Origin: a virus
Strand: one strand, 5' to 3'
Length of the DNA stretch: 64,000 bases
IMG/VR virus record: IMGVR_UViG_3300021400_000026
How positions within the stretch are numbered: the first letter of the stretch is position 1; the number at the start of each line of letters is the position of its first letter. The notes beneath the pieces are model-generated. The model was not told the origin of the DNA. It made no database searches and worked only from the letters and a program-made list of their open reading frames with translations. This document shows, piece by piece, positions 1 to 64,000 of this stretch. The position numbers and the translations under genes were made by a program.

Positions 1-577
1 CACGCAGTTGTAGTCCAAATCCTCGCACGAGATGTAAGGCCGTCGGGCTTCTGCCTGCTGCGGAGTGTAGCCCCAATCGTGCTGCATCTTGTGCAGTATG
101 GAGCAATAGCCAGCCAACGGCATTCGCCCGCTACCCGCTGCGCAGTCGGCAATGGTGATGCGATGTCCGAACGGGGTGGGCTGTCCTGTCGGCTCGTCCC
201 ATCCCGCTATGTTCACGTCGGCCACACATTGCGCCACGCTCGGAGGTGTGAAGAACTGACCCTTGCCACCGCCTCCGGCATGTATCGCCATATAGAGGTC
301 GCCAAACGGGTCGTACCACCTTCGCCGTGGTATCTCTTCCGAGTAGATGCGGAACACCGTCTGCATCATTTCGTGGAATGTCGGTGTGTCCTTGGGCTTG
401 AACTTCCAGCCCTCAATCGGTTCGGGAGTGAGCGACGGGTTCAGATAGCCGATGATGTAGTCAAGCAATCCCTCAAACACCGCGTCGGGTGTGTAGCCCG
501 TCTGTCCGCACATCTTCATCAGAATCTTGTGCAGCGGCATGATCGCCGCGTCGCCCGTCTTGTCTATCTTTGCCATA
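1..577 (-). CDS. N6-adenine DNA methyltransferase, N-terminal part (gene runs off the window start)
   Basis: Absent from the ORF track because no stop codon lies in the window. Reverse translation from the ATG at 575-577 gives MAKIDKTGDAAIMPLHKILMK...GGGKGQFFTPPSVAQCVADV...ITIADCAAGSGRM. GQFFTP and DxxxGSG are N6_Mtase (HsdM-like) signatures. Confidence 0.7.
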
Positions 578-603
578 GTTCTAATTAAGTGAAGAGTGAA
601 GAA

Positions 604-1428
604 TTACCACCGCTTGACAAGTTTGCCGATGGGTTCCATGCCCCAATGTAGGCGAATCTTGTCACGACGGATGGACTTGTTGCGTGTTGCCTGTGCCTTG
701 GCGACGCGTGCCTTTCGTGCTTCGGGCGTTTCTTCCGACACACGGCGACGGGCATTGTCCTCACGGCTCAGCAGATAGAGGTTGGAGAGGTCGCAGTTCT
801 GACGATTGCCGTCACGAAAGGCGACCACATAACCCTCGGGCACTTCGCCGTTGGCTTGCTCCCAGACGTAGCGGTGTTTCAGTACGCAACCGCTTTCGAC
901 GCGGAGATAGACGTACCCGTCACCATGCACGCACTCGGTGCCGATGTCTCGCTGATTGTGCGGTCGGTGTCCTGCCTTGAATCGGGTGCGGCTGCTCCGC
1001 TTGATGCCCTCTTCGCTCATGAACTCCTCGATGCGCTTGCCCTTGTTTGCTGGCGACTGGCCTTTGGCAAACTGATTAGCCTTTGCGCCCTCGGTCGATG
1101 CTACCAGGTGTCCCCATTGTGCAAGGAACTCGGGGCTTTTCTTCAGTCCCAACTTCGATGCCGTGCGCCATACGCTGCCGATGGTGTGCCGTACCTTCTT
1201 GGCGATGTCCTCTGCCTTCATGTCGGCATAGTGCTTTCGCAGGTAGGCGAGTTGTCGGTCAGTCCACGGCTCACGCTTATGCACCTTGCGCTGTATGCCG
1301 AGTATCTGGGCACGGCTTTTCAGTGCTGCCTTGCTCACTCCGATGCGCCCGGCCACCCAGTCGAGGTCACGCTTTGGGTAGTGCCTGCGAAGTAGGTTGT
1401 CACGTTCTTCGTTCCAAACTCGTTTCAT
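604..1428 (-). CDS. HNH endonuclease (HNH_3-type)
   Basis: ORF 604..1557 was trimmed to Met44 (MKRVWNEERD), so that its ATG overlaps the stop of the upstream ORF (ATGA at 1425-1428). The C-terminal segment GYVYLRV..KHRYVWEQANGEVPEGYVVAFRDGNRQNCDLSNLYLLSREDN is a phage HNH_3 core. Confidence 0.8.
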   Translation of the reverse strand: MKRVWNEERDNLLRRHYPKRDLDWVAGRIGVSKAALKSRAQILGIQRKVHKREPWTDRQLAYLRKHYADMKAEDIAKKVRHTIGSVWRTASKLGLKKSPEFLAQWGHLVASTEGAKANQFAKGQSPANKGKRIEEFMSEEGIKRSSRTRFKAGHRPHNQRDIGTECVHGDGYVYLRVESGCVLKHRYVWEQANGEVPEGYVVAFRDGNRQNCDLSNLYLLSREDNARRRVSEETPEARKARVAKAQATRNKSIRRDKIRLHWGMEPIGKLVKRW

Positions 1429-1652
1429 GCCTCCTTTGGTTTTATCTTGATAGTCGTTACCCTCTCGCATATCAGCGAAAAGTTCATCTTGCACATATTC
1501 CCGTCGGGGTCGCGCTCGATAATCATCTGCGTTTTCTCTTCCCAGAAGTATTCGCAATCATTCCGCAAGAATCTGCGAATGTCGGAAAGTATCACGTTCT
1601 TCGCTGCATCGGGTATTGCGTTCTTGTCAATCTTGATTACACTCTTCGCCAT
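1425..1652 (-). CDS. hypothetical small protein
   Basis: ORF 1425..1676. The preferred start is MAKSVIK at 1652 because it has the recurrent ACTATG context. No motif was recognised. Confidence 0.5.
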   Translation of the reverse strand: MAKSVIKIDKNAIPDAAKNVILSDIRRFLRNDCEYFWEEKTQMIIERDPDGNMCKMNFSLICERVTTIKIKPKEA

Positions 1653-2157
1653 AGTCGTAACGCTCTTTGAGGTCAATTCCTAATTCTTCAGCTTTCGCCT
1701 TCATCATTTCAATGTTCTTCCACGGGTTGCAATGGATTTCCTTGTGGCATTTGTGGCAAAGCATGACGATGTTCTCTCGCTTGTTTCGCAGTTCGGGGAA
1801 ACGTGCCCAGGGTAAGGCATGGTGCGCTTCCATATCCTTGTGGCTCTGAAACTCTGTACCACATATCGGACACTTATGCCCCTGCGCCTCCCATACTGCG
1901 TTGCGGTCTTCGTGATACGTCTTCCAACCGCCCGTATAAGGTCGGGTGTCTCGCTTCTTCAACCGCGCGTTGCTCACTGCGAAGAAAAGTCCAAAAGCGT
2001 GCCACCGCTTAATCCATTTCTTCGGTTTCTGCATCGAAAACGGCGGGTTGATGATTGTCACCTGCCCGCCGCTATGGTTCACCAACTCGCCAATCACCGC
2101 AATGGGTGTGTGGTAGGTCGGCTCTCCCGTTCGTCTGAATAATTCGTTTAATGTCAT
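1627..2157 (-). CDS. HNH endonuclease
   Basis: CPICGTEF..EAHHALPW..NIVMLCHKCHKEIH matches the CxxC..HH..CxxC-H HNH nuclease motif. The start has the AAGGAACTATG leader. Confidence 0.8.
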   Translation of the reverse strand: MTLNELFRRTGEPTYHTPIAVIGELVNHSGGQVTIINPPFSMQKPKKWIKRWHAFGLFFAVSNARLKKRDTRPYTGGWKTYHEDRNAVWEAQGHKCPICGTEFQSHKDMEAHHALPWARFPELRNKRENIVMLCHKCHKEIHCNPWKNIEMMKAKAEELGIDLKERYDYGEECNQD

Positions 2158-2584
2158 AGTTCCTTAATAATTCGTTGTTTTTTGCCCTTAGGCTTACGCC
2201 GCTTCCCGTTTGTCGGGAACGCTCAAATGTTCTGTTCGTCTGTCATTTGTTCTTTGATTTTAATATGATTCGTTGTTTTCTTTGCCCTTAGGCTTCCCCA
2301 AGCTCCGTAGGTGTTGGCTTTGCCCACCTCTGTCACGACTCGGCCATGTCTGAGCAAGCTCACATGGCTCTCGCTGCTCCATCGGTTCAGTCGAGCGGAG
2401 CTCGGAGTCCGCCGCTTCCCGTTTGGCGGGAAGGTTTAGCTCGACGGCCCGCGCTCGGCATCCCGAAGGGTGACGCTTGCTACCAACGGGACGCAAGAAG
2501 GGGAAAGTCAATGCTCAAATGTTCTGTTCGTCTGTCATAATTCGTGTAATTTCGTTAAGTGAAGAGGGAAGAGTGAAGAATTTG
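2158..2584 (-). repeat. Non-coding region with a nested duplication: leader + 7-codon mini-ORF (MTDEQNI) + hairpin + GCCTAAGGGC box, present twice
   Basis: Three segments are duplicated: 2171-2200 ~ 2269-2298, 2199-2220 ~ 2411-2433, and 2221-2246 = 2513-2538. The second copy carries insertions of 112 nt (2299-2410, ends AGCTCCG/CGGAGCT) and 79 nt (2434-2512). The mini-ORFs lie at 2223-2246 and 2515-2538. Confidence 0.6.
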
Positions 2585-3166
2585 CTACCAACCTTTGATG
2601 TCGTACAACATTTCGAGCGCATTGTCTATTCGGCTAATGCTACCACCACCTACGGAGCGGTACTTTCTGAAATTACGACGACCAATTCGCAGCAGGTCTC
2701 CCACGGTCTTGATGTCGTTGCTCTCGAATATCTTTCCGAGCCTTACACCATAGCCTGGATCGTAGCCATCATATCCGACGTGGGATAGAATGACGCCTAC
2801 GGGTGCGCTGTCAACATTATCAGGCCACCATCGGTCGGGGTCTTCCTTTGGTTCCAACTGCGCAACACGTTCTTTCAGTTCGTCGCGTTCCTGCTCAATC
2901 TTCAAGTATTCGTCACGCATCTTGTTGCCCCACTCCCTTTGTTCGTCGAGCGATTTCATCAGCCGTTGGATTTCCGAACCTTCATCCTTCCACGATGTCG
3001 GCTGTGCGTCGTTGGTGTAGATGATACCCTCCACGTCCTCGATGTGGAAAAACACGCCTTTATCACCATAGACATTCACCACAGCCTTCTCTCTGTCGTG
3101 CTCAACCATTGTGACCGCCTTGTCGTTGATGAAGCGGTCACCGTTCTTTGTCTTTACGATAATCAT
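2585..3166 (-). CDS. protein with C-terminal RNA polymerase alpha-CTD-like helix-hairpin-helix domain
   Basis: Trimmed to MIIVKTKNG (the ATG at 3166 follows the stop of the upstream ORF). The C-terminus VRLGKIFESNDIKTVGDLLRIGRRNFRKYRSVGGGSISRIDNALEMLYDI follows the alpha-CTD pattern (..I.TVGDL......L.....G.KS..EI...L). Confidence 0.55.
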   Translation of the reverse strand: MIIVKTKNGDRFINDKAVTMVEHDREKAVVNVYGDKGVFFHIEDVEGIIYTNDAQPTSWKDEGSEIQRLMKSLDEQREWGNKMRDEYLKIEQERDELKERVAQLEPKEDPDRWWPDNVDSAPVGVILSHVGYDGYDPGYGVRLGKIFESNDIKTVGDLLRIGRRNFRKYRSVGGGSISRIDNALEMLYDIKGW

Positions 3167-3179
3167 AGTTTCTTGATTT

Positions 3180-3533
3180 TTAATAGTCCTCGTTATGACT
3201 GCCGTCCTCGTTGTAACTGTCTTCAAAACCTGAAGCACTGAATGGTCGGTAGGTCAGTTCCAGTTGTCCGTCGTTGAATGCCTCGGCAAACATGTGGTAC
3301 TTCCCGCATCCGTTGTATTCGGGGTCTGCCTTGTGCTTGTCGTATGCCTCGGTCAGAATCTCGCGTGACACGGCGATGATTTCATCCACCGAAGGCGTGT
3401 GGCGTTCACCTTCACCTTTCAGTCCGTACCACTTAACGCCCATCAATACCATGATGGCTTGCACTTTCTCAAAGTCGAAGTCGCAAAGGATGTCATTAAC
3501 CATTGCGTCTCTTTTCCTGTTGTCTTCGTTCAT
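3180..3533 (-). CDS. hypothetical protein
   Basis: ORF-track ORF with ATG in the CAAGCAACTATG context. No motif was recognised. Confidence 0.6.
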   Translation of the reverse strand: MNEDNRKRDAMVNDILCDFDFEKVQAIMVLMGVKWYGLKGEGERHTPSVDEIIAVSREILTEAYDKHKADPEYNGCGKYHMFAEAFNDGQLELTYRPFSASGFEDSYNEDGSHNEDY

Positions 3534-3583
3534 AGTTGCTTGAAATTTGTGTCAATTCGTGATAATTCGTGTTAAGAATCAGA

Positions 3584-3617
3584 AATCGGCGGCAAAAACC
3601 GTTGCCTGTCGCCGATT
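3584..3617 (-). terminator. hairpin downstream of CDS 3628..4209
   Basis: AATCGGCG (3584-3591) pairs with CGCCGATT (3610-3617), with an inner GGCAA/TTGCC stem. The following tract on the minus strand is T-rich. Confidence 0.45.
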
Positions 3618-3627
3618 CCGTTAGAGT

Positions 3628-4209
3628 TCACTCAGCCGTTTCGGTGTCCGGCTCCTCGATGTCGATTTTGAGGTTCGCTTCCTTTGCCTCGATGCGGAGC
3701 CGCTGCGTCAGCACGTCCAGATAGTCGTGCATCGCCTGGTGCTGACGCGAGAGCAGCGTGCGCTTGTTCTCCGGCAGGTCCCTGAACGTGTCCGTCATCA
3801 GGAAGTCCGTCAGCCGCTCATACCTGCCGCGCAACTCGTCGTACTCCTCGGCCATGCGCTTCACGCGCTTCTCCTCGTCCGTCAGTTCCTCTTCGGGAGC
3901 GTCGCCCGCGTCCCCGTCCTCACCGTGTCCGAGGGTGATGGTGCCATTGCCGTCCTTGACGGTCAGCGTCGCCGGCACGCCCTTGGTCAGCTGCTCCAGC
4001 AGTCCGATGACCGCCTTGCCCGTCATGTCCGCCAAGCGTCCCAACTGCCCCACACGATAGAGCGCGTAGGCCATCAGCGCGTCGGAGCTCGCCATCAGCA
4101 CGTCTGCGATGCCGCCGAGCACGTCGCCCAGACAAAAGTTAATCACTGCGACCGTGTACATCGCCACGGCCAAAACCGAAAGAAGAATAATCACTGTCTT
4201 GTTCTTCAT
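3628..4209 (-). CDS. membrane-anchored protein with helical C-terminal domain
   Basis: The N-terminus KNKTVIILLSVLAVAMYTVAVINFCLG is a transmembrane segment. The acidic, helical C-terminus (EEKRVKRMAEEYDELRGRYERLTDFL..LLSRQHQAMHDYLDVLTQRL) loosely recalls small crAss-type phage proteins. Confidence 0.5.
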   Translation of the reverse strand: MKNKTVIILLSVLAVAMYTVAVINFCLGDVLGGIADVLMASSDALMAYALYRVGQLGRLADMTGKAVIGLLEQLTKGVPATLTVKDGNGTITLGHGEDGDAGDAPEEELTDEEKRVKRMAEEYDELRGRYERLTDFLMTDTFRDLPENKRTLLSRQHQAMHDYLDVLTQRLRIEAKEANLKIDIEEPDTETAE

Positions 4210-4265
4210 CTTGCTTGTTGTTTTTTTGATTGTTGAAAAATAAATGGTTACTTAAAGTTGAGAGT

Positions 4266-4325
4266 TAGTAGGGATTCTCTCAGAAGATACCCTACTAAGT
4301 GCGACCCTCTTAGTAGGGTAAGTTT
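4266..4325 (+). repeat. ~60-nt element with hairpin TAGTAGGG-N16-CCCTACTA; an inverted copy lies at 43767..43825
   Basis: The plus strand of 4266-4325 aligns to the reverse complement of 43767-43825. The shared sequence is TAGGGATTCTnnCnGAAGATACCCTACTAAG....GGTAAGTTT. Confidence 0.6.
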
Positions 4326-4400
4326 CGTCGTCTCGTTTCCCACGCTTTCAGAGCCTTGTCGCTTGCCGCCTTGCGGTTGCGCTGATACCACAGCCCTTGC

Positions 4401-5021
4401 TTAATCGTTGCCATAAGGTTTCGTCATGCATCGGTCACTTCGATTGCTTCCATACATATCAACAACTACAGCGTACTCTGCTTCGGTGTATGTCTTTACC
4501 TTTGTGCCGTCACGCATGACAAGCGTTGCCTCTTCCTCTTTGTGCCACATGATACGCACAACTTCGTCGAGGTTAATGGTCTGACCTGCCACGTTGAAGA
4601 AATGAGTGCGTGCGATGGTGGTCAGCAGGCTTGCTTCTTTTTGCGCATTCTGTCTGCGCTTACTCCAATAGTCGCTTTCCGATTTGTCGTTAGCATGACA
4701 GCCAAGATAATCCTCGCGCTTGAAGTTAAAATCGTCAGTCGCATCGATGCGGTCGAGTTCTTTGATGAGTGCCATGCAAGTCTTCATCTTCTCGCGTGTC
4801 TCGTCATACTTGCGCTGTTGCGCTTCCTTTGCATCAGCTTCGGTGTTGTAGAACGTCTCGCCCTCATAGACGTGCATCCAATCATCGTCTTCGTCACAGG
4901 TGCCGTCCTCGTTGCAATACTGATAGCATACTACTTGCTTCTTCTCCATGTCGAAGAGAGCAACAATCTGTTTCACGCTCAGGCTGCTTTCCATCAGCCA
5001 CATTGTTCTTTTCTCAATCAT
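4401..5021 (-). CDS. hypothetical protein
   Basis: ORF-track ORF whose ATG at 5021 is preceded by AAAATCAAGGAACT. No motif was recognised. Confidence 0.6.
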   Translation of the reverse strand: MIEKRTMWLMESSLSVKQIVALFDMEKKQVVCYQYCNEDGTCDEDDDWMHVYEGETFYNTEADAKEAQQRKYDETREKMKTCMALIKELDRIDATDDFNFKREDYLGCHANDKSESDYWSKRRQNAQKEASLLTTIARTHFFNVAGQTINLDEVVRIMWHKEEEATLVMRDGTKVKTYTEAEYAVVVDMYGSNRSDRCMTKPYGND

Positions 5022-5160
5022 AGTTCCTTGATTTTAATTTGTGAATAATTCGTTTAATTCGTTTAATTAATCCCGCTGTCGCGGTCTTGACTTTGCTCAC
5101 GCTCGGCAATGCTCAAACACGTTTGGCATTGCTCTCGCTTACTCGCAAAGTTCGTAGTCA

Positions 5161-5529
5161 TTACTTGATTCTCTCTATTTCCTCCGCTGCCGCCTTTGAG
5201 ATACCCATCATCGGGAAGTGGCGGGCGACGTAGTTCTCAATCTGTGCGCCGCGTGACGCTCGCCAGCCGGGGAGCATCGCGATGCCGTCGGCACGGGTCA
5301 TCAGCAGCAGAAGATCATAACAGAGCACCGCAGCATACGCCAGCCGCTTGCCCAGCACACACTCCATCGCCCTGTATATCCACGGCCACCGACAGGCCCA
5401 CACCCTACAGGGGTTGATGCACCAGTACCCGTGCCGCCGCAAAATCCTCTCCGCCTCCCCGAACCGCCGCACATAGTCAGCCCGCTCCACCCCGGACATC
5501 CCGCCCGACAAATAGATTCGCCTTTTCAT
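5161..5529 (-). CDS. DUF4406 / nucleoside 2-deoxyribosyltransferase-like protein
   Basis: MKRRIYLSGGMSG...NP....LLLLMTRADGIAMLPGWRASRGAQIENYVA follows the DUF4406 pattern (IYLSGPMSG ... cDai.mL.gW..S.GA..E). Confidence 0.6.
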   Translation of the reverse strand: MKRRIYLSGGMSGVERADYVRRFGEAERILRRHGYWCINPCRVWACRWPWIYRAMECVLGKRLAYAAVLCYDLLLLMTRADGIAMLPGWRASRGAQIENYVARHFPMMGISKAAAEEIERIK

Positions 5530-5532
5530 ACG

Positions 5533-5958
5533 TCAATAAGGATTATTTTGTTTGCCTTTCTTCATGCGCTCCTTTTCATCCCGGATAGCGTCGTTCAGCG
5601 TTGCCTTCAGCTCACGCAGATGCTTGAAGGTCTCGGCAGGTGTTCGCGGACATCCCCGGACGAATGACCGCAAGTTCGGCGTGTCAAAGCCAAACTCCGA
5701 AGCGTCGCAGATGTACTGCTGCCACTCCTCGTACTGCTCACGGGTCACGTCAGCCAACACGCAGTAGATGATGTCGTCCATGTTGATGGTGAACATCCCG
5801 TCGCCATAGTCGTACACGCCTCCCGTCTCGTCGCCTATCCAATAGCCGTAGTGAGCATCCAGTTCCCACATGCGCAGCAGCTCCACGAGGAAGCCGTTGC
5901 ACGCCTGCTCCCATTGCTCTTTCAGTAGTCGCTTAATAGCGTCTTTTGTCTTTTTCAT
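5533..5958 (-). CDS. hypothetical protein
   Basis: ORF-track ORF with the leader TTAACGAATTATG. Confidence 0.6.
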   Translation of the reverse strand: MKKTKDAIKRLLKEQWEQACNGFLVELLRMWELDAHYGYWIGDETGGVYDYGDGMFTINMDDIIYCVLADVTREQYEEWQQYICDASEFGFDTPNLRSFVRGCPRTPAETFKHLRELKATLNDAIRDEKERMKKGKQNNPY

Positions 5959-6057
5959 AATTCGTTAAGTTAAAAATGAAGAGTGAAGAATTAACGAAAA
6001 GAGCAACCGCCCGTCGTTGGGTGATTGCTCTTTTCGTGATGTGTGATGTGTGATGTC

Positions 6058-6306
6058 TTATGTCAGACGTTTCAGCGGTGCAAGGTCTTGCAAGGCTGGG
6101 TCGATGATGTCAACCGTCATTCCGAGGGCTTCGGCGATGGCTTGCAGCGTCTCGATGTTCACGGCATACTTGCCGCCCTCGATGCGCCCGATGTGGGTAC
6201 GTTGCAATCCGGCACGCTGTGCCAACTCGTCTTGCGACAGGTCAGCCATGAGGCGCAGGGCTTTCACTCGCTGGCCGATTCTTGTACGGGTTTCTTCTTT
6301 GTTCAT
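6058..6306 (-). CDS. XRE-family helix-turn-helix regulator (paralog 1 of 3)
   Basis: IGQRVKALRLMADLSQDELAQRAGLQRTHIGRIEGG is an HTH_3 motif. The C-terminal AEALGMTVDIIDPALQDLAPLKRLT is shared with 54557..54970 and 58920..59192. Confidence 0.85.
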   Translation of the reverse strand: MNKEETRTRIGQRVKALRLMADLSQDELAQRAGLQRTHIGRIEGGKYAVNIETLQAIAEALGMTVDIIDPALQDLAPLKRLT

Positions 6307-6494
6307 AGTTCTTTGAATATGTAAAAATACAAAATGTTCCCAAGTACGAATATAGTTATGATTACACCAACAATGACAAATATTACAGCAACCACCTTTT
6401 TGTCTTTGACACTACAAATAAGTGCGGAAACCATCGATCCGACCATTATATACATAAGGCATATATCTGCCATTAACCACTCTCTTATAGTCAT
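6303..6494 (-). CDS. small membrane protein
   Basis: 63 aa with two hydrophobic segments. Its stop overlaps the start of the downstream gene. Confidence 0.5.
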   Translation of the reverse strand: MTIREWLMADICLMYIMVGSMVSALICSVKDKKVVAVIFVIVGVIITIFVLGNILYFYIFKEL

Positions 6495-6718
6495 TGCCTT
6501 TCGTCTAATAATGTTTGTATTATTGCCCGTTCCTGGGCGTAGATGTCAAGTTTGCGACTGACGCGAGGTGACATCTTGAAGCCGTTGAACTCTCGCGTCC
6601 TCAGTACCGAGGCTTTCTTCTCGATGGCCTCCAGTTCCTTCTCCAGTTGCCGCGTCGATTTCTTGCTCATCATCGTGCGGAAGTTGTCGAAGTCCGATGG
6701 GTGATTATACCTTTCCAT
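6491..6718 (-). CDS. hypothetical protein
   Basis: ORF-track ORF in the tightly packed minus-strand operon. Confidence 0.5.
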   Translation of the reverse strand: MERYNHPSDFDNFRTMMSKKSTRQLEKELEAIEKKASVLRTREFNGFKMSPRVSRKLDIYAQERAIIQTLLDERQ

Positions 6719-6893
6719 TTGGCGGATATTGTTTGTCGATTTTCTCTTTCAGTTCTCCGAACACCTGTGCAACCATCCGTATCTCGTCTTCGTTGCAAGC
6801 GGCTGGCTCACCTTTCCTGAGCAGTCCCCAATAAGCGTTGCCATTCATGTCGCCGCCTATCGTAATCTTATAGTCTTGATTAAATTTTGCCAT
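6705..6893 (-). CDS. hypothetical protein
   Basis: ORF 6705..6926 was trimmed to MAKFNQDYK (ATG at 6893), 3 nt after the upstream stop. Confidence 0.5.
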   Translation of the reverse strand: MAKFNQDYKITIGGDMNGNAYWGLLRKGEPAACNEDEIRMVAQVFGELKEKIDKQYPPNGKV

Positions 6894-6895
6894 GA

Positions 6896-7165
6896 TTAAC
6901 CATCCTTGAATAATTTGTCGTAACACTCTGCGCAGAAGTCATTGCCCTCGCTGTCGGTGCAGAAGTCTTCCACGTCTCTGATCACCTTTTTGCACTGGGT
7001 GCAAATACTGATGGCCTTATCCATCCGTTTCACCCACCTGATAGCAGCGTCCCAGCCTTGCCACCATACCGCTATCGGTATGGCGTGAAGCCTGCGTTTA
7101 GCCTGACACCCTATGCGGTATCTGGCTTGCCGCTCAAATCTCTCGTCTATCTCGTTGATGTTCAT
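6896..7165 (-). CDS. zinc-ribbon protein
   Basis: Trimmed to MNINEIDERF. The C-terminal CTQCKKV...FCAECYDKL provides CxxC..CxxC. Confidence 0.5.
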   Translation of the reverse strand: MNINEIDERFERQARYRIGCQAKRRLHAIPIAVWWQGWDAAIRWVKRMDKAISICTQCKKVIRDVEDFCTDSEGNDFCAECYDKLFKDG

Positions 7166-7238
7166 AATATCAAATGATTGTGGGAGGGTTTTTGCTTTGG
7201 CAAGCGGCCAAGGCCGAGCGGCCCCTCCCGTGTTAGTC

Positions 7239-7445
7239 TTAATTGATGCTGTACTCCTCAACCTTGAATGACTTCCAATCGGTATTGCGTACATGCTCAA
7301 CGAATTGCTCTCTTGTCATTGGCTCAGGCTTTGAAAATGTACGAGTCTCAACATTGTAGCGTGGAGACATGTAACTTCTGCTATCAGAAATAATCTCACC
7401 TTCAAAACCCTTCTCTGTTGCGATTGCCTTAAAAAAAGTCTTCAT
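7239..7445 (-). CDS. hypothetical protein (first gene after promoter 7509..7540)
   Basis: ORF-track ORF about 60 nt downstream of a consensus promoter. Confidence 0.55.
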   Translation of the reverse strand: MKTFFKAIATEKGFEGEIISDSRSYMSPRYNVETRTFSKPEPMTREQFVEHVRNTDWKSFKVEEYSIN

Positions 7446-7508
7446 AATCTTGTGCCGCTTATAGGTTGCCGCCCTGTTCTAAATTGTTATTGTTTTAATT
7501 TCTTGATG

Positions 7509-7540
7509 CAAAGATACGATATTATTTTGAATTGTGCAAA
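7509..7540 (-). promoter_or_regulatory. Bacteroidetes sigma-A type promoter (TTTG-N20-TATCTTTG)
   Basis: On the minus strand, TATCTTTG lies at 7509-7516 and TTTG at 7537-7540 with a 20-nt spacer. This matches the published TTTG / TAnnTTTG consensus, and the site sits in a 180-nt AT-rich intergenic gap. Confidence 0.65.
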
Positions 7541-7627
7541 CATTTAGGCGTTTTTCTTTATTTTTGCCTAACTTTTTATACTTTATTTAAACTTTTAACC
7601 ACGTTTTCTTTGTTTTCTGCCATAACA

Positions 7628-8026
7628 TTAAAACAGTTTTTGGTCTTGTGCTTTCAATGCACCGACGATATAATTCACATTTTCTAACATCTGGAGCTTA
7701 TAGTCCGACCTGTTAAGCATGGCAATGAAGATGTCGCCACGCAACTTGCGCCAGTATTCACGCTCAGCAATCTTGGCGCGATGGTCATCCTGTTCCTTTA
7801 CGTCGAAGGTCTTCATGATGTCGGTCAGCGACTTCATCTGTTCGCTCTCTCCCATCATTGGGATAGCAGGCGGCAAAGCGTCACTCAGGTCGAGCCTCTC
7901 GATGTGGTACTTATTACCATTGATGTCAACGAAGAAAGGCGAACCTTTCTGGTCGTGCGTCACCATTACTCTCTCTCCCGTCTCATGCAAAATAGCATTG
8001 AGGAATGTTTTCTGTTTTCCTTCCAT
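7628..8026 (-). CDS. hypothetical protein
   Basis: ORF-track ORF with the leader TTAACGAATTATG. Confidence 0.6.
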   Translation of the reverse strand: MEGKQKTFLNAILHETGERVMVTHDQKGSPFFVDINGNKYHIERLDLSDALPPAIPMMGESEQMKSLTDIMKTFDVKEQDDHRAKIAEREYWRKLRGDIFIAMLNRSDYKLQMLENVNYIVGALKAQDQKLF

Positions 8027-8070
8027 AATTCGTTAAATTTGTTGTTTTATAAAAATTCATTTCAATTCGT

Positions 8071-8391
8071 TTAGCCTTCCCTCCACGCTTTTATGAATAT
8101 GTCGAAGTCATTACCGTCTATCCATATCATTTCATTGAGTTTCTGCTGATACTCGAACATAATGCCGAATACGACATCTTTTGTATTACTCTCTGTAATG
8201 AGGTCTGTCACGCACACCACCTTAGAAGTATCTACCCACAGCGGCATGTTGTCGGGCTGTTGTGATACATATTCCTTCAACCCTTTGCCCACGAGAGCCT
8301 TTGCTAACATACCCTCAATACCTTCTGCATTGTCCATCGCCTCGGCGACCTTTGCCGAGAATGTCCTTCGTGTAACTTTAATTTTTGCCAT
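8071..8391 (-). CDS. hypothetical protein, paralog of 60384..60704
   Basis: MAKIKVTRRTFSAKVAEAMDNAEGIEGM..VFGIMFEYQ..WIDGNDFDIFIKAW aligns end to end with the 60-kb copy. Confidence 0.65.
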   Translation of the reverse strand: MAKIKVTRRTFSAKVAEAMDNAEGIEGMLAKALVGKGLKEYVSQQPDNMPLWVDTSKVVCVTDLITESNTKDVVFGIMFEYQQKLNEMIWIDGNDFDIFIKAWREG

Positions 8392-8530
8392 AGTTCCTTG
8401 ATTTTAATAAATTCCTTTCAATTTCTTTCAATTTCTTAAAACATTGGAAAGAATGGGAAATCTTGGGGGAATTTCCCATTTCCATTTCTCAATTCGTTTA
8501 GACGTTTAATCCGTGTAATCCGTGGTTTAT

Positions 8531-8569
8531 AAAAAATGGAGGGGGCACCCCTTATCAGATACACCCTCC
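8531..8569 (-). terminator. intrinsic terminator after terL
   Basis: Minus strand reads GGAGGG-N20-CCCTCC followed by ATTTTTT. Confidence 0.65.
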
Positions 8570-8611
8570 GCTCCTACATCTCAGACACGGATAAGCGTGT
8601 AATTCGTTCAA

Positions 8612-10654
8612 TTAGTAGTTACCCTCTATTTTTCCCTCGCCCAAATCGAAGCAATAGAGCGCGTCGAGCAGGGCGTGAACGGGGTCTATCTTGTTGCTGT
8701 GGCCTGCCCCTTTCACGATGCGCCTGATGGGTGGGTCGCCCTTGCTCTCTACGGCGCAGTTGCCGAAGCACCAGGGAAACAGGGGACTGTCGGAAAACTC
8801 CATCCATGCGTCCAGGCTTAGCATCTTCTCTTCCAGTTCGGTGATGCGGGGGTTCTGTGTGAATGAGGTCTGACTGACGGGTATCACCATGTGTTGGATA
8901 GCGTCGGCTATGTCCTTGGTTGACATACCCTCGCGCTTCTGGAAGAGCGTTTGGAGCCATGCCTTCAGGTTGTTAATCGGTGTGAGCGACTGCGCGGGGT
9001 CGTAGCCGAAGTAGTAGATGTTGATGCCCTTCTCCACCAACTCCGCGATGCGGTTGATGGCGTAGGCACTGTCGAACACTTCACCTGGGCATACGTGCAA
9101 CCATCCCTGCTCAATCCATTGCTCATAAAGCGGTTGGTTCGGGCTCTCCTTCATCGTCTTCTCCAGCACCCAGCAGTCGGTGTCAACAAAGAAGCGGCCC
9201 TTCATGGTGTCGCTCGGTAGCCAGTCCACAGCCATATAGGTAATGGCAAAGAGGTCATCTCCCGAAGAGAAATCGAGACCACAGAAGACGTGCCACCGCT
9301 CGCGGCCCTGCCCGTCGATGAACCGGCAGTCGTCTATGCGCTTGCCGCCGCTGGTCTGTAACTGTCGGATGCGGTCGCCGGTGATCCACTTCTGAATGCG
9401 CCCGGTCTGCCACATGTTGAAGTCCTTCGTCAGCACCTCCTGCTTGGTGTCCTCTGTGCCGGTGGCGGCTTCGTGAAGTCGCTCGCGGTAGTAGGTGGGC
9501 TGTACGGTGGTGCCGATGGAGCGGTTTACCTTCTTGAAGAGTTCAGGGTCATCGAGCTTCGTCAGGTCGTCGGTCAGTTCCCATTTGTCAAGTTGCAAGA
9601 GAAATGCGCACCATTTATCTTCTTCCGTGCGGCAGGGCTGTCCGAGGGGATAGTCCAACTCTTGCAACAGCGATGCTTCCACCTGCTCAATCTTGGTCTT
9701 GTAGGGGCCTTCCTTGATGCGTCCGGCGGTGGTGGTGTGCAGCAGCAGCTTTTCACGGCGCGGACCCGTTGAACCCCAACAGGTATCGACTGCCGCTTGC
9801 ATGTCGGAGTGGGCGTTGACGTAACTCGCCTGTCCGTGCTCGTCGGCATGAACCACCGAGGCATAGAGTCCGTCCTTTGAGGTCTTGCCCGCTGCCATGC
9901 ACTTGATTTCGCCCTTCATCGGATGACCTGGCTGCCAGTTCAGTCCGTTGCGGGTCATGCGGAAGTATTTGCCGCCCATGCGGTTCGAGCACGTGGGATC
10001 GACTTGCATGGCAAACTCGCGGATGGCTTTGTAGGCGATTTGGCTCTGTTCGCTGCTGTTGGTGCAGATGAGAGCCTGCCCGTTCACGTCGCCGAGGAAT
10101 CCCACCTCGGTGAAATCGACCGCGCCGCCCAGCTCTGTCTTTCCGCTCTTACGGGTCAGGAACCAGTGCGCCTCTTGAGTCAGCCGTCGCGTGTCCCACA
10201 CCTCGCCGTCCTTCACCCACTCCGTAGGCAGCAGCATGTCGCCCTCGTAGTATTCGCGCTCCATCGGCACGTCCACCTTGAAGGCGTATATCTCGAAGAT
10301 GAGCCACGCCTGAAACGGCATCAGTCGGACGTGCATCGCTCCGCGAGGGGTTGAGAACTTCAGTCCGCCCTTTACGTGTCGCCCGTTCTTCCACTGCCCC
10401 TCGATGGCTCGCAGCGACCGCTTCACCCGCTCGGGGTCGAGCTCGTAGGAATCCATCAGTCGCAGTTCCTTGCGGATGCCTAAGAGTTCGTAGAGGTTGG
10501 CATGACTGCCGTCGTTGCTGATAGCATCCTCGATGTAGATAAGCAGTCGCGGGTCGAAGCTGTTCAGACGGTTCATATAGTCGGGCAGATGCGTCCGCAG
10601 ATCATCGAGACATTGCGCCTTGGCTTGCCGCAGTTCTTCAAAGTCGTTGGTCAT
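8612..10654 (-). CDS. terL: terminase large subunit (Terminase_1 / HK97-P27 type)
   Basis: 680 aa with a Walker-A-like LTRKSGKTELGG. The size and overall pattern fit Terminase_1. The start overlaps the terS stop (ATGA). Confidence 0.85.
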   Translation of the reverse strand: MTNDFEELRQAKAQCLDDLRTHLPDYMNRLNSFDPRLLIYIEDAISNDGSHANLYELLGIRKELRLMDSYELDPERVKRSLRAIEGQWKNGRHVKGGLKFSTPRGAMHVRLMPFQAWLIFEIYAFKVDVPMEREYYEGDMLLPTEWVKDGEVWDTRRLTQEAHWFLTRKSGKTELGGAVDFTEVGFLGDVNGQALICTNSSEQSQIAYKAIREFAMQVDPTCSNRMGGKYFRMTRNGLNWQPGHPMKGEIKCMAAGKTSKDGLYASVVHADEHGQASYVNAHSDMQAAVDTCWGSTGPRREKLLLHTTTAGRIKEGPYKTKIEQVEASLLQELDYPLGQPCRTEEDKWCAFLLQLDKWELTDDLTKLDDPELFKKVNRSIGTTVQPTYYRERLHEAATGTEDTKQEVLTKDFNMWQTGRIQKWITGDRIRQLQTSGGKRIDDCRFIDGQGRERWHVFCGLDFSSGDDLFAITYMAVDWLPSDTMKGRFFVDTDCWVLEKTMKESPNQPLYEQWIEQGWLHVCPGEVFDSAYAINRIAELVEKGINIYYFGYDPAQSLTPINNLKAWLQTLFQKREGMSTKDIADAIQHMVIPVSQTSFTQNPRITELEEKMLSLDAWMEFSDSPLFPWCFGNCAVESKGDPPIRRIVKGAGHSNKIDPVHALLDALYCFDLGEGKIEGNY

Positions 10655-11013
10655 ACTATTCCGTCAATAAATTCGTTGAGTTTGTCGGTTGCATTGTTGC
10701 CAGCAGGGTCTTCGGGCTTGGCTGCTGCCTTTGCCGCCGTCATGCCCAGCATCTGTGCGTACTTCTGGCAGATGGCCTCCTGCTGGTAGAGCAGATTGCA
10801 AAGCGGGTGCTGCTTGTGGGTGGGCTGACCGTTGGAGCCAGGAACCCACTCCACGGCTCCCTCCTTGGTGATGGTGTCGCGGTACTGGTCGCGCACCTCC
10901 AGCGCACTGGCATAGTTGCGGATGGTGAGGTTCAGGTGCTCCGGCACCTTGCCGCCGTGCGAGTGCTTCACCTGTGCGCGGATGTCTTTTAGATAGGTTG
11001 CTGCTTTTGCCAT
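10651..11013 (-). CDS. terS: terminase small subunit, P27 family-like
   Basis: 120 aa immediately upstream of terL and overlapping it. ..HPLCNLLYQQEAICQKYAQMLGMTAAKAAAK resembles the P27-family C-terminus (..LG.TPa.RaK). Confidence 0.6.
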   Translation of the reverse strand: MAKAATYLKDIRAQVKHSHGGKVPEHLNLTIRNYASALEVRDQYRDTITKEGAVEWVPGSNGQPTHKQHPLCNLLYQQEAICQKYAQMLGMTAAKAAAKPEDPAGNNATDKLNEFIDGIV

Positions 11014-11360
11014 TATTTCTTGAATTTTATTACAAGTTGGTTGCGCTGCTCAAATGGCAGCCGGTAGTGTAGATAGTTGGCATACGATATGCCGAACTCG
11101 CGGCCCGGCAGGGTCATCCATGCGTCCCATCGTGTGTCGCAGGGTCGGTGTAGTTTTCGGTTCTTCGCCTTGTATGCCGCCGCGCTGGAGTGTATGCCCT
11201 TCGATGTGATAGCCTCGCCGAGCACACCCAGACACACGTAACTCTGTCGGGCACCCTCCTGGCGTTGCTCCTTGGGTATCAGTCCGCACAGCGGGCAGGC
11301 CGCGCAACAGTCGGGCTGCTCGGCTGGCAGTTTCATCGGTACGATAGCTTGTCTTGGCAT
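11013..11360 (-). CDS. Cys-rich hypothetical protein
   Basis: CCAACPLCG plus further Cys residues. Its stop overlaps the terS start. Confidence 0.5.
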   Translation of the reverse strand: MPRQAIVPMKLPAEQPDCCAACPLCGLIPKEQRQEGARQSYVCLGVLGEAITSKGIHSSAAAYKAKNRKLHRPCDTRWDAWMTLPGREFGISYANYLHYRLPFEQRNQLVIKFKK

Positions 11361-11561
11361 GTTCGTGAATTTTATTTTTAATTATCGTGCGTTTCGCTTA
11401 TATATTCCGATGTGGGATATATGTCCCGCTTTCCTTATCGGGATAAGTTATGTTAAGGCGTGGGAAAAAGTACCCCCTCGGGATGTCCTGTGTAGATAAA
11501 AGGGAGGGCAAGGAGATTTCGGAATCGAAGAGGGGTCGAAAGAAAAACGGTACGCCCGGAG

Positions 11562-12284
11562 TTATGATGTGACGGACTCGAATGATGTCAGCTCGATGGT
11601 CAAGCCTTCATCGGTTCGTTGTGCCTTGAAGGTGGCGCGTATCTTGCCTTGCTTGTTGTATCGGCAGTCCATGATGGTGTACTCAGCCGTCACGTCGTAG
11701 GGGTCGTGGTCGTCATCTGGTATCTGTGGACCTTTGCCGTCCATTGTCTTGCGGCTCAGCACGTCATTTGCGTGGTTAGTCACTGCGCTCTTGCGCTCAT
11801 CCATTGTCATGTCCTTCAGCTTGTCATAGTTAAGGGTGCCGAATATACCCAATCGTTTGTTCTCTTGCATAGTTCCTTGATTGTTAATTATGAATTTACT
11901 CATGATGTTGTCCTTCCATCGCTCGTGCCTCTGCTCGGCTCGCTGGCGCACTATCTTCGCCGTGTTGCTTCCGAGTTCCTTATGGATGCGGGCATGGCAT
12001 GACTTGCAAAGGCTCATGAGATTGTTCCAGTTGAAGGCAAGTCGTCGCATCTCTTCTTTGGTTCTTGCGGTCTCAATAGGAATGATGTGATGCACACATT
12101 CAACTGACTTGACGTAACCACCAGGGATGCCTATAGCCTCGCCGTCCTTGATGCACTGCTCACAGAGTGGATTGGCTCGCTTCTTCAATATGGTCAATTC
12201 CTTCCACTCACGCGAGTTGTATATCTCCTGCTTGTCCTTGGCTACCTTGTCAGATACCCCTCGCCAGTTTCGTTTCTTGCTCAT
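11562..12284 (-). CDS. HNH endonuclease (HK97 gp74-like position) with C-terminal extension
   Basis: Trimmed to MSKKRNWRG. CEQC..VHHIIP..NLMSLCKSCHARIH is an HNH motif. The HNH-terS-terL order is typical of cos-type HK97-like phages. A canonical CAATCAAGGAACTATG leader lies in frame inside the ORF at 11873. Confidence 0.75.
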   Translation of the reverse strand: MSKKRNWRGVSDKVAKDKQEIYNSREWKELTILKKRANPLCEQCIKDGEAIGIPGGYVKSVECVHHIIPIETARTKEEMRRLAFNWNNLMSLCKSCHARIHKELGSNTAKIVRQRAEQRHERWKDNIMSKFIINNQGTMQENKRLGIFGTLNYDKLKDMTMDERKSAVTNHANDVLSRKTMDGKGPQIPDDDHDPYDVTAEYTIMDCRYNKQGKIRATFKAQRTDEGLTIELTSFESVTS

Positions 12285-12417
12285 ACCGTTTCCTCCATCC
12301 ATTGCCGCATGAGGTCGGTCATGTCGTCGTGGCTGATGGGCAGCTGGCGATGGAAGCCCTCGCTGTCGGTCGTGGTGATCAGCCACATGTGACGGGTCTT
12401 GCGGTCTCTTGTTAGTT

Positions 12418-13221
12418 CTACCATTCCTGATCAAAAGGTTTGAATCCCATTTCCTTCTCCATATCGTCGGGGTCGGATGACAAGGTGTCGCGCTTCACCT
12501 CTTCATCGGCAGTCTCGCGGTCTTCATCCGTGAACACGATGCGCTGCTGGCGCATGGCCTCGCCGTCGGGAGTGCGATGGTGCTTGGCCTTGGTGCGCTT
12601 GCCGTACTCGATGCGTCGGCCACTCTCGGAGAACTGGGCCTCGCCTTGCATCTGTATGCGGTCATCTTCCTCTCTGAGGTCTTTGCCCTGTCGCTCTATC
12701 AGTTCGAGCAGGATGTCGCTCAGGTAGTTGCACCCCATCATTCCGCCGACAAGTCGCAAGCGTCGATAGATGCCGTGCATGGTGACTTCGGTCACGCGCT
12801 CCAGGATGTAGTCCACGTTCTCCGTCATCTGCGGGTCGTTGCGATGCGGGTCAATGTCGTCCACCTTTTCGGGAGCCTTGTCCATGAACGGCTTGTCTAT
12901 CATCACGGCCCCGAAGCCTTTCTTGCCCTCCTGTTCGAGTATGAGGATGGCCTGTGCCACATGCAAATGGTTCGGGTTGGCAAGGTTGAAGGCATTGGCC
13001 CAGCCAACGTCGGTCTCCATGAGCGTCATGATCTTGCGTATCTCCGGCGACAGTTCGTGCATCGGTGCCGCTGCCTTACATAAGGTATAGAAGAACATCT
13101 GGAATATCTGGTACGTGTTCACGCCCAGCGCGTCGCAGATGGCATTCAGCAGCACGTACTGGTCGGGCGACAGCTTCACGCTCACTCCTTCATACTTGCG
13201 GTTCTCTCCGTTATTGCTCAT
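12418..13221 (-). CDS. hypothetical protein
   Basis: 267-aa ORF overlapping the primase stop. No motif was recognised. Confidence 0.6.
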   Translation of the reverse strand: MSNNGENRKYEGVSVKLSPDQYVLLNAICDALGVNTYQIFQMFFYTLCKAAAPMHELSPEIRKIMTLMETDVGWANAFNLANPNHLHVAQAILILEQEGKKGFGAVMIDKPFMDKAPEKVDDIDPHRNDPQMTENVDYILERVTEVTMHGIYRRLRLVGGMMGCNYLSDILLELIERQGKDLREEDDRIQMQGEAQFSESGRRIEYGKRTKAKHHRTPDGEAMRQQRIVFTDEDRETADEEVKRDTLSSDPDDMEKEMGFKPFDQEW

Positions 13222-14518
13222 TGTTCTTTCGTTTGTTAAAGTTGTATCGTTGTCTCAGTATCTCGCGCCACATCCGCACCCGTGGGTCTTGCAACTCTAT
13301 CGGGTCGAGGAATGGCTCGTCGGAGTGCCAAATCTCGGTGATGATGTCGCCTATCCTGACAGGCTCGTGGGCAGGGGTCGCGCCGCTTTGGTCGGAGGCC
13401 GTAGCACTTATTTCGGTCGCGCCCTGCCCTTTGCCTGTCTGTCTTGGCTTGTCACCTGTCCGCATCATGCGGATGGCGATGTCGGCAATGTCGGCCTTGT
13501 CGCCGTCTTCCTCGCGCCAACAGGTATCGAAGAAGTGGGTATATACTCGGCAATGGTCGTAGCCCAGTTTGTCGCACACCTCCTGCCAGTCGTTGCGCCC
13601 GTCCTTGTCGGGCCACAGCCAGATGGTGCGCCCTTGGTCGATGAGCGGCTGGAACTTGTCAAGCTGAAGCCACTGCAAACCGCCACAGGCGAGCCATATC
13701 TGAGAGTCGAAGTCGCCATAGTAGTTGGCCATGATGATAGCCGTCTTCTCGCTCTCAACGATGTTGATGACCGCCTTAGGGTATCTGTTCAGCAGGTGAC
13801 TGCCGAAGAGCGGTTTCAAGATGGTGTGGTGGTCGGGGTCGAGCTGCTGGCGACATCCGTCTTGGTTATATATCCAACCAGGGTGTTGTGTCTTGTCGCG
13901 GTGGCCGTCGGGCATGTACTTCATCAGCTTGGCTGAGCGAGGCACGCCCGTGTGGTCTATTTGCCAGAATACGACGCGACCGTCCTTCCAACCGCCCACG
14001 CAGTACATCCAGAGCGTCTGCTGGAGTCTCGCCAGCTGCTCATCGTCCCACGGCAGACCGCACAGCCAATACAAGAATACCACGGTGCGCTCGGTTGCGA
14101 TCTCCATCGTGCGACTGACATACGACCTCGGTATCTCCAGCACGGGAGGTGGTGGCGGCACTGGCTTTGGTGGCGGTGGAGTCCAGTTGAGCGGTACATT
14201 GTCAACGTCGATTGAGTACTTCTTGCCAAGGTAGCGGATGGCATCTGGGAAGCTCATGTTCTCCGCCTTCATCAGGAACTGCACGGGGCCACCCTTCGCG
14301 TCGCAGACGAAACAGCGGTAACTGTTGCGCCCTGGCCTGTCGTATGATAGCGTCGATGGTCTGACGATGAAGTTGCCGTCGGTCTTGTCGTCGTGGAACG
14401 GGCACAGCCCTGTGAGGTTCACGCCAGCCTTGCGGAGGTCTACGAAGTCGCCTACGACCTCTTCAATCTTGGCGTGCTCGATGACTGAGCGGATGATGTC
14501 TTCGCTGATCTTTGGCAT
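13211..14518 (-). CDS. DNA primase (CHC2 zinc-finger, DnaG-like N-terminus)
   Basis: VVGDFVDLRKAGVNLTGLCPFHDDKTDGNF...YRCFVCDAKGGPVQFLM is the CHC2 primase zinc finger. Confidence 0.8.
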   Translation of the reverse strand: MPKISEDIIRSVIEHAKIEEVVGDFVDLRKAGVNLTGLCPFHDDKTDGNFIVRPSTLSYDRPGRNSYRCFVCDAKGGPVQFLMKAENMSFPDAIRYLGKKYSIDVDNVPLNWTPPPPKPVPPPPPVLEIPRSYVSRTMEIATERTVVFLYWLCGLPWDDEQLARLQQTLWMYCVGGWKDGRVVFWQIDHTGVPRSAKLMKYMPDGHRDKTQHPGWIYNQDGCRQQLDPDHHTILKPLFGSHLLNRYPKAVINIVESEKTAIIMANYYGDFDSQIWLACGGLQWLQLDKFQPLIDQGRTIWLWPDKDGRNDWQEVCDKLGYDHCRVYTHFFDTCWREEDGDKADIADIAIRMMRTGDKPRQTGKGQGATEISATASDQSGATPAHEPVRIGDIITEIWHSDEPFLDPIELQDPRVRMWREILRQRYNFNKRKNNEQ

Positions 14519-14519
14519 A

Positions 14520-14890
14520 GGTCGGAAATGGTCGGAAAAGGTCGTATAGTATAAAGGGTGTCAACCGATATAGTATAAAGGGTGGCAAGCGATATAGTAT
14601 AAAGGGTGGTTATCGGCTTAGTAGCCGATTTTCGATTCTTTGCAAACATTTCGGCAAATCTTTGCAAACATTTTGCGAAATCTTTGCAAAGAATGTTTTC
14701 GGAGTCCTCAGAAGCCGATTATCTGTAAAACCCTGACGAAAACCCCACAAAACCTGAATACCCTCCTCAATCCCCTATATATATTTATATAAATATATAG
14801 GGGTTGAGGGTTTCGGGGTTTTGCAAGGACTGTATAACCATAACGCGCGTGTGTGTGCGCATGAGGGGTTTCAGGGTTTTTGAGGGTTTC
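14520..14890. promoter_or_regulatory. candidate replication origin / operator region
   Basis: Three copies of TATAGTATAAAGGGTG with a 24-bp period (14545, 14569, 14593). Three copies of the palindromic TCTTTGCAAA with a 22-bp period (14637, 14659, 14681). An AT-only 24-bp core clamped by CCCC/GGGG (14772-14803), with C-rich and G-rich GGGTTT-type arms on either side. The region lies between the primase and helicase-like genes. Confidence 0.5.
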
Positions 14891-14894
14891 TGAA

Positions 14895-15062
14895 TCATTC
14901 TACATCAAAGTGTGCGACCTCTTCAGCAGCGTCGGCCAATATCTTTGCCGCATCTGCTACGTGCTTTGCCTCTTGGTGTACGCATTGGAAGGTGTTATTA
15001 AACTGACCTTTGCTTCCGGCCATGCTGATCATCGCCTGGAGTATAAATTCATTCTTTGTCAT
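14895..15062 (-). CDS. hypothetical small protein
   Basis: ORF 14895..15098 was trimmed to MTKNEF (ATG at 15062), 5 nt after the upstream stop. Confidence 0.45.
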   Translation of the reverse strand: MTKNEFILQAMISMAGSKGQFNNTFQCVHQEAKHVADAAKILADAAEEVAHFDVE

Positions 15063-15066
15063 GTCG

Positions 15067-16215
15067 TTAATCGTTGCTTGGTGCAAATGGTAAATCATTT
15101 AGTATCGCGTCGCATTGTGACGTGTTGAGAGTATATCGGCCATTGACAGGCAGACTGAAAACGCCCGCACTGTTGGCCTCGTTGAAGTATTCCTTGGCTT
15201 TCGTCTCGCCAACGTGCATCCGCTTCTTCAGTTCCTTCACGATGTTGGAGAAGTACTCGCTATTAGGTGGAGAGAGGAACTCGAGCAGGCACTTGACAAT
15301 CTGCTTCTTCAGTATCTCGCTGCTGTCGGCTGGTGGAGGAGGTGGAGTCGGTGTGTCGCTGATTTCCTGCGGACGGCCCCAACCTTCGACTGAGAGTATC
15401 TCGAAATCCCAGTCATCGACATCCTTTCCACGGGCTTTCAGTTGTTCGACTGAGAAATAGATGGGCGGTCGGTTGGGTTTCTTGTCTTTCTCCTTCTCGT
15501 TTTTATGCTTGCGGACGGCAAACACCTCGGTCACCTTGCGCTGGGCGATACTACCGAGTGATCCGACCATCTTCTCCGTGGTCGGGTTCTCATGCAGCAC
15601 GCACCAGGTTGACATATCGTAGTGTGTCGCCATGATCATCAGTTCACGGATGATGGGTGTGCATTCTTTCTGCTCGTTGTAGTCCTCGACAATATCGAGC
15701 AGTCCGTCGATGAACATCACGTCTGGCTTAATGACGTAGGCGAGCTTCAGAATTTGCTGCCATCGTTCGGCAGCTGTCACCGTGTCCCTGAGCCTTGCCA
15801 CCTTGAACCGTTCGCACGGCTCATTGAATGGGATGCCAGCCAACGAGCAGACGCGGTTCTTTATGGCGATAGTGTCATCCTTACCCATCTCCGTGTCGAT
15901 GTAGAGCACCACGGGCATATTAGGTGGCTCACCTTCGTATTGCATATTACCGAACTTACCACAGAGCAGGGTGGCCATCACTTGCGACATGAAGGCCGTC
16001 TTGCCGTGTCCGCTCTTACCTGTTACGATGTGCAGTTCTCCACGGTTGGCGAATGGTGTGCCATTGTGCGAGAGCGTCCATCGTGGCGGGTGGTACGGTT
16101 CGGTAAAGTCGAGCAGTAAGCCTGACACATCGACACCGAACCATCCTCGCTCTTTCAGGAAGTCGGGCACTAGCTCAGGTTGTCCTGGCAGTGGTATTTT
16201 ATTATCTTCGTTCAT
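15067..16215 (-). CDS. RecA-fold replicative helicase-like ATPase (AAA_25 / DnaB C-terminal-like)
   Basis: Walker A is VTGKSGHGKTAF. Walker-B-like motifs are VVLYIDTEMG and DVMFIDGLLD. The gene is adjacent to the primase. Confidence 0.65.
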   Translation of the reverse strand: MNEDNKIPLPGQPELVPDFLKERGWFGVDVSGLLLDFTEPYHPPRWTLSHNGTPFANRGELHIVTGKSGHGKTAFMSQVMATLLCGKFGNMQYEGEPPNMPVVLYIDTEMGKDDTIAIKNRVCSLAGIPFNEPCERFKVARLRDTVTAAERWQQILKLAYVIKPDVMFIDGLLDIVEDYNEQKECTPIIRELMIMATHYDMSTWCVLHENPTTEKMVGSLGSIAQRKVTEVFAVRKHKNEKEKDKKPNRPPIYFSVEQLKARGKDVDDWDFEILSVEGWGRPQEISDTPTPPPPPADSSEILKKQIVKCLLEFLSPPNSEYFSNIVKELKKRMHVGETKAKEYFNEANSAGVFSLPVNGRYTLNTSQCDAILNDLPFAPSND

Positions 16216-16412
16216 AGTTCCTTAATCATTTCATCGGATATTTGCTGCCATAATGATTTCGCCGCTTCATTAGATCGGCACTGAAATCTGAAATTGGACA
16301 GTGCATAGGTGGTACACACTTCTACAATCGTATCGTCGTCTGAAGGAATATGAACAGCCACGATTTCCTTGACTCTGATGGCTACCTCTCCGTTTTTGTA
16401 TATTCTTGCCAT
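16212..16412 (-). CDS. hypothetical small protein
   Basis: Trimmed to MARIYKNGE (ATG in the AGGAACTATG context). The stop overlaps the helicase start (ATGA). Confidence 0.5.
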   Translation of the reverse strand: MARIYKNGEVAIRVKEIVAVHIPSDDDTIVEVCTTYALSNFRFQCRSNEAAKSLWQQISDEMIKEL

Positions 16413-16480
16413 AGTTCCTAAAGTATTAAAAGGGTGACGTGGAAGGCCAAGCATACCCGTCCAGCTTCTTATCGGATTCG

Positions 16481-17329
16481 TCACCCTTCTCTTTTTTCGT
16501 TTTCTAATTCTCTCAGTGTTTCGGCCTTCACCTCGGCTATCTCGCGCTGCACCTTCTTCACAAAGCCTTTCGATGCGAATATCTCCTTGAAGTCGTCAAC
16601 GGCTCCTGATGCCGACGAGTAGAGCAGTTCGGGATCGAGCCACGCCTCCATCAGCTGTTGCAAACCAAGGTCGATGTTTCGCTCTTCGACTTCAGACAGT
16701 TTGATGGGGTCCGTCTCAGGGGCGAGAAGCATCAGTGCCCGCATCCAGTCCTTTGAGACTGGCTTCAGCGAGAACTGACTGAACACCTCGTCGAGTACAT
16801 TACGACGGAGCTCCAGCCCGTTCTCACACTCTTTCGTCGCACTCTCATACATGGCTCCTGCGAGGTCGAGAGCGGCCTGGGCGGTCATCACCCATGCGAC
16901 GTGCTCCGCATCTTTCACGTCGTGCTGAATGAGGCTCACGCGGTACTTATTCACCAGCGAAGTGATCAGTGGCTTTGTCTTGTGGTAGGCGACAACCCCT
17001 ACACCCTTCCAGAACTCGTAATATTCCTCATCGCTGATGTTGCCATACTTGCGGCGCACGTCGTCGCTCATGTCAGCCACATGGAACATGCGATTTGTCG
17101 GAGTGGTGAGCAAGTGCCGCTCATACTGATAGAAGTCGTTGACAGCTCGCTTGAAGTACCAGCCGATTGTGTAGCCTCCTTTCATGCTCCTGCGGAATGC
17201 CTTGCAGCGTCTTGCATGGCCGTAGCCCTCCATCATCACTACCCACGCGGCATTATTGCCAACGCCACAGACGAGCTTGAAGATGGCAGCGGCATTGCCG
17301 ACGGCCTTTTGTATCTCTTCGTAGTTCAT
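16481..17329 (-). CDS. hypothetical protein (replication/recombination module)
   Basis: 282-aa ORF between the SSB and helicase genes. No motif was recognised. Confidence 0.6.
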   Translation of the reverse strand: MNYEEIQKAVGNAAAIFKLVCGVGNNAAWVVMMEGYGHARRCKAFRRSMKGGYTIGWYFKRAVNDFYQYERHLLTTPTNRMFHVADMSDDVRRKYGNISDEEYYEFWKGVGVVAYHKTKPLITSLVNKYRVSLIQHDVKDAEHVAWVMTAQAALDLAGAMYESATKECENGLELRRNVLDEVFSQFSLKPVSKDWMRALMLLAPETDPIKLSEVEERNIDLGLQQLMEAWLDPELLYSSASGAVDDFKEIFASKGFVKKVQREIAEVKAETLRELENEKREG

Positions 17330-17386
17330 ACGCTCTCATGATTGAGAGTGGTGACCTCTATCGGCCACCACTCGCAGAAATAGTCA

Positions 17387-17845
17387 TCAGAATGGCAGGT
17401 CATTTTCATCTGGATTGATAGGTTGAATTGGATTGCCGTACTGGTCTACCTGCGGTGGGAATGGTGGCCGCTGCTGCGTTTGATACTGAGGTGTGGGCTG
17501 TTGTCCCACTGGCTGCTGAATCGCCTGCTGTGCGGGCTGATTCTGTGCCTTTCTGACTGATTCAATCTTGTAGAGACGCATTTCGTTGATTGTGGTCTGT
17601 GTACCATCCTGCTTGGTGATGGTCTTGGCCTTGTGGCCGAATCCACATATAACCTCCATGCCTTCCTTCAGGTTGTCAATCACGTTGGTGTCGAATGTCT
17701 CCAGTATTACGCTGTCTGCGTATCGGTCAGACTCATGCTCGAAATACTCAAAAATAAATGGCAGCGACTTCCATTCGTTGCCCGTGCGCTGGCTCACACC
17801 CTGACGGATGGGCAGCAGCTTTGCTATACGTCCTTGAAATTCCAT
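17387..17845 (-). CDS. ssb: single-stranded DNA-binding protein, DUF3127-type OB fold
   Basis: The N-terminal OB-like domain (MEFQGRIAKLLPIRQGVSQRTGNEWKSLPFIFEY) is followed by a Q/P-rich linker and an acidic tip, ENDLPF, typical of SSB C-termini. Confidence 0.7.
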   Translation of the reverse strand: MEFQGRIAKLLPIRQGVSQRTGNEWKSLPFIFEYFEHESDRYADSVILETFDTNVIDNLKEGMEVICGFGHKAKTITKQDGTQTTINEMRLYKIESVRKAQNQPAQQAIQQPVGQQPTPQYQTQQRPPFPPQVDQYGNPIQPINPDENDLPF

Positions 17846-17849
17846 AATA

Positions 17850-18038
17850 TTAATAATATGATGATTTTATTTTCTTTCGCTCTTCCTGGCGGCTGATGCC
17901 GTCGGCTGTCTGTTGGTCGAAGATGGTCTTGCGACTATCCGTGTCGTTCACTCTCGCCCGCATGAAATGGCGGTCAAACTTGTCATCGGGCACAAGCTGC
18001 TTGTGCCTCGATGCCATGATTGCATTCAAATGATTCAT
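17850..18038 (-). CDS. hypothetical small protein
   Basis: ORF-track ORF 4 nt upstream of ssb. Confidence 0.45.
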   Translation of the reverse strand: MNHLNAIMASRHKQLVPDDKFDRHFMRARVNDTDSRKTIFDQQTADGISRQEERKKIKSSYY

Positions 18039-18085
18039 AATAAAAAAAAATACTTTGCTTCGCTACACTTCACTCAGCTGGACTC

Positions 18086-18500
18086 AACTGGGAAACAGCT
18101 ATACTTTGCTATGCTTCGCTCCGCGTTGCTACGCTTGACTAAATTGGGATATAACTTTGCTTGGCTCCGCTTTGCGCGGCTGTACTTTACTCTACTCTGC
18201 TATACTGCGCTGCGTTTGGATATAACTTTGCATCGCTCTTCTAAACTTGGCTCCACTTTACTCCGCTAAACTAAATTTGGATGTAACTTTGCTTTGCCAG
18301 ACTGAACTCCGCTGTACTACGAGTTGCTCAACTTTGCTTTGCTCAACTTTGTTGGGATATAACTGTGCTTTGCATCGCTATACTTTGCTATGCTTAACTT
18401 CACTTTGCATTGCTGGGTTATGATATAACTTTGCTTCGCTTGACTTCACTCCGCTGATCAAGGCTTTTCTTAACTTGGCTTTGTTTGGATATAACTTTGC
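18086..18500. repeat. array of 6-7 degenerate 61-76-bp tandem repeats with conserved core TTGGATATAACTTTGC
   Basis: Cores lie at 18144-18160, 18215-18231, 18276-18292, 18352-18368, 18418-18434 and 18484-18500, plus a degenerate copy near 18089. Each core contains TAACTTTG, a TAnnTTTG match on the plus strand. The only ORF through the region looks spurious. Confidence 0.7.
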
Positions 18501-18540
18501 TGCGCTCTGCTGCGCTATGCTCAACTTTACCATAATAGTC

Positions 18541-18879
18541 TTAACTGGACTGCGCAAATTTATTTCGATTTAATTTCTTCAATCTTATATCTTCGAGCCG
18601 CTTGATGTTCGCCTCGTTGCGTTTATGTAGCAGATTACGAAATTCTCCAAGCCATGCGTGGCGTTCATTGGCATTTGCAAAATTGCCCTTAAAGCGATTT
18701 TCAAAGAGGTGCGATTTCAGCACCTCTTCGTTCTTATAATAACAGCCATAAGGCAGATAAACACATTCAAGTCTTCCCCATCTAAGAGTTACAAGACCAA
18801 CCAAACGATTATTCATTCTTGCTTCATATTCTTCTGGGCAAGTTTGTTTTATCTGCTTAAATTTTATTTGGCGTTTCAT
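18541..18879 (-). CDS. hypothetical protein
   Basis: ORF-track ORF, basic, with no motif recognised. Confidence 0.55.
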   Translation of the reverse strand: MKRQIKFKQIKQTCPEEYEARMNNRLVGLVTLRWGRLECVYLPYGCYYKNEEVLKSHLFENRFKGNFANANERHAWLGEFRNLLHKRNEANIKRLEDIRLKKLNRNKFAQSS

Positions 18880-18888
18880 AGGCTATTT

Positions 18889-19467
18889 CTACTTAATTTC
18901 TTCAATTTTATATCTTCCATAGCACTGCCGATATGTCCCGATGCCGTATCGTAGCCCGGCATTGGTCATGGCCAACCACACCTCACTCTTATTGAGCTGA
19001 CTCTCGTCGAAGTGCAGCTCGCCCTCCAGACTCCACTCTGGGATGATCATGCGGGCTGTCACCACCTTCGCCTTCATAATGCCGACAGGACGGATGTCAA
19101 CGTATGTCTCGCTGTGGTTCTCCCAAAGCTCTTCAGGTGTGCAACCATTATCGGCAAACTTCAGGATGCCATCGTTGAACACGAACACGCTGCGCTGGAA
19201 CTTTGCACCCAGCTTATTCTCCTTCGCACCAGCCTCGAAACTCTTGGCAATCATATTGGCGGGAAGGAAGTATTGCCCTTTGTTGTTCCAATAGCACGAT
19301 GCCAGGAACTTCAGGTGGAAGATTTCATTTTGGTCTTCGTCGGTCTTCTTGCGCTTCGATGTCAGTGCGCTGATGGCCTTCGTAAACTCATTCATTGGAT
19401 TCACCGTCTGCGGGTTGTTCAACATCAGTGGACAAGTACCCGTCATTCTAAACTTAATACTTTTCAT
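18889..19467 (-). CDS. hypothetical protein
   Basis: ORF 18889..19605 was trimmed to MKSIKFRMTG (ATG at 19467), downstream of the stop of 19503..19862. Confidence 0.55.
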   Translation of the reverse strand: MKSIKFRMTGTCPLMLNNPQTVNPMNEFTKAISALTSKRKKTDEDQNEIFHLKFLASCYWNNKGQYFLPANMIAKSFEAGAKENKLGAKFQRSVFVFNDGILKFADNGCTPEELWENHSETYVDIRPVGIMKAKVVTARMIIPEWSLEGELHFDESQLNKSEVWLAMTNAGLRYGIGTYRQCYGRYKIEEIK

Positions 19468-19502
19468 AATCTCTCTTTTTAAATTGTTAATATGGTTTAT
19501 TT

Positions 19503-19862
19503 TTACGCTTGTAATGCTTTTCCCTTGGACTTCATCGGCCAGTCGTCGTAACCGTTGGTGATGACCATCTCGGGGATTGATGAGTAGTCGTAGATGTCGA
19601 TGCAACTGCCCTTGCGACGAGAAAACCGCTCAGCCTCTTTCTTGCACCACGACAGGGGCAATCCGCGAGCGTCTTGCGGTTCGTCTAAGATGTCCCAAGG
19701 TGGCAAGCGGTATTTCTTATTGCCACGGTCGAATGCATCGATGTCTTCGGCTGTCAGCTGTTCGCACACCTTCACCGCGTGGCGCATCTTCTTCACCCAC
19801 TCGGGTGGGAAGGGGCAGTGCCATTCGCCTCCAGCGTGGTATGGTCGCTTGCTGTAGATCAT
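19503..19862 (-). CDS. hypothetical protein
   Basis: ORF-track ORF whose start shares one nucleotide with the upstream stop (TAATG). Confidence 0.55.
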   Translation of the reverse strand: MIYSKRPYHAGGEWHCPFPPEWVKKMRHAVKVCEQLTAEDIDAFDRGNKKYRLPPWDILDEPQDARGLPLSWCKKEAERFSRRKGSCIDIYDYSSIPEMVITNGYDDWPMKSKGKALQA

Positions 19863-19999
19863 TACATGCCGCTGACGAGATGAGCGAGAAGACCGCCAAG
19901 ATATACGACGGCCAAAAACGCGATGCCGAGAACGGCACCGAAACCAATCTGGCGCAAGATGTACTTCAATTCCTGCGCTTCGCTTTCATTCTGTTTCAT
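19862..19999 (-). CDS. 45-aa single-pass membrane protein (below the ORF-track length cut-off)
   Basis: Manual translation gives MKQNESEAQELKYILRQIGFGAVLGIAFLAVVYLGGLLAHLVSGM*. The stop is coupled to the next start. Confidence 0.45.
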   Translation of the reverse strand: MKQNESEAQELKYILRQIGFGAVLGIAFLAVVYLGGLLAHLVSGM

Positions 20000-20035
20000 A
20001 TCTGATATATTTTAAAATGTGGATAATCTGTTGAA

Positions 20036-20208
20036 AACCGTCAGAACCTCGCGGCGGTGACGGGTAGAAAATTCAAACTTGAATGATATAGAAAAATTTG
20101 CAAGAACCGTCAGAACCTCGCGGCGGTGACGGTGGATCAAAAAAAAATAATTAATAATAAAACAGTAAAGAATTCACAAGAGCCGTCAGAACCTCGCGGC
20201 GGTGACGG
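20036..20208 (-). repeat. three copies of a 28-nt hairpin repeat (AACCGTCAGAACCTCGCGGCGGTGACGG)
   Basis: Copies lie at 20036-20063, 20105-20132 and 20181-20208, spaced 69 and 76 nt apart. The stem is CCGTCA/TGACGG, and two copies are followed by T-rich tracts on the minus strand. Confidence 0.75.
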
Positions 20209-20261
20209 GTGAATGCTGTAACAAACAAATTTTTTATGAAAACAAATCTTAAAGTCTTTCG

Positions 20262-20335
20262 TCGCCATAGATGGGCTCGAACCACCGACCTCACCCAATG
20301 CAAAGGGTGTGCTCTACCAACAGAGCTATACGACG
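20262..20335 (-). tRNA. tRNA-like gene with UGC at the anticodon position but an 8-nt anticodon loop
   Basis: Hand fold: acceptor CGUCGUA/UAUGGCG (two G-U pairs), D arm GCUC-UGUUGGUA-GAGC, anticodon stem CACCC/GGGUG enclosing UUUGCAUU (8 nt), variable AGGUC, T arm GGUGG-UUCGAGC-CCAUC, discriminator A. No CCA is encoded. Confidence 0.6.
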
Positions 20336-20700
20336 GAATAAAAAGCCCGCACGATTGCTCATGCGGGCACGTTCAATTTATCTATTCAATATATTAGTTT
20401 CGATTTTAGTCTCACTGCCTAATACCCAGCTCTACAACATCTGGCACACGTGCCAACAGGTCTCCTTTGAAATGGTTTAGGTTCTGCACCTCACTCGCAC
20501 CTCACGGCGGGAGCGTCCACCCGGTCTGATTACATTCTTACGTTGCCGCAAGGTCCTTCATCAGTCGCCTCTCGTCCGGCTATGTATTGTTTTAGGGGCG
20601 TTGCCTTATTCCAGGGTCGCCATGATGGTCGGTCTTGCCGATTCCCCCTTGCCGTATCTGAGTACCCAGCAGTGCTGGTTTGTATAGTCATTGAATCTTG

Positions 20701-20789
20701 TGGAAGGTGAGGGACTCGAACCCCCGACGTACCTCGCGCTTTCAGCATTGCCTCACGTTCTTGGTGCCTTTCCTCTCGGCCAACCCTCC
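20701..20789 (-). tRNA. class-II-like tRNA-like gene (Ser/Leu-type D arm) lacking a canonical anticodon arm; possibly a pseudogene or att-site hybrid
   Basis: Acceptor GGAGGGU/ACCUUCC, D arm GCC-GAGAGGAAA-GGC and T arm GGGGG-UUCGAGU-CCCUC are all good. The 39 nt in between (CCAAGAACGUGAGGCAAUGCUGAAAGCGCGAGGUACGUC) do not fold into a 5-bp stem with a 7-nt loop. Confidence 0.45.
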
Positions 20790-20951
20790 CAATATGTCTT
20801 ATCCTGATTACTCTTGTTTAAGAAAACCAGCGAACTTCACAGCGGGCTGGATAGTGTTTTACAATATGTTTAACTACGTATAAAAAGAATTGGCAACCGC
20901 CGTTGCATTGAAACAATCATTATAACTAAATACCTCTTTATATCGCCTTTT

Positions 20952-21227
20952 TCAATTCACTTGCAGCCTCTTGATCCTGCCGTCTTCCATCATCTCCTGA
21001 ATCTCATGCAACGGATAGAGCCAGCTGCCCGTGTGGTGATTCCCATCGCGGTCGTCCCACTCCACCCTTGTACGGTTGAAGCATGAGCCGTTTCGCTTCA
21101 GCCAGTTCACGTTCAGCGTCTCGATATGATCTGCCAGCGTCTCAGCCGTCACCCACTTCTCAGAGTATTGCTTGAATGCCCTCCGCACCACGTCGAGTAT
21201 CTTCACCTCTAATTGTTTCCAGTTCAT
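20952..21227 (-). CDS. hypothetical protein
   Basis: ORF-track ORF, second gene of the leftward early operon. Confidence 0.55.
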   Translation of the reverse strand: MNWKQLEVKILDVVRRAFKQYSEKWVTAETLADHIETLNVNWLKRNGSCFNRTRVEWDDRDGNHHTGSWLYPLHEIQEMMEDGRIKRLQVN

Positions 21228-21230
21228 AGC

Positions 21231-21443
21231 CTACGATATACGCTTAATGATTACCTGCCTCTGCTCCACTCCGTCGATTGCTGGTGCAATCCTGGCACTG
21301 AACGATTTGCCGCTGTAGTTCTTCTGCTGGTTGGCGAAACTCTGAGCAGAGCGTGCCACCTTCCAGTTCGGCAGGGTAAAGATTTTCTCTTCACCAACCA
21401 CGAACGCGTTCAGGTCTTCCAATGTCACTTTTTCTTTCGTCAT
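21231..21443 (-). CDS. hypothetical small protein at the Cro-like position
   Basis: First gene transcribed divergently from the HTH regulator 21717..22388. No HTH motif was recognised by eye. Confidence 0.45.
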   Translation of the reverse strand: MTKEKVTLEDLNAFVVGEEKIFTLPNWKVARSAQSFANQQKNYSGKSFSARIAPAIDGVEQRQVIIKRIS

Positions 21444-21500
21444 ATTATTAATCTATCTTAAATTATTGCTTGCATTAGTACAACTTGGCAGAAAAAGCCG

Positions 21501-21508
21501 TATATTTG
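21501..21508 (+). promoter_or_regulatory. -7 box TATATTTG on the plus strand (candidate promoter for regulator/integrase)
   Basis: GTATATTTGCAACC on the plus strand. The same 14-mer (GTATATTTGCACCC) occurs inverted at 21624-21637. Confidence 0.4.
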
Positions 21509-21627
21509 CAACCCTACACTCTCGCAAAGTGTGTCACAAACAGGCGGTTAATCCGCTTCGCTAAGACGGGTTTCTCGTCTGACGGCTATTTTCTTGCCCC
21601 GTTGTATGCTTGCTTGCTTTACGGGTG

Positions 21628-21635
21628 CAAATATA
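21628..21635 (-). promoter_or_regulatory. -7 box TATATTTG on the minus strand (candidate leftward early promoter)
   Basis: The reverse complement of CAAATATA at 21628-21635 matches TAnnTTTG and is oriented toward 21443. Confidence 0.4.
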
Positions 21636-21716
21636 CAAACTTAAAATGAAACCAGTATAATTCTGGTGGATTTATGGTGTATTTTTAATATAATTTAAGA
21701 GAATTGTGGTGTAATT

Positions 21717-22388
21717 ATGGATGAATCAAAAAAAATCGAGGAGAAAAAGAAGTACAATGCACCCTTCTTTCGTGCCTTCGACCATCTGGCCAAAGACATG
21801 GACAAAAACCAACAGGAGATGGCCTTGCATATCGGTGCTTCGCCGTCACTTATATCCGACCAGCGCAACGGCAAAAAGCGGGTCGGCATGAAATACATGA
21901 CAAATCTCGCCAAGGCTTTTAATGAATTCTACCAAGGCGAAGCTCACCTGTATATGAATTTTCTGCTGGGCAAAAGTCAGTACATGCTTGTTGAGAATGT
22001 CCCAGATTCCGAAATTTCGGAGAACCTATCACGCGAAGCCAATCCTGATTATGACGTGATGAAGGCTCAACAACAACAATCTTCACCTCATGATCAAGAC
22101 TCTACTCTGATAATGTCGAAGATGTTCGAGTCAATGCTGAAGCCTATCGAGGCCGCACATGCCCAGCAAGTCGCAGCCCTGAATCAGCAGATTGCCGACA
22201 AACAGACCATCATCGATCTTCAGGCCGACAAAATCAAGTCCCAAGCTGACGAAATCGCCAGCCTACAAAAACTTATTGCCGAACTCCGCTCTATGCCGAC
22301 ATCTATCAATATTGAAGATGTCTTGAAGAAATACCCCTTCACCATCGGCGTTGCCGACCACCCCGACACCACCCGCGCACAGGTATGA
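21717..22388 (+). CDS. HTH transcriptional regulator, CI-like repressor candidate
   Basis: KNQQEMALHIGASPSLISDQRNGKKRV is an HTH_3-like motif. The C-terminus is a coiled coil. The gene is divergent from the early operon and upstream of the integrase. Confidence 0.55.
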   Translation: MDESKKIEEKKKYNAPFFRAFDHLAKDMDKNQQEMALHIGASPSLISDQRNGKKRVGMKYMTNLAKAFNEFYQGEAHLYMNFLLGKSQYMLVENVPDSEISENLSREANPDYDVMKAQQQQSSPHDQDSTLIMSKMFESMLKPIEAAHAQQVAALNQQIADKQTIIDLQADKIKSQADEIASLQKLIAELRSMPTSINIEDVLKKYPFTIGVADHPDTTRAQV

Positions 22389-22579
22389 ACATTATAATAT
22401 ATATAATAGCATTAACCGTGATAATAGTGGTGAAACTCTCCAATGTTTCCCCACACCAATACCATGAAGCACGGTTAACCTATTATAATATAACCACTTA
22501 CGTCGAATCTTGCATAATCCCAAACGGATCACTTTTAGACGTGGCGGGGTTATGCCGAAAATCGCGGCATCCGCCTTAA
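22385..22579 (+). CDS. small hydrophobic protein (uncertain)
   Basis: The ATG overlaps the regulator stop (ATGA). The N-terminus IIIYIIALTVIIVV is a transmembrane segment. The sequence is AT-rich. Confidence 0.3.
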   Translation: MNIIIYIIALTVIIVVKLSNVSPHQYHEARLTYYNITTYVESCIIPNGSLLDVAGLCRKSRHPP

Positions 22580-22721
22580 ATAAAGGGATTAACGCTTAAA
22601 TTGGGAGATTATGAAGAAATGCAAAATTGGCGCAAATCGGGACAAAAATGATGGATTGTTTCCCCATTGTTACCCCAGTGGCAAAACAGGTGGGGAAACA
22701 TTTCCAGGAAGTGGGGAAACA
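22444..22721. repeat. four copies of GTGGGGAAACA (two direct, two inverted) upstream of int
   Basis: Inverted copies lie at 22444-22454 and 22657-22666 (the latter is a 10-mer). Direct copies lie at 22690-22700 and 22711-22721. Confidence 0.7.
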
Positions 22722-22766
22722 GTATGACCAGGCTGAAGCGCATGAAACTAAAAAAACAAAAAATCT

Positions 22767-24002
22767 ATGAGCATAACAAAAGTAACAAGTGCAATCGTAT
22801 GGGACCATCGGGGGCGTGTCGCCGAGGGTGGCAAGGGCCAGGTGGAGATCCGTGTGACGGTGGCCAGAAAGTCGTACCATTTCGGCACTGGTGTGAAGTG
22901 CTACAAGAACGAATTGGTGGCAGGGCAACTGTTAGACTGCCCTGGTAAGGATGAACTAAACCGCAAGATTGGAATCATATATAACAAGGTACTCGCGCTT
23001 GTGAATGCGTGCGTGGACGCGGGCGAACCTATTAATACCGAAGAGATACGGCGGCAGGTGTGGCAGACGGTGGAGGCGCAGTCGGACGAGCCTGTGTTCA
23101 TGGACTGGCTGGCGGAGCAGGTGCCGGAGCTGGGCGTGTCTGAGGGTACACGGAAGCACTATGACCCGCTGCTGGTACGGCTGGAGGCTTTCGGGCGGAT
23201 GAAGCGGTGGCAGGATGTGACCGTCGAGAATATCGCCAACTTCGATGCGTGGTTGCATTGTATCACAAAGCCTTTGAGCGATGCCAGGCGCAAAGCTGGT
23301 GCCAAGCCTGAAAAGCTGAGCGATGCCGCTATTTATAACTACCACAAGTGTCTGAAGGCTCTGCTCAACCGTGCGCTGTCGTTTGGAAAGATTGACGCAA
23401 ACCCTTATGACCGCCTGAAGGGGAAGTTCAAGCGAGGTGAAAAAGAAAACGTGGAATATCTCACTGAGGAAGAAATGAAACGTTTCGAGGCTATCATACT
23501 GCCGAAAGGTTCAGAACTTGATGTCGTGCATGATCTCTTCATCTTCCAGATGTTCACGGGTCTGCCTTACTCTGATATGCAGGCCTTCGACGTATCAGAT
23601 TATAAATGGGATGGCAAAGCATGGAAGCATGTCGGCGAACGCATAAAGACTGGTGTGCCGTATGTTTCACAACTTCTCCCTCCGGCGGTGAAGATTCTCG
23701 AAAAGTATGGTTGGGAAATCCCGCAGTTATCCAATGCCGACTATAACCGCCACTTGAAGGCACTCGGACAGATGGCTGGTATCAAGACACGGCTTCACTC
23801 ACACCTCGCCCGTCACACCTTCGCCACCTACATGCTGCGCAATGGGGTGAAGATCGAAAATGTCTCGAAGATGCTCGGACACACGAATATCACGCAGACG
23901 CAACGCTATGCGAAGGTGCTGGCGGAGTCGGTGCATGAGGACTTCGACATGATAGCAGAGAAGCTCGAAACGAAGAAACGGAAAAGAATGTCTAACCCTT
24001 AA
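22767..24002 (+). CDS. int: tyrosine recombinase / phage integrase
   Basis: The C-terminal catalytic region HLARHTFATYMLRNGVKIENVSKMLGHTNITQTQRYAKV fits the R..HxxR..Y signature. The N-terminus resembles a Bacteroidetes-type SAM-like domain. Confidence 0.95.
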   Translation: MSITKVTSAIVWDHRGRVAEGGKGQVEIRVTVARKSYHFGTGVKCYKNELVAGQLLDCPGKDELNRKIGIIYNKVLALVNACVDAGEPINTEEIRRQVWQTVEAQSDEPVFMDWLAEQVPELGVSEGTRKHYDPLLVRLEAFGRMKRWQDVTVENIANFDAWLHCITKPLSDARRKAGAKPEKLSDAAIYNYHKCLKALLNRALSFGKIDANPYDRLKGKFKRGEKENVEYLTEEEMKRFEAIILPKGSELDVVHDLFIFQMFTGLPYSDMQAFDVSDYKWDGKAWKHVGERIKTGVPYVSQLLPPAVKILEKYGWEIPQLSNADYNRHLKALGQMAGIKTRLHSHLARHTFATYMLRNGVKIENVSKMLGHTNITQTQRYAKVLAESVHEDFDMIAEKLETKKRKRMSNP

Positions 24003-24014
24003 AATATAAAAGCT

Positions 24015-24584
24015 ATGACACTATTTTTATTTGCACTGTTGGCCGTCTGTATCCTTGTGGCTTTTGCCGTGTTCAGTCATGGAAACAGTAAAACCGTCAA
24101 AGAGAATGTTAATCAAGATGAGGAATTGATTGCAAATGCCGTCGGATTCCTAACCAAAGCGGAAGCACTTCGGCAGGCTGAAGTTGCAGGGAATGAACTC
24201 GTGAGGGGTGCAATACTCAGCAATACCTACACGGGTCCATGGCCTGAGCGTCGTGCTGATGGCGGTTATCTAAGTATCTTCGATAACCTCCGCATCCTGA
24301 AGGTGGCTGGCATGAATTTCAGGCATGGCATGAATCGTTACAAAGGCTTTATCGATGCAGCTCTGGTGCCAGAACCGAAAAACGAGTACGATAAGAATGC
24401 CATCAAGGTAGTTTCTATCGACGGACACCACCTTGGTTATGTACCAACCGAACAGACCGACTTCGTGCGCTCGCTCACTGCCAATGAATTTCCGTACAAA
24501 TGCAAATGCGAGGTCTGTGAAGGTTTTGATGATGACGATGAAAAGTGTTACTTTGGCTACGTCTACATCAAGCGGCTCGACTGA
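24015..24584 (+). CDS. membrane-anchored HIRAN-domain protein
   Basis: An N-terminal transmembrane segment is followed by LKVAGMNFRHG..FIDAALVPEPKNEYDKNAIKVVSIDGHHLGYVPTEQTDFV, which follows the HIRAN pattern (rEP.NpyD.nAi.V....g..iGYvp). Confidence 0.65.
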   Translation: MTLFLFALLAVCILVAFAVFSHGNSKTVKENVNQDEELIANAVGFLTKAEALRQAEVAGNELVRGAILSNTYTGPWPERRADGGYLSIFDNLRILKVAGMNFRHGMNRYKGFIDAALVPEPKNEYDKNAIKVVSIDGHHLGYVPTEQTDFVRSLTANEFPYKCKCEVCEGFDDDDEKCYFGYVYIKRLD

Positions 24585-24650
24585 AAAGGACAAAGGGGAG
24601 TGCTGTGTGCTCCCCTCCCTTAAATATAAACTATTTAAAACAAAACGACT

Positions 24651-25565
24651 ATGAAAAAAGTGTTTAACCTGTCGCACCGCGACAAACTCGTTGTGAATCT
24701 CTTGCTGGGCGTGATTGCCCTCAGTCTCTTAAACCTCTGCCTTTCGTCGTGCAACCGCACTGACGGCGAAGAAAATGCTACAGCCAAAGTGAATGTCGCA
24801 TGGGCTGACACGCTCGAAAAGAAAACCGTCACCTTCGACTTCACAGGCTTGCGGGCAAAGACTCGCGCCACGCTGACGGAGCTCACGATGACAGACCTCT
24901 GGATTTTTGACTACATGGGCGATGTCTTCCAGCAATCCGTCCACCAAGCGAGCACAGATGCCACCTTCGGTTCTCCGTCGCTCTCGCTCGATTATGGCGA
25001 ACACACCTTCTACTTCGTCGCCTCTCGCGGATCTGATCCCGTCGTTGATACCGATGCAAAGACTATCACATGGGGCAGTGTGCGTGATACGTTTCATGGC
25101 TCCCTGTCGCTCAATGTTCAACCCAATTCAGGCAGCAGCCAGCCTGTGTCGCTCTCGCGCTGCGTCGGTCGTCTGCGAGTCAGTGCGACTGATGTCGTTC
25201 CAGATGGGGCTGCAAAGCTCGTGGTGTCACCTTCCTCATGGTATTATGGCCTGAATTATCAGTCGGGCGAATGTGTGGCCGATTCGCCGACACCTTTGGT
25301 CGTCAATATCCCCAGCAGCTATATCGGTACCACGAAACTCGCCGCCTCGTTCTATACCATCAGCAGCGCGTCACCCTGGCAGACGGATATGACCGTTGCG
25401 CTCGTGGCCACAGACGAGAGCACCATCGGCAGCGTGACCATCTCTGACATGCCGATACAGCGTAACCATGTCACCTCCTACGCTGGTGGCATCGTCGGTG
25501 CTGGTCGCACGCTGAATCTTGGCAGTGATGATGAGTGGGTGGAGGACGAGACCGTCAACTGGTAA
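24651..25565 (+). CDS. lipoprotein, Mfa2/FimB-type fimbrillin-like
   Basis: Signal peptide with lipobox (LCLSSC). The beta-rich body (TVTFDFTG..LTELTMTDLWIFDY..HTFYFVASRG) resembles Bacteroidetes fimbrillin-family proteins. Confidence 0.5.
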   Translation: MKKVFNLSHRDKLVVNLLLGVIALSLLNLCLSSCNRTDGEENATAKVNVAWADTLEKKTVTFDFTGLRAKTRATLTELTMTDLWIFDYMGDVFQQSVHQASTDATFGSPSLSLDYGEHTFYFVASRGSDPVVDTDAKTITWGSVRDTFHGSLSLNVQPNSGSSQPVSLSRCVGRLRVSATDVVPDGAAKLVVSPSSWYYGLNYQSGECVADSPTPLVVNIPSSYIGTTKLAASFYTISSASPWQTDMTVALVATDESTIGSVTISDMPIQRNHVTSYAGGIVGAGRTLNLGSDDEWVEDETVNW

Positions 25566-25572
25566 TAAAAAC

Positions 25573-25592
25573 GGGGAGGCCGCTGCCTCCCC
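25573..25592. terminator. bidirectional hairpin between convergent genes
   Basis: GGGGAGGC-CGCT-GCCTCCCC, with a T-run on the minus-strand side (GTTTTTATT). Confidence 0.6.
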
Positions 25593-25649
25593 CAACTTAT
25601 CACCATTTACAATAATAAGAAAAATTAAAATACAAACTAAACTATTACT

Positions 25650-26153
25650 CTATAATAAACCAAATATTAAAACTGTTGCAAAACATGTCATCTCTGCCCA
25701 GAACATGGCCGTGTGCCACTTTCCGTCTTTGGTGATCCATACGAAGGCCACCAGCCAAGGCACCCATGCGTACATGAACCAGGGATTCGTCACGATGACG
25801 CAAATCTGTGAGAGTACCCCGCAGGCAATAGCAGCCCCCATGTGGACGCCATAGGAGCCGTCGCCGTCGTCGGGATTGCCTGGCTTACCCATCAGCGGAC
25901 AGACGGCCACGAAAGCGAGTGCTGCACAGGCAAGGAACGCCAGCCACTGGATGGCGGGAATGGTCTTCGACACGAATGGCGGGATGGTGCAAAGCGCGAT
26001 GATGGCGATGACTGCCGTCCATAGCCATTGCCCTTTCGTAGGCAGGTAATAGACTGACTCGCTCAGCGAGTTCGGTATCTGTTTGTTGACGGCGATGACC
26101 ACCGCCACGTAGATAGCCAGCACGAAGGCTGCAATGATGATGAGTGTATTCAT
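25650..26153 (-). CDS. polytopic membrane protein, paralog of 34364..34876
   Basis: About 5 hydrophobic segments. Shared blocks with the paralog include IPxSLSxSV(Y/F)(Y/F)LPxKGxWLWTAVIA and FWAEMxCFA. Confidence 0.65.
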   Translation of the reverse strand: MNTLIIIAAFVLAIYVAVVIAVNKQIPNSLSESVYYLPTKGQWLWTAVIAIIALCTIPPFVSKTIPAIQWLAFLACAALAFVAVCPLMGKPGNPDDGDGSYGVHMGAAIACGVLSQICVIVTNPWFMYAWVPWLVAFVWITKDGKWHTAMFWAEMTCFATVLIFGLL

Positions 26154-26226
26154 ATACCTTTTATTTCTTGTATCTGATAATCGTGCGTTTCATGTTCTTG
26201 GGTTTACTGGCGGCAGGAATCAGGGT

Positions 26227-27459
26227 TTAACTTTCTGGTGTAGGCCCGTCCGTCACTTGTGCCGTTTTTGCTGATGCGCCAGAACTGAAGAACACAACGC
26301 CAGAGAGCGTCACGATGGTCATTCGCGTCGACTTGATGTGACTCGAACCAGCAGAGCCGAAATCGTGGTCTGCCGTGCCTGCATAGCTTGAGCCTGCTGC
26401 AAGGTTTATTGAGTTTGTCAAGTCCTGCGTGTAGTCCACTGTATAGTCTTCTTTCAGATACTCGATGGTCATCTTCGTGATGGTCACGTTGTAGTCGCTC
26501 ATGGCGTTATCCAGTGTAAAGCTGTTGCGGATGATTCTTGGCTTCGACTCGTCTCTGTATGATGAGAGGAACAGCACTTTCACGTCTGCCCATCTGATTT
26601 GTATATGCACTCTTTGTGGCTCCACCAGCGCGATGTAGTTGCTTTGTGTGGTCGTAGTCGTCACCATCTTATAGATGTCGCGCTGATTTGGCGACTGTGA
26701 TCCACGTATGATGTCCGCGCTGGCGAATGGGAAGATGTCGTAGTCGCCCTCTATCTGTGGGTCTTCAGTATAGGCGTGAACGCTTGCACCCATCTGCTGA
26801 AACGAAACCATCGTATCGTTCTGCGTGATGGTGTATAGTTTCTTCAGGCTTGCGCTTGTCTGTCGGTTCCACAGTGAAAAGCCGAAATACATGTTGTAGA
26901 CCGAATATCCTCCCATCTGCAAGTCCTCGTATTTCACGGTCAGCCCTTCGCTCACGCCTTCCTCGTTCTTCTCGAATATGAATGTCATGTACCCGCCAGG
27001 CGATACTTCAACCGTCGAATACTTGAGATTGCCGAGCGGCTCTTTGGCGCGTTTGAAGTAGCCTTTCGAACTACTGTCAGTCGGGTCTTCAATCAGGTCG
27101 CTCAGTCTGAAGGCCGTCTGCGGTCGTGTGTAGCTCCAATATTCGGGCACAACGCCTATTTCTGGCGCATTGCTTGGACTGGTGTCGATACCAAACCAGA
27201 AGTTGAGCATTCGTCCCAGTTGCTTCGTATTCCAATAGGGGATGTTCCCGATGCCGTAGTTCACCGACATGCGCTGGTATTCGTTCAGGGCAAATCCGTA
27301 AGGCCCGCTGAGGTAATACTCCACAGGCTTGTATCTCGCCCATCGGTTGATGTCGCCGTGCTTGAACAAGTCTTGCAAGTCGTCTGTCTGATAGTCAAAC
27401 GCATCGCAAGCGTCGTCAAGCGTGTAAGGCAGCGAAATGATGTCGTTACTGAATCCCAT
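26227..27459 (-). CDS. hypothetical protein, last gene of the tail-fibre region
   Basis: 410-aa ORF overlapping the stop of the S74 fibre gene. No motif was recognised. Confidence 0.55.
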   Translation of the reverse strand: MGFSNDIISLPYTLDDACDAFDYQTDDLQDLFKHGDINRWARYKPVEYYLSGPYGFALNEYQRMSVNYGIGNIPYWNTKQLGRMLNFWFGIDTSPSNAPEIGVVPEYWSYTRPQTAFRLSDLIEDPTDSSSKGYFKRAKEPLGNLKYSTVEVSPGGYMTFIFEKNEEGVSEGLTVKYEDLQMGGYSVYNMYFGFSLWNRQTSASLKKLYTITQNDTMVSFQQMGASVHAYTEDPQIEGDYDIFPFASADIIRGSQSPNQRDIYKMVTTTTTQSNYIALVEPQRVHIQIRWADVKVLFLSSYRDESKPRIIRNSFTLDNAMSDYNVTITKMTIEYLKEDYTVDYTQDLTNSINLAAGSSYAGTADHDFGSAGSSHIKSTRMTIVTLSGVVFFSSGASAKTAQVTDGPTPES

Positions 27460-28204
27460 GATCTTTCAACAGTTTTTTGATTTCACGTAGTTCTCGGGCG
27501 ACGGATATGACAGCTACGAGTGCCGCCGTGCCGTACTGCATGGAGAGATTGCCTTCATGGTCTTCGCACACCACCTGTGGCATCACATCACGCCAGTATT
27601 GGGCGATGGTGCCCACGTGCTCGGTATCTCCCTGTCTGTCGCGCCACTTGAAGAGCACGGCTGGCGCATCGGCTATCTTGTCGAGGTCGAGCACCATCTC
27701 TTTGCTGACGATTTTCTTCCTTTCGTCTGACACGACCGATACGGCTGAGTCGGCAAAGAAGTTTTCAGCCCTTACGGTCACGCCACTGCGAGAGCTCCTG
27801 CCGTTGCCGAAGTCGTATTCCGTGATGGCTGATGATAGCTGGCCACCTTGACGACTGCCGTAGTTGAACCACATCTTATTGCTGCTCGGTGTGGTGTCAC
27901 AGATATTGAACTCGTTGGCACTTGGTGAGCCTGTTATCACATCCTGCACGCCCGTCCAAGGCACTTCGTCGGCTTCGTCGGCATGAACCGCTTTAGGTGC
28001 CTTCTCCTGATTCTTCCACTTCTCATCAGTGGCGTTATATACGAGCACGTCGCCGTCGGCCTCATTCTCTATCGCCGTGTCGCGGAGTTGCTTCAGCGAT
28101 CTTACGCCCTCGCCTCCACCGCCTACAGAGTTGCCGCCCTTAGCGTTGCTCACGTAGGAGTTGTTTTTTCCTACTCGCTTGATGTACTCTCTCGAAATCT
28201 TCAT
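27446..28204 (-). CDS. tail fibre protein with C-terminal Peptidase_S74 intramolecular chaperone domain
   Basis: Trimmed to MKISREY (the ATG overlaps the upstream stop, ATGA at 28201-28204). VSDERKKIVSKE..LFKWRD......VGTIAQYWRDVMPQVV....LSMQYGTAALVAVISVARELREIKKLLK is the S74 autoproteolytic chaperone pattern. Confidence 0.75.
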   Translation of the reverse strand: MKISREYIKRVGKNNSYVSNAKGGNSVGGGGEGVRSLKQLRDTAIENEADGDVLVYNATDEKWKNQEKAPKAVHADEADEVPWTGVQDVITGSPSANEFNICDTTPSSNKMWFNYGSRQGGQLSSAITEYDFGNGRSSRSGVTVRAENFFADSAVSVVSDERKKIVSKEMVLDLDKIADAPAVLFKWRDRQGDTEHVGTIAQYWRDVMPQVVCEDHEGNLSMQYGTAALVAVISVARELREIKKLLKDHGIQ

Positions 28205-30156
28205 AGCTGCATGATTTTTAGTGTCGTGATATTGTCGCGCCAGCGGTGGCTGATGGCCACGGGGTAGAAGTCCGCACTTTCGAGGCTTACCTTGTAGTCG
28301 GGCCCTATGCTGTTTGTGAGGTTCGTCCACAGGTCTATCTGTAGGCTCCGTCGGATGGTTGAACCGTAGGCTGCAATCAGGTCGGCAACGTGCTGCTCTG
28401 GCTTCAGCTGTGTGGTGCCAAATGGGATTGTGTTTGCCACGATGTTGCCGCTGTAGACGAGTCCATATCCAGCCTGGCATCTGAAAGTCTTCGCATTGAC
28501 GGTATTGGTCTTGTCTGATGAGAAGATGGTGTCTACGTTCACGTCGTCTGGGAAGCTGCCGCCGTTGGCGGTGTATTCCTTGTCGTTCAGGTCGTCCTCT
28601 TCGCCGTTTCTCACAAAACCTATCTTGAAGTCCATCAGTGGGAAGTAGCCGTTCCAATAGTTCTGATTCCTGAATACATCATCGACGGCAAAATAAATCT
28701 TTCCTATTATAGGCGCGGTGATTGGGATTCCCATGCCGTCGTAGTCAGCATTATTGTAAATCGTGTCTGTGTTCTCGATTCCATTGTCCTTCATCGACAG
28801 CTTGAATTTGCTGGCAGTCGATGTCCACGCCGTGCCATTCCAGTAAAGGTCACCAATCTTCAGTGTGCATTGTCCGGCATGGTCTTCTGAAATTTCAGTA
28901 TCTTCGTAGTCTGCACGGCCTGATATGTAGAGCACGCCGTCACCTAATATGACCGCACCCTGACTCTCCATCGAGAAGAGCGGAGTTGTGCTTCTTCTGT
29001 TGCCATAGTCCTCTGAGATGAAGCACTCATAGCATTTGTTCCAGCTGAATTTCTTCTTGTCATCTTCCGTATTGTCGTCGAAGGCTGCGAAACGACCATA
29101 GCACATCGGAATGCCTGCGCCTTCCTGCTGTTCTGCGTATGACGTAATCTTTATCATCGCATTCTCATAGTTGATGACTCCGCGATACAGTAGCCACACT
29201 TCCGTTGGCTCTGTCGGCTCGTTTCTCCACCGCTCAGCTCTTGTCGGTGTGTCGTACTTATACGGCCTACAGATGTCGTCGTATGGTATTTCCATGATGA
29301 CATCATAGGGATTCAACTCGGGGCTGACGGTAACTTTTTTCACGCCTGGAATGTACTCTTCGGAATGGTCGGTGCTGGCAAACATCGCGTCGGTCAGCGC
29401 GAGGCTCTTCATTGTGACGGGCGTGAACACAGGCGACGCGGCCTGCAACTGAGCCAACGGGCATGAGAGCCACCGCTGGTTGCGCAATCCGTCGGTGATG
29501 GCCGTGAAGTAGACACCGGCCCCACTCGTGCGGCACGTCCAACCGAAGAACTTGCACAGCTCCTGTAGCAGTCCCAGACATGTGAAGCGCGAGGTCAGTT
29601 CCACGCCGTTCTCTGTCAGGAAGTTGCGCCACGACAGCTTGTAAGCCAGCCATGCGCGAATGTCGTTGTCGGTCGATGATGATGCGTGGAAGTAGAAGGT
29701 GTAGCTCAGTCCAGTCAGCTTCGAGAAGATGTAATAGAGTAATTGTCCGAGCGTCACCATGTCGGCAGGCCCCGTCACTTCCACGTCGAATGAGTCGAGG
29801 GCTGACAGTCCGCAGATCAGCGGCAACTCAAACTCATTGTAGATGGCTGGGTAGGTCGTGCCGTAGGTTCCTGTCTGCACATAGCCCTGCCAGCGGATGG
29901 TGCTGCCCTGATAGAGCTTTACGGGCATGGCTGTTGCCGACGATGGGATGAACTGCCGCCACGTCGTATTGTCTTCTGCCACCATACGGACGTAGCCGCT
30001 TTGCGTCCTCACTGGCATAAACATGTCAGTGTCGGCATCTTCCTGAGTCTCTATCGGTTCCGATGAGAGTTTTGGCGATGTCGCTGGCGTCACGCCTCCG
30101 ATGTTCAGCGTGAAGGTTGTGCCGTCGAGTGCTACGAAGTTCTGCTGATATGCCAT
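28201..30156 (-). CDS. large tail-tip / baseplate protein
   Basis: 651 aa, located between the tape-measure-proximal tube-fold protein and the fibre genes. The call rests on position only. Confidence 0.5.
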   Translation of the reverse strand: MAYQQNFVALDGTTFTLNIGGVTPATSPKLSSEPIETQEDADTDMFMPVRTQSGYVRMVAEDNTTWRQFIPSSATAMPVKLYQGSTIRWQGYVQTGTYGTTYPAIYNEFELPLICGLSALDSFDVEVTGPADMVTLGQLLYYIFSKLTGLSYTFYFHASSSTDNDIRAWLAYKLSWRNFLTENGVELTSRFTCLGLLQELCKFFGWTCRTSGAGVYFTAITDGLRNQRWLSCPLAQLQAASPVFTPVTMKSLALTDAMFASTDHSEEYIPGVKKVTVSPELNPYDVIMEIPYDDICRPYKYDTPTRAERWRNEPTEPTEVWLLYRGVINYENAMIKITSYAEQQEGAGIPMCYGRFAAFDDNTEDDKKKFSWNKCYECFISEDYGNRRSTTPLFSMESQGAVILGDGVLYISGRADYEDTEISEDHAGQCTLKIGDLYWNGTAWTSTASKFKLSMKDNGIENTDTIYNNADYDGMGIPITAPIIGKIYFAVDDVFRNQNYWNGYFPLMDFKIGFVRNGEEDDLNDKEYTANGGSFPDDVNVDTIFSSDKTNTVNAKTFRCQAGYGLVYSGNIVANTIPFGTTQLKPEQHVADLIAAYGSTIRRSLQIDLWTNLTNSIGPDYKVSLESADFYPVAISHRWRDNITTLKIMQL

Positions 30157-30193
30157 AGTCTTTTTTTTCTGTCAATAAAACATTGTCGTGGGT

Positions 30194-30577
30194 TCACTCT
30201 GTATAGAACGGGCAGCGTCCCGTCCCCTTGAACTTGACCGTACCTTCGGCGAGATTGCCGACGGCTCCATTCAGGTCGGCCTGCTGACAGATCACCGTCC
30301 CCGTGCGCCGCTGGTCACCCACTACGACACTGATGGTGTACTTGTGGCGCACCTTCAGCAGTCCCTCAAACGGTTCGCCGGCAGTCACCAGGTGATTGAG
30401 CGATACGCTCCAGTCGTCGCGTCCTGGCACATAATCGCGGGCTTCCGCCGTCGATGGGGATGCAGTCTCTATCAGGTCGGTCTGATAACTGATGCTGCAC
30501 GTCTTGGCGGCTGCGATGATCTGGGTTGTCCCCGTCGAGCCCTGGTATATGAAAATGTTTTTCCCGAGAATTGCCAT
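30194..30577 (-). CDS. tail-tube-fold protein downstream of the tape measure (distal tail protein candidate)
   Basis: Trimmed to the ATG at 30577 (MAILGKN). It shares the pattern ..A.SCSIS....D......W..S... with the tube paralogs 35745..36188 and 36209..36631. Confidence 0.5.
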   Translation of the reverse strand: MAILGKNIFIYQGSTGTTQIIAAAKTCSISYQTDLIETASPSTAEARDYVPGRDDWSVSLNHLVTAGEPFEGLLKVRHKYTISVVVGDQRRTGTVICQQADLNGAVGNLAEGTVKFKGTGRCPFYTE

Positions 30578-30594
30578 ATTTCTTCTGTTTATCG

Positions 30595-32952
30595 TTACTT
30601 CCAAGTCAAGATTGTTCCGCGACCAGTCCGTCGGGTATAGCGGTCAGACGACAGGAAGATGGTCTCGCCTGACAATCGCCCGAACACTTCTATCCGGCTG
30701 TTGCCGCCTTCACTCAGTGCGTTTGCTACCCCGCGCTGCTGGGCAGCGTTAAGCACAACCTCGCCTGCATTCAGACCGACGAAACCGCCTGCGCCTCCAT
30801 CCACCATGCCTCCGATGTTGTCACCGCTGTAAGAGTTGCCATTGATGACACCACCCTGAGCGTAACCGGTCGAAGAGTGGATTTGTGAGATCATCGTTAT
30901 CATGGTAGCGAGACCAGATACTGCGAAGGCTGCCCATACCCACGGGTTGCCTGTCTGAGAGGCCGCAACGGTCGCTTGTGCATAACCGAGAGCGACGCTG
31001 GCGACAGCCTGCGCTATTGTGCCCATGACTTTGGCGGCTGGGTCTTCAATGGCATTGAAAGCGTCACCGATACTGCCTACCACGTCGGCTGTCATGCTGG
31101 CTGCTTTGGCAATGGCTTTCACGTCCTTCGTCGTTGTCTCAATGGGGATTTCTATCGGATTTAATTTCAAGTCAGACAATTTCTCCTGTATGCCAGTCAT
31201 CCATGTTTCAAAGGCTATATCTGAACTGATAGGTATCTCAACAGCCTTGCCGTCTGGCGTATTGCCAAGCAGTTTGCCTGCGGCATTCTCTTTTTGCAAC
31301 CCCATCTCGTTCTGCATAGACTTCAGCTTGGCTTCTGCCTCGACGAGTGGCTGAAGATATTTATCGCGTACACTTGCGCCGGATTCGTTCCATTGTTTTG
31401 TCAGGTCTTGCACCAACTTCTGCTGGGCAACGATGCTGTCTGAGGCATAGGTGACTTCAGACGTCGTATTGCTACCTTTGCCACCACCAGAACGACCGCC
31501 TCCGCCAACTCCTGAAGCAGTAGGCTCATAGGGCGATGGAACCTTGTTGTGTAATTCTTGTGCCCGCTTTACATATTCCTCCCTCATCTTCAGAGCTCCG
31601 TCGAGTTCAGTCTGAAGTTTTGCCTTTGCACTTTTAGCAACGCTGCTGTTGTCGCCACCGTAGGCAGCTATCTGGAATCGTTTATTGTTGATGTATTTAT
31701 CAAACTCGCCCAACTGTTGTTGATAGATGCTATATGCGCCTGCCGATTTACCGTTACCAAGTCGGCCTATCATTCGGTCAACCTTAGACCCTCCGCCAAG
31801 CCTGTTGAATCCTGCCGTAGATCGTGCGCCCTGTCCGAGTGCGCCTGCTTCCGAAAGTGCTTGGATAAGGGGTTTTACGGCGGTGTTCAGGGCATTCAAT
31901 GCGCCAACCTTGATGGAGTTCCACAGACTATTGCTTGCATCTGTCAGCGGTTGAAGCGTATTGCCCAGGCCTGTCATGGCGTTAGTCAATTCCACGTTGG
32001 CTTTTGTGGCCCTGTCGGCTGCGGTTTCCACGTAGTCGCCAGCCTTGGCCATCTGCTCACGGATAATGGCACCGACGGCCTTGGTCATGTCGCCCGTCTC
32101 GGCCATCTTATCCTTGACTTCGGTGGCACTCAGTCCGAGGTTATCAAGAATCATGAGCGACTTGCGGCCGAGACCTGTCACGATGGAGTCCACCATGTAG
32201 TCTACCGATTGCCCAGTGTCCTTGGCTTTCTGCTGGGCAAAGGCGAGCATCGTGCCGAGTTCGTCGAGCGGCAGCTTGAAGTCGTTGAACTTTACGGCGG
32301 CTTTCATCAGTTCGATGTCGGTCACGGTGCCGTGGGTAGCCTGGCGCAATCCGTCGAGGATGTCACCGCGCCCCAGTCGCTCGAAGGCGATGCGGATGCC
32401 CTCACCCTGCTTGGCCAGTTCCACGCCCTGCTTCACCATGTCGCCCATCTCGCTGGCCAGCCCTGCAAGCATGCCGGCTCCTTTGGTCATCAGATTACCA
32501 CCGAACACCTGCAAGGCTCCAGACATCTTGTCGCCTATGCCGGAGAGGAAGCCACCGCCTTTCATATCGGGCATTTTCATGTCGCCCAGCGACTTGTTTA
32601 TGCCCTCCATTTCGGCCTTTGCCTGACGGAACTTTTCTTTGATTTGATCAATGCTATTCAAGTAGTCTTGACCGATAGTCTTCTTCTGGGCCTCGCTCAT
32701 GCGGTTGTACTGCATGGTCAGTTGCTCGATGGTCGCCTTGTAGTCGTTCATCTGCCCTTTGGCGGTCTTGGCCGTCGAGTCCATCTGTCCCATCATCTGC
32801 ACGAACTTCTGCATCTTCTGGCTCTCCTTGTCGAGAGCCTGCTGAAGTCCGCCGTTGGCCTGGGTGAAGTTGTCGAGTGCCGACTTCGCCTTCTTCAGAC
32901 CGGCATCCCATTGGCCGGTGCCTACCGCCAGTTCAAGAACTGATTTTGCCAT
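30595..32952 (-). CDS. tape measure protein
   Basis: 785 aa, alpha-helical and coiled-coil, with Gly-rich segments and hydrophobic C-terminal stretches. It sits downstream of the chaperone pair. Confidence 0.85.
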   Translation of the reverse strand: MAKSVLELAVGTGQWDAGLKKAKSALDNFTQANGGLQQALDKESQKMQKFVQMMGQMDSTAKTAKGQMNDYKATIEQLTMQYNRMSEAQKKTIGQDYLNSIDQIKEKFRQAKAEMEGINKSLGDMKMPDMKGGGFLSGIGDKMSGALQVFGGNLMTKGAGMLAGLASEMGDMVKQGVELAKQGEGIRIAFERLGRGDILDGLRQATHGTVTDIELMKAAVKFNDFKLPLDELGTMLAFAQQKAKDTGQSVDYMVDSIVTGLGRKSLMILDNLGLSATEVKDKMAETGDMTKAVGAIIREQMAKAGDYVETAADRATKANVELTNAMTGLGNTLQPLTDASNSLWNSIKVGALNALNTAVKPLIQALSEAGALGQGARSTAGFNRLGGGSKVDRMIGRLGNGKSAGAYSIYQQQLGEFDKYINNKRFQIAAYGGDNSSVAKSAKAKLQTELDGALKMREEYVKRAQELHNKVPSPYEPTASGVGGGGRSGGGKGSNTTSEVTYASDSIVAQQKLVQDLTKQWNESGASVRDKYLQPLVEAEAKLKSMQNEMGLQKENAAGKLLGNTPDGKAVEIPISSDIAFETWMTGIQEKLSDLKLNPIEIPIETTTKDVKAIAKAASMTADVVGSIGDAFNAIEDPAAKVMGTIAQAVASVALGYAQATVAASQTGNPWVWAAFAVSGLATMITMISQIHSSTGYAQGGVINGNSYSGDNIGGMVDGGAGGFVGLNAGEVVLNAAQQRGVANALSEGGNSRIEVFGRLSGETIFLSSDRYTRRTGRGTILTWK

Positions 32953-32955
32953 ATC

Positions 32956-33654
32956 TTATTCTTCATTAAATTGCGTTTCAATCCATTTCTCTACGTGCCC
33001 TGCGAGTGTCTGTCCCAGCTGCTGTGCTGCCTGTTCCATGTCGCTGCTCATGCTGTGGAAGAATGAGCGTGGAGCGATATTGCCGCGTCTACCCCATGAA
33101 GCCCTTGAACCGTGTCCGGTTGGTCCGTAAGATTTTGCCGTGCGCACATCAGTTCCGTTTTCTAAAAAGCGCAAAATAAATGATCTATCTGGGCCATAAT
33201 ACTCATTGATGTCTTTGGTTCGTTTGCTAACATATCGGGGTTTGATTTTGCCTGGCTCATACAGGCGCTTGTGGCTACTAATCCGGCCTCGATTTCCTCC
33301 TATGTTTATATTGCCCCCGAACTCACCTTTATACATTCGGCGAAGCACGGCAGACGATGCGCTTCCAGCACCAACGCCACGGGCTTTCTGCACGGCACGG
33401 GCACGCATAATACCCAGCACCTTGCCAAGTTCTGCACGCACCAGTTCAGAGAACCAACCATCGAATTCCTGCAACGACATGTTGCCGCCTTTGACCATTG
33501 CGACATTCTGAGTCACGCGGTCTTGGAGTTGTAGCTTACGAAGCACACTATCGACAGCCTTTTCGAGATTCTTCAATCCAGAAAAGTCTGCCATCAAACC
33601 GTCGATACGGTTGTTGGTGACGTTGAGTCCTTTGAAACCACTTACTAATGCCAT
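32956..33654 (-). CDS. hypothetical virion-module protein
   Basis: 232-aa ORF directly upstream of the tape measure. FILRFLENGT..RG.IAPRSFF faintly resembles HK97 gp10-type motifs. Confidence 0.45.
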   Translation of the reverse strand: MALVSGFKGLNVTNNRIDGLMADFSGLKNLEKAVDSVLRKLQLQDRVTQNVAMVKGGNMSLQEFDGWFSELVRAELGKVLGIMRARAVQKARGVGAGSASSAVLRRMYKGEFGGNINIGGNRGRISSHKRLYEPGKIKPRYVSKRTKDINEYYGPDRSFILRFLENGTDVRTAKSYGPTGHGSRASWGRRGNIAPRSFFHSMSSDMEQAAQQLGQTLAGHVEKWIETQFNEE

Positions 33655-33690
33655 AAAAAATGCCCGATTAGCTGTTACACTAATCGGGCA
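33655..33690 (-). terminator. intrinsic terminator
   Basis: The minus strand has an 11-bp stem, TGCCCGATTAG/CTAATCGGGCA, followed by TTTTTT. Confidence 0.75.
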
Positions 33691-33710
33691 TTTCGCTTGT
33701 AGGGGTTTAC

Positions 33711-34232
33711 TTATCCCTCCAGGTCGGGCTGGGTGCCGCCACCCTCGCCGCCTTCTCCGCCATCGCCGTTGCCGGTCTTGGCAACATAGGCTTTGGTCTC
33801 GATGCCGACACGCTTCACCTGATACTCCTCCTTCTCCAACAGGTCGGTGAATTTCTGCATACAGGTGGCACGGACGCGACAGGTGACACCGCCCGCCTTG
33901 TCGATCAGGTCGCCAGCGTTGTCCTCGGTGAGCTCGGTCACCGTCGGGTCGAGTTCCTTGGCACGGGCAAGGTTGATATTGCCACCCTTGATGTGGATGT
34001 CGGGGAAGATGCGGATGGCCACCTCGTCGCCCGCGTTCAGCTGGATGGCAAAGCCCTCGGCCATCTTCTCGGCTGCGGCTTTGCAGAAGTTCTCCAGCAC
34101 GGCTGCTGCCACCTGCTCAGGTATGAGCGCATTCTGATGCGAAATCTCACGAGCAAGTGCCTTCGTGTCGCAGGTACGGAGCACTTCATTGGCCGTAATC
34201 GTTTTCTCACTCTGTAGGGCTTCATTGCCCAT
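33711..34232 (-). CDS. HU-like (HU-HIG type) DNA-binding protein with Gly/Glu-rich tail
   Basis: This is the real 3' part of the composite ORF 33711..34919. The start is MGNEALQ (or MIDYKGQLN at 34259). LAREISHQNALIPEQVAAAVLENFCKAAAEKMAEGFAIQL resembles Bacteroidetes HU-like domains. Confidence 0.45.
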   Translation of the reverse strand: MGNEALQSEKTITANEVLRTCDTKALAREISHQNALIPEQVAAAVLENFCKAAAEKMAEGFAIQLNAGDEVAIRIFPDIHIKGGNINLARAKELDPTVTELTEDNAGDLIDKAGGVTCRVRATCMQKFTDLLEKEEYQVKRVGIETKAYVAKTGNGDGGEGGEGGGTQPDLEG

Positions 34233-34282
34233 GTTCAGTTGTCCTTTGTAATCAATCATAAAATAAAGGTTTTTAGGGTTTA

Positions 34283-34353
34283 TACTATAAAGGGTGTGAC
34301 CCTTTTTACTATAAAGGGTGTGACCCTTTTTACTATAAAGGTCGGCACCCTTT
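34283..34353. repeat. three 24-bp tandem units TACTATAAAGGGTGTGACCCTTTT
   Basis: Units lie at 34283, 34307 and 34331. Each contains the palindrome AAAGGGT-GTG-ACCCTTT. The core TA(C/G)TATAAAGGGTG and the 24-bp phasing match the array at 14545-14608. Confidence 0.75.
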
Positions 34354-34363
34354 TTGGGGGTCG

Positions 34364-34876
34364 CTATTTTCCGAGTACCATCATATAGGCATAGATGAAG
34401 GTGATGGCGAAGCACATCATCTCGGCCCAGAAGGTCTGCGTGGGCCAATCGTGATTGTCGCGCGTCTTCCAGATGAACACACCCACCCACGGGAGCCACA
34501 GCAGGATCAGCTTCGGACGGTTGAATGCCACGAGTCCCATAGCGCTGAGGGCGCAGACGACGGCCGAAACGAGGTGTACGCGGTAGGCCATGTCGCTCTT
34601 GTCCTTGACCAGCGGGCAGCCCGCCACGAAGAGCAGGCCTGCACAGGCAAAGAAAGCCAGGAACTGGGCACGATGGGCCGTGCCGATGAGTACGGGAGCC
34701 AGGGCGAAGACGACGGCTGCGATGACCGCCGTCCACAGCCACGCGCCCTTCCTTGGCAGGAAGAAAACGGAGGCCGAGAGAGAACGGGGGATGCCGTTTT
34801 GGGCACACAGGATGACGGTGTAGGCTATCAGCAACACGGCAGCGATGGTGATAAGGATGAAGAATGTTGTGATCAT
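34364..34876 (-). CDS. polytopic membrane protein, paralog of 25650..26153 (moron inside the tail module)
   Basis: Multi-pass hydrophobic 170-aa ORF preceded by terminator 34887..34927. Confidence 0.65.
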   Translation of the reverse strand: MITTFFILITIAAVLLIAYTVILCAQNGIPRSLSASVFFLPRKGAWLWTAVIAAVVFALAPVLIGTAHRAQFLAFFACAGLLFVAGCPLVKDKSDMAYRVHLVSAVVCALSAMGLVAFNRPKLILLWLPWVGVFIWKTRDNHDWPTQTFWAEMMCFAITFIYAYMMVLGK

Positions 34877-34886
34877 TGTTCTGACA

Positions 34887-34927
34887 TAAAAAAAGAAACT
34901 CGCCGATTAGTCGGCTCACTAATCGGC
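34887..34927 (-). terminator. intrinsic terminator
   Basis: CGCCGATTAGT-N6-ACTAATCGGCG followed by AGTTTCTTTTTTT on the minus strand. Confidence 0.75.
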
Positions 34928-34945
34928 GGTTATAGTACCTGGGGT

Positions 34946-35652
34946 TTACTCTTCCGTCTGGCTGTTGATCGCATCCATCACGTCCAGCAGTTCTTCCACG
35001 TCTTCAGCAGAGATGGGCGGCTCGTCGTCGTCATCGTCGAAGTCGAAGAGCATGGGGAACATGTCGGCCACGGTCTTGCCCTGTGGGTCGCGCATGACGT
35101 GGATGGCGGCATAGACGCATTCAGCCATCAGTTGATGCTTCAGCAGGTCGCGGCGACGGTAGCCGCGAATAATACGGCGCACCTCCCAGAAGCGGAGGTC
35201 GTAGAGAAACTCACGGCGAGGGATTCCGATTTCGCCCACTAACAACTGATAGATGTCGTGGGCGTTGCTTAGTTTTTTCCCTTACCCTTTCCTTTCGCTG
35301 GCTTTTCGGCTGGCTCGCCATTGGGGATGTTATAGAACTTCGCCCAAAGGTTGATGATGGTGCCGAGAGCCTTGCCGAGTTCGAGGGGCGTAGTGTCGTT
35401 CATCAGGTCGGTGTCCTTGATAGGTGCGTCTTTGTCTTGGCTCTGATAGTAGGCCATGACTGCAGACAGCACGAGGTAGATGCTGCGCTTAGCGTCCGGC
35501 ATCCGTGCGGGCTTGGCATTGACGCAGGCGATGGTCTCCTGGATGATGGCGGCAATGTCTTCGCCCGACAGGTCTTTGTAGGCGATTTCGGTGGCGTAGC
35601 AGTAGCCAAGTGTGACGGGCTTGCCTGCAAGTGTAATTTCTTCGTGGATCAT
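34946..35652 (-). CDS. tail assembly chaperone GT-like fusion made by programmed -1 frameshift
   Basis: The slippery heptamer G GGA AAA (35275-35281, correct zero-frame phasing) lies 2 codons before the stop of 35269..35652. The -1 frame stays open (AAA CTA AGC AAC GCC CAC GAC ATC TAT CAG TTG..) into ORF 34946..35245. Confidence 0.7.
35269..35652 (-). CDS. tail assembly chaperone (G-like)
   Basis: 127 aa, between the tail tube and tape-measure regions. It ends ..KGKGKGKN over the slippery site. Confidence 0.7.
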   Translation of the reverse strand: MIHEEITLAGKPVTLGYCYATEIAYKDLSGEDIAAIIQETIACVNAKPARMPDAKRSIYLVLSAVMAYYQSQDKDAPIKDTDLMNDTTPLELGKALGTIINLWAKFYNIPNGEPAEKPAKGKGKGKN

Positions 35653-35744
35653 AGTTGCTTGATATTTTTGGGATTAGGGTTGCGATGGAATCGCAACATA
35701 CTGAAAAAAGGAGAGGGCGGCTGTCCCGCCCTCCGCTGGCGGGA

Positions 35745-36188
35745 TTATGTGAGTGAGCCGGGCACCAGCGGGCCGTATCCGTTGATGGTGCCGCTGTAGG
35801 TGACCTGTTGAGAGACTTGGCCGGTAGCCTGAACGTTGGTCATCTTGCCATGACCAGAGCAAATGACTGTGCCCATTGTGCGGTTCTGTTCGCCGCTGGC
35901 GAGGGCAATCTTCCAGTTGATGATTTCGTCGTTCACCTTGCCTTCCATGTCAGCAAAGGTCTTGCCGGTGTCCGTGCCGCTGGCAACGAGGGCAGAGAAG
36001 TTGATGTCGTAGGTGCGACCAACCACGTCGTTCTCGTCCCATACGGCACCCGTGGAGTCGGTGGTGTCCTTGGTCGTGCTGTTCTCTGTCTGGGCTGAGC
36101 CATGAAGACTGAGTTCGGTGCTCATGGCGATCACCTTGTTGCTGCTACCTTCTACGATGAAGAGTCTGAGATGTTGTCCTTTTTCCAT
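35745..36188 (-). CDS. major tail (tube) protein paralog
   Basis: 147 aa. Position and similarity to 36209..36631 (..ST.LSLH....E..TKD......W.....). Confidence 0.6.
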   Translation of the reverse strand: MEKGQHLRLFIVEGSSNKVIAMSTELSLHGSAQTENSTTKDTTDSTGAVWDENDVVGRTYDINFSALVASGTDTGKTFADMEGKVNDEIINWKIALASGEQNRTMGTVICSGHGKMTNVQATGQVSQQVTYSGTINGYGPLVPGSLT

Positions 36189-36208
36189 TGTCGTAATGTT
36201 TTAGAGGG

Positions 36209-36631
36209 TTATGCCAAAGCTCCGCTGCCCATGTACTGGCGCGTCACCTGAATGTTGGTACGGTTGTTGGCCTGGATGGTGAAGTCATTGAGAATGGCCT
36301 GACCCGAGCGGGCGAAGGCGGCGTTGTTGGGTGTGCGGTTCTGGGAGCCTGCTATTTCCTTGGTCTCGTCCCAGCCGACGGTCACTTTGTTGTCGCTGAC
36401 GAACTGCTGGATGACGGCGATGAGCGCGGCGGCGGTGGCCTCGTAGGAATCGACCTGCACCGACCATGAGCGCGAGGTCATCTGCTCCATGCCGAACGAG
36501 CCCTCAGAATCCTTGGTTTTTGCGTCTTCCATATTGCCGGTGATGCTCACCTGACAGCTGGAGGCTTCAGGGACGGCATTGCCTCCGACGAATGCACGGA
36601 AGTTCTGACCTTTAAGTTTCTTTAATGCCAT
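36209..36631 (-). CDS. major tail (tube) protein paralog
   Basis: 140 aa with a phi13/TP901-like tube pattern (ASSCQVSITGNMEDAKTKDSEG...SRSWSVQVDSYEA). Confidence 0.6.
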   Translation of the reverse strand: MALKKLKGQNFRAFVGGNAVPEASSCQVSITGNMEDAKTKDSEGSFGMEQMTSRSWSVQVDSYEATAAALIAVIQQFVSDNKVTVGWDETKEIAGSQNRTPNNAAFARSGQAILNDFTIQANNRTNIQVTRQYMGSGALA

Positions 36632-36637
36632 AGTTGT

Positions 36638-36847
36638 TTACTTTTTGGTGATTGTTACTGTCTGTTCGAAGCTGAAGGTGTCGGGGTGGTACTGGCAGAT
36701 GGTGCGCGTCCACTTGGTGTCTTCGGGGAGAGAGTCAACCAGTGTCTGGCACTGGCTGTAGATTTCCTCGCGGCTCTTGGCCGTGAGCGTCACGCTGCCC
36801 TTGCTGAGCAGCTCTTCGATGAGTGTGGTTTTGATGCCGTTATCCAT
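36638..36847 (-). CDS. hypothetical small protein
   Basis: ORF-track ORF in the head-tail joining region. Confidence 0.5.
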   Translation of the reverse strand: MDNGIKTTLIEELLSKGSVTLTAKSREEIYSQCQTLVDSLPEDTKWTRTICQYHPDTFSFEQTVTITKK

Positions 36848-36849
36848 AA

Positions 36850-37272
36850 CTACTTATTGGTGTCGCATTGATAGGTAAGCAACTGATAGCAGCAGGGCTT
36901 GTCGGGGTCATAGTCCACGCGGCCCGCAGAGAACTGCCAACCGATGGGGGTCAGCGGTTCGCCTTGGTGTGCTTCCCAATAGTCGCATAGCGTCTGGCGC
37001 ACAAGTTCGGTCATGTCGCCAAGCGCGTCGCAGTCCTCATGCACACACAGAATGCTGACCGTCACGCGGTCTTCGTCGCCCTCCACGCCGTCATCCTTCG
37101 TGTCGGCGTTGTTCTGCAAGCCGTCGAAGGTGATGATGATGTAGGGGATTTTGTCTTCGTCCTCGTCCACCGTAGGGCGGGCGGGATTGAAGATGCGGTC
37201 ATCCACGATGGCCGTCACATCTTCGCTCTGTGTCAGTGCGCTGTAGAAGAATTTGTCCGTGAGTAGGCTCAT
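36850..37272 (-). CDS. tail-completion protein, DUF3168-like
   Basis: The pattern ..SALTQSEDVTAIVDDRIFNP......IPYIIITFDG.......RVTVSILCV fits DUF3168. Position also supports the call. Confidence 0.45.
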   Translation of the reverse strand: MSLLTDKFFYSALTQSEDVTAIVDDRIFNPARPTVDEDEDKIPYIIITFDGLQNNADTKDDGVEGDEDRVTVSILCVHEDCDALGDMTELVRQTLCDYWEAHQGEPLTPIGWQFSAGRVDYDPDKPCCYQLLTYQCDTNK

Positions 37273-37279
37273 ACTGCTG

Positions 37280-37675
37280 TCAGTTGCTTTGGTTAATAAT
37301 CATTGTTACGACGAACTCCAGCAGACGACCACCGACGTAGCCCTGTAGGTAGGCCGCCTGTTCAGTGCCAAGCGTCACGCCGTAGTATTCGGCGACGTGG
37401 GCCTGTACGTGATCGGTCTCGTGGTCGATGGTGTTCAGGAACTCCCGCAGGCTGGTGGCTCGGCCAATACACACGATGCTTTCGCACCGACCCATCGAGG
37501 TGAGCGTATAGCCTGCGTTCCATCCCTGCAGGTTGCTGACGGCATCTTCCACCATCTGACGCGGGGCACCCAGCGAGCGGAGCATTGCGCCCACTTCGCC
37601 GAGGTCTTGCGGCCATACGTCGTAGAGTACGGTCACGTCCCAGTAGCCTTCGATGGATAGATGCTGTGCTGTCAT
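37280..37675 (-). CDS. small protein with an HExxH motif
   Basis: IDHETDHVQAHV contains HETDH. 131 aa inside the head-tail module. Confidence 0.4.
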   Translation of the reverse strand: MTAQHLSIEGYWDVTVLYDVWPQDLGEVGAMLRSLGAPRQMVEDAVSNLQGWNAGYTLTSMGRCESIVCIGRATSLREFLNTIDHETDHVQAHVAEYYGVTLGTEQAAYLQGYVGGRLLEFVVTMIINQSN

Positions 37676-37688
37676 TCGTCAATTCACT

Positions 37689-38036
37689 TTAGAGTTGGTT
37701 GCGGTTCTCGGCACCGTTGCGCCCGTAGGCATCGCGCTGGCCTTTCATGTAGGCTTCGCGCTCCTCGGGAGTCATGTAGTCGAGGTGCTGGCCTTCCATG
37801 TGCTTGTCGCGCATAGCCTGCTCGTAGCCCTCGCGGTAGCCGTCACGGTAGCCCTGTTCAAACTCACGGCCAACGGTCATGGTGCGGTAGTTACCGCCCG
37901 TGCCGCCCGTTCGGAACTGGTGGCGCATCTGTTCGCGCATCTGTTCCTTCAGGTCTTGGCCGTCGTTGGTCAAAATGATTGTTCCGCTGTTTGGATCGTA
38001 AATCATTGCTTTATCTGTTTTTATCGCAGTCGCCAT
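37689..38036 (-). CDS. hypothetical protein
   Basis: ORF-track ORF rich in charged residues, with Tyr/Arg repeats (GYRDGYREGYEQ). Confidence 0.5.
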   Translation of the reverse strand: MATAIKTDKAMIYDPNSGTIILTNDGQDLKEQMREQMRHQFRTGGTGGNYRTMTVGREFEQGYRDGYREGYEQAMRDKHMEGQHLDYMTPEEREAYMKGQRDAYGRNGAENRNQL

Positions 38037-38038
38037 GA

Positions 38039-38590
38039 CTATGAATCCTTTTTCCCTCCCTTCGTTGCGGGTGTCGGTGTGCCGCCGCTCAGTTTCTCCA
38101 GCAGTTCGAGCGTCTTGGCCTGCATATCCTTCATGCCCTGGAGTTCGCCCTTCGTCGCTGCCAGTTCTGCCTGTAGGCTCTCAATGGTCTCAGCCTGCTT
38201 ACGAGTGGCCGCATAGCCGGGGTTGATGACCTCCTTGCACTTGGGGCCGTCCTGCTTCAGCTTCTTGTAGTAGTTGAGATTCTGGAGAATCTTGTCGGCT
38301 TCGCTCACCTTCTCGTCGATGATGCGCTCAGCCGTCTCGCGGTTGCCCGTGTAGATTTCCGGCTCACGGCCAGCCACTTCGAGGCCGACGGGTAGCCCTG
38401 GTACCAGCCTGTCTTGACCACCGATGTTCACGGTGAGGTCAACCAACTGGGAGTTGAGCGTGTTGTTCATCGGCCAGTAGGGTGCCGATTTGCCTTTCAC
38501 TGTGCCGACGGCTACCTGTAAGCCGCCGTTGGTGCTGATAACGTAGAAGTTCGCACCGATTGGGAGTTCTGAAAAATTATTCATAGTCAT
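38039..38590 (-). CDS. hypothetical virion-module protein
   Basis: ORF-track ORF of 183 aa. Confidence 0.55.
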   Translation of the reverse strand: MTMNNFSELPIGANFYVISTNGGLQVAVGTVKGKSAPYWPMNNTLNSQLVDLTVNIGGQDRLVPGLPVGLEVAGREPEIYTGNRETAERIIDEKVSEADKILQNLNYYKKLKQDGPKCKEVINPGYAATRKQAETIESLQAELAATKGELQGMKDMQAKTLELLEKLSGGTPTPATKGGKKDS

Positions 38591-38621
38591 AGTTCTTTTG
38601 ATTGTTAATACTCTTGTTAAT

Positions 38622-38996
38622 TTATCCTTGCTGATTTGTTGCAGCAGCGGCTGGTGCCGGAGTGCTCAGCAGTTGGAGGATGTTGTTGCCGAGGTCGTTG
38701 AACACTTCCAGTACGCCTGTCCCCTGAAGGTCGGCCACCGTCACGGGCTGGCCTCCGAAGAAGGTCAACTGGCGGGTGTTGCCGTTCAGCGAAAGCGTCA
38801 CGGGCAGCGCGGCATCGGTTCCTGCCGGGATGGCCGTACCGATACGGACGTAAATCGTCCCGGTCGGTGCTATGTTGCGGTCGCCCATTGAGAGGTTCAC
38901 GGCAGTAGTCCCAACGGTGATGTTCGTCACCATCAGGTACGGCACGTAACCGTCAACGAACGGCACTTGGTTACAATTACAGTTGCAGCAGTTCAT
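38622..38996 (-). CDS. hypothetical protein with N-terminal CCNCNCN motif
   Basis: MNCCNCNCNQ... followed by a beta-rich body. It lies downstream of the capsid gene cluster. Confidence 0.5.
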   Translation of the reverse strand: MNCCNCNCNQVPFVDGYVPYLMVTNITVGTTAVNLSMGDRNIAPTGTIYVRIGTAIPAGTDAALPVTLSLNGNTRQLTFFGGQPVTVADLQGTGVLEVFNDLGNNILQLLSTPAPAAAATNQQG

Positions 38997-39015
38997 GTCT
39001 TGCCTCCTTTCTCGT

Positions 39016-39900
39016 TTAGAAACCGCCGCGATAGCCGTAGGGATAGCCGTTGAAGCCGGGCCAGTTGCTGTTGGGTGTGTTGTTCACCACCTGAAGGTTC
39101 GGGTACTGAACGGGAACGGTGTTCGGCATCTTGTCGAGCATCTCCTTGACGGTGGCCTGGATGGGAGCCAGCTGTGCGTTCACGTAGCCGATAATCTGTG
39201 AGGTCTGTGCGTTTATGTTGTCCTTCGTGCGCAGCTGACTGATTTCGTCGGCCTGCTTGTCGATGATGGCCTGCATGTCGCGCTCGCGGGCATCGCAGAA
39301 CTCCTTGATCATGGTGGTCTTCAGGTCTGCAATGGCATCCACCTGACGCTGGCCCTGTGCGTTGATGCTGCCCTTCAGGTCGTTGGTCTGCTCGATGGTC
39401 TGGATGCGTCCCTCGTAGCCCTGCTGGGTGGTCAGCAAGCGGTTGTCGCAGCAGCACTTAGCGAGCTGAGAAGCGAGGTTGCAATCACCCTGCTGGAGTG
39501 CGTTGATGACCTGGAGGAAGCCCATGCCGTTGGCACTTGCCAGATTGCTGATAGCAGCCTGTACGCCCATGACAGCTGGAAGCACGGTATTGTAGTTCTG
39601 ACCCATCGACGTAGCGAGGTTCTGAATGGCTGCACGGCTGGCTGCACCCTCTGCTGTAACGGCCTGGAGAGCCAGTGCGCTGTCCACATTCGGGCAGTTA
39701 CAGTTGCCACAACGGTTGCCGAACTGGCCGTTTCCGAAGATGTTGGGGAAGATGCTGGCGACGATGGCGAAGCCGAACAAATCCATGAGGCTCGTCTGAC
39801 CGTTGCCGAATGGTCCGCCGTTTCCGGCTACTGGGAGGAGCGTTGTTCCTCCATTCTGATTACCCCCGTTCTGGGGAAGCTGAATAATTTCACTTGGCAT
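39016..39900 (-). CDS. hypothetical Gly/Asn/Gln-rich protein with CGNCNC and CCC motifs
   Basis: 294 aa immediately downstream of the major capsid gene. The central part is coiled-coil-like. Confidence 0.55.
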   Translation of the reverse strand: MPSEIIQLPQNGGNQNGGTTLLPVAGNGGPFGNGQTSLMDLFGFAIVASIFPNIFGNGQFGNRCGNCNCPNVDSALALQAVTAEGAASRAAIQNLATSMGQNYNTVLPAVMGVQAAISNLASANGMGFLQVINALQQGDCNLASQLAKCCCDNRLLTTQQGYEGRIQTIEQTNDLKGSINAQGQRQVDAIADLKTTMIKEFCDARERDMQAIIDKQADEISQLRTKDNINAQTSQIIGYVNAQLAPIQATVKEMLDKMPNTVPVQYPNLQVVNNTPNSNWPGFNGYPYGYRGGF

Positions 39901-39990
39901 AATGCTTAGAAATTTTAATTGTTAAACTTATACATACGGCACCTTGCCGTACACTTACCTGTTGATTTGTTGTCTTGGGTTTACTCTTTT

Positions 39991-40049
39991 AAGAAAGCCC
40001 GCAGGCTCGGTCATGGCTGTTGCTGGTGCATCGCCGCCGTCCTGCGGGC
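39991..40049 (-). terminator. hairpin after the major capsid gene
   Basis: GCCCGCAGG (39997-40005) pairs with CCTGCGGGC (40041-40049). The loop is 35 nt and the stem is followed by TTTCTT on the minus strand. Confidence 0.45.
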
Positions 40050-40084
40050 CGATTATCAAGAACTATGAACTTGATGTGAGAGTG

Positions 40085-41320
40085 TTAGTCGCCAATCTCG
40101 TTGCTGCTGGAGCCGGTCTTGCTATAGACCACGAAGCCGTCGGCACCGTCCTTCAGCACGGTCATCGAGAAGTCGGCGTTGATGGTCACGATCACCTCGT
40201 CGGTGTCGGCTGCCAGTGCAGAGGTAGCATCAATCGAGAGACGGATGTTGCCGTGCTGCATGGTGGGCAGGTACTTGAAGTTTCCAAGTCCGATGTTGTG
40301 ACCCTCGAGCGCACCCTTCTGGGTGGCGCGGTTGATGGCGTTGTTGGCGATGACGGGAATGCCCAGCAGACGGTTGTCGTTGCCGATGAGCATGATGCCA
40401 GAGCCTGCATCCAGCGGAGTGACCTTGGCCAGCCAGAAGTCGGCAGCGCCCATCACGAATACCACGTTGTCGAGCTTGATGTTACGAGAGGCGAGCTTGC
40501 CAATCATCTCAGCAGCGACTTCCTTGGTCAGCGTGGTGTAGGTGCCTGTCTGCTTGCCCGGCACGTAGCCAGCAGCGCCGTAGGTGCCCTGCTCGGCATC
40601 CTGTGCGAAACCGCCGTACAGAGTCTCGGTGGCCTTGGTGGTAGAGGCAGCGGCCCAGTTGATCTTGTCGCGCAGAGCGTTGGCGACGTGGGTAACGATG
40701 TAGCCCTGGAGGTCGAAGGCAGAGTTCTCCAGCACCTGATTGCTGACGCGGACGCGCAGGGTCAGGCGGTTCTGGATAGGTGTCTGCTTGTCGAGCGAGA
40801 TCTTGCGCTCGGTGGTCTTTGCCAACTCGTTGGCGAAGACGGCTTCCACGCCACCGGCGAAGGCCCACTGAATCTTGTTGCCTACCACGCCCGTTGTCAT
40901 GGGCACACCGGCGGTCAGCAGGATGTCGTCGTCCTTGCGCTCGGTGTCGATGAGGTCAACGACGGTGATGCCCTGCACGTAGGGAGTGGTGTCGGCGGTG
41001 CTCATGGCCTCTCGGTTCAGAGGCAGCATGAAGGAGTCGCCCTTCTTGGCGGTCTTGATGAACTCGCGCAGCTGGGTGTTCACGTCCACCTTCGGGGCAG
41101 AGGTCAGCGAGCGGTTCTGCTTCTCGTTGAGCAGCATCTTGGACTCGCGCTCCACGGCCTTGTACTCTACTTCGAGGCTTTCGCGCTCTGCGGTCTTGGC
41201 AGCACGCTCCTCGTCGGTCAACTCACGGTTGAGCAGGTCGTTCTCGACCACGCCCAGTTTGTCTGAAAGCTCGCGCTGGTATGCCAGAGCGGCTTCGACG
41301 TTTTCAAACTTTTTCTTCAT
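40085..41320 (-). CDS. major capsid protein, HK97 family
   Basis: 411 aa. An N-terminal coiled-coil delta-like domain is followed by an HK97-type body. The gene lies directly downstream of the prohead protease. Confidence 0.85.
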   Translation of the reverse strand: MKKKFENVEAALAYQRELSDKLGVVENDLLNRELTDEERAAKTAERESLEVEYKAVERESKMLLNEKQNRSLTSAPKVDVNTQLREFIKTAKKGDSFMLPLNREAMSTADTTPYVQGITVVDLIDTERKDDDILLTAGVPMTTGVVGNKIQWAFAGGVEAVFANELAKTTERKISLDKQTPIQNRLTLRVRVSNQVLENSAFDLQGYIVTHVANALRDKINWAAASTTKATETLYGGFAQDAEQGTYGAAGYVPGKQTGTYTTLTKEVAAEMIGKLASRNIKLDNVVFVMGAADFWLAKVTPLDAGSGIMLIGNDNRLLGIPVIANNAINRATQKGALEGHNIGLGNFKYLPTMQHGNIRLSIDATSALAADTDEVIVTINADFSMTVLKDGADGFVVYSKTGSSSNEIGD

Positions 41321-41341
41321 GTCCTAAAACGTTTTAAGGGG

Positions 41342-42064
41342 TTAATAATTGAAGTTGTCTAATTCCATCTCACGGCGACGCTGCTCTTGCAGCATCTTGA
41401 TTTTCTCGCGCTCCTGTGCCAGTTCCTTCTCGTGGCGTTCGCGCTCCTGCTGGAGTCGGGCTTCCTCGTCGGCCTTGCGCTTGGCTTCCTCGGCCTCACG
41501 CTTGGCAGTCGGGGTCTCGTTCCACATTTCACGCGCATTGACCTGTGTGGCACGGTATGCGGGGTCCATGCCGATGGTCAGTGCTGTGATGGCCTTGAAA
41601 CGCTTGTGGGTGATGCGCACTTCCTTGTCGGCACCGCGCTCCTCCACTTCGTACTGGTCTGGGATGAACTCGAAGGAACATCCGCTGTAAACGCCCGTGC
41701 GTACCAGTTCCAGCGCACGGTCGCCGATGTCACACTTGGGAGCGTCGAACTCGAAGTTCACGCCCTTGCCGTCCACACTCAGCCTGAGTGAGCCGCGTCC
41801 CTCCTTGCAGCGTGCAAGGGTCAGCTGGCGGTCGTGCAGCATATTCAGCTTGATGTCCTGAGTGTTCAGGAATGCCATCTGTGCTGCCTCGGGCTTGATT
41901 ATTTCCCGGAATCTCTGTCCCCAGTCGTCAAGCACCTCCGATTCAGAATTGAATACGATGGCTGTGCCTGTGATGGTGCGAGACTCGCCCTGCGAACCTT
42001 CTGCCGCTTCTCTAACGGCCAGCTCGCACTCAATAGTTCTGATTTCTCGTTTTGTTGCATCCAT
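41342..42064 (-). CDS. prohead protease, HK97 family (S78/U35)
   Basis: ITGTAIVFNSESEVL..FREIIKPEA....LHDR..LARC..GSL......GV.FEFD....D.GDRALELVRTGVYSGCSFEF fits the family pattern. The basic coiled-coil C-terminus is typical of scaffold-protease fusions. Confidence 0.8.
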   Translation of the reverse strand: MDATKREIRTIECELAVREAAEGSQGESRTITGTAIVFNSESEVLDDWGQRFREIIKPEAAQMAFLNTQDIKLNMLHDRQLTLARCKEGRGSLRLSVDGKGVNFEFDAPKCDIGDRALELVRTGVYSGCSFEFIPDQYEVEERGADKEVRITHKRFKAITALTIGMDPAYRATQVNAREMWNETPTAKREAEEAKRKADEEARLQQERERHEKELAQEREKIKMLQEQRRREMELDNFNY

Positions 42065-42096
42065 ATCACTTTTTTAATTGATGGTTTACTTATTGG

Positions 42097-42888
42097 TTAT
42101 TTTCCCATCTGGGGTTTACTCCACAATTCCTCGTTCTGTTTCAGCCATTCGGCCTGCTGCTTCAGGGTGGCATTCTTCCAGCTTGCACTGCCGAGGTGTA
42201 CCACCATCGGACGGATGTCAACGTGCAGACCTTTCAGTCGTGGGCGATGGGTAAGCACGTCCTCCAGCAGGCTTGCGCCGGTGTCGTACCAGTTTTGAGG
42301 GTTGTCCTCACCCTTGTGGAGCATCCACGAGCGGTCGGGATCGAAGTAGTTCACGCCCTCTGCCCGGAACTTCGGCACGTTGAAGTAGCACAGCATCGGC
42401 AGTATGCGACCACGCCCGAAACGGTTTCCGCGCTGCTGCTTCTGAACATAACCGCAGAAGGAATACTCCTCACGCCACAGGGTGCTGATGTCGGCTTTCA
42501 CGAGGATGTCGCTCTCCACGAGAATGAATCCGTCCGGCAGCTGCTCCCAAAGTTTCTGCACGGTCATCATGTGACGGTCCGAGCCCCACAGGTTTACTTC
42601 GCCGTGCGGCTTGTGGCGGTCGGGGAAGGCCTGCAAAGCCTTGTCGAAGTCCACCTGCTGCCCCTTCGTATTGTCGATTATCTTCACGCCCTTCATGCGC
42701 TTCTTGAACGGGTGCGCCTCGATGGTGCGGGCAGGGAGTTCGTCACCGGCTGGCAGAGTCAAGTCCTGCGAATTGTCGAACACCACAATGGGCCACTCAC
42801 AGCCGTGCTTCCTGATTGACAGGATGCAGCACTCCACCAGTTCCGGCGTGTTCAGGTTGATAATGGCGATGGTCTGTTTCTTCTTCAT
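42097..42888 (-). CDS. GT-A (family 2-like) glycosyltransferase
   Basis: MKKKQTIAIINLNTPELVECCILSIRKHG..PIVVFDNSQD and VESDILV resemble the GT2 N-terminal Rossmann region and a DxD-like motif. Confidence 0.5.
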   Translation of the reverse strand: MKKKQTIAIINLNTPELVECCILSIRKHGCEWPIVVFDNSQDLTLPAGDELPARTIEAHPFKKRMKGVKIIDNTKGQQVDFDKALQAFPDRHKPHGEVNLWGSDRHMMTVQKLWEQLPDGFILVESDILVKADISTLWREEYSFCGYVQKQQRGNRFGRGRILPMLCYFNVPKFRAEGVNYFDPDRSWMLHKGEDNPQNWYDTGASLLEDVLTHRPRLKGLHVDIRPMVVHLGSASWKNATLKQQAEWLKQNEELWSKPQMGK

Positions 42889-43388
42889 AGTCCGAAATAT
42901 TTGCGAATGTTAAACTTCCCGTCCTGGTCTTCCAGTCGGTTCACGGCCAGTTTATACACCAGCCTGAGCAGCCGCTCGTCGCGGTCGTTGGCGTGGATGG
43001 CCTCTTTGAGAGATTCGCCCTCGTCGCTCTGAATCATCAGCATCGTCGTAAGCAGGGCGTAGTGGTTGAAGTGTGGCGGCACGTCGGCGGGCAGTCCCAT
43101 CGACTGAAGCGAGGCCGTGAGGCCCTGCATCGTCCATGTTGGCTGTGGCACCATCTGGGCCACTATGTTCTTGGCCTCCTGTTCGGTCAGCCGGTTGGCG
43201 TAGTCGGTGGCGGAGTCTTCGTCGAGCAAGGCGAGTGCCTGTGCGGCCACTTGCGGCTCATACTTGAACATCCACCCCATCACGCGCTTCACCATTGCGC
43301 CCAGACGCTCCATCTGGCGGGTGTCGCCGCTCTGGATGATGCTGTCGTATCGGACGAGAAATTGTTGTTCCATCTGTTGCTTGTCCAT
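42885..43388 (-). CDS. hypothetical helical protein
   Basis: ORF-track ORF overlapping the start of the downstream gene. Confidence 0.55.
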   Translation of the reverse strand: MDKQQMEQQFLVRYDSIIQSGDTRQMERLGAMVKRVMGWMFKYEPQVAAQALALLDEDSATDYANRLTEQEAKNIVAQMVPQPTWTMQGLTASLQSMGLPADVPPHFNHYALLTTMLMIQSDEGESLKEAIHANDRDERLLRLVYKLAVNRLEDQDGKFNIRKYFGL

Positions 43389-43393
43389 AGTCT

Positions 43394-43726
43394 TTATTGT
43401 CTGATTTCTTGTGCGATGATTTGTATCTGATTGTCTTGGCGGTCTTCCTGGAATTGGAGTATCTGGTATGTCTTCCCGCCCGAACGCAGACGACAGTCAC
43501 GGTTCACGATGTCGTTCCACCTCATGCGGATCATCACCACGTCGTAGGCTTCCAGTGCGCCTTCCTGCATGGGTCGTGCACCCTTCGTCCACGTCACGGC
43601 AGCCCACACACAGGCGGCCGTCTCGAACACTGGCTCACCCGAGCCGCGTCCGCGTTCGCCGGAGGTTGCCCGCTGACGGGTCAATATCTCCACTCTGTCC
43701 TTGAGCATTCCACTTGAATATGCCAT
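43394..43726 (-). CDS. head-tail adaptor / head closure protein (Phage_H_T_join-like)
   Basis: 110 aa. L.DRVEIL.........G......ACVWAAV....G.......A.....V.IRMRW......D.RL...GKTYQI matches the SPP1 gp16 / HK97-type pattern. Confidence 0.7.
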   Translation of the reverse strand: MAYSSGMLKDRVEILTRQRATSGERGRGSGEPVFETAACVWAAVTWTKGARPMQEGALEAYDVVMIRMRWNDIVNRDCRLRSGGKTYQILQFQEDRQDNQIQIIAQEIRQ

Positions 43727-43766
43727 ACGCTATTCGGTTGAATTAGTACCTTGGGTTTACTGCATG

Positions 43767-43825
43767 AAACTTACCTACCTTTCTTTGTTGCTCTTAGTAG
43801 GGTATCTTTCGGAAGAATCCCTATA
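43767..43825 (-). repeat. inverted copy of the 4266..4325 element
   Basis: See feature 4266..4325. Confidence 0.6.
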
Positions 43826-43890
43826 TTCTTGTCGGAGAATAACTATGTTCTTGTCAGAGAATAACTATGTTCTTGCCAGAGAATAACTAT
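43825..43890 (-). repeat. three tandem 22-bp repeats abutting the portal stop codon
   Basis: Plus-strand units are ATTCTTGTCGGAGAATAACTAT, GTTCTTGTCAGAGAATAACTAT and GTTCTTGCCAGAGAATAACTAT, at 43825, 43847 and 43869. Confidence 0.8.
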
Positions 43891-45302
43891 CAACTTTCCT
43901 CGCCCTCCTTTGGTGGTTCCTGCACGGTGTAACTGCCCGGCTTCAATTCCGTTGCGCCCTCGCTCTTGGCGATGAGAGCCTTCAGCGTCATCAGGTTGGC
44001 ACTGGCCAGCGGCTCGTCGCCGTTCTCCACTGCCGGGCGGTCGTACTGCTGTCTGATCTCGTTGATGGTCGAAGCACCCGTCTGGAGCATAATCTGGTCA
44101 ACCTTCGCCTGAGCCTCCTTGTCAAGCCGCATGAGTGGCTGTTCGCACATGTGGAACCGTCGCATTCCGAAGTCGTACTGGTTCAGCAGCTTGGAGTTGA
44201 ACTCCTGCTCAATCTCCGTGATGTCGGGCTGAATGGTCCATTGCAGCAACTCCATTCGTGCGTTCTGATAGGTCGTGTAATGCGAGTTGGTATCTTCCAT
44301 CAGCAGCGGACGTTGAACACCGTAATACCTACAAACGTCGTTGATACCCATTCCTAACACCTCAATCATCTGCTGGTCTTGTGCCGACATGCTGATGTTG
44401 TGGAGGGCAGACAGTCCACGGATGCCCACCACGTCCTGCTGGTACATCTTCGTGTTCAGTTCCTTGGCGTAGGAGTCAATCTGTTCCTTGTTCAACAGTC
44501 CGAATGACAGCGTACCGGCACCCTGCGCCGGCTTCTCCTCACCGATGATGAGTTTCACGCGTCCGCCCTTCGCAGCCGTTTCCAGTGCCTGGTTCGTTTC
44601 CGTCTTGATGAGCGAGAGCGTGTCAAAGGCATAGTGAAGCGTGGAGATACCCCAGCCGTTGGTCATCTTGTAGGTGTTGGGGATGTGGATCACGTCCGAT
44701 GCTTCCACTGCATCAATATTCATGATGCCCCGGCGGGTGTAGTATTGCACACGATATGTGCCGTTGGCTTCATTGTAGCCGGCACCGAAGCAGAGCCACA
44801 ATGCCACGGGCCATCCCCGGTCGTCGCGCTCGATGTAGGCGATGCCGTTGCCGTTCTGGAGTTTCGAGATGACCAGCCCCTGCATGAAGGCCGAAGCCGT
44901 CATCATCGGGTTCGGACGGACTTGCAGCAGGTAGTTCAACTGCTGCCCATAGGTGACATACTGACTGCACACGGCTCCCACTTCAGGAACGAAATTACCG
45001 CCCTTTTTGTCGAGTTTCTGATACTGGAGCATAAACTGCCCCTCCGTCTTGGCTATCAACCCGACGGCACGATAGACGGCGGGAACGGTCAGTGCTGCCT
45101 GTGGCGTCAGCACATGGCGGATGTGCGACTGGAACGAGCCGCTTTCGCCCGTAGCCTTGCTGCTGGTGGTTTCCGGCTCAGCCACATTCGTCTGGTCAGT
45201 GGTCTCGCGTACAGCCATTAACGGCATGTCGTCCACCGCCTCGCGCTGAAAACTATTGAATCTTGAAAAATTGCTCATATACGTCTTTTTCAAATCGGTC
45301 AT
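43890..45302 (-). CDS. portal protein, HK97 family
   Basis: 470 aa. ..VRPNPMMTASAFMQGLVISKLQNGNGIAYIERD fits the Phage_portal pattern. Confidence 0.85.
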   Translation of the reverse strand: MTDLKKTYMSNFSRFNSFQREAVDDMPLMAVRETTDQTNVAEPETTSSKATGESGSFQSHIRHVLTPQAALTVPAVYRAVGLIAKTEGQFMLQYQKLDKKGGNFVPEVGAVCSQYVTYGQQLNYLLQVRPNPMMTASAFMQGLVISKLQNGNGIAYIERDDRGWPVALWLCFGAGYNEANGTYRVQYYTRRGIMNIDAVEASDVIHIPNTYKMTNGWGISTLHYAFDTLSLIKTETNQALETAAKGGRVKLIIGEEKPAQGAGTLSFGLLNKEQIDSYAKELNTKMYQQDVVGIRGLSALHNISMSAQDQQMIEVLGMGINDVCRYYGVQRPLLMEDTNSHYTTYQNARMELLQWTIQPDITEIEQEFNSKLLNQYDFGMRRFHMCEQPLMRLDKEAQAKVDQIMLQTGASTINEIRQQYDRPAVENGDEPLASANLMTLKALIAKSEGATELKPGSYTVQEPPKEGEES

Positions 45303-45354
45303 TTTGCCGTTATGGGTTTACCCGTCGGCACGGAGCCGACGGGCACACGATGGA

Positions 45355-45699
45355 CTACACGTCGATGCTCTCGGCAAACTCATTGTAAGCCTTGAACTCG
45401 GCATATTCAGCTGAGTCATACTGCAACGTGGCCTTCAGCACCTTGGCCAGCGTCTTGCGCAGGATTTTGGTTTCGTCGCCGTCGGGGTGAATCTCGCTGA
45501 TGACGGAATCCTTTACCTTGTGCGGGTCGCGGGCGTCGGGCACCTGATAGATGTCGTACTGATACTCAGTGCGCTCTTCCTGTGTCTCAGGGTCGGTCAC
45601 CTTGACCTCGCGCTCGTTGGTGAACACCTCACCGCTGTTGTCACCGGTGAGCTTGTGCAGGCCGAGTGCCTGCTTCTCAGGGAAATTAGCTGTGTACAT
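45355..45699 (-). CDS. hypothetical acidic protein
   Basis: ORF-track ORF between the RT and the portal gene. Confidence 0.55.
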   Translation of the reverse strand: MYTANFPEKQALGLHKLTGDNSGEVFTNEREVKVTDPETQEERTEYQYDIYQVPDARDPHKVKDSVISEIHPDGDETKILRKTLAKVLKATLQYDSAEYAEFKAYNEFAESIDV

Positions 45700-45707
45700 A
45701 ATCGTTG

Positions 45708-47045
45708 TTATTTAGGGATATTGAATTGTTTGCGAATCATTTCCTCTTCCTCGGCGTCGGTATATACCGTGCCGTCGTAATAAAAACCGCTCCAGTCGTG
45801 TACTATCTTCATGTCGCGCATGGGAATGTCATTCCGTGTCTTCGTGTCGAGATACTTGCATATCTTCTGTGCGCCCGTCGAATAGACTATCAGTCCCAGC
45901 CCGTCAGCAAGTGCCTGAATGTGGTAGTAACTGTCGCAGTCCTTCTGGTTGCTGCTGCGCTTCTGGAAGTCAACGATGGTGTGGGGGATGCCCTCCATCG
46001 TCTCAATCTTCATGGGTCGCCCGGCAAAGGGGCGACGGATTTTCTCGCTCATAGTTCTGTTGTCTTGATATTGTACTCGTTTCTTCAGTTCCTTCGTGTC
46101 GGCTACTTCGATGATGCCCTTGTACGAGCCCATGCTGCGCTCACGATGACGAGCCTTCACGTATCGTTTCTTAGTGTCTTGTGTCAGGTGGACAAAACCG
46201 CGCCCGTACTGGTAGCCGCAGAAGATGATGGGCTGATACTCTTTGCCAGGCTTAGCCTCGATGGGGCGCACATACATCGGCTTGTAGTGCAGTCGCATCT
46301 GTCTTGCCCATATTCGCATGTCGCGGCGCAGATTCTCCAGTGTCTTCTTGTCGCGGCTGAAGGCGATGAAATCGTCGGCAAAATTGACTACCTTGATACG
46401 ATCGCCATATTTCTCTTTAGCCTTGCGGATGATGACGCTCATGTTCAGGTTGGCGATGAGGTGCGAGAAGGGGTCACCGATGGCGAGCCGCTTCTGGTTG
46501 AACAGATGCTGACGGATCACCGCCCTTGTGCGCTTATCCTTCACCTGTCGCTCTATCAACTTCATGCTGATTACGTTATCAACGTTGTCATAGAACTTGG
46601 AGATGTCGCCTTGCAGATAGTGCGTCAGGCTTCGGTCATTCAGCAGCACTCGCATTCGTGCCACTACCTGGTGTCGCTTGTCTCTGGCGAGTACGCCGCA
46701 GCCGGGCAGACCGCCCAGCATGTCATCGGTCATCTGTCGCAGGATGAGCGGCTCGATGGCATCCTTCACAGCATTCTGCACACAGCGGTCTTCATAGGGC
46801 AGTACGCTGATGTCGCGTTCCTTCTTCTTGTCGCGCAGGCGGAAGTGGCGGTAGGGGCCAACGGCATAGGAGCCGTCACGCAGTTCAGCCTGCTTGCGCT
46901 GGCAGAAACCGTCCACGTCACGCATCACGCGGCGCACCTCGCGTTTCTTGCGCTGCTGTGCGGTCTTGGCCATGTATGCGTCGTTGGTTGCGGCATAGAG
47001 GCCGTTGACAGTGTTGTGCCATGTACTGATGCTCATACTCTTCAT
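45708..47045 (-). CDS. reverse transcriptase of a diversity-generating retroelement
   Basis: RT motifs: RDISVLPYEDRCVQNAV (1-2), YLQGDISKFYDNVD (3/A), LAIGDPFSHLIANL (4/B, a variant of the DGR-type IGxxxSQ) and VVNFADDFIAF (5/C, the YxDD box). The gene lies about 200 nt downstream of the TR. Confidence 0.9.
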   Translation of the reverse strand: MKSMSISTWHNTVNGLYAATNDAYMAKTAQQRKKREVRRVMRDVDGFCQRKQAELRDGSYAVGPYRHFRLRDKKKERDISVLPYEDRCVQNAVKDAIEPLILRQMTDDMLGGLPGCGVLARDKRHQVVARMRVLLNDRSLTHYLQGDISKFYDNVDNVISMKLIERQVKDKRTRAVIRQHLFNQKRLAIGDPFSHLIANLNMSVIIRKAKEKYGDRIKVVNFADDFIAFSRDKKTLENLRRDMRIWARQMRLHYKPMYVRPIEAKPGKEYQPIIFCGYQYGRGFVHLTQDTKKRYVKARHRERSMGSYKGIIEVADTKELKKRVQYQDNRTMSEKIRRPFAGRPMKIETMEGIPHTIVDFQKRSSNQKDCDSYYHIQALADGLGLIVYSTGAQKICKYLDTKTRNDIPMRDMKIVHDWSGFYYDGTVYTDAEEEEMIRKQFNIPK

Positions 47046-47246
47046 TTGTTTGTTCTTGACCTGCTGCGCCGATTGTCACTTTTGACTATGTGACAGCCTA
47101 CCCTTTCCTTTGCTATTGCTTGCACGGTCGGCTGGTGGTCTTGGCACCTTTTCTTTGCGTTGTTTCGCTCTCCATCGTCAGCGAGGCTCTGCACCTGCCT
47201 CTTTGGTTGCAGGTCACAACCGCGAGGGCTTATTGGTTTTGTTTGC

Positions 47247-47363
47247 GTATCAGTTGCCGAAGCCGATGTTCGTGTTCGCGTTCGAGGGCGAGTTGTTAGC
47301 GTTCATCGTCAACGGAGACAGGTTCGTGTTGTTAGCGTTGTTGCCGCGGCGAAAACCACGAAC
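47247..47363 (-). repeat. DGR template repeat (TR)
   Basis: 117 nt with 100/117 identity to 47755-47871. On the coding strand it reads as an AAC-rich, untranslatable segment (..GNNANNTNLSPLTMNANNSPSNANTNIGFGN*). Confidence 0.9.
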
Positions 47364-47534
47364 CGACGGATCAGTGCAGCCGCCTTATCATTCTGTGAAA
47401 GAACTCAACCTCACCACCTGACGGGTACTCCGATTCCCTTGTGCGCTTTGGTCGGTGGCCTGGATTTCTGCATCAACGATGTCGCACCACATCTCCACAC
47501 TATGCTGTCGATTCCTCGTATTGGGTTTACCAGA

Positions 47535-47576
47535 CAAAAAAACCGAGGCCACCCCACCATCGGGATGACCTCGGTT
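47535..47576 (-). terminator. intrinsic terminator between VR and TR
   Basis: Minus strand reads AACCGAGG-N20-CCTCGGTT followed by TTTTT. Confidence 0.65.
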
Positions 47577-47742
47577 TCTGAATTTTCCACCCGCGACCTC
47601 CTTGAGGCGGTATCTTCACCCCTCCTTTCAGTCTGGGCCGCGCTGTCGCGCGGGTTTTCGTTTTCGGCCCTCACTACGTTCGGGCGGTTTACGTTTTCTT
47701 TTTCGGACGGGTCACTCACTTCGCTCGTGACGGACGTTTACG

Positions 47743-50118
47743 TTAGCGAAGGCTGCAGCAGGTGCCGAAGCCGATGTACGTGCCCGCGTTCGAGGGCGAG
47801 GTGCTAGCGCCCATCGTCAACGGAGACAGGGACGTGAGGTTAGCGCAGGTGCCGCGGCGAAAACCACGAACACCCTTCTTACCTGCTGGTGCTGCGCCGC
47901 CCGTGAACCAATTGTACTTACCCACGTAGGTATGCAGACCTGCGCCGGTCTTCAGGTCGTTGGTACGAGGCAGCATGAATGCACCGTCGAGATAGTCGCG
48001 GGCGCAGCCTTCGCCTGCTGCCACCTCCAGCACCATTGGGTAGCGATCTTCGAAATCAAAGGTGCTCTCTACATTGATGTCTCCTCTGACTGTCTTGAGC
48101 AGTTCGGCCTGGTTGCGCTCTAAGAAGCAGCGGTAGTTGCGGTTCTCATCCTCGGTCATCACCAGTCCGCTGACCCACCACGATGGCGACACTTGGGTGG
48201 TAACGCCGTGGAGCAGAGCCGTGGAGAAGATGAAGTCGATACGCTTGCCAGTGAGATGCGTAGAACCGTCGGCGGGATCGATGGCGGCATTGGTGAACTG
48301 AGAAGAGAGTACCTTCCACACCACGCAGGTCATCTCGCCCTGGCCGGGGCCACGGAAGCCGGGCACGGAGCGATACTTGTACTTGTTGCCCTCGAAGACA
48401 AACCACTCCAGCTCTCCCACTCCCTTGCGCACGGCATACGACACAGCCCTGTGAGCCTCCATCACGTGCCACGGATTGCGCCAAGAGTTGACCATCGCGC
48501 CCGTATATTGATCGGTGATGCCGAAGGCATTGTTGACGTTGAGATTCAGATACACGAGGTTATCCTGTCCGTTGACGTAGCGCAGGCCGTTGCGGGCTTC
48601 CGAGCCGGCTGCCTCAAACACGGCGGCGTTGGCTCCATCGTTGCTCGAGAATCCGCTGCCCATGAGCGCGGCATTGTGGGCATTGAAGGTGCCACCCTCC
48701 GCGAGCAGCAGAGCCTGGAGGTTGTTGCATGCCTCCGCCGTCTGGTTCATGAATGGCACGGTCTTGGTGGTATCGGGGTTCATGTTCATCGCCCGCTGCT
48801 CGCCGTCTGGCAGGCTGAGGTCAGTGGTATGCAGACCACCTGCGCCGCCCAGTAGGGTGGCCTCCGAGTCGTATTCCTCGGTGATGGCTCCAGTTTCCTC
48901 GTTCTGATGGTAGATATACTTTCCGACCATCGCCACGGGGGCTGTATATGAGCCGTTCCAGGTCGGATTGTAAACTGAGTGCATGCGAGTCACGTTGTCG
49001 GTGTCCTGATGTGCCACGCAGTAGTCGGGTGACATGCCGCCACGGTCTATCTCCTCGGCATCGTAGCCGTGCCATGTGAACGGCTCGCGTGACATGAGGA
49101 ACACGTCGTACTCCTGCCCCTCCACGGTGAAGTGGCCTGCCAGACGGTAGTACTTCTCGATGTTGCAAACCATCACGTCGCCCTCCGAGCCGTCGATGGC
49201 GTGCTGATTGTTTGCGATGTCGAGGGCATGGCCTGTGCCGTCCTCGTAGCCCAGCTTCTGTAGGACGAAAAGAACCTTGCCAATCTGGTCGTCGTTGCCA
49301 GAAAGCTTTGTGCCTACCAGACAGGGGTAGAAGATCGAGAATGCCGATTCGCGGCTGAAGCCTCCCTCCTCGTTGAACTTGTAGTGACGGTAGCTCAGCG
49401 CGGGCGATGACGAGCCGGCCACGCGCACGTATCCCTCAGCCAGCGTCTCGATGTCGGCCACCACGGACTGAAGAGCGGAGATGGCATCGGCATTGGCTTT
49501 CTCAGCAGTTTCTGCGCGGGTCTTCTCGGCAGCCACGGCATTGCTGATAGCCGTGTTCATCTGCGTGGTGGTGCTATAAGACGTAAGGGCTTGGGCAATG
49601 GCGACATTCATCTGTGCTGTCGTCGAGTACGAAGTCAGTGCGGTGGCGATGGCGGATGATACCTGTGCGGCGGTCTGTTTCTGTGCCAGCAGGTTGTCCA
49701 CTTGCGTCTTGTTATAGTATGACTCCAATGCCGTGCTGATAGCCGTCGAAATCTGCGTGGATAGGTTCGCGGCCGTGGGCAGCGCGTCGAGCTTAGTCTT
49801 CAGCGCAGAAGTGAAGTCTTCGGTGGAGAGCTGCTTGCCGCTCACCTTGTCCACCTTGTTCGCCAGAAGATTGTCAGTGGCGGTCTTGGTGTAGTAGGCT
49901 GTCAGTGCGCTGGTGATGGCCGTACTGATGGCGGCGTTCATCTGCTCGGTAGTAGAATAGGGTTCAAGCGCGGTGTTGATGAGCGTCTGCACCTGCTCGG
50001 AGTTTACGAATGCCTCGATAGCCTCCTGGATGGCGGCGATGGCTTCGGCATGCTGCGGCACGAGGTTCAGTCGCTGCTGCACCTGTTCGCCGGTAAGGGT
50101 CAAATCGAAATCTGCCAT
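47743..50118 (-). CDS. DGR target protein: fibre-like protein with C-terminal variable region
   Basis: 791 aa. The N-terminus carries coiled-coil heptad-like repeats (TALTSYSTTAQMN..). The last roughly 40 codons are the VR, and the C-terminal pattern ..GFRRG......IGFG.. is typical of DGR C-type-lectin-fold targets. Confidence 0.85.
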   Translation of the reverse strand: MADFDLTLTGEQVQQRLNLVPQHAEAIAAIQEAIEAFVNSEQVQTLINTALEPYSTTEQMNAAISTAITSALTAYYTKTATDNLLANKVDKVSGKQLSTEDFTSALKTKLDALPTAANLSTQISTAISTALESYYNKTQVDNLLAQKQTAAQVSSAIATALTSYSTTAQMNVAIAQALTSYSTTTQMNTAISNAVAAEKTRAETAEKANADAISALQSVVADIETLAEGYVRVAGSSSPALSYRHYKFNEEGGFSRESAFSIFYPCLVGTKLSGNDDQIGKVLFVLQKLGYEDGTGHALDIANNQHAIDGSEGDVMVCNIEKYYRLAGHFTVEGQEYDVFLMSREPFTWHGYDAEEIDRGGMSPDYCVAHQDTDNVTRMHSVYNPTWNGSYTAPVAMVGKYIYHQNEETGAITEEYDSEATLLGGAGGLHTTDLSLPDGEQRAMNMNPDTTKTVPFMNQTAEACNNLQALLLAEGGTFNAHNAALMGSGFSSNDGANAAVFEAAGSEARNGLRYVNGQDNLVYLNLNVNNAFGITDQYTGAMVNSWRNPWHVMEAHRAVSYAVRKGVGELEWFVFEGNKYKYRSVPGFRGPGQGEMTCVVWKVLSSQFTNAAIDPADGSTHLTGKRIDFIFSTALLHGVTTQVSPSWWVSGLVMTEDENRNYRCFLERNQAELLKTVRGDINVESTFDFEDRYPMVLEVAAGEGCARDYLDGAFMLPRTNDLKTGAGLHTYVGKYNWFTGGAAPAGKKGVRGFRRGTCANLTSLSPLTMGASTSPSNAGTYIGFGTCCSLR
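47755..47871 (-). repeat. DGR variable repeat (VR)
   Basis: Ungapped alignment to the TR at an offset of 508 nt. All 17 mismatches lie opposite TR adenines on the coding strand. Confidence 0.9.
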
Positions 50119-50140
50119 AATTCTTATGATTTTTTAGTTA

Positions 50141-50632
50141 CTAATTATTTTTCAAAACACGGAGCCGGAGACCGTTTACGTCGCGGAAGTAGTTCTGGAA
50201 GATGTCGCGCAGATAGCGGAACAGACTTCGCTTATCGCTGCGGAGCGTGCGCTCATAGGACACGTAGATACCCTGATAGATACCACCCTCGTCGCGCATC
50301 ATCTGTGGCATCCTCGAACTGGTGTTCACGAAGCACAGCGGCTGCTGCTCCTTCTCTGTGCGGTAGCCGTCGGCATAGTCACCGTCGGGCACGTCGTAGG
50401 CACACTCCACCGTCACCACGCCAACCATGTCATTCGTCGGGAACGTAAAGAACCACTGGTCGGCCTCGTCTTTCATCATTTCCGACTTCTGTATCACGAG
50501 CGTCCGTCCCTGCATGCCCCATTTGAGGGTCACCGAAAACGGGTTCTCTGACATGGAGAATCCTTCTCGCTCGATGGCGATGCGGTACTTTGCCTTCTCG
50601 CCTTGCTGAATGATGTTCTTGCTGTTGATCAT
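50141..50632 (-). CDS. hypothetical virion-module protein
   Basis: ORF-track ORF of 163 aa. Confidence 0.55.
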   Translation of the reverse strand: MINSKNIIQQGEKAKYRIAIEREGFSMSENPFSVTLKWGMQGRTLVIQKSEMMKDEADQWFFTFPTNDMVGVVTVECAYDVPDGDYADGYRTEKEQQPLCFVNTSSRMPQMMRDEGGIYQGIYVSYERTLRSDKRSLFRYLRDIFQNYFRDVNGLRLRVLKNN

Positions 50633-50674
50633 ATCTAAGATACTTTATATTTCACTTGTTTTGCCGTATCGGGT

Positions 50675-50965
50675 TTACTGCGGTATCCGTTCTTCAGCTG
50701 GATAGACCCTGAGAGCCTTGTCGCTGCTGTCGCGGAGCGTCAGCAGGTTCACGTCGCGGAGCGTCAGCATGCCCGTCTGCTGCACGATGGTGACTTGTGC
50801 CGAAGCCCGTCCGTCTGCCGTCCGTAAGGTAATGACTTGCTGGCGGTCACTGCCCAGATTGTCGGTGGTAGAACGAACGGTAACGACTCCATCACCTTGT
50901 CCGTCGTATGTCAGGATGATGTCGCCGTTGCCGTCGGTCCAGGGGATGGTGAGTGTCTTTGCCAT
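50675..50965 (-). CDS. hypothetical beta-rich protein
   Basis: ORF-track ORF whose start shares one nucleotide with the upstream stop. Confidence 0.5.
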   Translation of the reverse strand: MAKTLTIPWTDGNGDIILTYDGQGDGVVTVRSTTDNLGSDRQQVITLRTADGRASAQVTIVQQTGMLTLRDVNLLTLRDSSDKALRVYPAEERIPQ

Positions 50966-51588
50966 TACTCTACGGTCCAGTTGGTGTTACTTGTCACGTT
51001 GAACGATGCCGTCTTGCCCTGTGTGGCTGCATCCCAGTCGAGGTTGACGGTGGCCGGATCTACCTCCAATGTCGCGTCACCAGCTGCCTGCGTGATGGTA
51101 CAGGTGGCGGAGTGTCCTGCCGCATCGGTCACGATGAGCTGTGCCGTGCGCTCAGTTACCACGGGATTCTTCGATATGCTGGCGAACTGAATGCTGAACG
51201 GGAACTCCTGCCCTGCTCCCGGGTCGCCTGCAATGGCCGCGCCGTTGTTCGTCTGTAGGGAGTTGGCCAGATAGGTGGCGGGAATTGTCAGCGGTAACGA
51301 ACCGCCGGAAGCGAGGGCGAAGGTCAGCTTCGATGAGTTACTGACGCCTTCGATAGTGAGTACCGTCACACCGTCCTTTGAGACGGCTGCTGCACTCTGA
51401 ATGGTTACAAACTCAGGCTTGCCAGCCTGAATGACCGTGCGCACCACGTCGGCCACGTTCGCTGCCTTGAAGGCAATCTGTGTCTGTCGTGGACTGCGCC
51501 CGGTGTTATTGCTCACGGCGGTCACATCTACGGTGTCATTGCCTGAGCCTGATGTCTTGCTTGGTAAAAGCCAATTTGCGTATGCCAT
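50965..51588 (-). CDS. Ig-like / BACON-like repeat protein
   Basis: ..SGSGNDTVDVTAVSNNTGRSPRQTQIAFKA and ..LEVDPATVNLDWDAATQGKTASFNVTSNTNWTV resemble BACON-type Ig modules. Confidence 0.45.
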   Translation of the reverse strand: MAYANWLLPSKTSGSGNDTVDVTAVSNNTGRSPRQTQIAFKAANVADVVRTVIQAGKPEFVTIQSAAAVSKDGVTVLTIEGVSNSSKLTFALASGGSLPLTIPATYLANSLQTNNGAAIAGDPGAGQEFPFSIQFASISKNPVVTERTAQLIVTDAAGHSATCTITQAAGDATLEVDPATVNLDWDAATQGKTASFNVTSNTNWTVE

Positions 51589-51607
51589 ATCTTTGTGGTT
51601 TTAATGA

Positions 51608-51853
51608 TTATTCGATTCGCCAGTCAAGCGTTGTTATTATCTCGTACCGCACCACATTGCCAGGCGTGACCCACTGAAGCGTCTGCGCCTTCTCGGGTGT
51701 GACCCTGATTGGCTTGTAGAGATTGCGACGCTCATCAAGTTGCGCGTTGACATAAATGCCGTTCGGTACGCTCCACGTTCGCGGATGTGCCTGGCATGTC
51801 AGCAGCCTAATGCCGCTATGAACTGAACCTGTGATGAGTCTTGCGCTGTTCAT
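51608..51853 (-). CDS. hypothetical small protein
   Basis: ORF-track ORF overlapping the upstream stop. Confidence 0.5.
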   Translation of the reverse strand: MNSARLITGSVHSGIRLLTCQAHPRTWSVPNGIYVNAQLDERRNLYKPIRVTPEKAQTLQWVTPGNVVRYEIITTLDWRIE

Positions 51854-52479
51854 CCTCGAATGGTGATGTGTGGGTTAATGCGAACAACTGACTTGCGGAA
51901 CCCGCTGGGGAAGTCTTTATCTGGAATCTGGAACGTCACCTTTACCATGAGCGTGCCAATGCCATAGTCGTCGGTGTTGATGATAACCACGTAGTCGCCT
52001 TCGTCGGTCAGTATGCACTCCGTCTTCTTGAACGTCTTCCTCTTGTCCTTGGCGTCGGCATTGACCACTTCCACGGTGAAGTCCACATCTTGCATGGTGA
52101 GGTCGTCCGGCAGTTCCGACGTGATGAGTATCTTCTCTTGCGAGCCGAGCGTGACGGTCTGCTGCCTAATCCCGCAAGGCTCAGAAGTCAGCCGCATGTA
52201 CGGCTTGATGAGCATGTCGAAAGCGTAAGGCACACTACTCAGGTTCTGAGCCGACGAAGGCTCACGGTGCTGGTACGATTGTCCCACCAGCAGCATAGCG
52301 GCCTGAACCAGCGGGGCCGGCACTTCGCCGTAACTTTCCAGCAGATCATGGTAGTTGCGGTTCAGCAGGTTCAGCAAGGTGTCCTCTGCGGCCTTGCCAT
52401 ACTCGTCGAGTAAGGTGTCCTCTTCGCTCCAGTCTATACGAAGCTGCTGCTTGATGTAATCCAATGTGAGAAATTTCAT
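51850..52479 (-). CDS. gp6-like head-tail connector protein with C-terminal extension
   Basis: Trimmed to MKFLTLDYIKQQLRIDWSEEDTLLDEYGKAAEDTLLNLLNR..APLVQAAMLLVGQSYQHRE, which follows the Phage_connect_1 pattern. Confidence 0.65.
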   Translation of the reverse strand: MKFLTLDYIKQQLRIDWSEEDTLLDEYGKAAEDTLLNLLNRNYHDLLESYGEVPAPLVQAAMLLVGQSYQHREPSSAQNLSSVPYAFDMLIKPYMRLTSEPCGIRQQTVTLGSQEKILITSELPDDLTMQDVDFTVEVVNADAKDKRKTFKKTECILTDEGDYVVIINTDDYGIGTLMVKVTFQIPDKDFPSGFRKSVVRINPHITIRG

Positions 52480-52552
52480 ATTTCTGCCTTTTTTACTTAG
52501 CGGCAGAAATACGTCTTGGGGTTTACCGCCTGCCGACAACTGGGGCAAGCGC

Positions 52553-52578
52553 AAAAAAATGGGCGACCGCTGTCGCCC
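52553..52578 (-). terminator. intrinsic terminator after the endolysin gene
   Basis: GGGCGAC-AGCG-GTCGCCC followed by ATTTTTTT on the minus strand. Confidence 0.7.
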
Positions 52579-52663
52579 TACACTCTTTTACTAAATGAAT
52601 AACTAACTACTAAAACAATTAATGATTTTATGAAAAAACTACTGACTTTTGCCCGTCGCGGGT

Positions 52664-53107
52664 TTATCGTTTTAAAAGATTGTCGATAACTTGTCTGCGG
52701 TTTCGCCCATAAGGTGGAGCGACATACGAGACGTGAATCCAGTACGTGCCGTTGCGGTCGTGCTCCCAGATGAGTTGGTCGAAGTTCAAATGCGTCTTGA
52801 TCCAGTCAAACCACTTGCGGCCTTTCTTCATATCGCCGTCGATGCAAAGGTCTGCCGCCTGCCCTTTCGTGTGCTGACTGTTCGAGACACCGCCAACGGC
52901 TCTGTTCAGCCGCTCGCAACGGTAGCCGCTGCTGATCCTGATGGGCTCGTTCATCGCCTCGCGGAGCGGTTCAAGCACGTAGGCAGCGAGATACACCAGA
53001 CAGATGATTTGCTGTACGTTCGGTTTGTTGTCAATTCCCTTCGCCTTGGCGGTCGCGCTGGCGTAGAGCTCTTCAATCGTAAAGTGCATGGTTACGGGTG
53101 TGGACAT
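52664..53107 (-). CDS. endolysin, Peptidase_M15 (D-Ala-D-Ala carboxypeptidase-like) family
   Basis: FTIEELYAS....KGIDN.P.......L......LEPLREAMNEPIRISSGYRCERLNRAVGGVSNSQHTKGQAADL is the M15_3/M15_4 zinc-peptidase signature (SxHxxGxAxD). Confidence 0.85.
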   Translation of the reverse strand: MSTPVTMHFTIEELYASATAKAKGIDNKPNVQQIICLVYLAAYVLEPLREAMNEPIRISSGYRCERLNRAVGGVSNSQHTKGQAADLCIDGDMKKGRKWFDWIKTHLNFDQLIWEHDRNGTYWIHVSYVAPPYGRNRRQVIDNLLKR

Positions 53108-53160
53108 ATATTTATGTTCTTATTATCCAAAAACGTTATTCTGTTACTATGTCTTTTTAT

Positions 53161-53706
53161 CTAAATCTCATTATCAGGCTCGATGTCATGCTGCTTCGCC
53201 TCTGGGCGGATGGTGTTCTCAATCTCCCCGCTTGGCGAGATGGTTACGGGTACACGGATGGCGCAGCCGTTCCGTCCACACAGGAAAGGGCGCATAAAGG
53301 CAACCATTCGGCTGTTACGTGCCACCTCGAACTGCAAGTCCCTCATCGCCTTCTCCAGCTTGTCCTGACGTTTGCGCAGGTCGTCACGCTCCTGGCGTAA
53401 GTGTTGGCGGTCTTCTTTCAGCTCGGCGATGTACTGCTTCTGCTCGTCGTTGTACTGCTGTTGCGTTTCGAGGTTCGCCTTCAGGTCGGCTGTCAGCTGC
53501 TGATAACTGTCCTGAATCTCCTTTGTCAACTGGGCGTTGGCCTGCATCGCCTCGAACTTTGCCTTTTCCGCCTCGGCTTCTGCTGCCTTGGCTTCCGACT
53601 TGGCCTTCTTTCGCTGGTATCTCCATGTGAAGAATGCCCCGCCACCGCCACCCAGTAGAAGGGTCACGATAGCAATGATGTTGTCGATAGATAGGATGTC
53701 TGTCAT
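53161..53706 (-). CDS. type-II membrane coiled-coil protein (holin/spanin-region candidate)
   Basis: Trimmed to MTDILSIDN. A transmembrane segment (IIAIVTLLLGGGGGAFFTW) is followed by a long coiled coil. The gene lies directly upstream of the endolysin. Confidence 0.4.
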   Translation of the reverse strand: MTDILSIDNIIAIVTLLLGGGGGAFFTWRYQRKKAKSEAKAAEAEAEKAKFEAMQANAQLTKEIQDSYQQLTADLKANLETQQQYNDEQKQYIAELKEDRQHLRQERDDLRKRQDKLEKAMRDLQFEVARNSRMVAFMRPFLCGRNGCAIRVPVTISPSGEIENTIRPEAKQHDIEPDNEI

Positions 53707-53771
53707 TTCTTGATGATTTATAAACTTACAAATCATGAGAAACGACGCTATGGGTTTACTCTGTGCTTTTC

Positions 53772-53822
53772 AAAAAAAATCCCCGAAGGCAAGAAAATGA
53801 AGTATTCGAACTGCCTTCGGGG
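53772..53822 (-). terminator. intrinsic terminator
   Basis: An 11-bp stem, CCCCGAAGGCA/TGCCTTCGGGG, is followed by ATTTTTTTT on the minus strand. Confidence 0.7.
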
Positions 53823-53827
53823 TGCTC

Positions 53828-53892
53828 TCAATCAAGTGGACAGGTCGCGTGATTCGCTAAACGATTGATCATGGACCTGTCCACTTGATTGA
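53828..53892 (-). ncRNA. conserved long hairpin element, copy 1 (19-bp stem, 27-nt loop)
   Basis: TCAATCAAGTGGACAGGTC ... GACCTGTCCACTTGATTGA. The loop shares GCGTGATTCGCT and ATCATG with copy 2 at 56057..56119. Confidence 0.5.
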
Positions 53893-53894
53893 GT

Positions 53895-54230
53895 TTATTT
53901 AAATAGTTGTGTAAAATATTCCATATTGACGGCCTTGCGAAGCAGGAATGGAATCTTCAGGCGCATGATGTTTTCAAGGTCTGTGGTGTCAGCATCGCCT
54001 TCATTCCAATGTTCCAACTCCTTGCGGACACGCTTCATGAGATATTCCGTAAGCAGTTCACTCTTTTGGTTGATGTTGCGGTCGATGTCCGTCTTTGCGA
54101 TTTCGATGGGGAAAACCATATGCGCATATCGCTCATACCTGCCTACCTTGAAGCCTACGCCAATGGCCGCGTTGGTCATTTCGGTGTCTACCGTCTTAGC
54201 CACGCAGCCTATTATCTTTGCTTTTCTCAT
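53895..54230 (-). CDS. hypothetical protein
   Basis: ORF-track ORF with the AAAGGAACTATG leader. Confidence 0.55.
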   Translation of the reverse strand: MRKAKIIGCVAKTVDTEMTNAAIGVGFKVGRYERYAHMVFPIEIAKTDIDRNINQKSELLTEYLMKRVRKELEHWNEGDADTTDLENIMRLKIPFLLRKAVNMEYFTQLFK

Positions 54231-54261
54231 AGTTCCTTTTATTTAATTCAAAAATCAATAG

Positions 54262-54450
54262 TTAATAATCAAAGCATCCGCTTTTTTCTGCATTACTGAG
54301 TAATTCATTGGCGATGTTGTTAGCATCTTCTGCCAGTTGTTTCTGAGCGGTTCGGTTGCCAATAATGCCGTCCGACTGCTCATCGTAGCACTTCACGAGT
54401 GCTGCACCGATATGTATCAGTGCTTCCTTCATAAATAATGTCTTTTCCAT
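54262..54450 (-). CDS. hypothetical small protein
   Basis: ORF-track ORF. Confidence 0.45.
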   Translation of the reverse strand: MEKTLFMKEALIHIGAALVKCYDEQSDGIIGNRTAQKQLAEDANNIANELLSNAEKSGCFDY

Positions 54451-54556
54451 AATTCCTTTTTAATACTTTATAAACAAAGTGAGCAACCGATTTGTTCAGT
54501 TGCTCACTTCATTGGGTTAATGTTCTCTCGATGTCTTTACGATGTCAGCCTTAATT

Positions 54557-54970
54557 TTATATAATACCAGATTGCTTCATGCGTCGGTATAATGTCCTTT
54601 CAGAAACGCTCATTATTTTTTCGAGTTCATTCTTTTCGTACTCTAATATAGGCAACCTATGCTCTTCTTCTTCGATGTATTCCTCGATGGTTTCTTCCTT
54701 TGAGGTCGGTACCGGCTTTGGTGTCAGGCGTTTCAACGGTGCCAGGTCTGTGAGTCCTGGGTCGATGATGTCAACAGTCATGCCGAGTGCTTCGGCTATC
54801 TGCTGGATGGTGACGTAGGCCACGCTCACCAGTTTGCCCTTCTCGATGCGCCCGATGTGCTGGCGGGTCAGTCCGGCACGGTCAGCCAGTTCCTGTTGGC
54901 TGATGCCCTCCAGTTTGCGCAGGGCAGTGATACGCTGCCCCATGCGCTGTGCTGCTTGTTCTTTACTCAT
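54557..54970 (-). CDS. XRE-family HTH regulator (paralog 2 of 3) with C-terminal extension
   Basis: MGQRITALRKLEGISQQELADRAGLTRQHIGRIEKG, plus the shared AEALGMTVDIIDPGLTDLAPLKRLT block. A second HTH-like tail is present (MSVSERTLYRRMKQSG). Confidence 0.8.
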   Translation of the reverse strand: MSKEQAAQRMGQRITALRKLEGISQQELADRAGLTRQHIGRIEKGKLVSVAYVTIQQIAEALGMTVDIIDPGLTDLAPLKRLTPKPVPTSKEETIEEYIEEEEHRLPILEYEKNELEKIMSVSERTLYRRMKQSGII

Positions 54971-55284
54971 AGTTCTAATACGATGATGTTACCTTTCATT
55001 TCGGGTTTGTTCTCCAGTAGGATGTCCGTGTATATCTTGCACTGCTCACGGGTGCCTTCAAAGAGTGATTCCTGTGTCGAGCCGTTCACTATCGGATAGA
55101 CGGCCATATAACCGAGCCTGCGGTGCTCGTCGCTTATCATGTCCTTGACCTTTGCCAGCATATCGTGGAACGTCTGCCACTCGTCAGCGTTCTTCACGCT
55201 TTCCTTGCAACAATCCAGCAGCGAGTCACGTAGCGTCGTGAGCCGGTCGAGCTTGCTTATGTTCTTTATATTTGTCATAGCCAT
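54967..55284 (-). CDS. hypothetical protein
   Basis: ORF 54967..55329 was trimmed to MAMTNIKNI, just downstream of the upstream stop. Confidence 0.5.
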   Translation of the reverse strand: MAMTNIKNISKLDRLTTLRDSLLDCCKESVKNADEWQTFHDMLAKVKDMISDEHRRLGYMAVYPIVNGSTQESLFEGTREQCKIYTDILLENKPEMKGNIIVLEL

Positions 55285-55286
55285 TA

Positions 55287-55553
55287 TCAGACAGATTGTT
55301 TGTTTACCGCTTCCAATTTTGCCTGCCATGCGCTGGCTGCTTCACCAACCTTTACGAGTTGGCATCCGTCAGCGTCAGTTTCGCGTCCCAATCGCTTATA
55401 TTCACGTTGAATCACATCAAGACACGCTTGCATCTGTGCCTCAGTGCCTACAGAGGCACCCTTTAGATTTTTCACCCAATTACGGGTATTCCCGTTCTGC
55501 CTGATTTTCATGTAACGTCCATCAGCTCTCTTGATTGAAAAATAAGTATTCAT
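55287..55553 (-). CDS. hypothetical protein
   Basis: ORF-track ORF with the AAGGAACTATG leader. Confidence 0.5.
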   Translation of the reverse strand: MNTYFSIKRADGRYMKIRQNGNTRNWVKNLKGASVGTEAQMQACLDVIQREYKRLGRETDADGCQLVKVGEAASAWQAKLEAVNKQSV

Positions 55554-55571
55554 AGTTCCTTATGCTTTTAG

Positions 55572-55856
55572 TTATAATTGTTCAACCTTTGAACCTTCAA
55601 CCCATTCACTATCAAAGCGGTTGTCTTGATCAATCATTTCTTCAGTCGGTACACCGCTGAATGTCTCAGTATTCGGGTCGATGAAGTGAGGCACCACGTT
55701 CCAACGGGTAGTGATTTCGTCAAACATCGTCTTGGCACTCATGTTCTGCTTGCAGAAGTAGAAATTCAAAAAGTTATGGATAGCGTTTGCTGTATCTTCG
55801 TTGATGTCTTCATTGAAGGTTACCTTGTAGCCATTTTCAAGATCAATCTGTTTCAT
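55572..55856 (-). CDS. hypothetical protein (first gene after promoter 55916..55947)
   Basis: ORF-track ORF. Confidence 0.55.
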   Translation of the reverse strand: MKQIDLENGYKVTFNEDINEDTANAIHNFLNFYFCKQNMSAKTMFDEITTRWNVVPHFIDPNTETFSGVPTEEMIDQDNRFDSEWVEGSKVEQL

Positions 55857-55915
55857 AATCTCTCTGCCCTTCCGGGTCTTGGGGTTTAATTTGTTATTTG
55901 TTTCTTTTTCTGATG

Positions 55916-55947
55916 CAAAGATACGACAATTATTCTAAATGCACAAG
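55916..55947 (-). promoter_or_regulatory. Bacteroidetes-type promoter (-7 box TATCTTTG)
   Basis: The reverse complement of CAAAGATA at 55916-55923, with a weaker -33-like CTTG 20 nt upstream. The local sequence GATGCAAAGATACGA is the same as at 7506. Confidence 0.55.
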
Positions 55948-56056
55948 TTTTTGTGCATTTATTTTGCGTTTAAGCATACCTTTTTATGCTTTTTCTTGCC
56001 ATTTTGCATAAGATGACACCAAATTGTAACCTTAAATATTACAAAACAGCCCCCCA

Positions 56057-56119
56057 AATCAAGGGGACAGGTCGCGTGATTCGCTCGAAATGAGCAATCA
56101 TGAACCTGTCCCCTTGATT
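56057..56119 (-). ncRNA. conserved long hairpin element, copy 2
   Basis: AATCAAGGGGACAGGT ... ACCTGTCCCCTTGATT. Relative to copy 1, a T-to-G change in the left arm is matched by an A-to-C change in the right arm. The right arm overlaps the 3' end of CDS 56098..56286. Confidence 0.5.
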
Positions 56120-56286
56120 CTCCTTATGTTCTTATTATCTAAAAATTTTTGTGCCATACGTTGCAATTCCTCACATGTCATACTGCTTATCTTTTCTAAG
56201 TCGAGACCTTCTGATTCCGTAAATTGATCAAACTCGTCTCTCGATTTGAATGGCAGTATGCAATATTGTTTATTCATCATTTTCAT
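56098..56286 (-). CDS. hypothetical small protein
   Basis: ORF-track ORF whose start is preceded by AAGATAATAAGAACATAAGATA. Confidence 0.5.
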   Translation of the reverse strand: MKMMNKQYCILPFKSRDEFDQFTESEGLDLEKISSMTCEELQRMAQKFLDNKNIRRIKGTGS

Positions 56287-56314
56287 TATCTTATGTTCTT
56301 ATTATCTTAAAACA

Positions 56315-56722
56315 TCATCTTACCGGCAGAAATTTCTTCAGCTTCCACGCCACGATGACGATGACCACCATCAGTGCGATAATACCGATCCAAATCAGCA
56401 CCTTCTGCCACCACCCCAGCGGCTTCTCCACATACTCCGTCACTGGGTAAGGCTGCGGAATGGTGTCGCGCACAGACTGGTAGAGCGTGTCGTGAACCTC
56501 GCGCTCCACAAACTTCGTGTGCCACTTCTCTATGCGGATGGTGTCGCCATTCTCACTCATGCGGATTGAGTCGTGCAACCATATCGAGTCGCGCTGGTGC
56601 TTCGCCACATACGTCGTGTCGTGCGTCACCCGCTCCACCGTGATATACTCGGTTTTCGTGCATCCGCACACCACCGCCGTCACCACCACCGCAAAAAACA
56701 TATTTATTGTCTTTGACCTCAT
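56315..56722 (-). CDS. lipoprotein with C-terminal transmembrane anchor (unimolecular-spanin-like architecture)
   Basis: An N-terminal signal peptide plus lipobox (AVVCGC) is combined with a C-terminal transmembrane segment (VLIWIGIIALMVVIVIVAW). Confidence 0.45.
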   Translation of the reverse strand: MRSKTINMFFAVVVTAVVCGCTKTEYITVERVTHDTTYVAKHQRDSIWLHDSIRMSENGDTIRIEKWHTKFVEREVHDTLYQSVRDTIPQPYPVTEYVEKPLGWWQKVLIWIGIIALMVVIVIVAWKLKKFLPVR

Positions 56723-56735
56723 AATCTTTTGTTCT

Positions 56736-56885
56736 TTAAATACTAAATTTGAATCTTAACGAACTAAATAGCCAATGAAATGCTATAAAATAAGTTCTTT
56801 CATTTGATAGTTTAATACTATAAAAAGAGATTGTTGGTATAATTATAAACAGAGGTTTCCAATTATCGTATTTAATATTATCCAT
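56736..56885 (-). CDS. 49-aa hydrophobic ORF in a roughly 25% GC islet (below the ORF-track cut-off)
   Basis: Manual translation gives MDNIKYDNWKPLFIIIPTISFYSIKLSNERTYFIAFHWLFSSLRFKFSI*, preceded by GATAATAAGAACAAAAGGACAAAAGAGT. Confidence 0.3.
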   Translation of the reverse strand: MDNIKYDNWKPLFIIIPTISFYSIKLSNERTYFIAFHWLFSSLRFKFSI

Positions 56886-56932
56886 ACTCTTTTGTCCTTT
56901 TGTTCTTATTATCTAAAAAAAACGTTATTATG

Positions 56933-57388
56933 TTACTCTGTCTTTCCATCCGCCCACGACAACCCATGCTTTGCCAGCAGATCGTCGAGGCACTCCATCG
57001 ACTTCTTTCCTGAATCACGGAATTTCAGCCAGTCCATCCTACTGAGCTTCGTTAGGTCGCGCAGCGTCTCGATACCCTCACGTTTGCAGATTTTGTAAGC
57101 ACGAATACTTAAGTCAGCCTTGCACTCCTCGATGGTCATATCCAGAAACGGATTGCAAACCGTCTCATCCTGTTCCTCGTCCTGAACCTCGTCAATATAC
57201 AAGCCGATACGGTCAGGCCGCGTGCCGTCGATCACTCTGAGGCGCACTGTGTAAGTGTATTCCTCCTCATTATCATCCCCGTAGTGCAGCACCACCATGT
57301 CGCCAACGGCTGGCACCACACCACTCCAGTTCGGCCACTGCTTGATAAACTCGCCCGTGTCGTTCTTATAAAAGCTAATCTGTGTCAT
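56933..57388 (-). CDS. protein with C-terminal RNA polymerase alpha-CTD-like domain
   Basis: DLSIRAYKICKREGIETLRDLTKLSRMDWLKFRDSGKKSMECLDDLLAKHGLSW aligns position by position with E. coli alpha-CTD ([55 protein letters not shown]). Confidence 0.65.
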   Translation of the reverse strand: MTQISFYKNDTGEFIKQWPNWSGVVPAVGDMVVLHYGDDNEEEYTYTVRLRVIDGTRPDRIGLYIDEVQDEEQDETVCNPFLDMTIEECKADLSIRAYKICKREGIETLRDLTKLSRMDWLKFRDSGKKSMECLDDLLAKHGLSWADGKTE

Positions 57389-57400
57389 AGTTCCTTTGTT

Positions 57401-57574
57401 TTATAATTCAAATGCAACACTATACTGCCAGAACAGCCAACTGACGGCCATATACACATGCTCACTGCTCCACCCAATCTCTATAGATGGAAGGATGAAA
57501 AACAATCGCCCGTCGCGCTTGTTTCCGAAAAAACTCAAATATTCGGTATACATATTTCCCCATTTCTTGATCAT
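57401..57574 (-). CDS. 57-aa ORF (below the ORF-track cut-off)
   Basis: Manual translation gives MIKKWGNMYTEYLSFFGNKRDGRLFFILPSIEIGWSSEHVYMAVSWLFWQYSVAFEL*. The ATG is in the CAAGAACTATG context. Confidence 0.35.
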   Translation of the reverse strand: MIKKWGNMYTEYLSFFGNKRDGRLFFILPSIEIGWSSEHVYMAVSWLFWQYSVAFEL

Positions 57575-57669
57575 AGTTCTTGATGTTTTAATTTATTACT
57601 TAAACTGCCTTGCTTGCAGTTTCCTTTTGATTGCCCCGACCTGTCCCATTGATTGTGTGATGGGTAGGG

Positions 57670-58194
57670 TTACAATTTCGATTTTGTATAACTCCATCCC
57701 ATTTTCTTAGACAGAGTTTGCCATTGTATATGAGTCGCTTCGTCCATACTGACATTTTTCCCTGACTTAACAAGTTTGTCTATTTTCTTTATTGCCGATT
57801 CACTTGTTTTGTTATTGATGTCGTGAAGTTGCGATGCTTTTATTCCCCATCCTTTTTGTGGTCGTTTCAAAGAATAGACGATTCCACTCTGGGTGATAAC
57901 GTGCATTTCGGACTGATTGGTTGATATTGCGGTTTCAATATCCCCATAAGAAAAAGTCGAACTTCCGGGATGATTGTGAACAGTTACACGATTTGCCGCC
58001 AAAGCGTCATCAAATTCCACATGCTTATCATCACCGTCAGCACGAAAAACTTCTTTTCCGTTCTTATCGAAAATAGAAACATGTTCATCGTAGCTGTTTT
58101 GTATTTCTTTCATTCGAGCTGACAAAGCCCTTTCAAGTCCACGTGAACCACTTCCCATGCCTCCGGCTGCTCCGCCTCCTGCTCTACCTCCCAT
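57670..58194 (-). CDS. protein with a JAB/MPN-like HNHP...SxxD motif
   Basis: VTVHNHPGSSTFSYGDIE resembles the RadC/JAMM HxHx6-7SxxD motif. The N-terminus is Gly-rich. Confidence 0.35.
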   Translation of the reverse strand: MGGRAGGGAAGGMGSGSRGLERALSARMKEIQNSYDEHVSIFDKNGKEVFRADGDDKHVEFDDALAANRVTVHNHPGSSTFSYGDIETAISTNQSEMHVITQSGIVYSLKRPQKGWGIKASQLHDINNKTSESAIKKIDKLVKSGKNVSMDEATHIQWQTLSKKMGWSYTKSKL

Positions 58195-58295
58195 ATCTAT
58201 ATACTTTTAATTGATTAAACTTACTACAATACGGCTGCAAAACCGCTGAGGGTTTACCATCCGTGTAATCCGTGTAATCCGTGTTTGTTTTTGGT

Positions 58296-58844
58296 TTACT
58301 TAAACTGTCTTGCTTGCATCTTGCGCTTGATGGCTTCGGCACGGAGGCGTTCCATGCCCTGCTGGAACTTCGCCACGGCCTTGTCGCGGTATTCGTGCAG
58401 GGGGTTGAGGGTGGGCATCATGGTGCCGTCCCGGCGGGGAATCGTAAAAGTGTCCTGATAGCCGGGCTGGTTCATTTGTTCGGTCAGGCGGTCGATGAAC
58501 GTTTTCTGCTGGGCGAGTTCGTCGAGGTCGAGGGCGAGGGAGTCGGTCCAGAGGTTGTCGGCCTGGAGGGTGCGGCGTATCTGGTCGCGGTTCTGCTCGG
58601 TCTGCTGGCGGCGGCGGTCGGCTTCCTCGGCCTCGGTCTTGGGGTCGCGCTGCTGCTGCATCTGGAGGTTGAGCACGAAGGCGACGGCTTGCAGATCACC
58701 ACTGAGAGCCTTTTGTACGATGGTCATGCCGATGGCGGCTTCGGATGTAACGATGTTGCCGTCTTCGTCGGTCATGTACTCCTGGGTGCCCTTGCGCTTC
58801 ACGGGGGCAGAGAGTTGCTTGATGATGGTGTCCTTTAAGTCCAT
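58296..58844 (-). CDS. hypothetical helical protein
   Basis: 182-aa ORF. TIVQKALSGDLQAVAFVLNL only faintly recalls small-terminase helices. Confidence 0.5.
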   Translation of the reverse strand: MDLKDTIIKQLSAPVKRKGTQEYMTDEDGNIVTSEAAIGMTIVQKALSGDLQAVAFVLNLQMQQQRDPKTEAEEADRRRQQTEQNRDQIRRTLQADNLWTDSLALDLDELAQQKTFIDRLTEQMNQPGYQDTFTIPRRDGTMMPTLNPLHEYRDKAVAKFQQGMERLRAEAIKRKMQARQFK

Positions 58845-58854
58845 AGTTCGCTTG

Positions 58855-58898
58855 ATAAAAATGATAAGAGAGGCCGCTGCGTTGCGGTCTCTCTTATC
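58855..58898 (-). terminator. intrinsic terminator
   Basis: GATAAGAGAG-N16-CTCTCTTATC followed by ATTTTTAT on the minus strand. Confidence 0.7.
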
Positions 58899-58919
58899 GG
58901 TGGGGATGGTGGCGGGGGT

Positions 58920-59192
58920 TTACTCCGTCAGACGTTTCAGCAGTGCGAGGTCTTGCAAGGCTGGGTCGATGATGTCAACCGTCATGCCGAGGGCTTCGGC
59001 GATGGCTTGCAGCGTCTCGATGTTCAGCGAGTATCTGCCTTTCTCTATCCGCGATATGTGGGTACGTTGCAACCCTGCTTTCTCCGACAACTGCTCTTGG
59101 CTCAGTCCGGCATTCTTGCGCAATGCTGCGACACGCATTCCGATGCGCTGGCGTACTTCTTTGCGCTTCACGTTTTTTTCTTCTGTCTCCAT
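58920..59192 (-). CDS. XRE-family HTH regulator (paralog 3 of 3)
   Basis: IGMRVAALRKNAGLSQEQLSEKAGLQRTHISRIEKG. The DNA at 58927-59027 is about 96% identical to 6062-6162. Confidence 0.85.
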   Translation of the reverse strand: METEEKNVKRKEVRQRIGMRVAALRKNAGLSQEQLSEKAGLQRTHISRIEKGRYSLNIETLQAIAEALGMTVDIIDPALQDLALLKRLTE

Positions 59193-59196
59193 GCTG

Positions 59197-59712
59197 CTAA
59201 AAATTAAAAGTGCTTGCCTTACGTTCCATTACTGACTTGATGATGTGAAACATGCTGTTGTTCAACTGACGCGCCACATTGTCAATGTTGCTGATGGTGA
59301 TGTTCTCAGCCCTGGCAATGCTCTGCACTTGGTTGATAAGACCGTTTGTGGTGTTGATGCCGACAAAATCAATATCCATCCTGCCTTCATTCAGGAGGTC
59401 GATGTACTCATTCTTCAGGTCTAACCCCACAATGAAGCACTCGCCCATGTCTGTTTTCGCCTCCAGCACAATGTGCATACCCTTCGATTCGGTCTCACCG
59501 TCCTCTATCATCTCGGATGTGCGAACCTCCACCAGCCGCATGAGGGTCGTGACTGGCTTCTTCGGATTCGCTAATCCGCAGCCGCTAACAAAACCAACGG
59601 CTCGCAAGCTGTCTGCCACCGTAGCCGTAATCTTGCTCACCGGCTCAATAGTGTCTAACAAAACGAAGGTTTCCTTCTCGCCGTCTTTCACTGTGATTTT
59701 TACCGTTCTCAT
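59197..59712 (-). CDS. hypothetical protein
   Basis: ORF-track ORF with the AAGGAACTATG leader. Confidence 0.55.
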   Translation of the reverse strand: MRTVKITVKDGEKETFVLLDTIEPVSKITATVADSLRAVGFVSGCGLANPKKPVTTLMRLVEVRTSEMIEDGETESKGMHIVLEAKTDMGECFIVGLDLKNEYIDLLNEGRMDIDFVGINTTNGLINQVQSIARAENITISNIDNVARQLNNSMFHIIKSVMERKASTFNF

Positions 59713-59723
59713 AGTTCCTTGTT

Positions 59724-59993
59724 TTATGATAAGTGACCATACTTGCGCTGTGCGCGTTTTACACTCTTCTGGAATTCCTTCTCAAACTCTTCGTGGCTGA
59801 TGGGTTTCACGATGCTGATGGCAGTGTGCCTTGCCTCGCTGAACTCATTCCTGCCCAAACATGAACCAAAAGGATTCAGGATTTCAAGGTCAACGCCAAA
59901 CGAAAGGGAGTGACCCGTTACCTTACATACGCCGTAGTCTTTGTGATCTACGATAGTGCCAACCGGCAGACTTCTTAACTCTTGCTGTGTCAT
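59724..59993 (-). CDS. hypothetical protein (first gene after promoter 60049..60080)
   Basis: ORF-track ORF. Confidence 0.55.
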   Translation of the reverse strand: MTQQELRSLPVGTIVDHKDYGVCKVTGHSLSFGVDLEILNPFGSCLGRNEFSEARHTAISIVKPISHEEFEKEFQKSVKRAQRKYGHLS

Positions 59994-60048
59994 TTTCTTT
60001 AAGCGTTGTTTATGCTGTTGCTCCCAGCTCTAATTGTTTAACACGATG

Positions 60049-60080
60049 CAAAGATAAGCCTTTTATCTGAAACGTACAAG
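60049..60080 (-). promoter_or_regulatory. Bacteroidetes-type promoter (-7 box TATCTTTG)
   Basis: The reverse complement of CAAAGATA at 60049-60056, in an AT-rich 170-nt intergenic gap. Confidence 0.55.
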
Positions 60081-60164
60081 TATTTATACATTTATTTGTG
60101 TTTTTGTGCCGCTTTTTATACTTTATTAACAGAAAAAGCGTAATATCTTATACATTTCAAAGGT

Positions 60165-60380
60165 TTATTCATAACTTGGTGGTTCATTAAAAAGTCCTTC
60201 CATATCTTTCTTCGCCTTTTGGATTTTCTCGTCAAGTTCTCTTTGGCGAGGCAATATCATTTCTAACCCGTCTTTCTTCATTACGAGTTTCATCCTTCCT
60301 CGCTTCTTTGGTTCTGTCTCACGAAACATCATCTGTCCCGTGGCAGGGTTTATCGCCCATTGTAGCTGTTTCTTCTTCAT
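60165..60380 (-). CDS. hypothetical small basic protein
   Basis: ORF-track ORF. Confidence 0.5.
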   Translation of the reverse strand: MKKKQLQWAINPATGQMMFRETEPKKRGRMKLVMKKDGLEMILPRQRELDEKIQKAKKDMEGLFNEPPSYE

Positions 60381-60383
60381 AGT

Positions 60384-60704
60384 TCACTCTCCTTTCCATG
60401 CTTTCATAAATACCTCGAAGTCCTTGCTGTCTATCCACACAATATCGCTGATTTTCGGCTGATACTGAAACATGATGCCAAAAACTTGGTCATGCGTGGT
60501 TTCCTCTTCGGTGACAGCGGTCACACATACCACCTTGTCGGTATCTACCCACAGCGTTTGATAGTCTGGCTGTTCAAGCAGATATTCCTTCAGTGTCTTA
60601 CCCATAAGGGCTTTGGTGAACATGCCTTCAAGTCCTTCAGCATTGTCCATCGTTTTTGCTACTGTAGCAGAAAAAGTTCTGCGTGTCAATTTGATTTTTG
60701 CCAT
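60384..60704 (-). CDS. hypothetical protein, paralog of 8071..8391
   Basis: Trimmed to MAKIKLTRRTFSATVAKTMDNAEGLEGM (AAGGAACTATG leader). Confidence 0.65.
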   Translation of the reverse strand: MAKIKLTRRTFSATVAKTMDNAEGLEGMFTKALMGKTLKEYLLEQPDYQTLWVDTDKVVCVTAVTEEETTHDQVFGIMFQYQPKISDIVWIDSKDFEVFMKAWKGE

Positions 60705-60835
60705 AGTTCCTTGATAATTTATGAGAAATTCGTTCAATTCGTGTTCATTTATTCTTTCCTCCCTCTATTGCCCTGTCGGGCTTCCTCGGTCGGCTCTCGG
60801 CCGCTCGGCTTTGCCGCTTGCCTAAGCAAGAATGC

Positions 60836-62032
60836 TCAAACACGTTTGGCATTGCCCTCGCTCCTCCCTCGGTTCATATACTCCCCGATATGCACCACCT
60901 GCTTCGCCATGCACCAGTCGGCGATGTCCTTGCCGCCACCATAGACCACGAGGTTCGGGCGGTCGCACTCGCTGATGCGGCGGGCCATCTCCAGGTGGCG
61001 GTCGAGGGTGGGCTGCCAGCCGCTCACGCCTCGGGTGAAGAAGGCGTTGTAGCCCTGGGGGATGCCGAGGGCGTTCCAGCGTTCAAGGTGGGGCGACACG
61101 TTCAGGTCGGCCCATACCTGTAGGCCGCACTCCTGAAGGTAGCGGGCGAGGTAGCGTTTGCGGTAGATCTGATAGAGGGCGATGGCGACGGGCGTCTGGT
61201 CGTGGATGCTGACGTTTGGCTCTACGACGGCGCGACAGCCGGACTGCAACAGCAGGATGGGGTTCTTGAAGAGTTGCTCGAATCGGTAGTCATCCACATA
61301 GAAGTGGTAGGTGGTGATGCCTTTCTTGTAGCGGCCTTCAGCTCCCCACGGGGCGAGGGGCAGTTCCACGTGTACGGGCTGGCGGTCGCTGAGCAGTGTG
61401 GGTATCTGATACTCGTTGTCGGTCGGGTAGAGGTAGTCGCCCATCATGCGGTAGTAGAACGACAGGCGGTCTTCATGTCCGTCCACATCTTCATCAACTT
61501 GTCCATTTGCTCCATCGTCACTGGCAGTTGACGATGAAAGCCCTCGCTGTCCGTTGTGGTTATTATCCACATCGGCGATTTCTTGTCTTTTGTTAGTTCT
61601 ATCATTGTCATTTGAATTTAGGATTGTCGCTGGTTCGAACTGGGGCATCTCGAACTCCAGTCCGATGGCATCGAAATCGACGACGGGCTGGAAGTCGCTG
61701 ACGAGCAGCTGTGCGTCCCACTCGCCCACGTTGATGTTGCCCATGAGGATGAGCCGTGCGCGCTCCTCTTCGGTCAGGTCGGTGTAGATGATGCACGGTG
61801 CGGCCTTGCGCTTCAGCCGAGCGAGAGCCTTCTTGCGCTGATTTCCGTCGAGCACGTAGTAGTCCGAGGTGCCGGGGATGGGTTCCACGGCGAGGGCGCG
61901 GTGGGCGTAGAAGCCGTTCTCGCGGATGGAGCGGCAGAGTTGGTTGAGTTTCGCCTGTGTCACGGTGCGCGGATTGTTGGGCAGCACGCGGAGGTGGCGA
62001 AGGGGGATGAGGGTTACTTCACTGGTGGTCAT
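60836..62032 (-). CDS. ParB-like nuclease domain + DUF4417 protein
   Basis: The N-terminus LIPLRHLRVLPNNPR...YYVLDGNQRKKAL is a ParB/Srx fold. The C-terminus YHFYVDDYRFEQLFKNP...VVEPNVSIHDQTP...IYRKRYLARYLQECGLQVWADLN follows the DUF4417 pattern. Confidence 0.7.
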   Translation of the reverse strand: MTTSEVTLIPLRHLRVLPNNPRTVTQAKLNQLCRSIRENGFYAHRALAVEPIPGTSDYYVLDGNQRKKALARLKRKAAPCIIYTDLTEEERARLILMGNINVGEWDAQLLVSDFQPVVDFDAIGLEFEMPQFEPATILNSNDNDRTNKRQEIADVDNNHNGQRGLSSSTASDDGANGQVDEDVDGHEDRLSFYYRMMGDYLYPTDNEYQIPTLLSDRQPVHVELPLAPWGAEGRYKKGITTYHFYVDDYRFEQLFKNPILLLQSGCRAVVEPNVSIHDQTPVAIALYQIYRKRYLARYLQECGLQVWADLNVSPHLERWNALGIPQGYNAFFTRGVSGWQPTLDRHLEMARRISECDRPNLVVYGGGKDIADWCMAKQVVHIGEYMNRGRSEGNAKRV

Positions 62033-62038
62033 AGGGGG

Positions 62039-62833
62039 TTATTTTGTTTCGTTGATACTGATTTTGCCTTGCATGACGGCATCGGTCTGGCGGTCTTTGA
62101 TGTTCTCAAACTCGATGGCGCAGAACAGCGAGCAGTCGGGGGCAATGGCGGTCACGGGGTCGCCACGGTCGGGGTCGAGTTCGTCAAGCCAAATGCGCCC
62201 GTGGTCATCTTTCAGACACGTTGCTCCCACTTGTCGCTCTATCTCGGCCATGCGCCGGAAGCGGTCGGGGAAGTCGCGCCGTATCTTGTTCCAATAGCCG
62301 ATACCGCCCTTCACACAGCCGATGCAGTTGTTGTTGTTATATCCGAGGCGGTACATGGCGGGCAGTTCGATGCCAGCCTTCAGCAACATGCCGAGCGCGT
62401 CCTGCTTGGTAATCATGCGCTCAATCAAGGGAAACAGCGGCTTTGTCTTGGGGTTCTGCTGGCGGAAGCGGATGGCGCGGTTCACCTCTCGCTCGCAGTA
62501 GTCGAATCCCCACACCTGACCGTCCCACTCCTTCACCTCGTCCTCGAACTTGTAGCGCACCTCCTTCTTCAGTAGCGACGTGCAAGCGGCTCCGTGCGGC
62601 CCGTTGATGTAGGTCTTGCGGATGAGTACATCGTCCACGTCGCGGTACTTCGTGCTGCTGATGCGCTCGATGCTCTGTCCGTACCATCGCTCGCAGTCGC
62701 GGATGAAACGCTCATTGTCGGGGTGTCCCGAATGGGTCTCGATATAGACGATGCGCACGTCACTATACATCGTGAGTGCTATCTTGCAAGCCACGGCACT
62801 TGTCGCGCCGCAGCTGAACCATGCTATTACCAT
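62039..62833 (-). CDS. PAPS reductase-like / PP-loop ATP pyrophosphatase family protein
   Basis: Trimmed to MVIAWFSCGATSAV (a PP-loop-like variant of SGGxDS). The C-terminal NNCIGCVKGGIGYW carries a Cys pair. The gene is adjacent to the ParB-like gene. Confidence 0.55.
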   Translation of the reverse strand: MVIAWFSCGATSAVACKIALTMYSDVRIVYIETHSGHPDNERFIRDCERWYGQSIERISSTKYRDVDDVLIRKTYINGPHGAACTSLLKKEVRYKFEDEVKEWDGQVWGFDYCEREVNRAIRFRQQNPKTKPLFPLIERMITKQDALGMLLKAGIELPAMYRLGYNNNNCIGCVKGGIGYWNKIRRDFPDRFRRMAEIERQVGATCLKDDHGRIWLDELDPDRGDPVTAIAPDCSLFCAIEFENIKDRQTDAVMQGKISINETK

Positions 62834-63039
62834 AATTGTGCGTAGATTGTAGGCTGTCCGTTGTTCGTTGGCGGCAGCGTGGTTGCCTTGATCTCTCTCG
62901 GTGTCAGTATAGGCGCAGCCCATCGCTCACCCGTAACGTCGTAATAGTACATCTGCCAACGTCGGCAGTTCTGTGTGGCGATACGCTTGCGCTCCTTGCG
63001 GATGCGAGTCTCGAGGTCGTAAATAACTGTTGCTTTCAT
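62827..63039 (-). CDS. hypothetical small protein
   Basis: ORF 62827..63060 was trimmed to the ATG at 63039 (MKATVIYDLE), preceded by TTCAAGGGAGC. Confidence 0.5.
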   Translation of the reverse strand: MKATVIYDLETRIRKERKRIATQNCRRWQMYYYDVTGERWAAPILTPREIKATTLPPTNNGQPTIYAQLW

Positions 63040-63232
63040 GCTCCCTTGAAGTTTTGACAAATAAAAGATGCGGCACTACGCGCTGTCAAGGTCATTCAAG
63101 GGATGTACCTTTGGGGTCGTTGTCCGATACCCCACGCGGTGCCGCTGTTGTTTGTTTCTTTGCCCGTATTGCACAAAATAAGCAGCCTTTTTCGGGGCTG
63201 CTGCTTCATGCCCCTTGAATGTTTTGACGGTG

Positions 63233-63263
63233 CAAAGATATACATTAGTTTTGATATTGCAAA
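63233..63263 (-). promoter_or_regulatory. Bacteroidetes-type promoter (TTTG-N19-TATCTTTG)
   Basis: On the minus strand, TATCTTTG lies at 63233-63240 and TTTG at 63260-63263 with a 19-nt spacer. Confidence 0.65.
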
Positions 63264-63399
63264 ACTTTTCGGGAGAAAAATTACTTACGGGGGTGAAATT
63301 CGTGTAAATTCGTGTCATTCGTGTTCAAAAAGAAGAGAGCCACCCTTGCGGATGACTCTCACGGTCTTATCTTTGGTCGGATAGCCTTGTGGTAGAGCC

Positions 63400-63654
63400 T
63401 TAGCGGTTCTGAGTCCAGTTGACGTAGTTGTCGAAGAACTCCTCCTTGTCGCTGAAACGATGGATGCCGTCAACGGGTGTGCTCTGCCAGTCTTGGTCGA
63501 GCGCGTCGGCCAATGCCTTGGCAGCGTTCACGCTACCACGAGCGTATTCGGCGAGGTTTTCGTTGTCGTTGTTCAGTGCGTCTGCATTCTTGTCAGCAAT
63601 GGCTGCTGCCATAATCTTCTGTGCGGCTTCTGCCACGAAATCTTTGTAAATCAT
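63400..63654 (-). CDS. hypothetical acidic protein
   Basis: ORF-track ORF. Confidence 0.55.
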   Translation of the reverse strand: MIYKDFVAEAAQKIMAAAIADKNADALNNDNENLAEYARGSVNAAKALADALDQDWQSTPVDGIHRFSDKEEFFDNYVNWTQNR

Positions 63655-63736
63655 GTTACTTGTTTTTAATTGTTATACATTAAAGAGAGCCGACATACAT
63701 CAGCCCTCTTACATCATACATCTTACATCCCGAAGG

Positions 63737-64000
63737 TCATCCTTCCAGCTCCCCGCCCTGCGTATTGCCGCCGGTCGAGCCGCCAGTATTGTCGCCGCCA
63801 CCGCCGGGAGTTTCGGGCTCTTCGGCCACGATGTCGGTTGCAACGTACTTCACTTTCTGGGCCTGCTTGTTCAGGGCAAACTGCTTCGAGTACTTGATGC
63901 CGATGGTTGCGCCCAGCGTCCACTGGAGCAGGTCGGGAGTCAGCATGTCCTCGGTGGCCACCTGTGCGCCGCCGTACTTCTCGGGCTCGGCCTGTACCTG
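63737..64000 (-). CDS. hypothetical protein, 5' end probably outside the window
   Basis: The frame is open from 63737 to the window edge, and the ORF-track start at 63961 is a GTG. The C-terminal tail is Gly-rich. Confidence 0.45.
   Translation of the reverse strand, partial: QVQAEPEKYGGAQVATEDMLTPDLLQWTLGATIGIKYSKQFALNKQAQKVKYVATDIVAEEPETPGGGGDNTGGSTGGNTQGGELEG

Follow-up and report, generated by a model that had tools for sequence, protein, structure and literature searches.

A two-block, oriented element as a candidate middle/late promoter class in a temperate Prevotella phage

In the 64,000-nucleotide stretch of phage DNA that we analyzed (the window), the 8-mer GTAAACCC is the upstream, -35-like half of a bipartite element of ~35 bp and not a stand-alone signal. 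Judging from its sequence, we consider it probable (about 75%) that this element defines a phage middle/late promoter class of ECF/sigma-28-like architecture (GTAAAC-N18-CGAT). The conservation, orientation and position of this cis element were observed directly and suggest promoter activity, for which a start site, a timing and candidate reading factors are proposed below. Literature searches did not find the motif described, and the consensus is new, although of a familiar kind. How Bacteroidota phages control their transcription has, to our knowledge, hardly been mapped.

Copy number, strand and two-block structure

A recount gave the 13 exact copies of GTAAACCC listed in the original prediction, each at the same coordinates and all in the single orientation described (13/13 on the minus, coding strand and 0 on the plus strand). 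Dinucleotide shuffles of the window gave a mean of 1.03 copies and a maximum of 4, in agreement with the expectation of about one for a random 8-mer. No exact copy lies in 1-26199, which includes the early left arm from which the 8-mer had been reported missing, or in 58924-64000; a 14th same-strand copy falls at L068:13917, in 2.55 kb of the phage genome outside the window. One-mismatch variants show no overall enrichment (33 vs 31.5 expected in the window). Although the genome is ~90% coding, 12 of the 13 window copies lie outside coding sequence; the exception, correctly singled out before, is the copy at 42112, which falls within the final 7 codons of a 263-aa ORF, the others being intergenic or donating a stop codon.

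Downstream of GTAAACCC, at fixed spacing, come a weak A-rich element (+16..+20) and then a second block, cCGATAAGTA.A (+23..+34), so that the consensus order reads R-GTAAACCC, ~8 nt, A(A/T)(A/T)(A/T)C, ~3 nt, cCGATAAGTA.A. In a logo of 66 unique instances, information peaks at 0-7, +17..+20 and +25..+34, with no conservation upstream of -1, and the best-kept positions of the second block are G25 (54/66), T31 (42/66) and A34 (49/66). An AAC in the -35-like box and a CGA in the -10-like block were both found, with an AAC-to-CG spacer of 18 nt (GTAAAC type) or 19 nt (GGGAAC type). When scored by an independent position weight matrix (PWM), trained solely on 39 non-orthologous sites from distant relatives, all 13 window copies ranked in the top 0.35% of positions. 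As would be expected of an alternative-sigma promoter, the logo and PWM describe two blocks a constant distance apart, and the strand counts show them to point in the direction of the gene that follows. Near-variants of the 8-mer had also been noted: those at 26223, 52660 and 58292 indeed coincide with stop codons, but no downstream block follows them and their scores are close to background, and the one at 42082 is in fact the second block of the 42112 site.

A PWM of the downstream block alone is A-rich and gives many weak matches on the A-rich coding strand; the only site that stands out has its position 0 at 11411. This site, upstream of the Zn-finger/TerS/TerL genes, carries the downstream block without the upstream box.

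Position relative to genes and terminators

The element is tied to the start of the next gene, an ORF-opening ATG lying 23-149 nt downstream in 64/66 unique instances (median 53 nt from the first base of the 8-mer). The gap to the stop codon of the preceding gene ranges widely (-140 to +20) and the element donates this stop in only 15/66 instances, so that the weight originally placed on gene ends and TAA stops was misdirected. A terminator-like hairpin is found just upstream in 9/66 instances, the corresponding rates for random positions and for other gene starts being 1% and 2%; the promoter part of an E. coli-type promoter/terminator scan was uninformative. Stop-codon use and terminator overlap are best read as by-products of the tight packing of the genes. 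The open frame runs at least 12 codons past the motif in 10/66 instances. In a subset, an ATG falls at +32..+36, which would imply leaderless transcripts or mis-called starts.

All sites in the window lie on the minus strand, and we describe them in the direction of the genes. The element at 58889..58924 (8-mer at 58916-58923) provides through its TAA the stop codon of an XRE HTH gene (58920-59192), and a terminator hairpin has its 5' stem overlapped by the second block, CCGATAAGAGAG; the next gene (58296-58844) encodes a TerS-like protein of 182 aa. At 58223..58258 the element is preceded by tandem repeats of the 9-bp CACGGATTA and followed by a gene for a 174-aa protein (57670-58194) in which a JAB/MPN-like HxHP motif was seen by eye. 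A lysis cassette, consisting of 53161-53736 and an M15 peptidase gene (52664-53107), follows the element at 53725..53760, which has a terminator directly before it. The element at 52492..52527 lies past a terminator (52578-52561) and upstream of a head-tail connector gene (51850-52479). At 50644..50679, where the TAA of the 8-mer (50671) ends a BACON-like gene (50675-50965), the next genes are 50141-50632 and the target gene of a DGR (47743-50118). The element at 47496..47531, past a terminator at 47556-47544, precedes the template repeat (47251-47363) and reverse transcriptase gene (45708-47045) of this DGR (diversity-generating retroelement). These two parts sit behind one promoter-like element, an arrangement that would couple tail-fibre diversification to lytic growth. 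An ORF in this interval (47411-47719) was considered as avd and rejected, as its translation, inspected by eye, is unlike a helical-bundle protein and the ORF spans both the terminator and the promoter. A hairpin with a T-run lies directly upstream of the 8-mers at 53752, 52519 and 47523, as had been reported.

The highest PWM score (38 bits) belongs to the element at 45287..45322, which precedes the portal gene with its conserved start at 45278. In the element at 43726..43761 an ATG falls at +34 (43726), and either the transcript would be leaderless or the true start would be the in-frame ATG 6 codons later. The element at 42085..42120, which overlaps the last codons of ORF 42097-42888, is followed by 41342-42064 and the major capsid gene (40085-41320), and that at 39950..39985 comes after the capsid gene and before 39016-39900. 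At 34915..34950, the TAA of the 8-mer (34942) is the stop codon of 34946-35245, and the second block, CCGATTAGT, is the 5' stem of the terminator 34928-34901; at 33676..33711, upstream of 32956-33654, the second block is again CCGATTAGT and again serves as the 5' stem of a terminator hairpin. The last minus-strand gene (25650-26153), encoding a membrane protein, is preceded by the element at 26173..26208. A weaker variant, AGTGAACCC (30163..30198, 14.5 bits, with the variant 8-mer GTGAACCC at 30190), is a possible further member of the class: it contains the stop (TGA) of the upstream ORF, and an ATG at +41 opens a 651-aa gene (28201-30156).

If these elements are promoters, they would serve, during lytic growth of this temperate 66.5-kb Prevotella phage, to express its lysis, head, DGR and tail genes together with a few accessory ones. 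The start of transcription would fall ~35-39 nt past the G of the 8-mer, leaving very short leaders or none. Some second blocks overlap the 5' stem of the terminator that ends the upstream gene; transcripts initiated there would start downstream of this stem and so escape termination.

Conservation in relatives and comparison with known promoters

Across 38 loci of related Prevotella/rumen phages, the oriented element occurs 74 times on the same strand and 2 times on the opposite strand. A further 76 loci (562 kb), each seeded by one bipartite match, contain 112 extra same-strand copies against 2 opposite (~8.6 per strand expected), the orientation count of this second set being 188 vs 2. The element recurs in related phages, where a search had been proposed, and it often precedes non-orthologous genes; even between close relatives the gene that follows can differ, L001, for example, having the promoter-like element and a connector gene after the capsid gene. 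In places homology breaks at the element, L001:17380 and window 39977 being alike only from ~+32 onward. In a distant lineage (L031, L033, L042), GGGAACCA replaces GTAAACCC while the same CCGATAAGTAGA block is kept, and these sites precede TerL, portal, capsid and other genes. Further variants of the upstream box are GTAAACCA or GTAAACCG (L070 and L071) and GTTTACCG or GTAAACCT (L074). The GGGAACCA type is present on two contigs only, too few to examine covariation between box and protein. A search of a phage collection gave no nucleotide match to the phage among isolated relatives, and Bacteroides phage Bacuni_F1, at 30% capsid identity the closest isolate, lacks the element. The 35-bp consensus could make late transcription units annotatable in hundreds of rumen/gut Prevotella phage contigs.

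The sigma-A promoter of Bacteroidota consists of -33 TTTG and -7 TAnnTTTG (PMC7366714, PMC9723704). As had been remarked for the 8-mer, the element has no likeness to this host box, its second-block consensus (GATAAGTA.A) failing to match the TAnnTTTG expected at -7. Strong sigma-A boxes, TAT(C/A)TTTGCA, occur on the coding strand only at 63240, 60056, 55923, 21635 and 7516, with none between 26 kb and 53.8 kb in the window scan, and the phage's own early promoters, in the early regions, are perfect TAnnTTTG matches. The two classes, which differ in consensus, occupy mutually exclusive parts of the genome; the same host core RNA polymerase and similarly short leaders would be common to both. 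The elements might offer compact, probably orthogonal promoters for engineering Prevotella and Bacteroides.

Group 4 (ECF) sigma factors read consensuses such as TGTAAC-N17-CGAC (B. subtilis sigma-X), TGAAAC-N16-CGTA (B. subtilis sigma-W) and GGAACTT-N16-TCTGA (E. coli sigma-E), with spacers of 16-17 nt. The element resembles them in the AAC of its -35 box (GTAAAC or GGGAAC), the CG(A/T) of its -10, its rigid spacing and a specificity that is swappable by changing the -35 box; it differs in its spacer (18-19 nt vs 16-17), its long -10 block (~10 nt, GATAAGTA.A) and its extra A-rich middle element, and in belonging to a phage in which neither an ECF sigma gene nor an autoregulated sigma/anti-sigma pair was found. 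Letter by letter, the element most resembles the promoters of sigma-28 (FliA/SigD; TAAA-N15-GCCGATAA), with TAAA in the -35 and CCGATAA in the -10. However, the spacer is 2 nt longer, the GGGAACCA of the sister lineage lacks TAAA, the phage yielded no group 3 sigma gene, and we know of no FliA from Bacteroidota. Many non-host-consensus copies, co-oriented across morphogenesis genes with early genes left to host promoters, are also features of the middle/late classes read through SPO1 gp28 and gp33/34, T4 gp55, the T4 MotA-box or phiEco32/7-11 gp36. The specificity factors of those systems are known and mostly recognisable as members of the sigma-70 family, whereas no such factor was detectable here. 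The RinA/ArpU/LtrC-type late activators of Gram-positive phages act at a single late promoter upstream of terS (PMC3152322, PMC3753634). In these systems and in that of the P2 Ogr zinc-finger activators, a small regulator gene lies between the replication genes and terS, a position filled here by a conserved Zn-finger gene (11013-11360) and a 267-aa gene (12418-13221); unlike them, the phage has ~14 dispersed promoter-like elements, and its candidates share neither sequence nor fold similarity with those activators.

Reading factor and alternative explanations

The architecture (GTAAAC-N18-CGAT, or GGGAAC-N19-CGAT in the sister lineage) is that of group 3/4 and not of sigma-A, from which we infer that the host core enzyme would work with a different specificity subunit. 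This subunit would preferably be a phage factor too divergent to be recognised, or else a host ECF sigma. At the sequence level, a cognate sigma-70-family protein was not detectable in the 66.5-kb phage genome. Pfam scans of window ORFs from the early, replication and packaging regions gave no Sigma70_r2 or r4 protein, and no sigma factor was found in Pfam and PHROGs scans of ~80 window ORFs and 10 sister-phage ORFs or among the Pfam hits precomputed for that 20.5-kb part of the 66.5-kb source contig which includes the 2.55 kb outside the window. RpoE and SigW, used as phmmer queries, matched none of the six-frame ORFs from the window or from 150 loci. Searching PDB sequences with four unknown proteins likewise gave no sigma factor; one of the four matches SUSP1 Vipr.

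Just two uncharacterised non-structural families are common to this phage and the GGGAACCA-type phage: a conserved 267-aa protein with an RHH-like N-terminus (gene 12418-13221) and a conserved 115-aa four-cysteine Zn-finger protein (gene 11013-11360). AlphaFold produced confident models for the two (pLDDT 89 and 81), for which Foldseek found no PDB entry at E < 1 and no match to a sigma-factor fold; a profile search against PDB sequences returned a weak DinJ/RHH hint only. Both are positional candidates only. The phage also has alpha-CTD-like genes at 56933-57388 and 2585-3238. That a protein not recognisable as a sigma-70 family member, with the 267-aa and 115-aa proteins as candidates, redirects host RNA polymerase to the ECF-like promoters in this family of Prevotella phages is a tentative proposal that we hold to be rather doubtful; if true, Bacteroidota would have a promoter-specificity subunit or sigma appropriator of a new class. 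The promoter DNA could serve as bait for the specificity factor.

Among the functions originally listed for the 8-mer, a late promoter or activator site came first and is the option favoured by the evidence. An activator acting with host sigma-A, in the manner of T4 MotA/AsiA sigma appropriation or of a class II activator, is unlikely. Here, a phage DNA-binding protein on GTAAACCC would stand in for the -33 element, leaving the downstream block to sigma-A, as would suit a phage without a detectable sigma gene, an upstream box that varies between lineages over a constant downstream block, and a site (11411) that has this block without the box. Yet the downstream block (G25, T31, R32, A34; GATAAGTA.A) is unlike the TAnnTTTG that the phage's own early promoters match perfectly.

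We regard as very unlikely the other functions on that list, in which the element would act as RNA on a polycistronic late transcript (processing, nut/put-like antitermination or translation re-initiation). The location at gene junctions, the stop codon supplied in 15/66 instances and three window copies just 5' of a hairpin would fit such a role, but RNAalifold found no consensus structure (energy 0.0) and no covariation among the instances, and Rfam gave no family match to the element, its sole match in the window being a tRNA elsewhere. Rigidly spaced blocks without pairing typify DNA recognition, the distance to the upstream stop codon varies widely (-140 to +20), and read-through RNA should be scarce at the many copies downstream of intrinsic terminators. 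Least probable of all is an oriented DNA signal unrelated to transcription, either Chi-like, for packaging or replication, or a recombination linker between gene modules. It would account for the single orientation of all copies and for the occasional breaks in homology at the element (L001:17380 vs window 39977). Chi-like signals, however, are not confined to intergenic DNA and have neither a fixed relation to start codons nor a second block at constant distance, whereas 12/13 copies are outside coding sequence and such a block accompanies the 8-mer. Where promoters are repeated, modules can be expected to be exchanged at them as a side effect.

An oriented 8-mer within a longer element

GTAAACCC occurs 13 times in the window, always on the minus (coding) strand and always within 26200-58923, versus a mean of 1.03 and a maximum of 4 in dinucleotide shuffles; one-mismatch variants showed no excess over chance level in the window. 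The pattern is thus real and highly non-random, and our recount on both strands returned the copies and coordinates of the original prediction. Two details of placement also held: the TAA of the 8-mer is the stop codon of the upstream gene at 58916, 50671 and 34942, and 42112 is the only copy in a coding frame (within the final codons of an ORF), the remaining copies being intergenic. The phage genome is circularly permuted and ~66.5 kb long, and the 2,554 bp beyond the 64.0 kb of the window were supplied by ENA contig NODE_914 (66,484 bp), which is identical to the window. A 14th element (L068:13917-13952) lies on the gene strand in this missing stretch, which joins window positions 64000 and 1 on the circle. 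It is followed by three 22-nt direct repeats (AACTCTCAAAAGAGAATCGGCA), upstream of the gene for an HU-HIG DNA-binding protein.

When the window copies were aligned in register on the 8-mer (positions 0-7, counted downstream on the gene strand), we observed a weak RAC at +10..+12 and a middle element A(A/T)(A/T)(A/T)(C/T) at +16..+20. A second block, also strong and reading cCGATAAGTA.A in the consensus, spans +23..+34. A logo pooled from 66 non-redundant instances (the window plus 38 related loci) matched the window logo (R at -1, G25 in 54/66, T31 in 42/66, A34 in 49/66) and carried no sequence information upstream of -1. An independent PWM of the downstream part, built only from 39 non-orthologous instances in relatives whose capsid identity was below 85%, ranked 13/13 window copies among the best-scoring 0.35% of positions in the window. 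The 8-mer is one half of a longer element.

This element is tied to gene starts more than to gene ends. An ATG opening an ORF (counted only for ORFs of at least 50 codons) lies 23-149 nt after position 0 in 64 of the 66 unique instances (median distance 53, mode 44-48). The distance back to the preceding stop codon ranges in the window from -140 to +20, and the element donates the stop codon in only 15/66 instances. A hairpin with a T-run ends at most 22 nt upstream in 9/66, as compared to 1% for random positions and 2% upstream of other long ORFs. Three window copies (58916, 34942 and 33703) have a second block that doubles as the 5' arm of a terminator hairpin. Transcription would start ~5-7 nt past the second block (+35..+39), so that a new RNA at these sites would begin past the 5' arm and escape termination, while transcripts arriving from upstream would keep the arm and terminate. 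Stop-codon use and terminator overlap are by-products of compact gene packing.

Tandem repeats were also found. Copies of the 9-bp unit CACGGATTA (2.5-3 copies, minus strand) lie at 58258-58283, immediately upstream of promoter 58250, and at 8502-8530, just past the TerL terminator and upstream of 8071-8391 (paralogous to 60384-60737); these repeats may form an operator. Three intergenic 22-nt units (AGAATAACTATGTTCTTGTCAG) at 43814-43890 separate the portal stop codon from promoter 43753, and three 24-nt units at 34263-34355, each an AAAGGGT...ACCCTTT hairpin, lie between two tail-region genes.

Conservation and exchange of the upstream box

In 38 capsid-anchored related loci, the 8-mer was present 74 times on the gene strand vs 2 on the other. 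An exact IMG/VR search for GTAAACCC-N16-CGATAAGT gave 77 stretches. A rough chance level comes from the sister-lineage pattern, equal in information, for which only the two known contigs and 7 singletons were returned. The 76 new loci (562 kb) contained 112 additional same-strand copies vs 2 opposite, where ~8.6 per strand were expected. The original prediction looked to orthologous positions in relatives; inheritance at orthologous junctions does not account for all occurrences. The element fronts different genes in close relatives (for example, in relative L001 a promoter and connector gene follow the capsid gene), and homology between relatives sometimes starts only downstream of it. Promoter-plus-gene cassettes are differently placed in phages with 99% identical capsid genes (L001:17380 vs window 39977; L001:11334 vs 52519). 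At both pairs homology breaks at or inside the promoter, and because of these breaks the repeated promoters may double as module-exchange points.

Some relatives carry another upstream box. GGGAACCA-N17-CGATAAGTAGA is found before TerL, portal, capsid and other genes in L031, L033 and L042 (capsid identity 58-63%), with the A-rich middle element and the second block unchanged. L070 and L071 combine GTAAACCA or GTAAACCG with CCGTAT(T/A)(G/A)T, and L074 carries GTTTACCG or GTAAACCT. An upstream box that is swapped next to a downstream block that stays constant would be expected of a -35/-10 promoter; a single RNA or protein-binding word could hardly account for it. An RNA signal had been among the functions first proposed. 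Across the 66 instances (-5..+60), RNAalifold found no consensus structure (energy 0.0), strong folding being limited to the 13 instances that overlap terminators, and the only Rfam family in the window was a tRNA at 20262-20335, away from the sites. From that list, the late-promoter reading fares best: the best explanation is a class of middle/late promoters that a family of Prevotella phages has conserved.

Its kind is familiar. GTAAAC-N18-CGAT and GGGAAC-N19-CGAT recall ECF promoters, and the element can also be read as TAAA-N17-CCGATAA, resembling the sigma-28 consensus TAAA-N15-GCCGATAA. Its spacer is 1-3 nt longer than in either, and we therefore filed it under neither. As originally noted for the TAnnTTTG host box, it is unlike a Bacteroidota sigma-A promoter. 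No description of the consensus was found in the literature searched, within which it is new.

Two proposed promoter classes along the genome

The window encodes the major capsid protein (40085-41320), portal (43890-45302), a gp6-like head-tail connector, an M15 endolysin, TerS (10651-11013), TerL (8612-10654), a primase and AAA_25 helicase and, on the opposite strand, a tyrosine integrase and CI-like repressor (21717-24002). Capsid relatives came from rumen viromes and two Prevotella MAGs; among isolated phages, Bacteroides phage Bacuni_F1 comes closest (30% capsid identity). A diversity-generating retroelement (DGR; 45708-50118, minus strand) comprises the reverse transcriptase (45708-47045), template repeat (47251-47363) and variable repeat (47759-47871), the latter being 87% identical to the template repeat and lying inside a 791-aa target gene, at its 3' end. 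The late-type promoter at 47523, after a terminator, directly precedes the template repeat and reverse transcriptase. The sole ORF between target gene and template repeat (47411-47719, 102 aa) was un-avd-like as judged by eye.

Bacteroidota host promoters carry a -7 consensus TAnnTTTG (PMC7366714, PMC9723704). Perfect boxes of this type, TAT(C/A)TTTGCA, occur on the coding strand only at 63240, 60056, 55923, 21635 and 7516, and on the plus strand at 21501, before the repressor gene; the divergent 21635 and 21501 boxes flank the repressor switch region. Three of them sit inside an 83-nt repeat (7505-7587, 55912-55994 and 60045-60127, minus strand) with a perfect sigma-A box, TATCTTTGCA, in each copy. 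Each repeat heads a small operon with a paralogous XRE-type HTH gene (6058-6306, 54557-54970, 58920-59192; conserved C-terminus IAEALGMTVDIIDP.L.DL..LKRLT). The coding strand has no host-type box between 26 kb and 53.8 kb, an interval in which 11 exact elements of the GTAAACCC type and a single weaker variant are located. Given this distribution, two promoter classes would divide the genome, so that the early, lysogeny and replication regions appear to use host sigma-A promoters and lysis, morphogenesis and the DGR the other class.

Five 67-nt iteron-like repeats at 18124-18530, each with GGATATAACTTTGC, may mark an origin. They are followed by three 41-nt repeats (20023-20208) and the adjoining tRNA gene (Rfam 48.9 bits; ARAGORN gives an odd four-base anticodon, tgca). 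A 238-aa protein at 18889-19605 (minus strand), with no Pfam family, matched PDB chain 36pp_D, 'SUSP1 Vipr protein' (E = 1e-29).

Candidate factors reading the element

No sigma-70-family domain was detected in the scanned window ORFs, the gap-spanning source-contig segment or the early region of a GGGAACCA-type phage, and phmmer with RpoE and SigW gave no match. The lack of a recognisable sigma factor is the one feature that could lift the element above routine; its reader could be either a novel kind of phage factor or an ECF sigma of the host. Iterative comparison left only two unknown non-structural families common to both phage types, within a conserved order of helicase, primase, 12418-13221 family, HNH, promoter region, 11013-11360 family and TerS/TerL; the synteny of both families is fixed across diverse Bacteroidales phages. 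In the first candidate (11013-11360, minus strand, 115 aa), four cysteines are invariant (C19, C22, C43, C74). The second (12418-13221, minus strand, 267 aa; 1,497 clusters at 90% identity, 180 representatives at 50%) has a beta-alpha-alpha, RHH-like N-terminus with a weak DinJ-like match. Both AlphaFold models were confident (pLDDT 89 for the 115-aa protein) and neither had a fold match in PDB.

A full late-type promoter precedes the 11013-family gene in the sister phage; in the window, this gene is preceded by a site with the downstream block and without the box (11377-11412, minus strand, position 0 at 11411), 50 nt upstream of the Zn-finger/TerS/TerL genes. Here the middle and second blocks are kept (GAAACGCACGATAATTAAA, 17.6 bits) and ATCGGAAT replaces GTAAACCC; the site is possibly a related promoter whose upstream box is different or absent.

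In L070 (1108-2277) and L071 (1108-2283), a gene for a DNA polymerase III beta sliding clamp separates the Zn-finger-family gene from TerL, and no polymerase gene is close by. The T4 sliding clamp activates late transcription, a parallel that is purely speculative here. Finally, C-terminal domains resembling the RNA polymerase alpha-CTD were found in the proteins at 2585-3238 (minus strand, judged by eye) and 56933-57388 (minus strand; Pfam RNA_pol_A_CTD, E = 5e-9).

Follow-up and report, generated by a model that had tools for sequence, protein, structure and literature searches.

How does a phage gene come to carry a C-terminus that is different in each of its relatives? The question is raised by a 791-aa protein encoded in IMG/VR virus record IMGVR_UViG_3300021400_000026, of which a stretch of 64,000 nucleotides (here called the window) was analysed. 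The answer is very probably a diversity-generating retroelement (DGR) of the Avd-less "target-TR-RT" architecture, borne by a phage of rumen or gut Bacteroidales (Table 1). An earlier note on this DNA had called the element complete. Both open reading frames that it described were recovered, and target gene, template repeat (TR), and reverse transcriptase (RT) are all present, but "complete" needs a qualifier because Avd is undetectable; neither Avd, HRDC, nor any other known accessory protein was found at the DGR. The description of the carrier as a temperate, Bacteroidales-type phage is borne out by an integrase and by the occurrence of relatives in Bacteroidales, Prevotella, and rumen MAGs.

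Table 1. Features of the DGR locus (positions are those of the window)
Feature	Position	Strand	Remarks
orf114, acidic conserved protein, 114 aa	45355..45699	(-)	start 8 nt past RT stop codon
RT, 445 aa	45708..47045	(-)	RT core aa 1 to ~327; extra C-terminal domain aa 330-445
DGR RNA, 3' part	47058..47246	(-)	counterpart of BPP-1 spacer (Sp)
Further covarying hairpins	47166-47183, 47134-47148, 47111-47125, 47075-47094	(-)	
Invariant sequence AGCCGACCG	47125-47133	(-)	in DGR RNA 3' part
Stem-loop past TR	47197-47231	(-)	
TR	47247..47363	(-)	12 AAC codons; 31 adenines, 27 in mutable zone; non-coding in context
TR-bracketing helix	5' strand 47373-47385; 3' strand 47184-47195	(-)	
DGR RNA, 5' part	47373..47468	(-)	hairpin P1 and 5' strand of TR-bracketing helix
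Hairpin P1	47451-47459 with 47413-47422	(-)	loop GAATCGGAGTA
Intrinsic terminator-like hairpin and T-run	47536..47577	(-)	between hairpin array and DGR RNA
Three-module array	47632..47745	(-)	directly past target stop codon
Array module, (A)AACG(T/A)AAAC plus GC-rich hairpin	hairpins 47711-47731, 47665-47686, 47638-47653	(-)	
Target gene, 791 aa	47743..50118	(-)	helical repeat-rich stalk, beta-rich body, VR at extreme C-terminus
Variable repeat (VR)	47755..47871	(-)	last 39 codons of target gene

The TR and VR, offset by 508 nt, form a gapless alignment with an identity of 100/117, and their homology stops sharply at both ends. Each of the 17 mismatches falls on a coding-strand adenine of the TR (17 of its 31 adenines); for 117 positions that include 31 A's, the hypergeometric probability of 17/17 mismatches at A is 2.2e-12. 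A search of the window with the A-masked TR hits the TR and VR and nothing else, while shuffles lead one to expect 0 matches. This agrees with what had been claimed, down to the coordinates, the listed mismatch positions, the translations of both repeats, and the abrupt ends, and realignment revealed neither indels nor non-A mismatches.

Are all 17 differences marks of mutagenesis, as the earlier note held? The 14 in the mutable zone can stand as such, but the three at the 3' end, at TR positions 47254, 47250, and 47248, are fixed boundary differences with no sign of ongoing mutagenesis. The corresponding target residues are Thr786, Cys787, and Cys788, which are nearly invariant among 119 homologues (entropies of 0.12, 0.07, and 0.36 bits). 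In relatives, TR and VR already differ at non-A bases past GGCA(A/C)CTG, and an automated repeat search also puts the end of the repeat at 47251. At its 3' end the VR has GGCACCTGCTGC (Gly-Thr-Cys-Cys), a fixed sequence with the behavior of an IMH-type boundary. The mutable zone therefore covers ~47255-47363, with 14 of its 27 adenines differing between TR and VR in the window copy, and the hypervariable part of the VR lies at ~47778-47849. The mutable adenines are spread over 11 AAC codons and 5 single-A codons, none of them placed where a change could give a stop codon, and would make about 10^15-10^16 tips possible on an invariant scaffold.

Could the pair instead have arisen by ordinary duplication of part of a gene, or by gene conversion, with no relation to the RT? 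Nothing but the existence of a direct repeat speaks for this, and it must contend with 17/17 mismatches at A (P, 2e-12), with an AAC-rich non-coding template directly upstream of a DGR-type RT, and with the same bias in 18 independent relatives. The cassette occurs in 18/18 relatives with enough upstream DNA, and the VR is different in each. Within these loci the TR/VR pairs differ at A only; between loci, TR and VR change together at non-A sites, while the VRs differ at A. Over 19 loci, mismatched sites number 345/556 at A versus 6/1672 at non-A. Ordinary duplication or gene conversion is effectively refuted by the A-only mismatches in the window copy and its relatives, and the interpretation as a DGR is upheld by the affinity of the RT and by an adenine-specific pattern in every relative with enough upstream sequence. 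At the protein level, the 11 AAC-templated residues have entropies of 3.05-3.41 bits among 119 target homologues, compared with near 0 at the scaffold, and protein clusters at 90% identity have 15 variable columns in the last 45 residues versus 5-10 in the other ~730-770. In this family, information passes from TR to VR with adenine specificity, and the templated residues are hypervariable.

What about the enzyme? The RT matches Pfam RVT_1 and phrog_1423, and all its matches in the phage database fall on annotated RT genes (22-29% identity), including those of the known DGR carriers BPP-1 (brt) and Hankyphage (p00), as well as crAss-like phages and ANMV-1. An end-to-end alignment to bRT takes in aa 6-327 of the RT; in it, IGDPFSH lines up with IGSLTSQ of bRT, and NFADD, with the catalytic ADD conserved, lines up with YMDD. 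R77 and I189 are the counterparts of R74 and I181, which in bRT promote adenine mutagenesis (PMC7826257). Searched against the PDB, a profile of the RT family finds bRT (8ub7) with an E value of 7.7e-16 and 61 bits, while group II and retron-type RTs reach only 6e-8 or worse (~35 bits). Judged by its sequence, the RT resembles known DGR RTs most, Bordetella bRT included. Of the motifs reported earlier, IGDPFSH and NFADD are both present and are invariant among 68 RT homologues, but the box reads SH where the canonical DGR signature is SQ. The C-terminal domain, of ~115 aa, is conserved and rare (28 representatives among 1.84 billion proteins) and may take part in DGR function.

Is the copy in the window still at work? 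It might be decaying or already inactive, its VR diversified in the past and retrohoming since lost; the identical target protein is found as a single sequence on a single contig, SH replaces SQ in the RT, and there is no Avd. We regard this as distinctly improbable. SH and NFADD are invariant family-wide, in members that all show fresh, differing VRs, and a Q187P change in bRT retains mutagenesis (PMC7826257). Decay would add non-A mismatches, of which the window copy has 0, and the RT, orf114, TR, and flanking RNA are intact and under strong constraint (at least 68 RT homologues and 24 RNA loci). The window's own DGR is probably active at present.

To what kind of protein does the variable tip belong? 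The AF2 model and secondary structure give the target a helical, repeat-rich N-terminal stalk (aa 1 to ~223) and a beta-rich body. It has more than 1000 homologues, all of them lacking a Pfam domain that would explain the protein. Foldseek searches against BFVD match it to a "receptor binding complex" protein (E, 4.5e-24) and to crAss-like tail or tail-fibre proteins (E, 3e-5 to 3e-4), among which the 595-aa protein of cr6_1 has the same length as the tail protein beside the cr6_1 RT. The predicted fold of the target matches DGR-adjacent tail proteins of crAss-like phages. A C-type-lectin fold, which had been proposed as a check on the VR domain, was not borne out: the VR has a pLDDT of <50 in the model and gives no Pfam, PDB, or hhalign signal.

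The earlier view of a fibre-like, receptor-binding protein is favored by the Foldseek matches and the helical, repeat-rich N-terminal 220 aa, but the gene is located away from the main tail module, and ~12-20 kb separate it from the tail genes. Flanking it are a gp6-like head-tail adaptor gene, genes for two BACON-domain proteins, and the portal gene, and lysis genes adjoin. This position, together with the lack of a fold match for the VR domain, would suit a head or neck fibre, a decoration protein, or an adhesin for environmental glycans or mucus, with the DGR tuning adherence and not host range. Such a role seems to us rather unlikely, given the pairing of the body with receptor-binding and crAss-like tail proteins. 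Moreover, the position of the cassette shifts relative to the portal and adaptor genes among relatives, and the neighbors therefore tell little about target function. The target is more probably a tail-fibre-like protein with a receptor-binding function, and diversification of the VR presumably alters which ligand or host receptor the virion recognizes.

The TR lies within a structured RNA whose pairs covary, as derived from an alignment of 24 loci. Its 50 pairs are paired in 98.3% of cells, compared with 28-39% in slid controls, and compensatory changes occur at 16 pairs, those of the TR-bracketing helix included, compared with 0-4; none of 500 shuffles reached the observed covariation. P1 has compensatory changes at 5 pairs, and its loop motif is found in 20 family loci but not at the BPP-1, Hankyphage, BT-TP2, or cr6_1 loci. 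An Rfam search gave no match to the RNA. Single-sequence folding energies are no better than those of shuffles for the RNA (z, +0.44) or for the hairpin array between VR and TR (z, -0.68), and support for the structure therefore comes from covariation and conservation alone. The limits of the RNA and its priming site are placed provisionally, by analogy with BPP-1; the same analogy underlies the roles suggested here for the hairpins, orf114, and the RT C-terminal domain, the receptor-binding function, and the probable activity of the window copy.

In the array, the third hairpin reads CCGCGC-GACA-GCGCGG, with a GRNA-type loop. VR-TR spacers totalling 6.2 kb contain the motif CGWAAAC 41 times, compared with 46 times in 457 kb elsewhere, and within the window AAACGWAAAC is confined to the array. 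In 32/33 distinct array units the hairpin is more stable than its own shuffles, while the stems vary among units. BPP-1 retrohoming requires a comparable hairpin/cruciform (PMC3240598), and the array hairpins may have a similar role. The terminator-like hairpin is missing in relatives with short spacers.

A small gene, orf114, directly follows the RT in 25/25 loci while other neighbors change. Its product has 25 invariant residues and 239 homologues, all of ~112 aa and without Pfam domains; the AF2 model (pLDDT, 87; 4 strands and 3 helices) has no significant fold match in the PDB. Is it part of the DGR? Tail-fibre chaperone genes often come after fibre genes. Accordingly, orf114 might be a fibre chaperone or assembly protein, or simply a travelling phage gene, with the RT (including its C-terminal domain) and the RNA sufficing. 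Its acidic pI of 4.68, unlike the 9.55 of the nucleic-acid-binding bAvd, and the lack of similarity to Avd or any known fold fit such a role, to which we give slightly less than an even chance. Yet orf114 keeps its place with an 8-nt gap despite varying neighbors, and its family matches the RT family in size (239 versus 267). In Avd-less Bacteroides DGRs this position is taken by acidic small CH1 proteins (pI 4.7), which have been proposed as DGR components (PMC5758913), and the ORF after the Hankyphage RT encodes 161 aa with a pI of 4.69. The protein is a candidate either for a cassette component in the CH1 position or for a fibre chaperone, and a role in the DGR is plausible.

How might these parts work together? 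Transcription, beginning either at a separate start past the terminator or in the target gene with read-through, would yield an RNA of ~400 nt that holds the TR between conserved structured segments. Pairing of the segments just upstream and ~50 nt downstream of the TR would turn the TR into a closed loop, while the hairpins downstream of it might scaffold the RT. The RT would then copy the TR into cDNA, misincorporating opposite adenines, and the cDNA would take the place of its homologue, the VR at the 3' end of the tail-fibre-like gene; the GC-rich, fixed 3' boundary and the hairpin array past the stop codon would guide its integration.

How does this system compare with known ones? With group II intron and retron RTs, the RT shares the fingers, palm, and thumb core. 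Its top NCBIfam match is a group II model, at 72 bits, far under the family cut-off of 300, and bRT as a control behaves likewise. The motif here, however, is I-G-x-x-x-S-H in place of QGxxxSP, an A-mutagenised repeat pair accompanies the RT, and an Rfam search found no intron or retron RNA. With the BPP-1 DGR (mtd-avd-TR-brt) it has in common adenine-specific transfer from the TR to a VR that forms the 3' end of a receptor-binding gene (here a probable one), an end-to-end alignable RT with R74 and I181 conserved, pairing between the RNA segments on the two sides of the TR (the "cPRT stop" duplex of the BPP-1 RNP parallels the TR-bracketing helix; bioRxiv 10.1101/2023.10.23.563531), and GC-rich hairpin(s) just past the VR, one with a GRNA loop. 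It differs in lacking Avd, which is essential in BPP-1, in the C-terminal domain that bRT is without, in having SH for SQ and FADD for YMDD, and in an array of 2-4 spacer-plus-hairpin modules in place of a single hairpin. The RNA upstream of the TR is supplied in BPP-1 by the end of avd but here by a dedicated non-coding element with a structure, and the target has no detectable similarity to Mtd or C-type lectins.

The nearest systems, likened by architecture, are the Avd-less Bacteroidetes and crAss-like DGRs (architecture A, target-TR-RT, or E, with CH1, lineage 3/3a, of Wu et al. 2018), with crAssphage LMMB and Hankyphage also near. The RT is merely 20-29% identical to theirs and no nearer to that of Hankyphage than to bRT, its C-terminal domain is a rare separate family, and orf114 has 114 aa versus 160-169 aa, with no detectable homology to DUF4376/CH1-type proteins. 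Shared are the target(VR)-TR-RT order on one strand without avd, a phage-borne element with a Bacteroidales host, a tail-fibre-type target, an RT C-terminal extension (as in ~20% of DGR RTs), and a small acidic ORF directly after the RT. Avd-less architecture, RT C-terminal extensions, and acidic CH1 genes have been described for Bacteroides-lineage DGRs (PMC5758913), and a crAss-like DGR without avd has the identical gene order (PMC7290462). Gene order (target-TR-RT), lack of Avd, and extension of the RT are each published for Bacteroidetes DGRs, and the system is therefore of a known type; it is not itself novel, but a well-supported fresh example of that type.

The window carries a genuine diversity-generating retroelement (DGR), of a kind already described for Bacteroidetes. 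A repeat search returned a single long direct repeat, 47251-47363 and 47759-47871, with a spacing of 508 nt; it falls within the template repeat (TR) and the variable repeat (VR). Recomputed on the coding strand, the two align without gaps and are identical at 100 of 117 positions. The realignment returned every one of the 17 differences that the earlier note had claimed to be adenine-only, and all of them are indeed at TR adenines, with no mismatch at any other base (there are 31 adenines in the TR; P = 2.2e-12 for all mismatches falling on A by chance). The translations, with their IGDPFSH and FADD boxes, were likewise reproduced from the ORFs. The VR makes up the last 39 codons of the target, and the TR includes 12 AAC codons. 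Thus, as in other DGRs, the VR sits at the 3' end of the target, and the template adenines lie in AAC-type codons that are unable to become stops. An adenine-masked TR pattern, used to search the window for further VRs, matched only the known TR and VR (shuffles expect 0).

Are all 17 of these differences products of mutagenesis? That they lie at adenines stands, but the last three (TR 47254, 47250, and 47248) are fixed, as the corresponding residues are near-invariant in relatives. At this 3' boundary, the VRs of all relatives read GGCACCTG(C/T)TG(C/T), encoding Gly-Thr-Cys-Cys, and their TRs read GGCAACTG.., GGCACATG.., or GGCAAATATTGT. Across 119 aligned target homologues, Thr786, Cys787, and Cys788 are nearly invariant. 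The mutable zone itself contains 27 adenines, 14 of which differ in the window copy. Its mismatches are all at codon position 1 or 2, the sole third-position mismatch being the fixed boundary difference at 47250. Judged from the sequences, the fixed TR/VR difference at the GC-rich 3' end is a putative boundary of the IMH/IMH* type; an IMH of the (GC)14 type is absent from the window locus.

Features of the DGR cassette and of its predicted RNA (window coordinates)
Feature	Position	Strand	Remarks
Target ORF, 791 aa	50118..47743	(-)	First in transcription order
Non-coding stretch	Between target and RT ORFs	(-)	Second in transcription order
P1, 5' hairpin	47451-47459 with 47413-47422	(-)	Loop GAATCGGAGTA; RNAalifold
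Bracketing helix	47373-47385 (just upstream of TR) with 47184-47195 (about 50 nt downstream)	(-)	RNAalifold
Several 3' hairpins	3' of TR	(-)	RNAalifold
RT ORF, 445 aa	47045..45708	(-)	Third in transcription order
orf114, 114 aa	45699..45355	(-)	Fourth in transcription order; start 8 nt past RT stop codon

The activity of the window copy we infer from its family, the evidence for diversification being at the level of relatives and not of reads of the window phage. The reverse transcriptase (RT) has 267 homologues, all of about 440 aa; the best 120 of the 267 are 70 to 94% identical. For comparison, 22 loci were fetched from IMG/VR and three from MAGs (Bacteroidales, Bacteroidaceae, and rumen). 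All 18 relatives with sufficient upstream DNA have a TR/VR pair of 102 to 121 nt in the same position, with 14 to 23 mismatches per pair, essentially all of them at TR adenines. Summed over 19 loci, mismatches occupy 345 of 556 A sites versus 6 of 1672 non-A sites. Non-A positions do vary between loci, but they vary jointly in TR and VR, which indicates that the template keeps overwriting the target. In the alignment of 119 target homologues, the 11 AAC-templated residues have entropies of 3.05 to 3.41 bits, while the scaffold between them (RGFRRG, LSPL, SPS, and IGFG) is near zero. Finally, within clusters of proteins at 90% identity, variable columns accumulate in the C-terminal 45 residues (for example, 15 there versus 5 in the other 768). 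Together, the A-only TR/VR pairs, the entropy pattern, and the variation within clusters argue that the family is an actively diversifying DGR. Its members are found in rumen and in Prevotella/Bacteroidales MAGs, in agreement with the earlier assignment to a Bacteroidales-type phage. Megablast with 43800-52600 as the query matched none of 50,697 phage records, so the element has no annotated close relative among those records. The source sequence is a 66.6-kb metagenomic scaffold (ENA ERZ28612966, SHIW14-1_SAMN02144230).

The RT matches Pfam RVT_1 and the PHROG "reverse transcriptase." By tblastn, it matches only annotated RT genes in the 50,697 phage records, at 22 to 29% identity, including those of the DGR carriers BPP-1 (brt) and Hankyphage p00 and those of crAss-like phages and ANMV-1. 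Its alignment with bRT, the RT of the Bordetella phage BPP-1 DGR, spans residues 6-327 and places IGDPFSH opposite IGSLTSQ and NFADD opposite YMDD. R77 and I189, both invariant in 68 homologues, correspond to bRT R74 and I181, which have been shown experimentally to promote adenine mutagenesis (PMC7826257). Relative to the DGR signature [I/V/L]GxxxSQ, the motif IGDPFSH keeps I, G, and S and replaces Q with H. It is invariant in the 68 homologues, and SH is also found in a 48%-identical RT. The bRT mutant Q187P retains adenine mutagenesis (PMC7826257), so the Q of SQ is not functionally essential.

Might the RT instead belong to a group II intron or a retron? The NCBIfam models for both do score on it, at 72 bits for the group II model TIGR04416 and 27 bits for the retron model, but the cut-offs are 300 and 235, respectively; bRT, run as a control, behaves alike with the first and is likewise far below the cut-off of the second. 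Rfam gave no match to an intron, msr/msd, or other RNA family in 45000-50500 at E values up to 1. The sub-cut-off scores and the absent RNA argue against both identities. When a profile of the RT family was compared with the PDB, the bRT cryo-EM entry 8ub7 matched at an E value of 7.7e-16, and group II and retron-type RTs matched at E values of at least 6e-8. Sequence comparison thus supports homology to the RTs of DGRs, with group II and retron RTs more distant. With adenine-only TR/VR pairs in the window and in 18 relatives as well, the DGR proposed in the earlier note is upheld.

Residues 330-445 of the RT form an extra domain that is strongly conserved in the 68 homologues and is also kept by the 48%-identical RT. 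It has 28 representatives in 1.84 billion proteins, mostly the C termini of RTs of 434 to 474 aa. An unrelated protein of 2460 aa contains 16 repeated stretches that match the end of this domain, ..MKIVHDWSGFYYDGTVYT.. (RT aa 398-432; window positions ~45750-45854), and a 1480-aa protein contains two. This suggests that the domain may include a widespread beta-hairpin repeat unit, which we take to be reminiscent of cell-wall or choline-binding repeats.

What about Avd, the accessory protein of BPP-1 (bAvd)? Pfam searches detected no bAvd-like (PF22296) or 23S_rRNA_IVP domain, either in ORFs beside the cassette or among the 74 + 32 ORFs of the window; bAvd itself, as a positive control, matched PF22296 at an E value of 7e-36. 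Neither an Avd nor an HRDC accessory was found at the window locus, and no Pfam domain matched any of the three small ORFs next to the cassette. The avd gene is frequent but not universal, being present in 74% of DGRs and missing from 26% (Wu et al. 2018, PMC5758913). An avd hidden in the VR-TR spacer was also considered. The 102-aa ORF 47411-47719 (-), with a GTG start, is conserved in relatives by tblastn; that conservation coincides with the hairpin array, the terminator, and the 5' RNA element described below and, on the sequence evidence, belongs to these nucleic acid elements rather than to a protein. The ORF has no Pfam or PHROG match and was rejected. In some relatives, the spacer measures only 184 to 264 nt, and a spacer down to 184 nt leaves no space for a gene.

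The protein that does accompany the RT is orf114, which follows it in 25 of 25 loci while the portal, adaptor, and endolysin genes shift around the cassette. It is conserved (239 homologues), lacks a Pfam domain, and is modeled by AF2 with a pLDDT of 87 as four strands and three helices. It is acidic, with a pI of 4.68 (family mean, 4.82) versus 9.55 for bAvd. The fold has no significant neighbor in the PDB, an hhalign comparison with bAvd gave a probability of 0.1%, and no significant similarity was found to Pfam, NCBIfam, PADLOC, or PDB sequences or to the DUF4376 proteins of Hankyphage (annotated as "Avd") and BT-TP2.

The RNA of the element is well resolved. When 24 loci were aligned over the stretch that begins some 100 nt before the TR and ends at the RT start, conservation proved very high outside the TR too. 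The predicted structure comprises 50 pairs, with 98.3% of cells paired versus 28 to 39% in controls with slid partners; compensatory pairs number 16 versus 0 to 4 in these controls, and 0 of 500 shuffles reached the observed covariation. The bracketing helix contributes 11 bp, two of them with compensatory change. A structured RNA around the TR, with a duplex of upstream and downstream segments, is therefore predicted here, as in the BPP-1 RNP. No Rfam family was found for the RNA elements, and thermodynamic z-scores of single sequences were not significant for the DGR RNA and the hairpin array. Because these energies are unexceptional, support for the RNA comes from covariation and conservation, not stability.

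Two further observations concern this region. The invariant spacer sequence AGCCGACCG (47125-47133, (-) strand) could pair with GGGTAGGCT, in an RNAalifold helix that lacks covariation. Alternatively, it could pair with the invariant TR 3' end, TTCGGC (47256-47262), which would resemble the TR:Sp template-primer duplex of BPP-1; since every position involved is invariant, the two pairings are indistinguishable. Past the terminator and ahead of the 5' RNA element come the motifs ATAGTGTGGAGATG and GGTAAACC (47490-47503 and ~47520-47530, (-) strand). Kept in loci with long spacers and absent from those with short spacers, they are candidates for a promoter or start signal from which the DGR RNA would be transcribed separately; relatives with short spacers may depend on transcription running through from the target gene. 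A sigma-70 promoter scan as a pointer to the RNA start was set aside as uninformative for Bacteroidetes.

Directly past the target stop codon, the loci carry an array of two to four modules, each consisting of (A)AACG(T/A)AAAC and a GC-rich hairpin. The module motif is about 65-fold enriched in VR-TR spacers, and within the window it occurs only here. Of the 33 distinct units, 32 fold better than their own shuffles, and the stems vary from unit to unit. The third hairpin of the window (47638-47653, CCGCGC-GACA-GCGCGG) has a GC stem and a GACA loop of the GRNA type. Target recognition in BPP-1 needs a hairpin with a GC stem and a GRNA loop (PMC3240598), and by this analogy the window hairpin would fit, its function here being putative. 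In loci with long spacers, a terminator-like hairpin (47536-47577 in the window) stands between the array and the DGR RNA.

What does the element diversify? The target has more than 1000 homologues, no Pfam domain, and no sequence-profile match in the PDB. Its AF2 model is of moderate quality (mean pLDDT, 64), with a helical N-terminal stalk and a beta-rich body. The VR region, residues 753-791, has a pLDDT below 50, too poor for comparison with the C-type lectin fold; so modeled, it has no Foldseek match in the PDB, and hhalign gave no match of the VR domain to Mtd, the BPP-1 target, or to the C terminus of the Hankyphage target. For the target as a whole, Foldseek against BFVD returned a "receptor binding complex" protein (E = 4.5e-24) and proteins of the crAss-like phages cr7_1, cr55_1 ("tail fiber"), cr6_1, and cr85_1 (E = 3e-5 to 3e-4). 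The first three of these phages also carry RTs matched by the window RT, and the cr6_1 match, at 595 aa, equals in length the product of the "tail protein" gene adjoining the cr6_1 RT. That gene (L028 148-1935) shows 11 in-frame stops under genetic code 11, consistent with stop-codon reassignment in cr6_1. These model-based matches support the earlier view of the target as a tail-fiber or receptor-binding protein. Its place in the virion is an inference, however, as the gene lies outside the main tail module, amid genes for an endolysin, a gp6-like adaptor, two BACON-domain proteins, and the portal. The two adjacent small BACON-similar proteins (50675-51588, (-) strand) are encoded just upstream of the target, after the adaptor; the 207-aa one matches at an E value of 2e-6 and the 96-aa one weakly (E = 0.009), and conservation of both is limited to the closest relatives. 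As BACON domains putatively bind glycans, the two proteins may decorate the virion or belong to the same fiber complex as the target.

The order of modules around the cassette is unusual for a tailed phage. The large terminase gene (8612-10654, (-) strand) lies about 33 kb from the portal gene (43890-45302, (-) strand), and the endolysin gene (52664-53107), a spanin-like gene (53161-53736), and the DGR cassette lie immediately upstream of the portal gene. A possible reason for this order is that a genome of about 66.6 kb is circularly permuted. A tRNA gene at 20262-20335 (-) scores 48.9 bits with Rfam and is given an odd 4-base anticodon, "tgca," by ARAGORN. Near it are genes for a tyrosine integrase (22767-24002, (+) strand) and an Mfa2 fimbrial anchor-like protein (24651-25565, (+) strand), and 20261-25565 may be an attachment and moron region. 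The integrase and tRNA region are consistent with the temperate lifestyle proposed earlier.

Why, then, is the element of interest? DGRs in Bacteroidales phages are well documented, and one more example changes little. What it offers is a clean, abundant natural family in which no Avd was detected, yet evidence of activity at the family level is strong, together with a covariation-supported RNA and two uncharacterized protein parts, the RT C-terminal domain and orf114. Such a family is a good comparative system for RNP assembly and target finding in Avd-less DGRs, and it may supply compact parts for the engineering of targeted mutagenesis. In ecological terms, it marks a hypervariable tail-fiber-like protein in rumen and gut phages of Prevotella/Bacteroidales. 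A tentative idea, which we consider rather doubtful, is that mutagenic retrohoming is here independent of Avd. The RT C-terminal domain, the linked acidic orf114 (a fold without known relatives), and the elaborate RNA (structured 5' element, bracketing helix, and 3' hairpins) would jointly replace the RNA-organizing role of the Avd pentamer, and the array, with its modules of AAACGTAAAC and a hairpin, would offer several sites for target recognition where BPP-1 has a single hairpin. Only if orf114, the domain, and the RNA prove to be such a solution would the importance be greater.

How does the element compare with known DGRs? It shares its one-strand target-TR-RT order without avd with architecture A/E and lineage 3/3a of Wu et al.; architecture A denotes the order target-TR-RT, avd is missing from lineage 3, and lineage 3a is confined to Bacteroides and relatives (PMC5758913). 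The crAssphage LMMB DGR has the identical avd-less gene order (PMC7290462). C-terminal extensions of up to about 150 aa occur in about 20% of DGR RTs, and the small acidic CH1 proteins (160 to 169 aa; pI 4.7) are found only in DGRs without Avd, HRDC, or MSL genes (PMC5758913). orf114 resembles CH1 in its position flanking the RT and in its acidity but has only 114 aa. In Hankyphage-type phages, the ORF after the RT encodes an acidic protein of 161 to 164 aa with a DUF4376 match. The "Avd"-annotated ORF of Hankyphage jmh72_hp (L027 6263-6748) is DUF4376 by Pfam, not Avd, as is its BT-TP2 counterpart (L029 6319-6813); both are acidic (pI 4.7 to 5.0) and fit the CH1 class rather than Avd. Upstream/downstream duplexes around the TR have been predicted in 207 Avd-containing DGRs (bioRxiv 10.1101/2023.10.23.563531), and the bracketing helix parallels the duplex of TR-upstream and -downstream segments in the BPP-1 RNP, the same principle appearing here in an element that lacks Avd and whose 5' domain is non-coding and dedicated. 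Features that seem unusual are thus published properties of Bacteroidetes DGRs (Wu et al. 2018; PMC7290462; Hankyphage-type loci). Specific to this family are (i) an RT that is very divergent, has SH where the signature has SQ, and carries a C-terminal domain of its own, (ii) a 114-aa protein in the CH1 position without detectable CH1/DUF4376 homology, (iii) a well-resolved RNA structure, and (iv) a multi-hairpin array after the VR, where BPP-1 has one hairpin.
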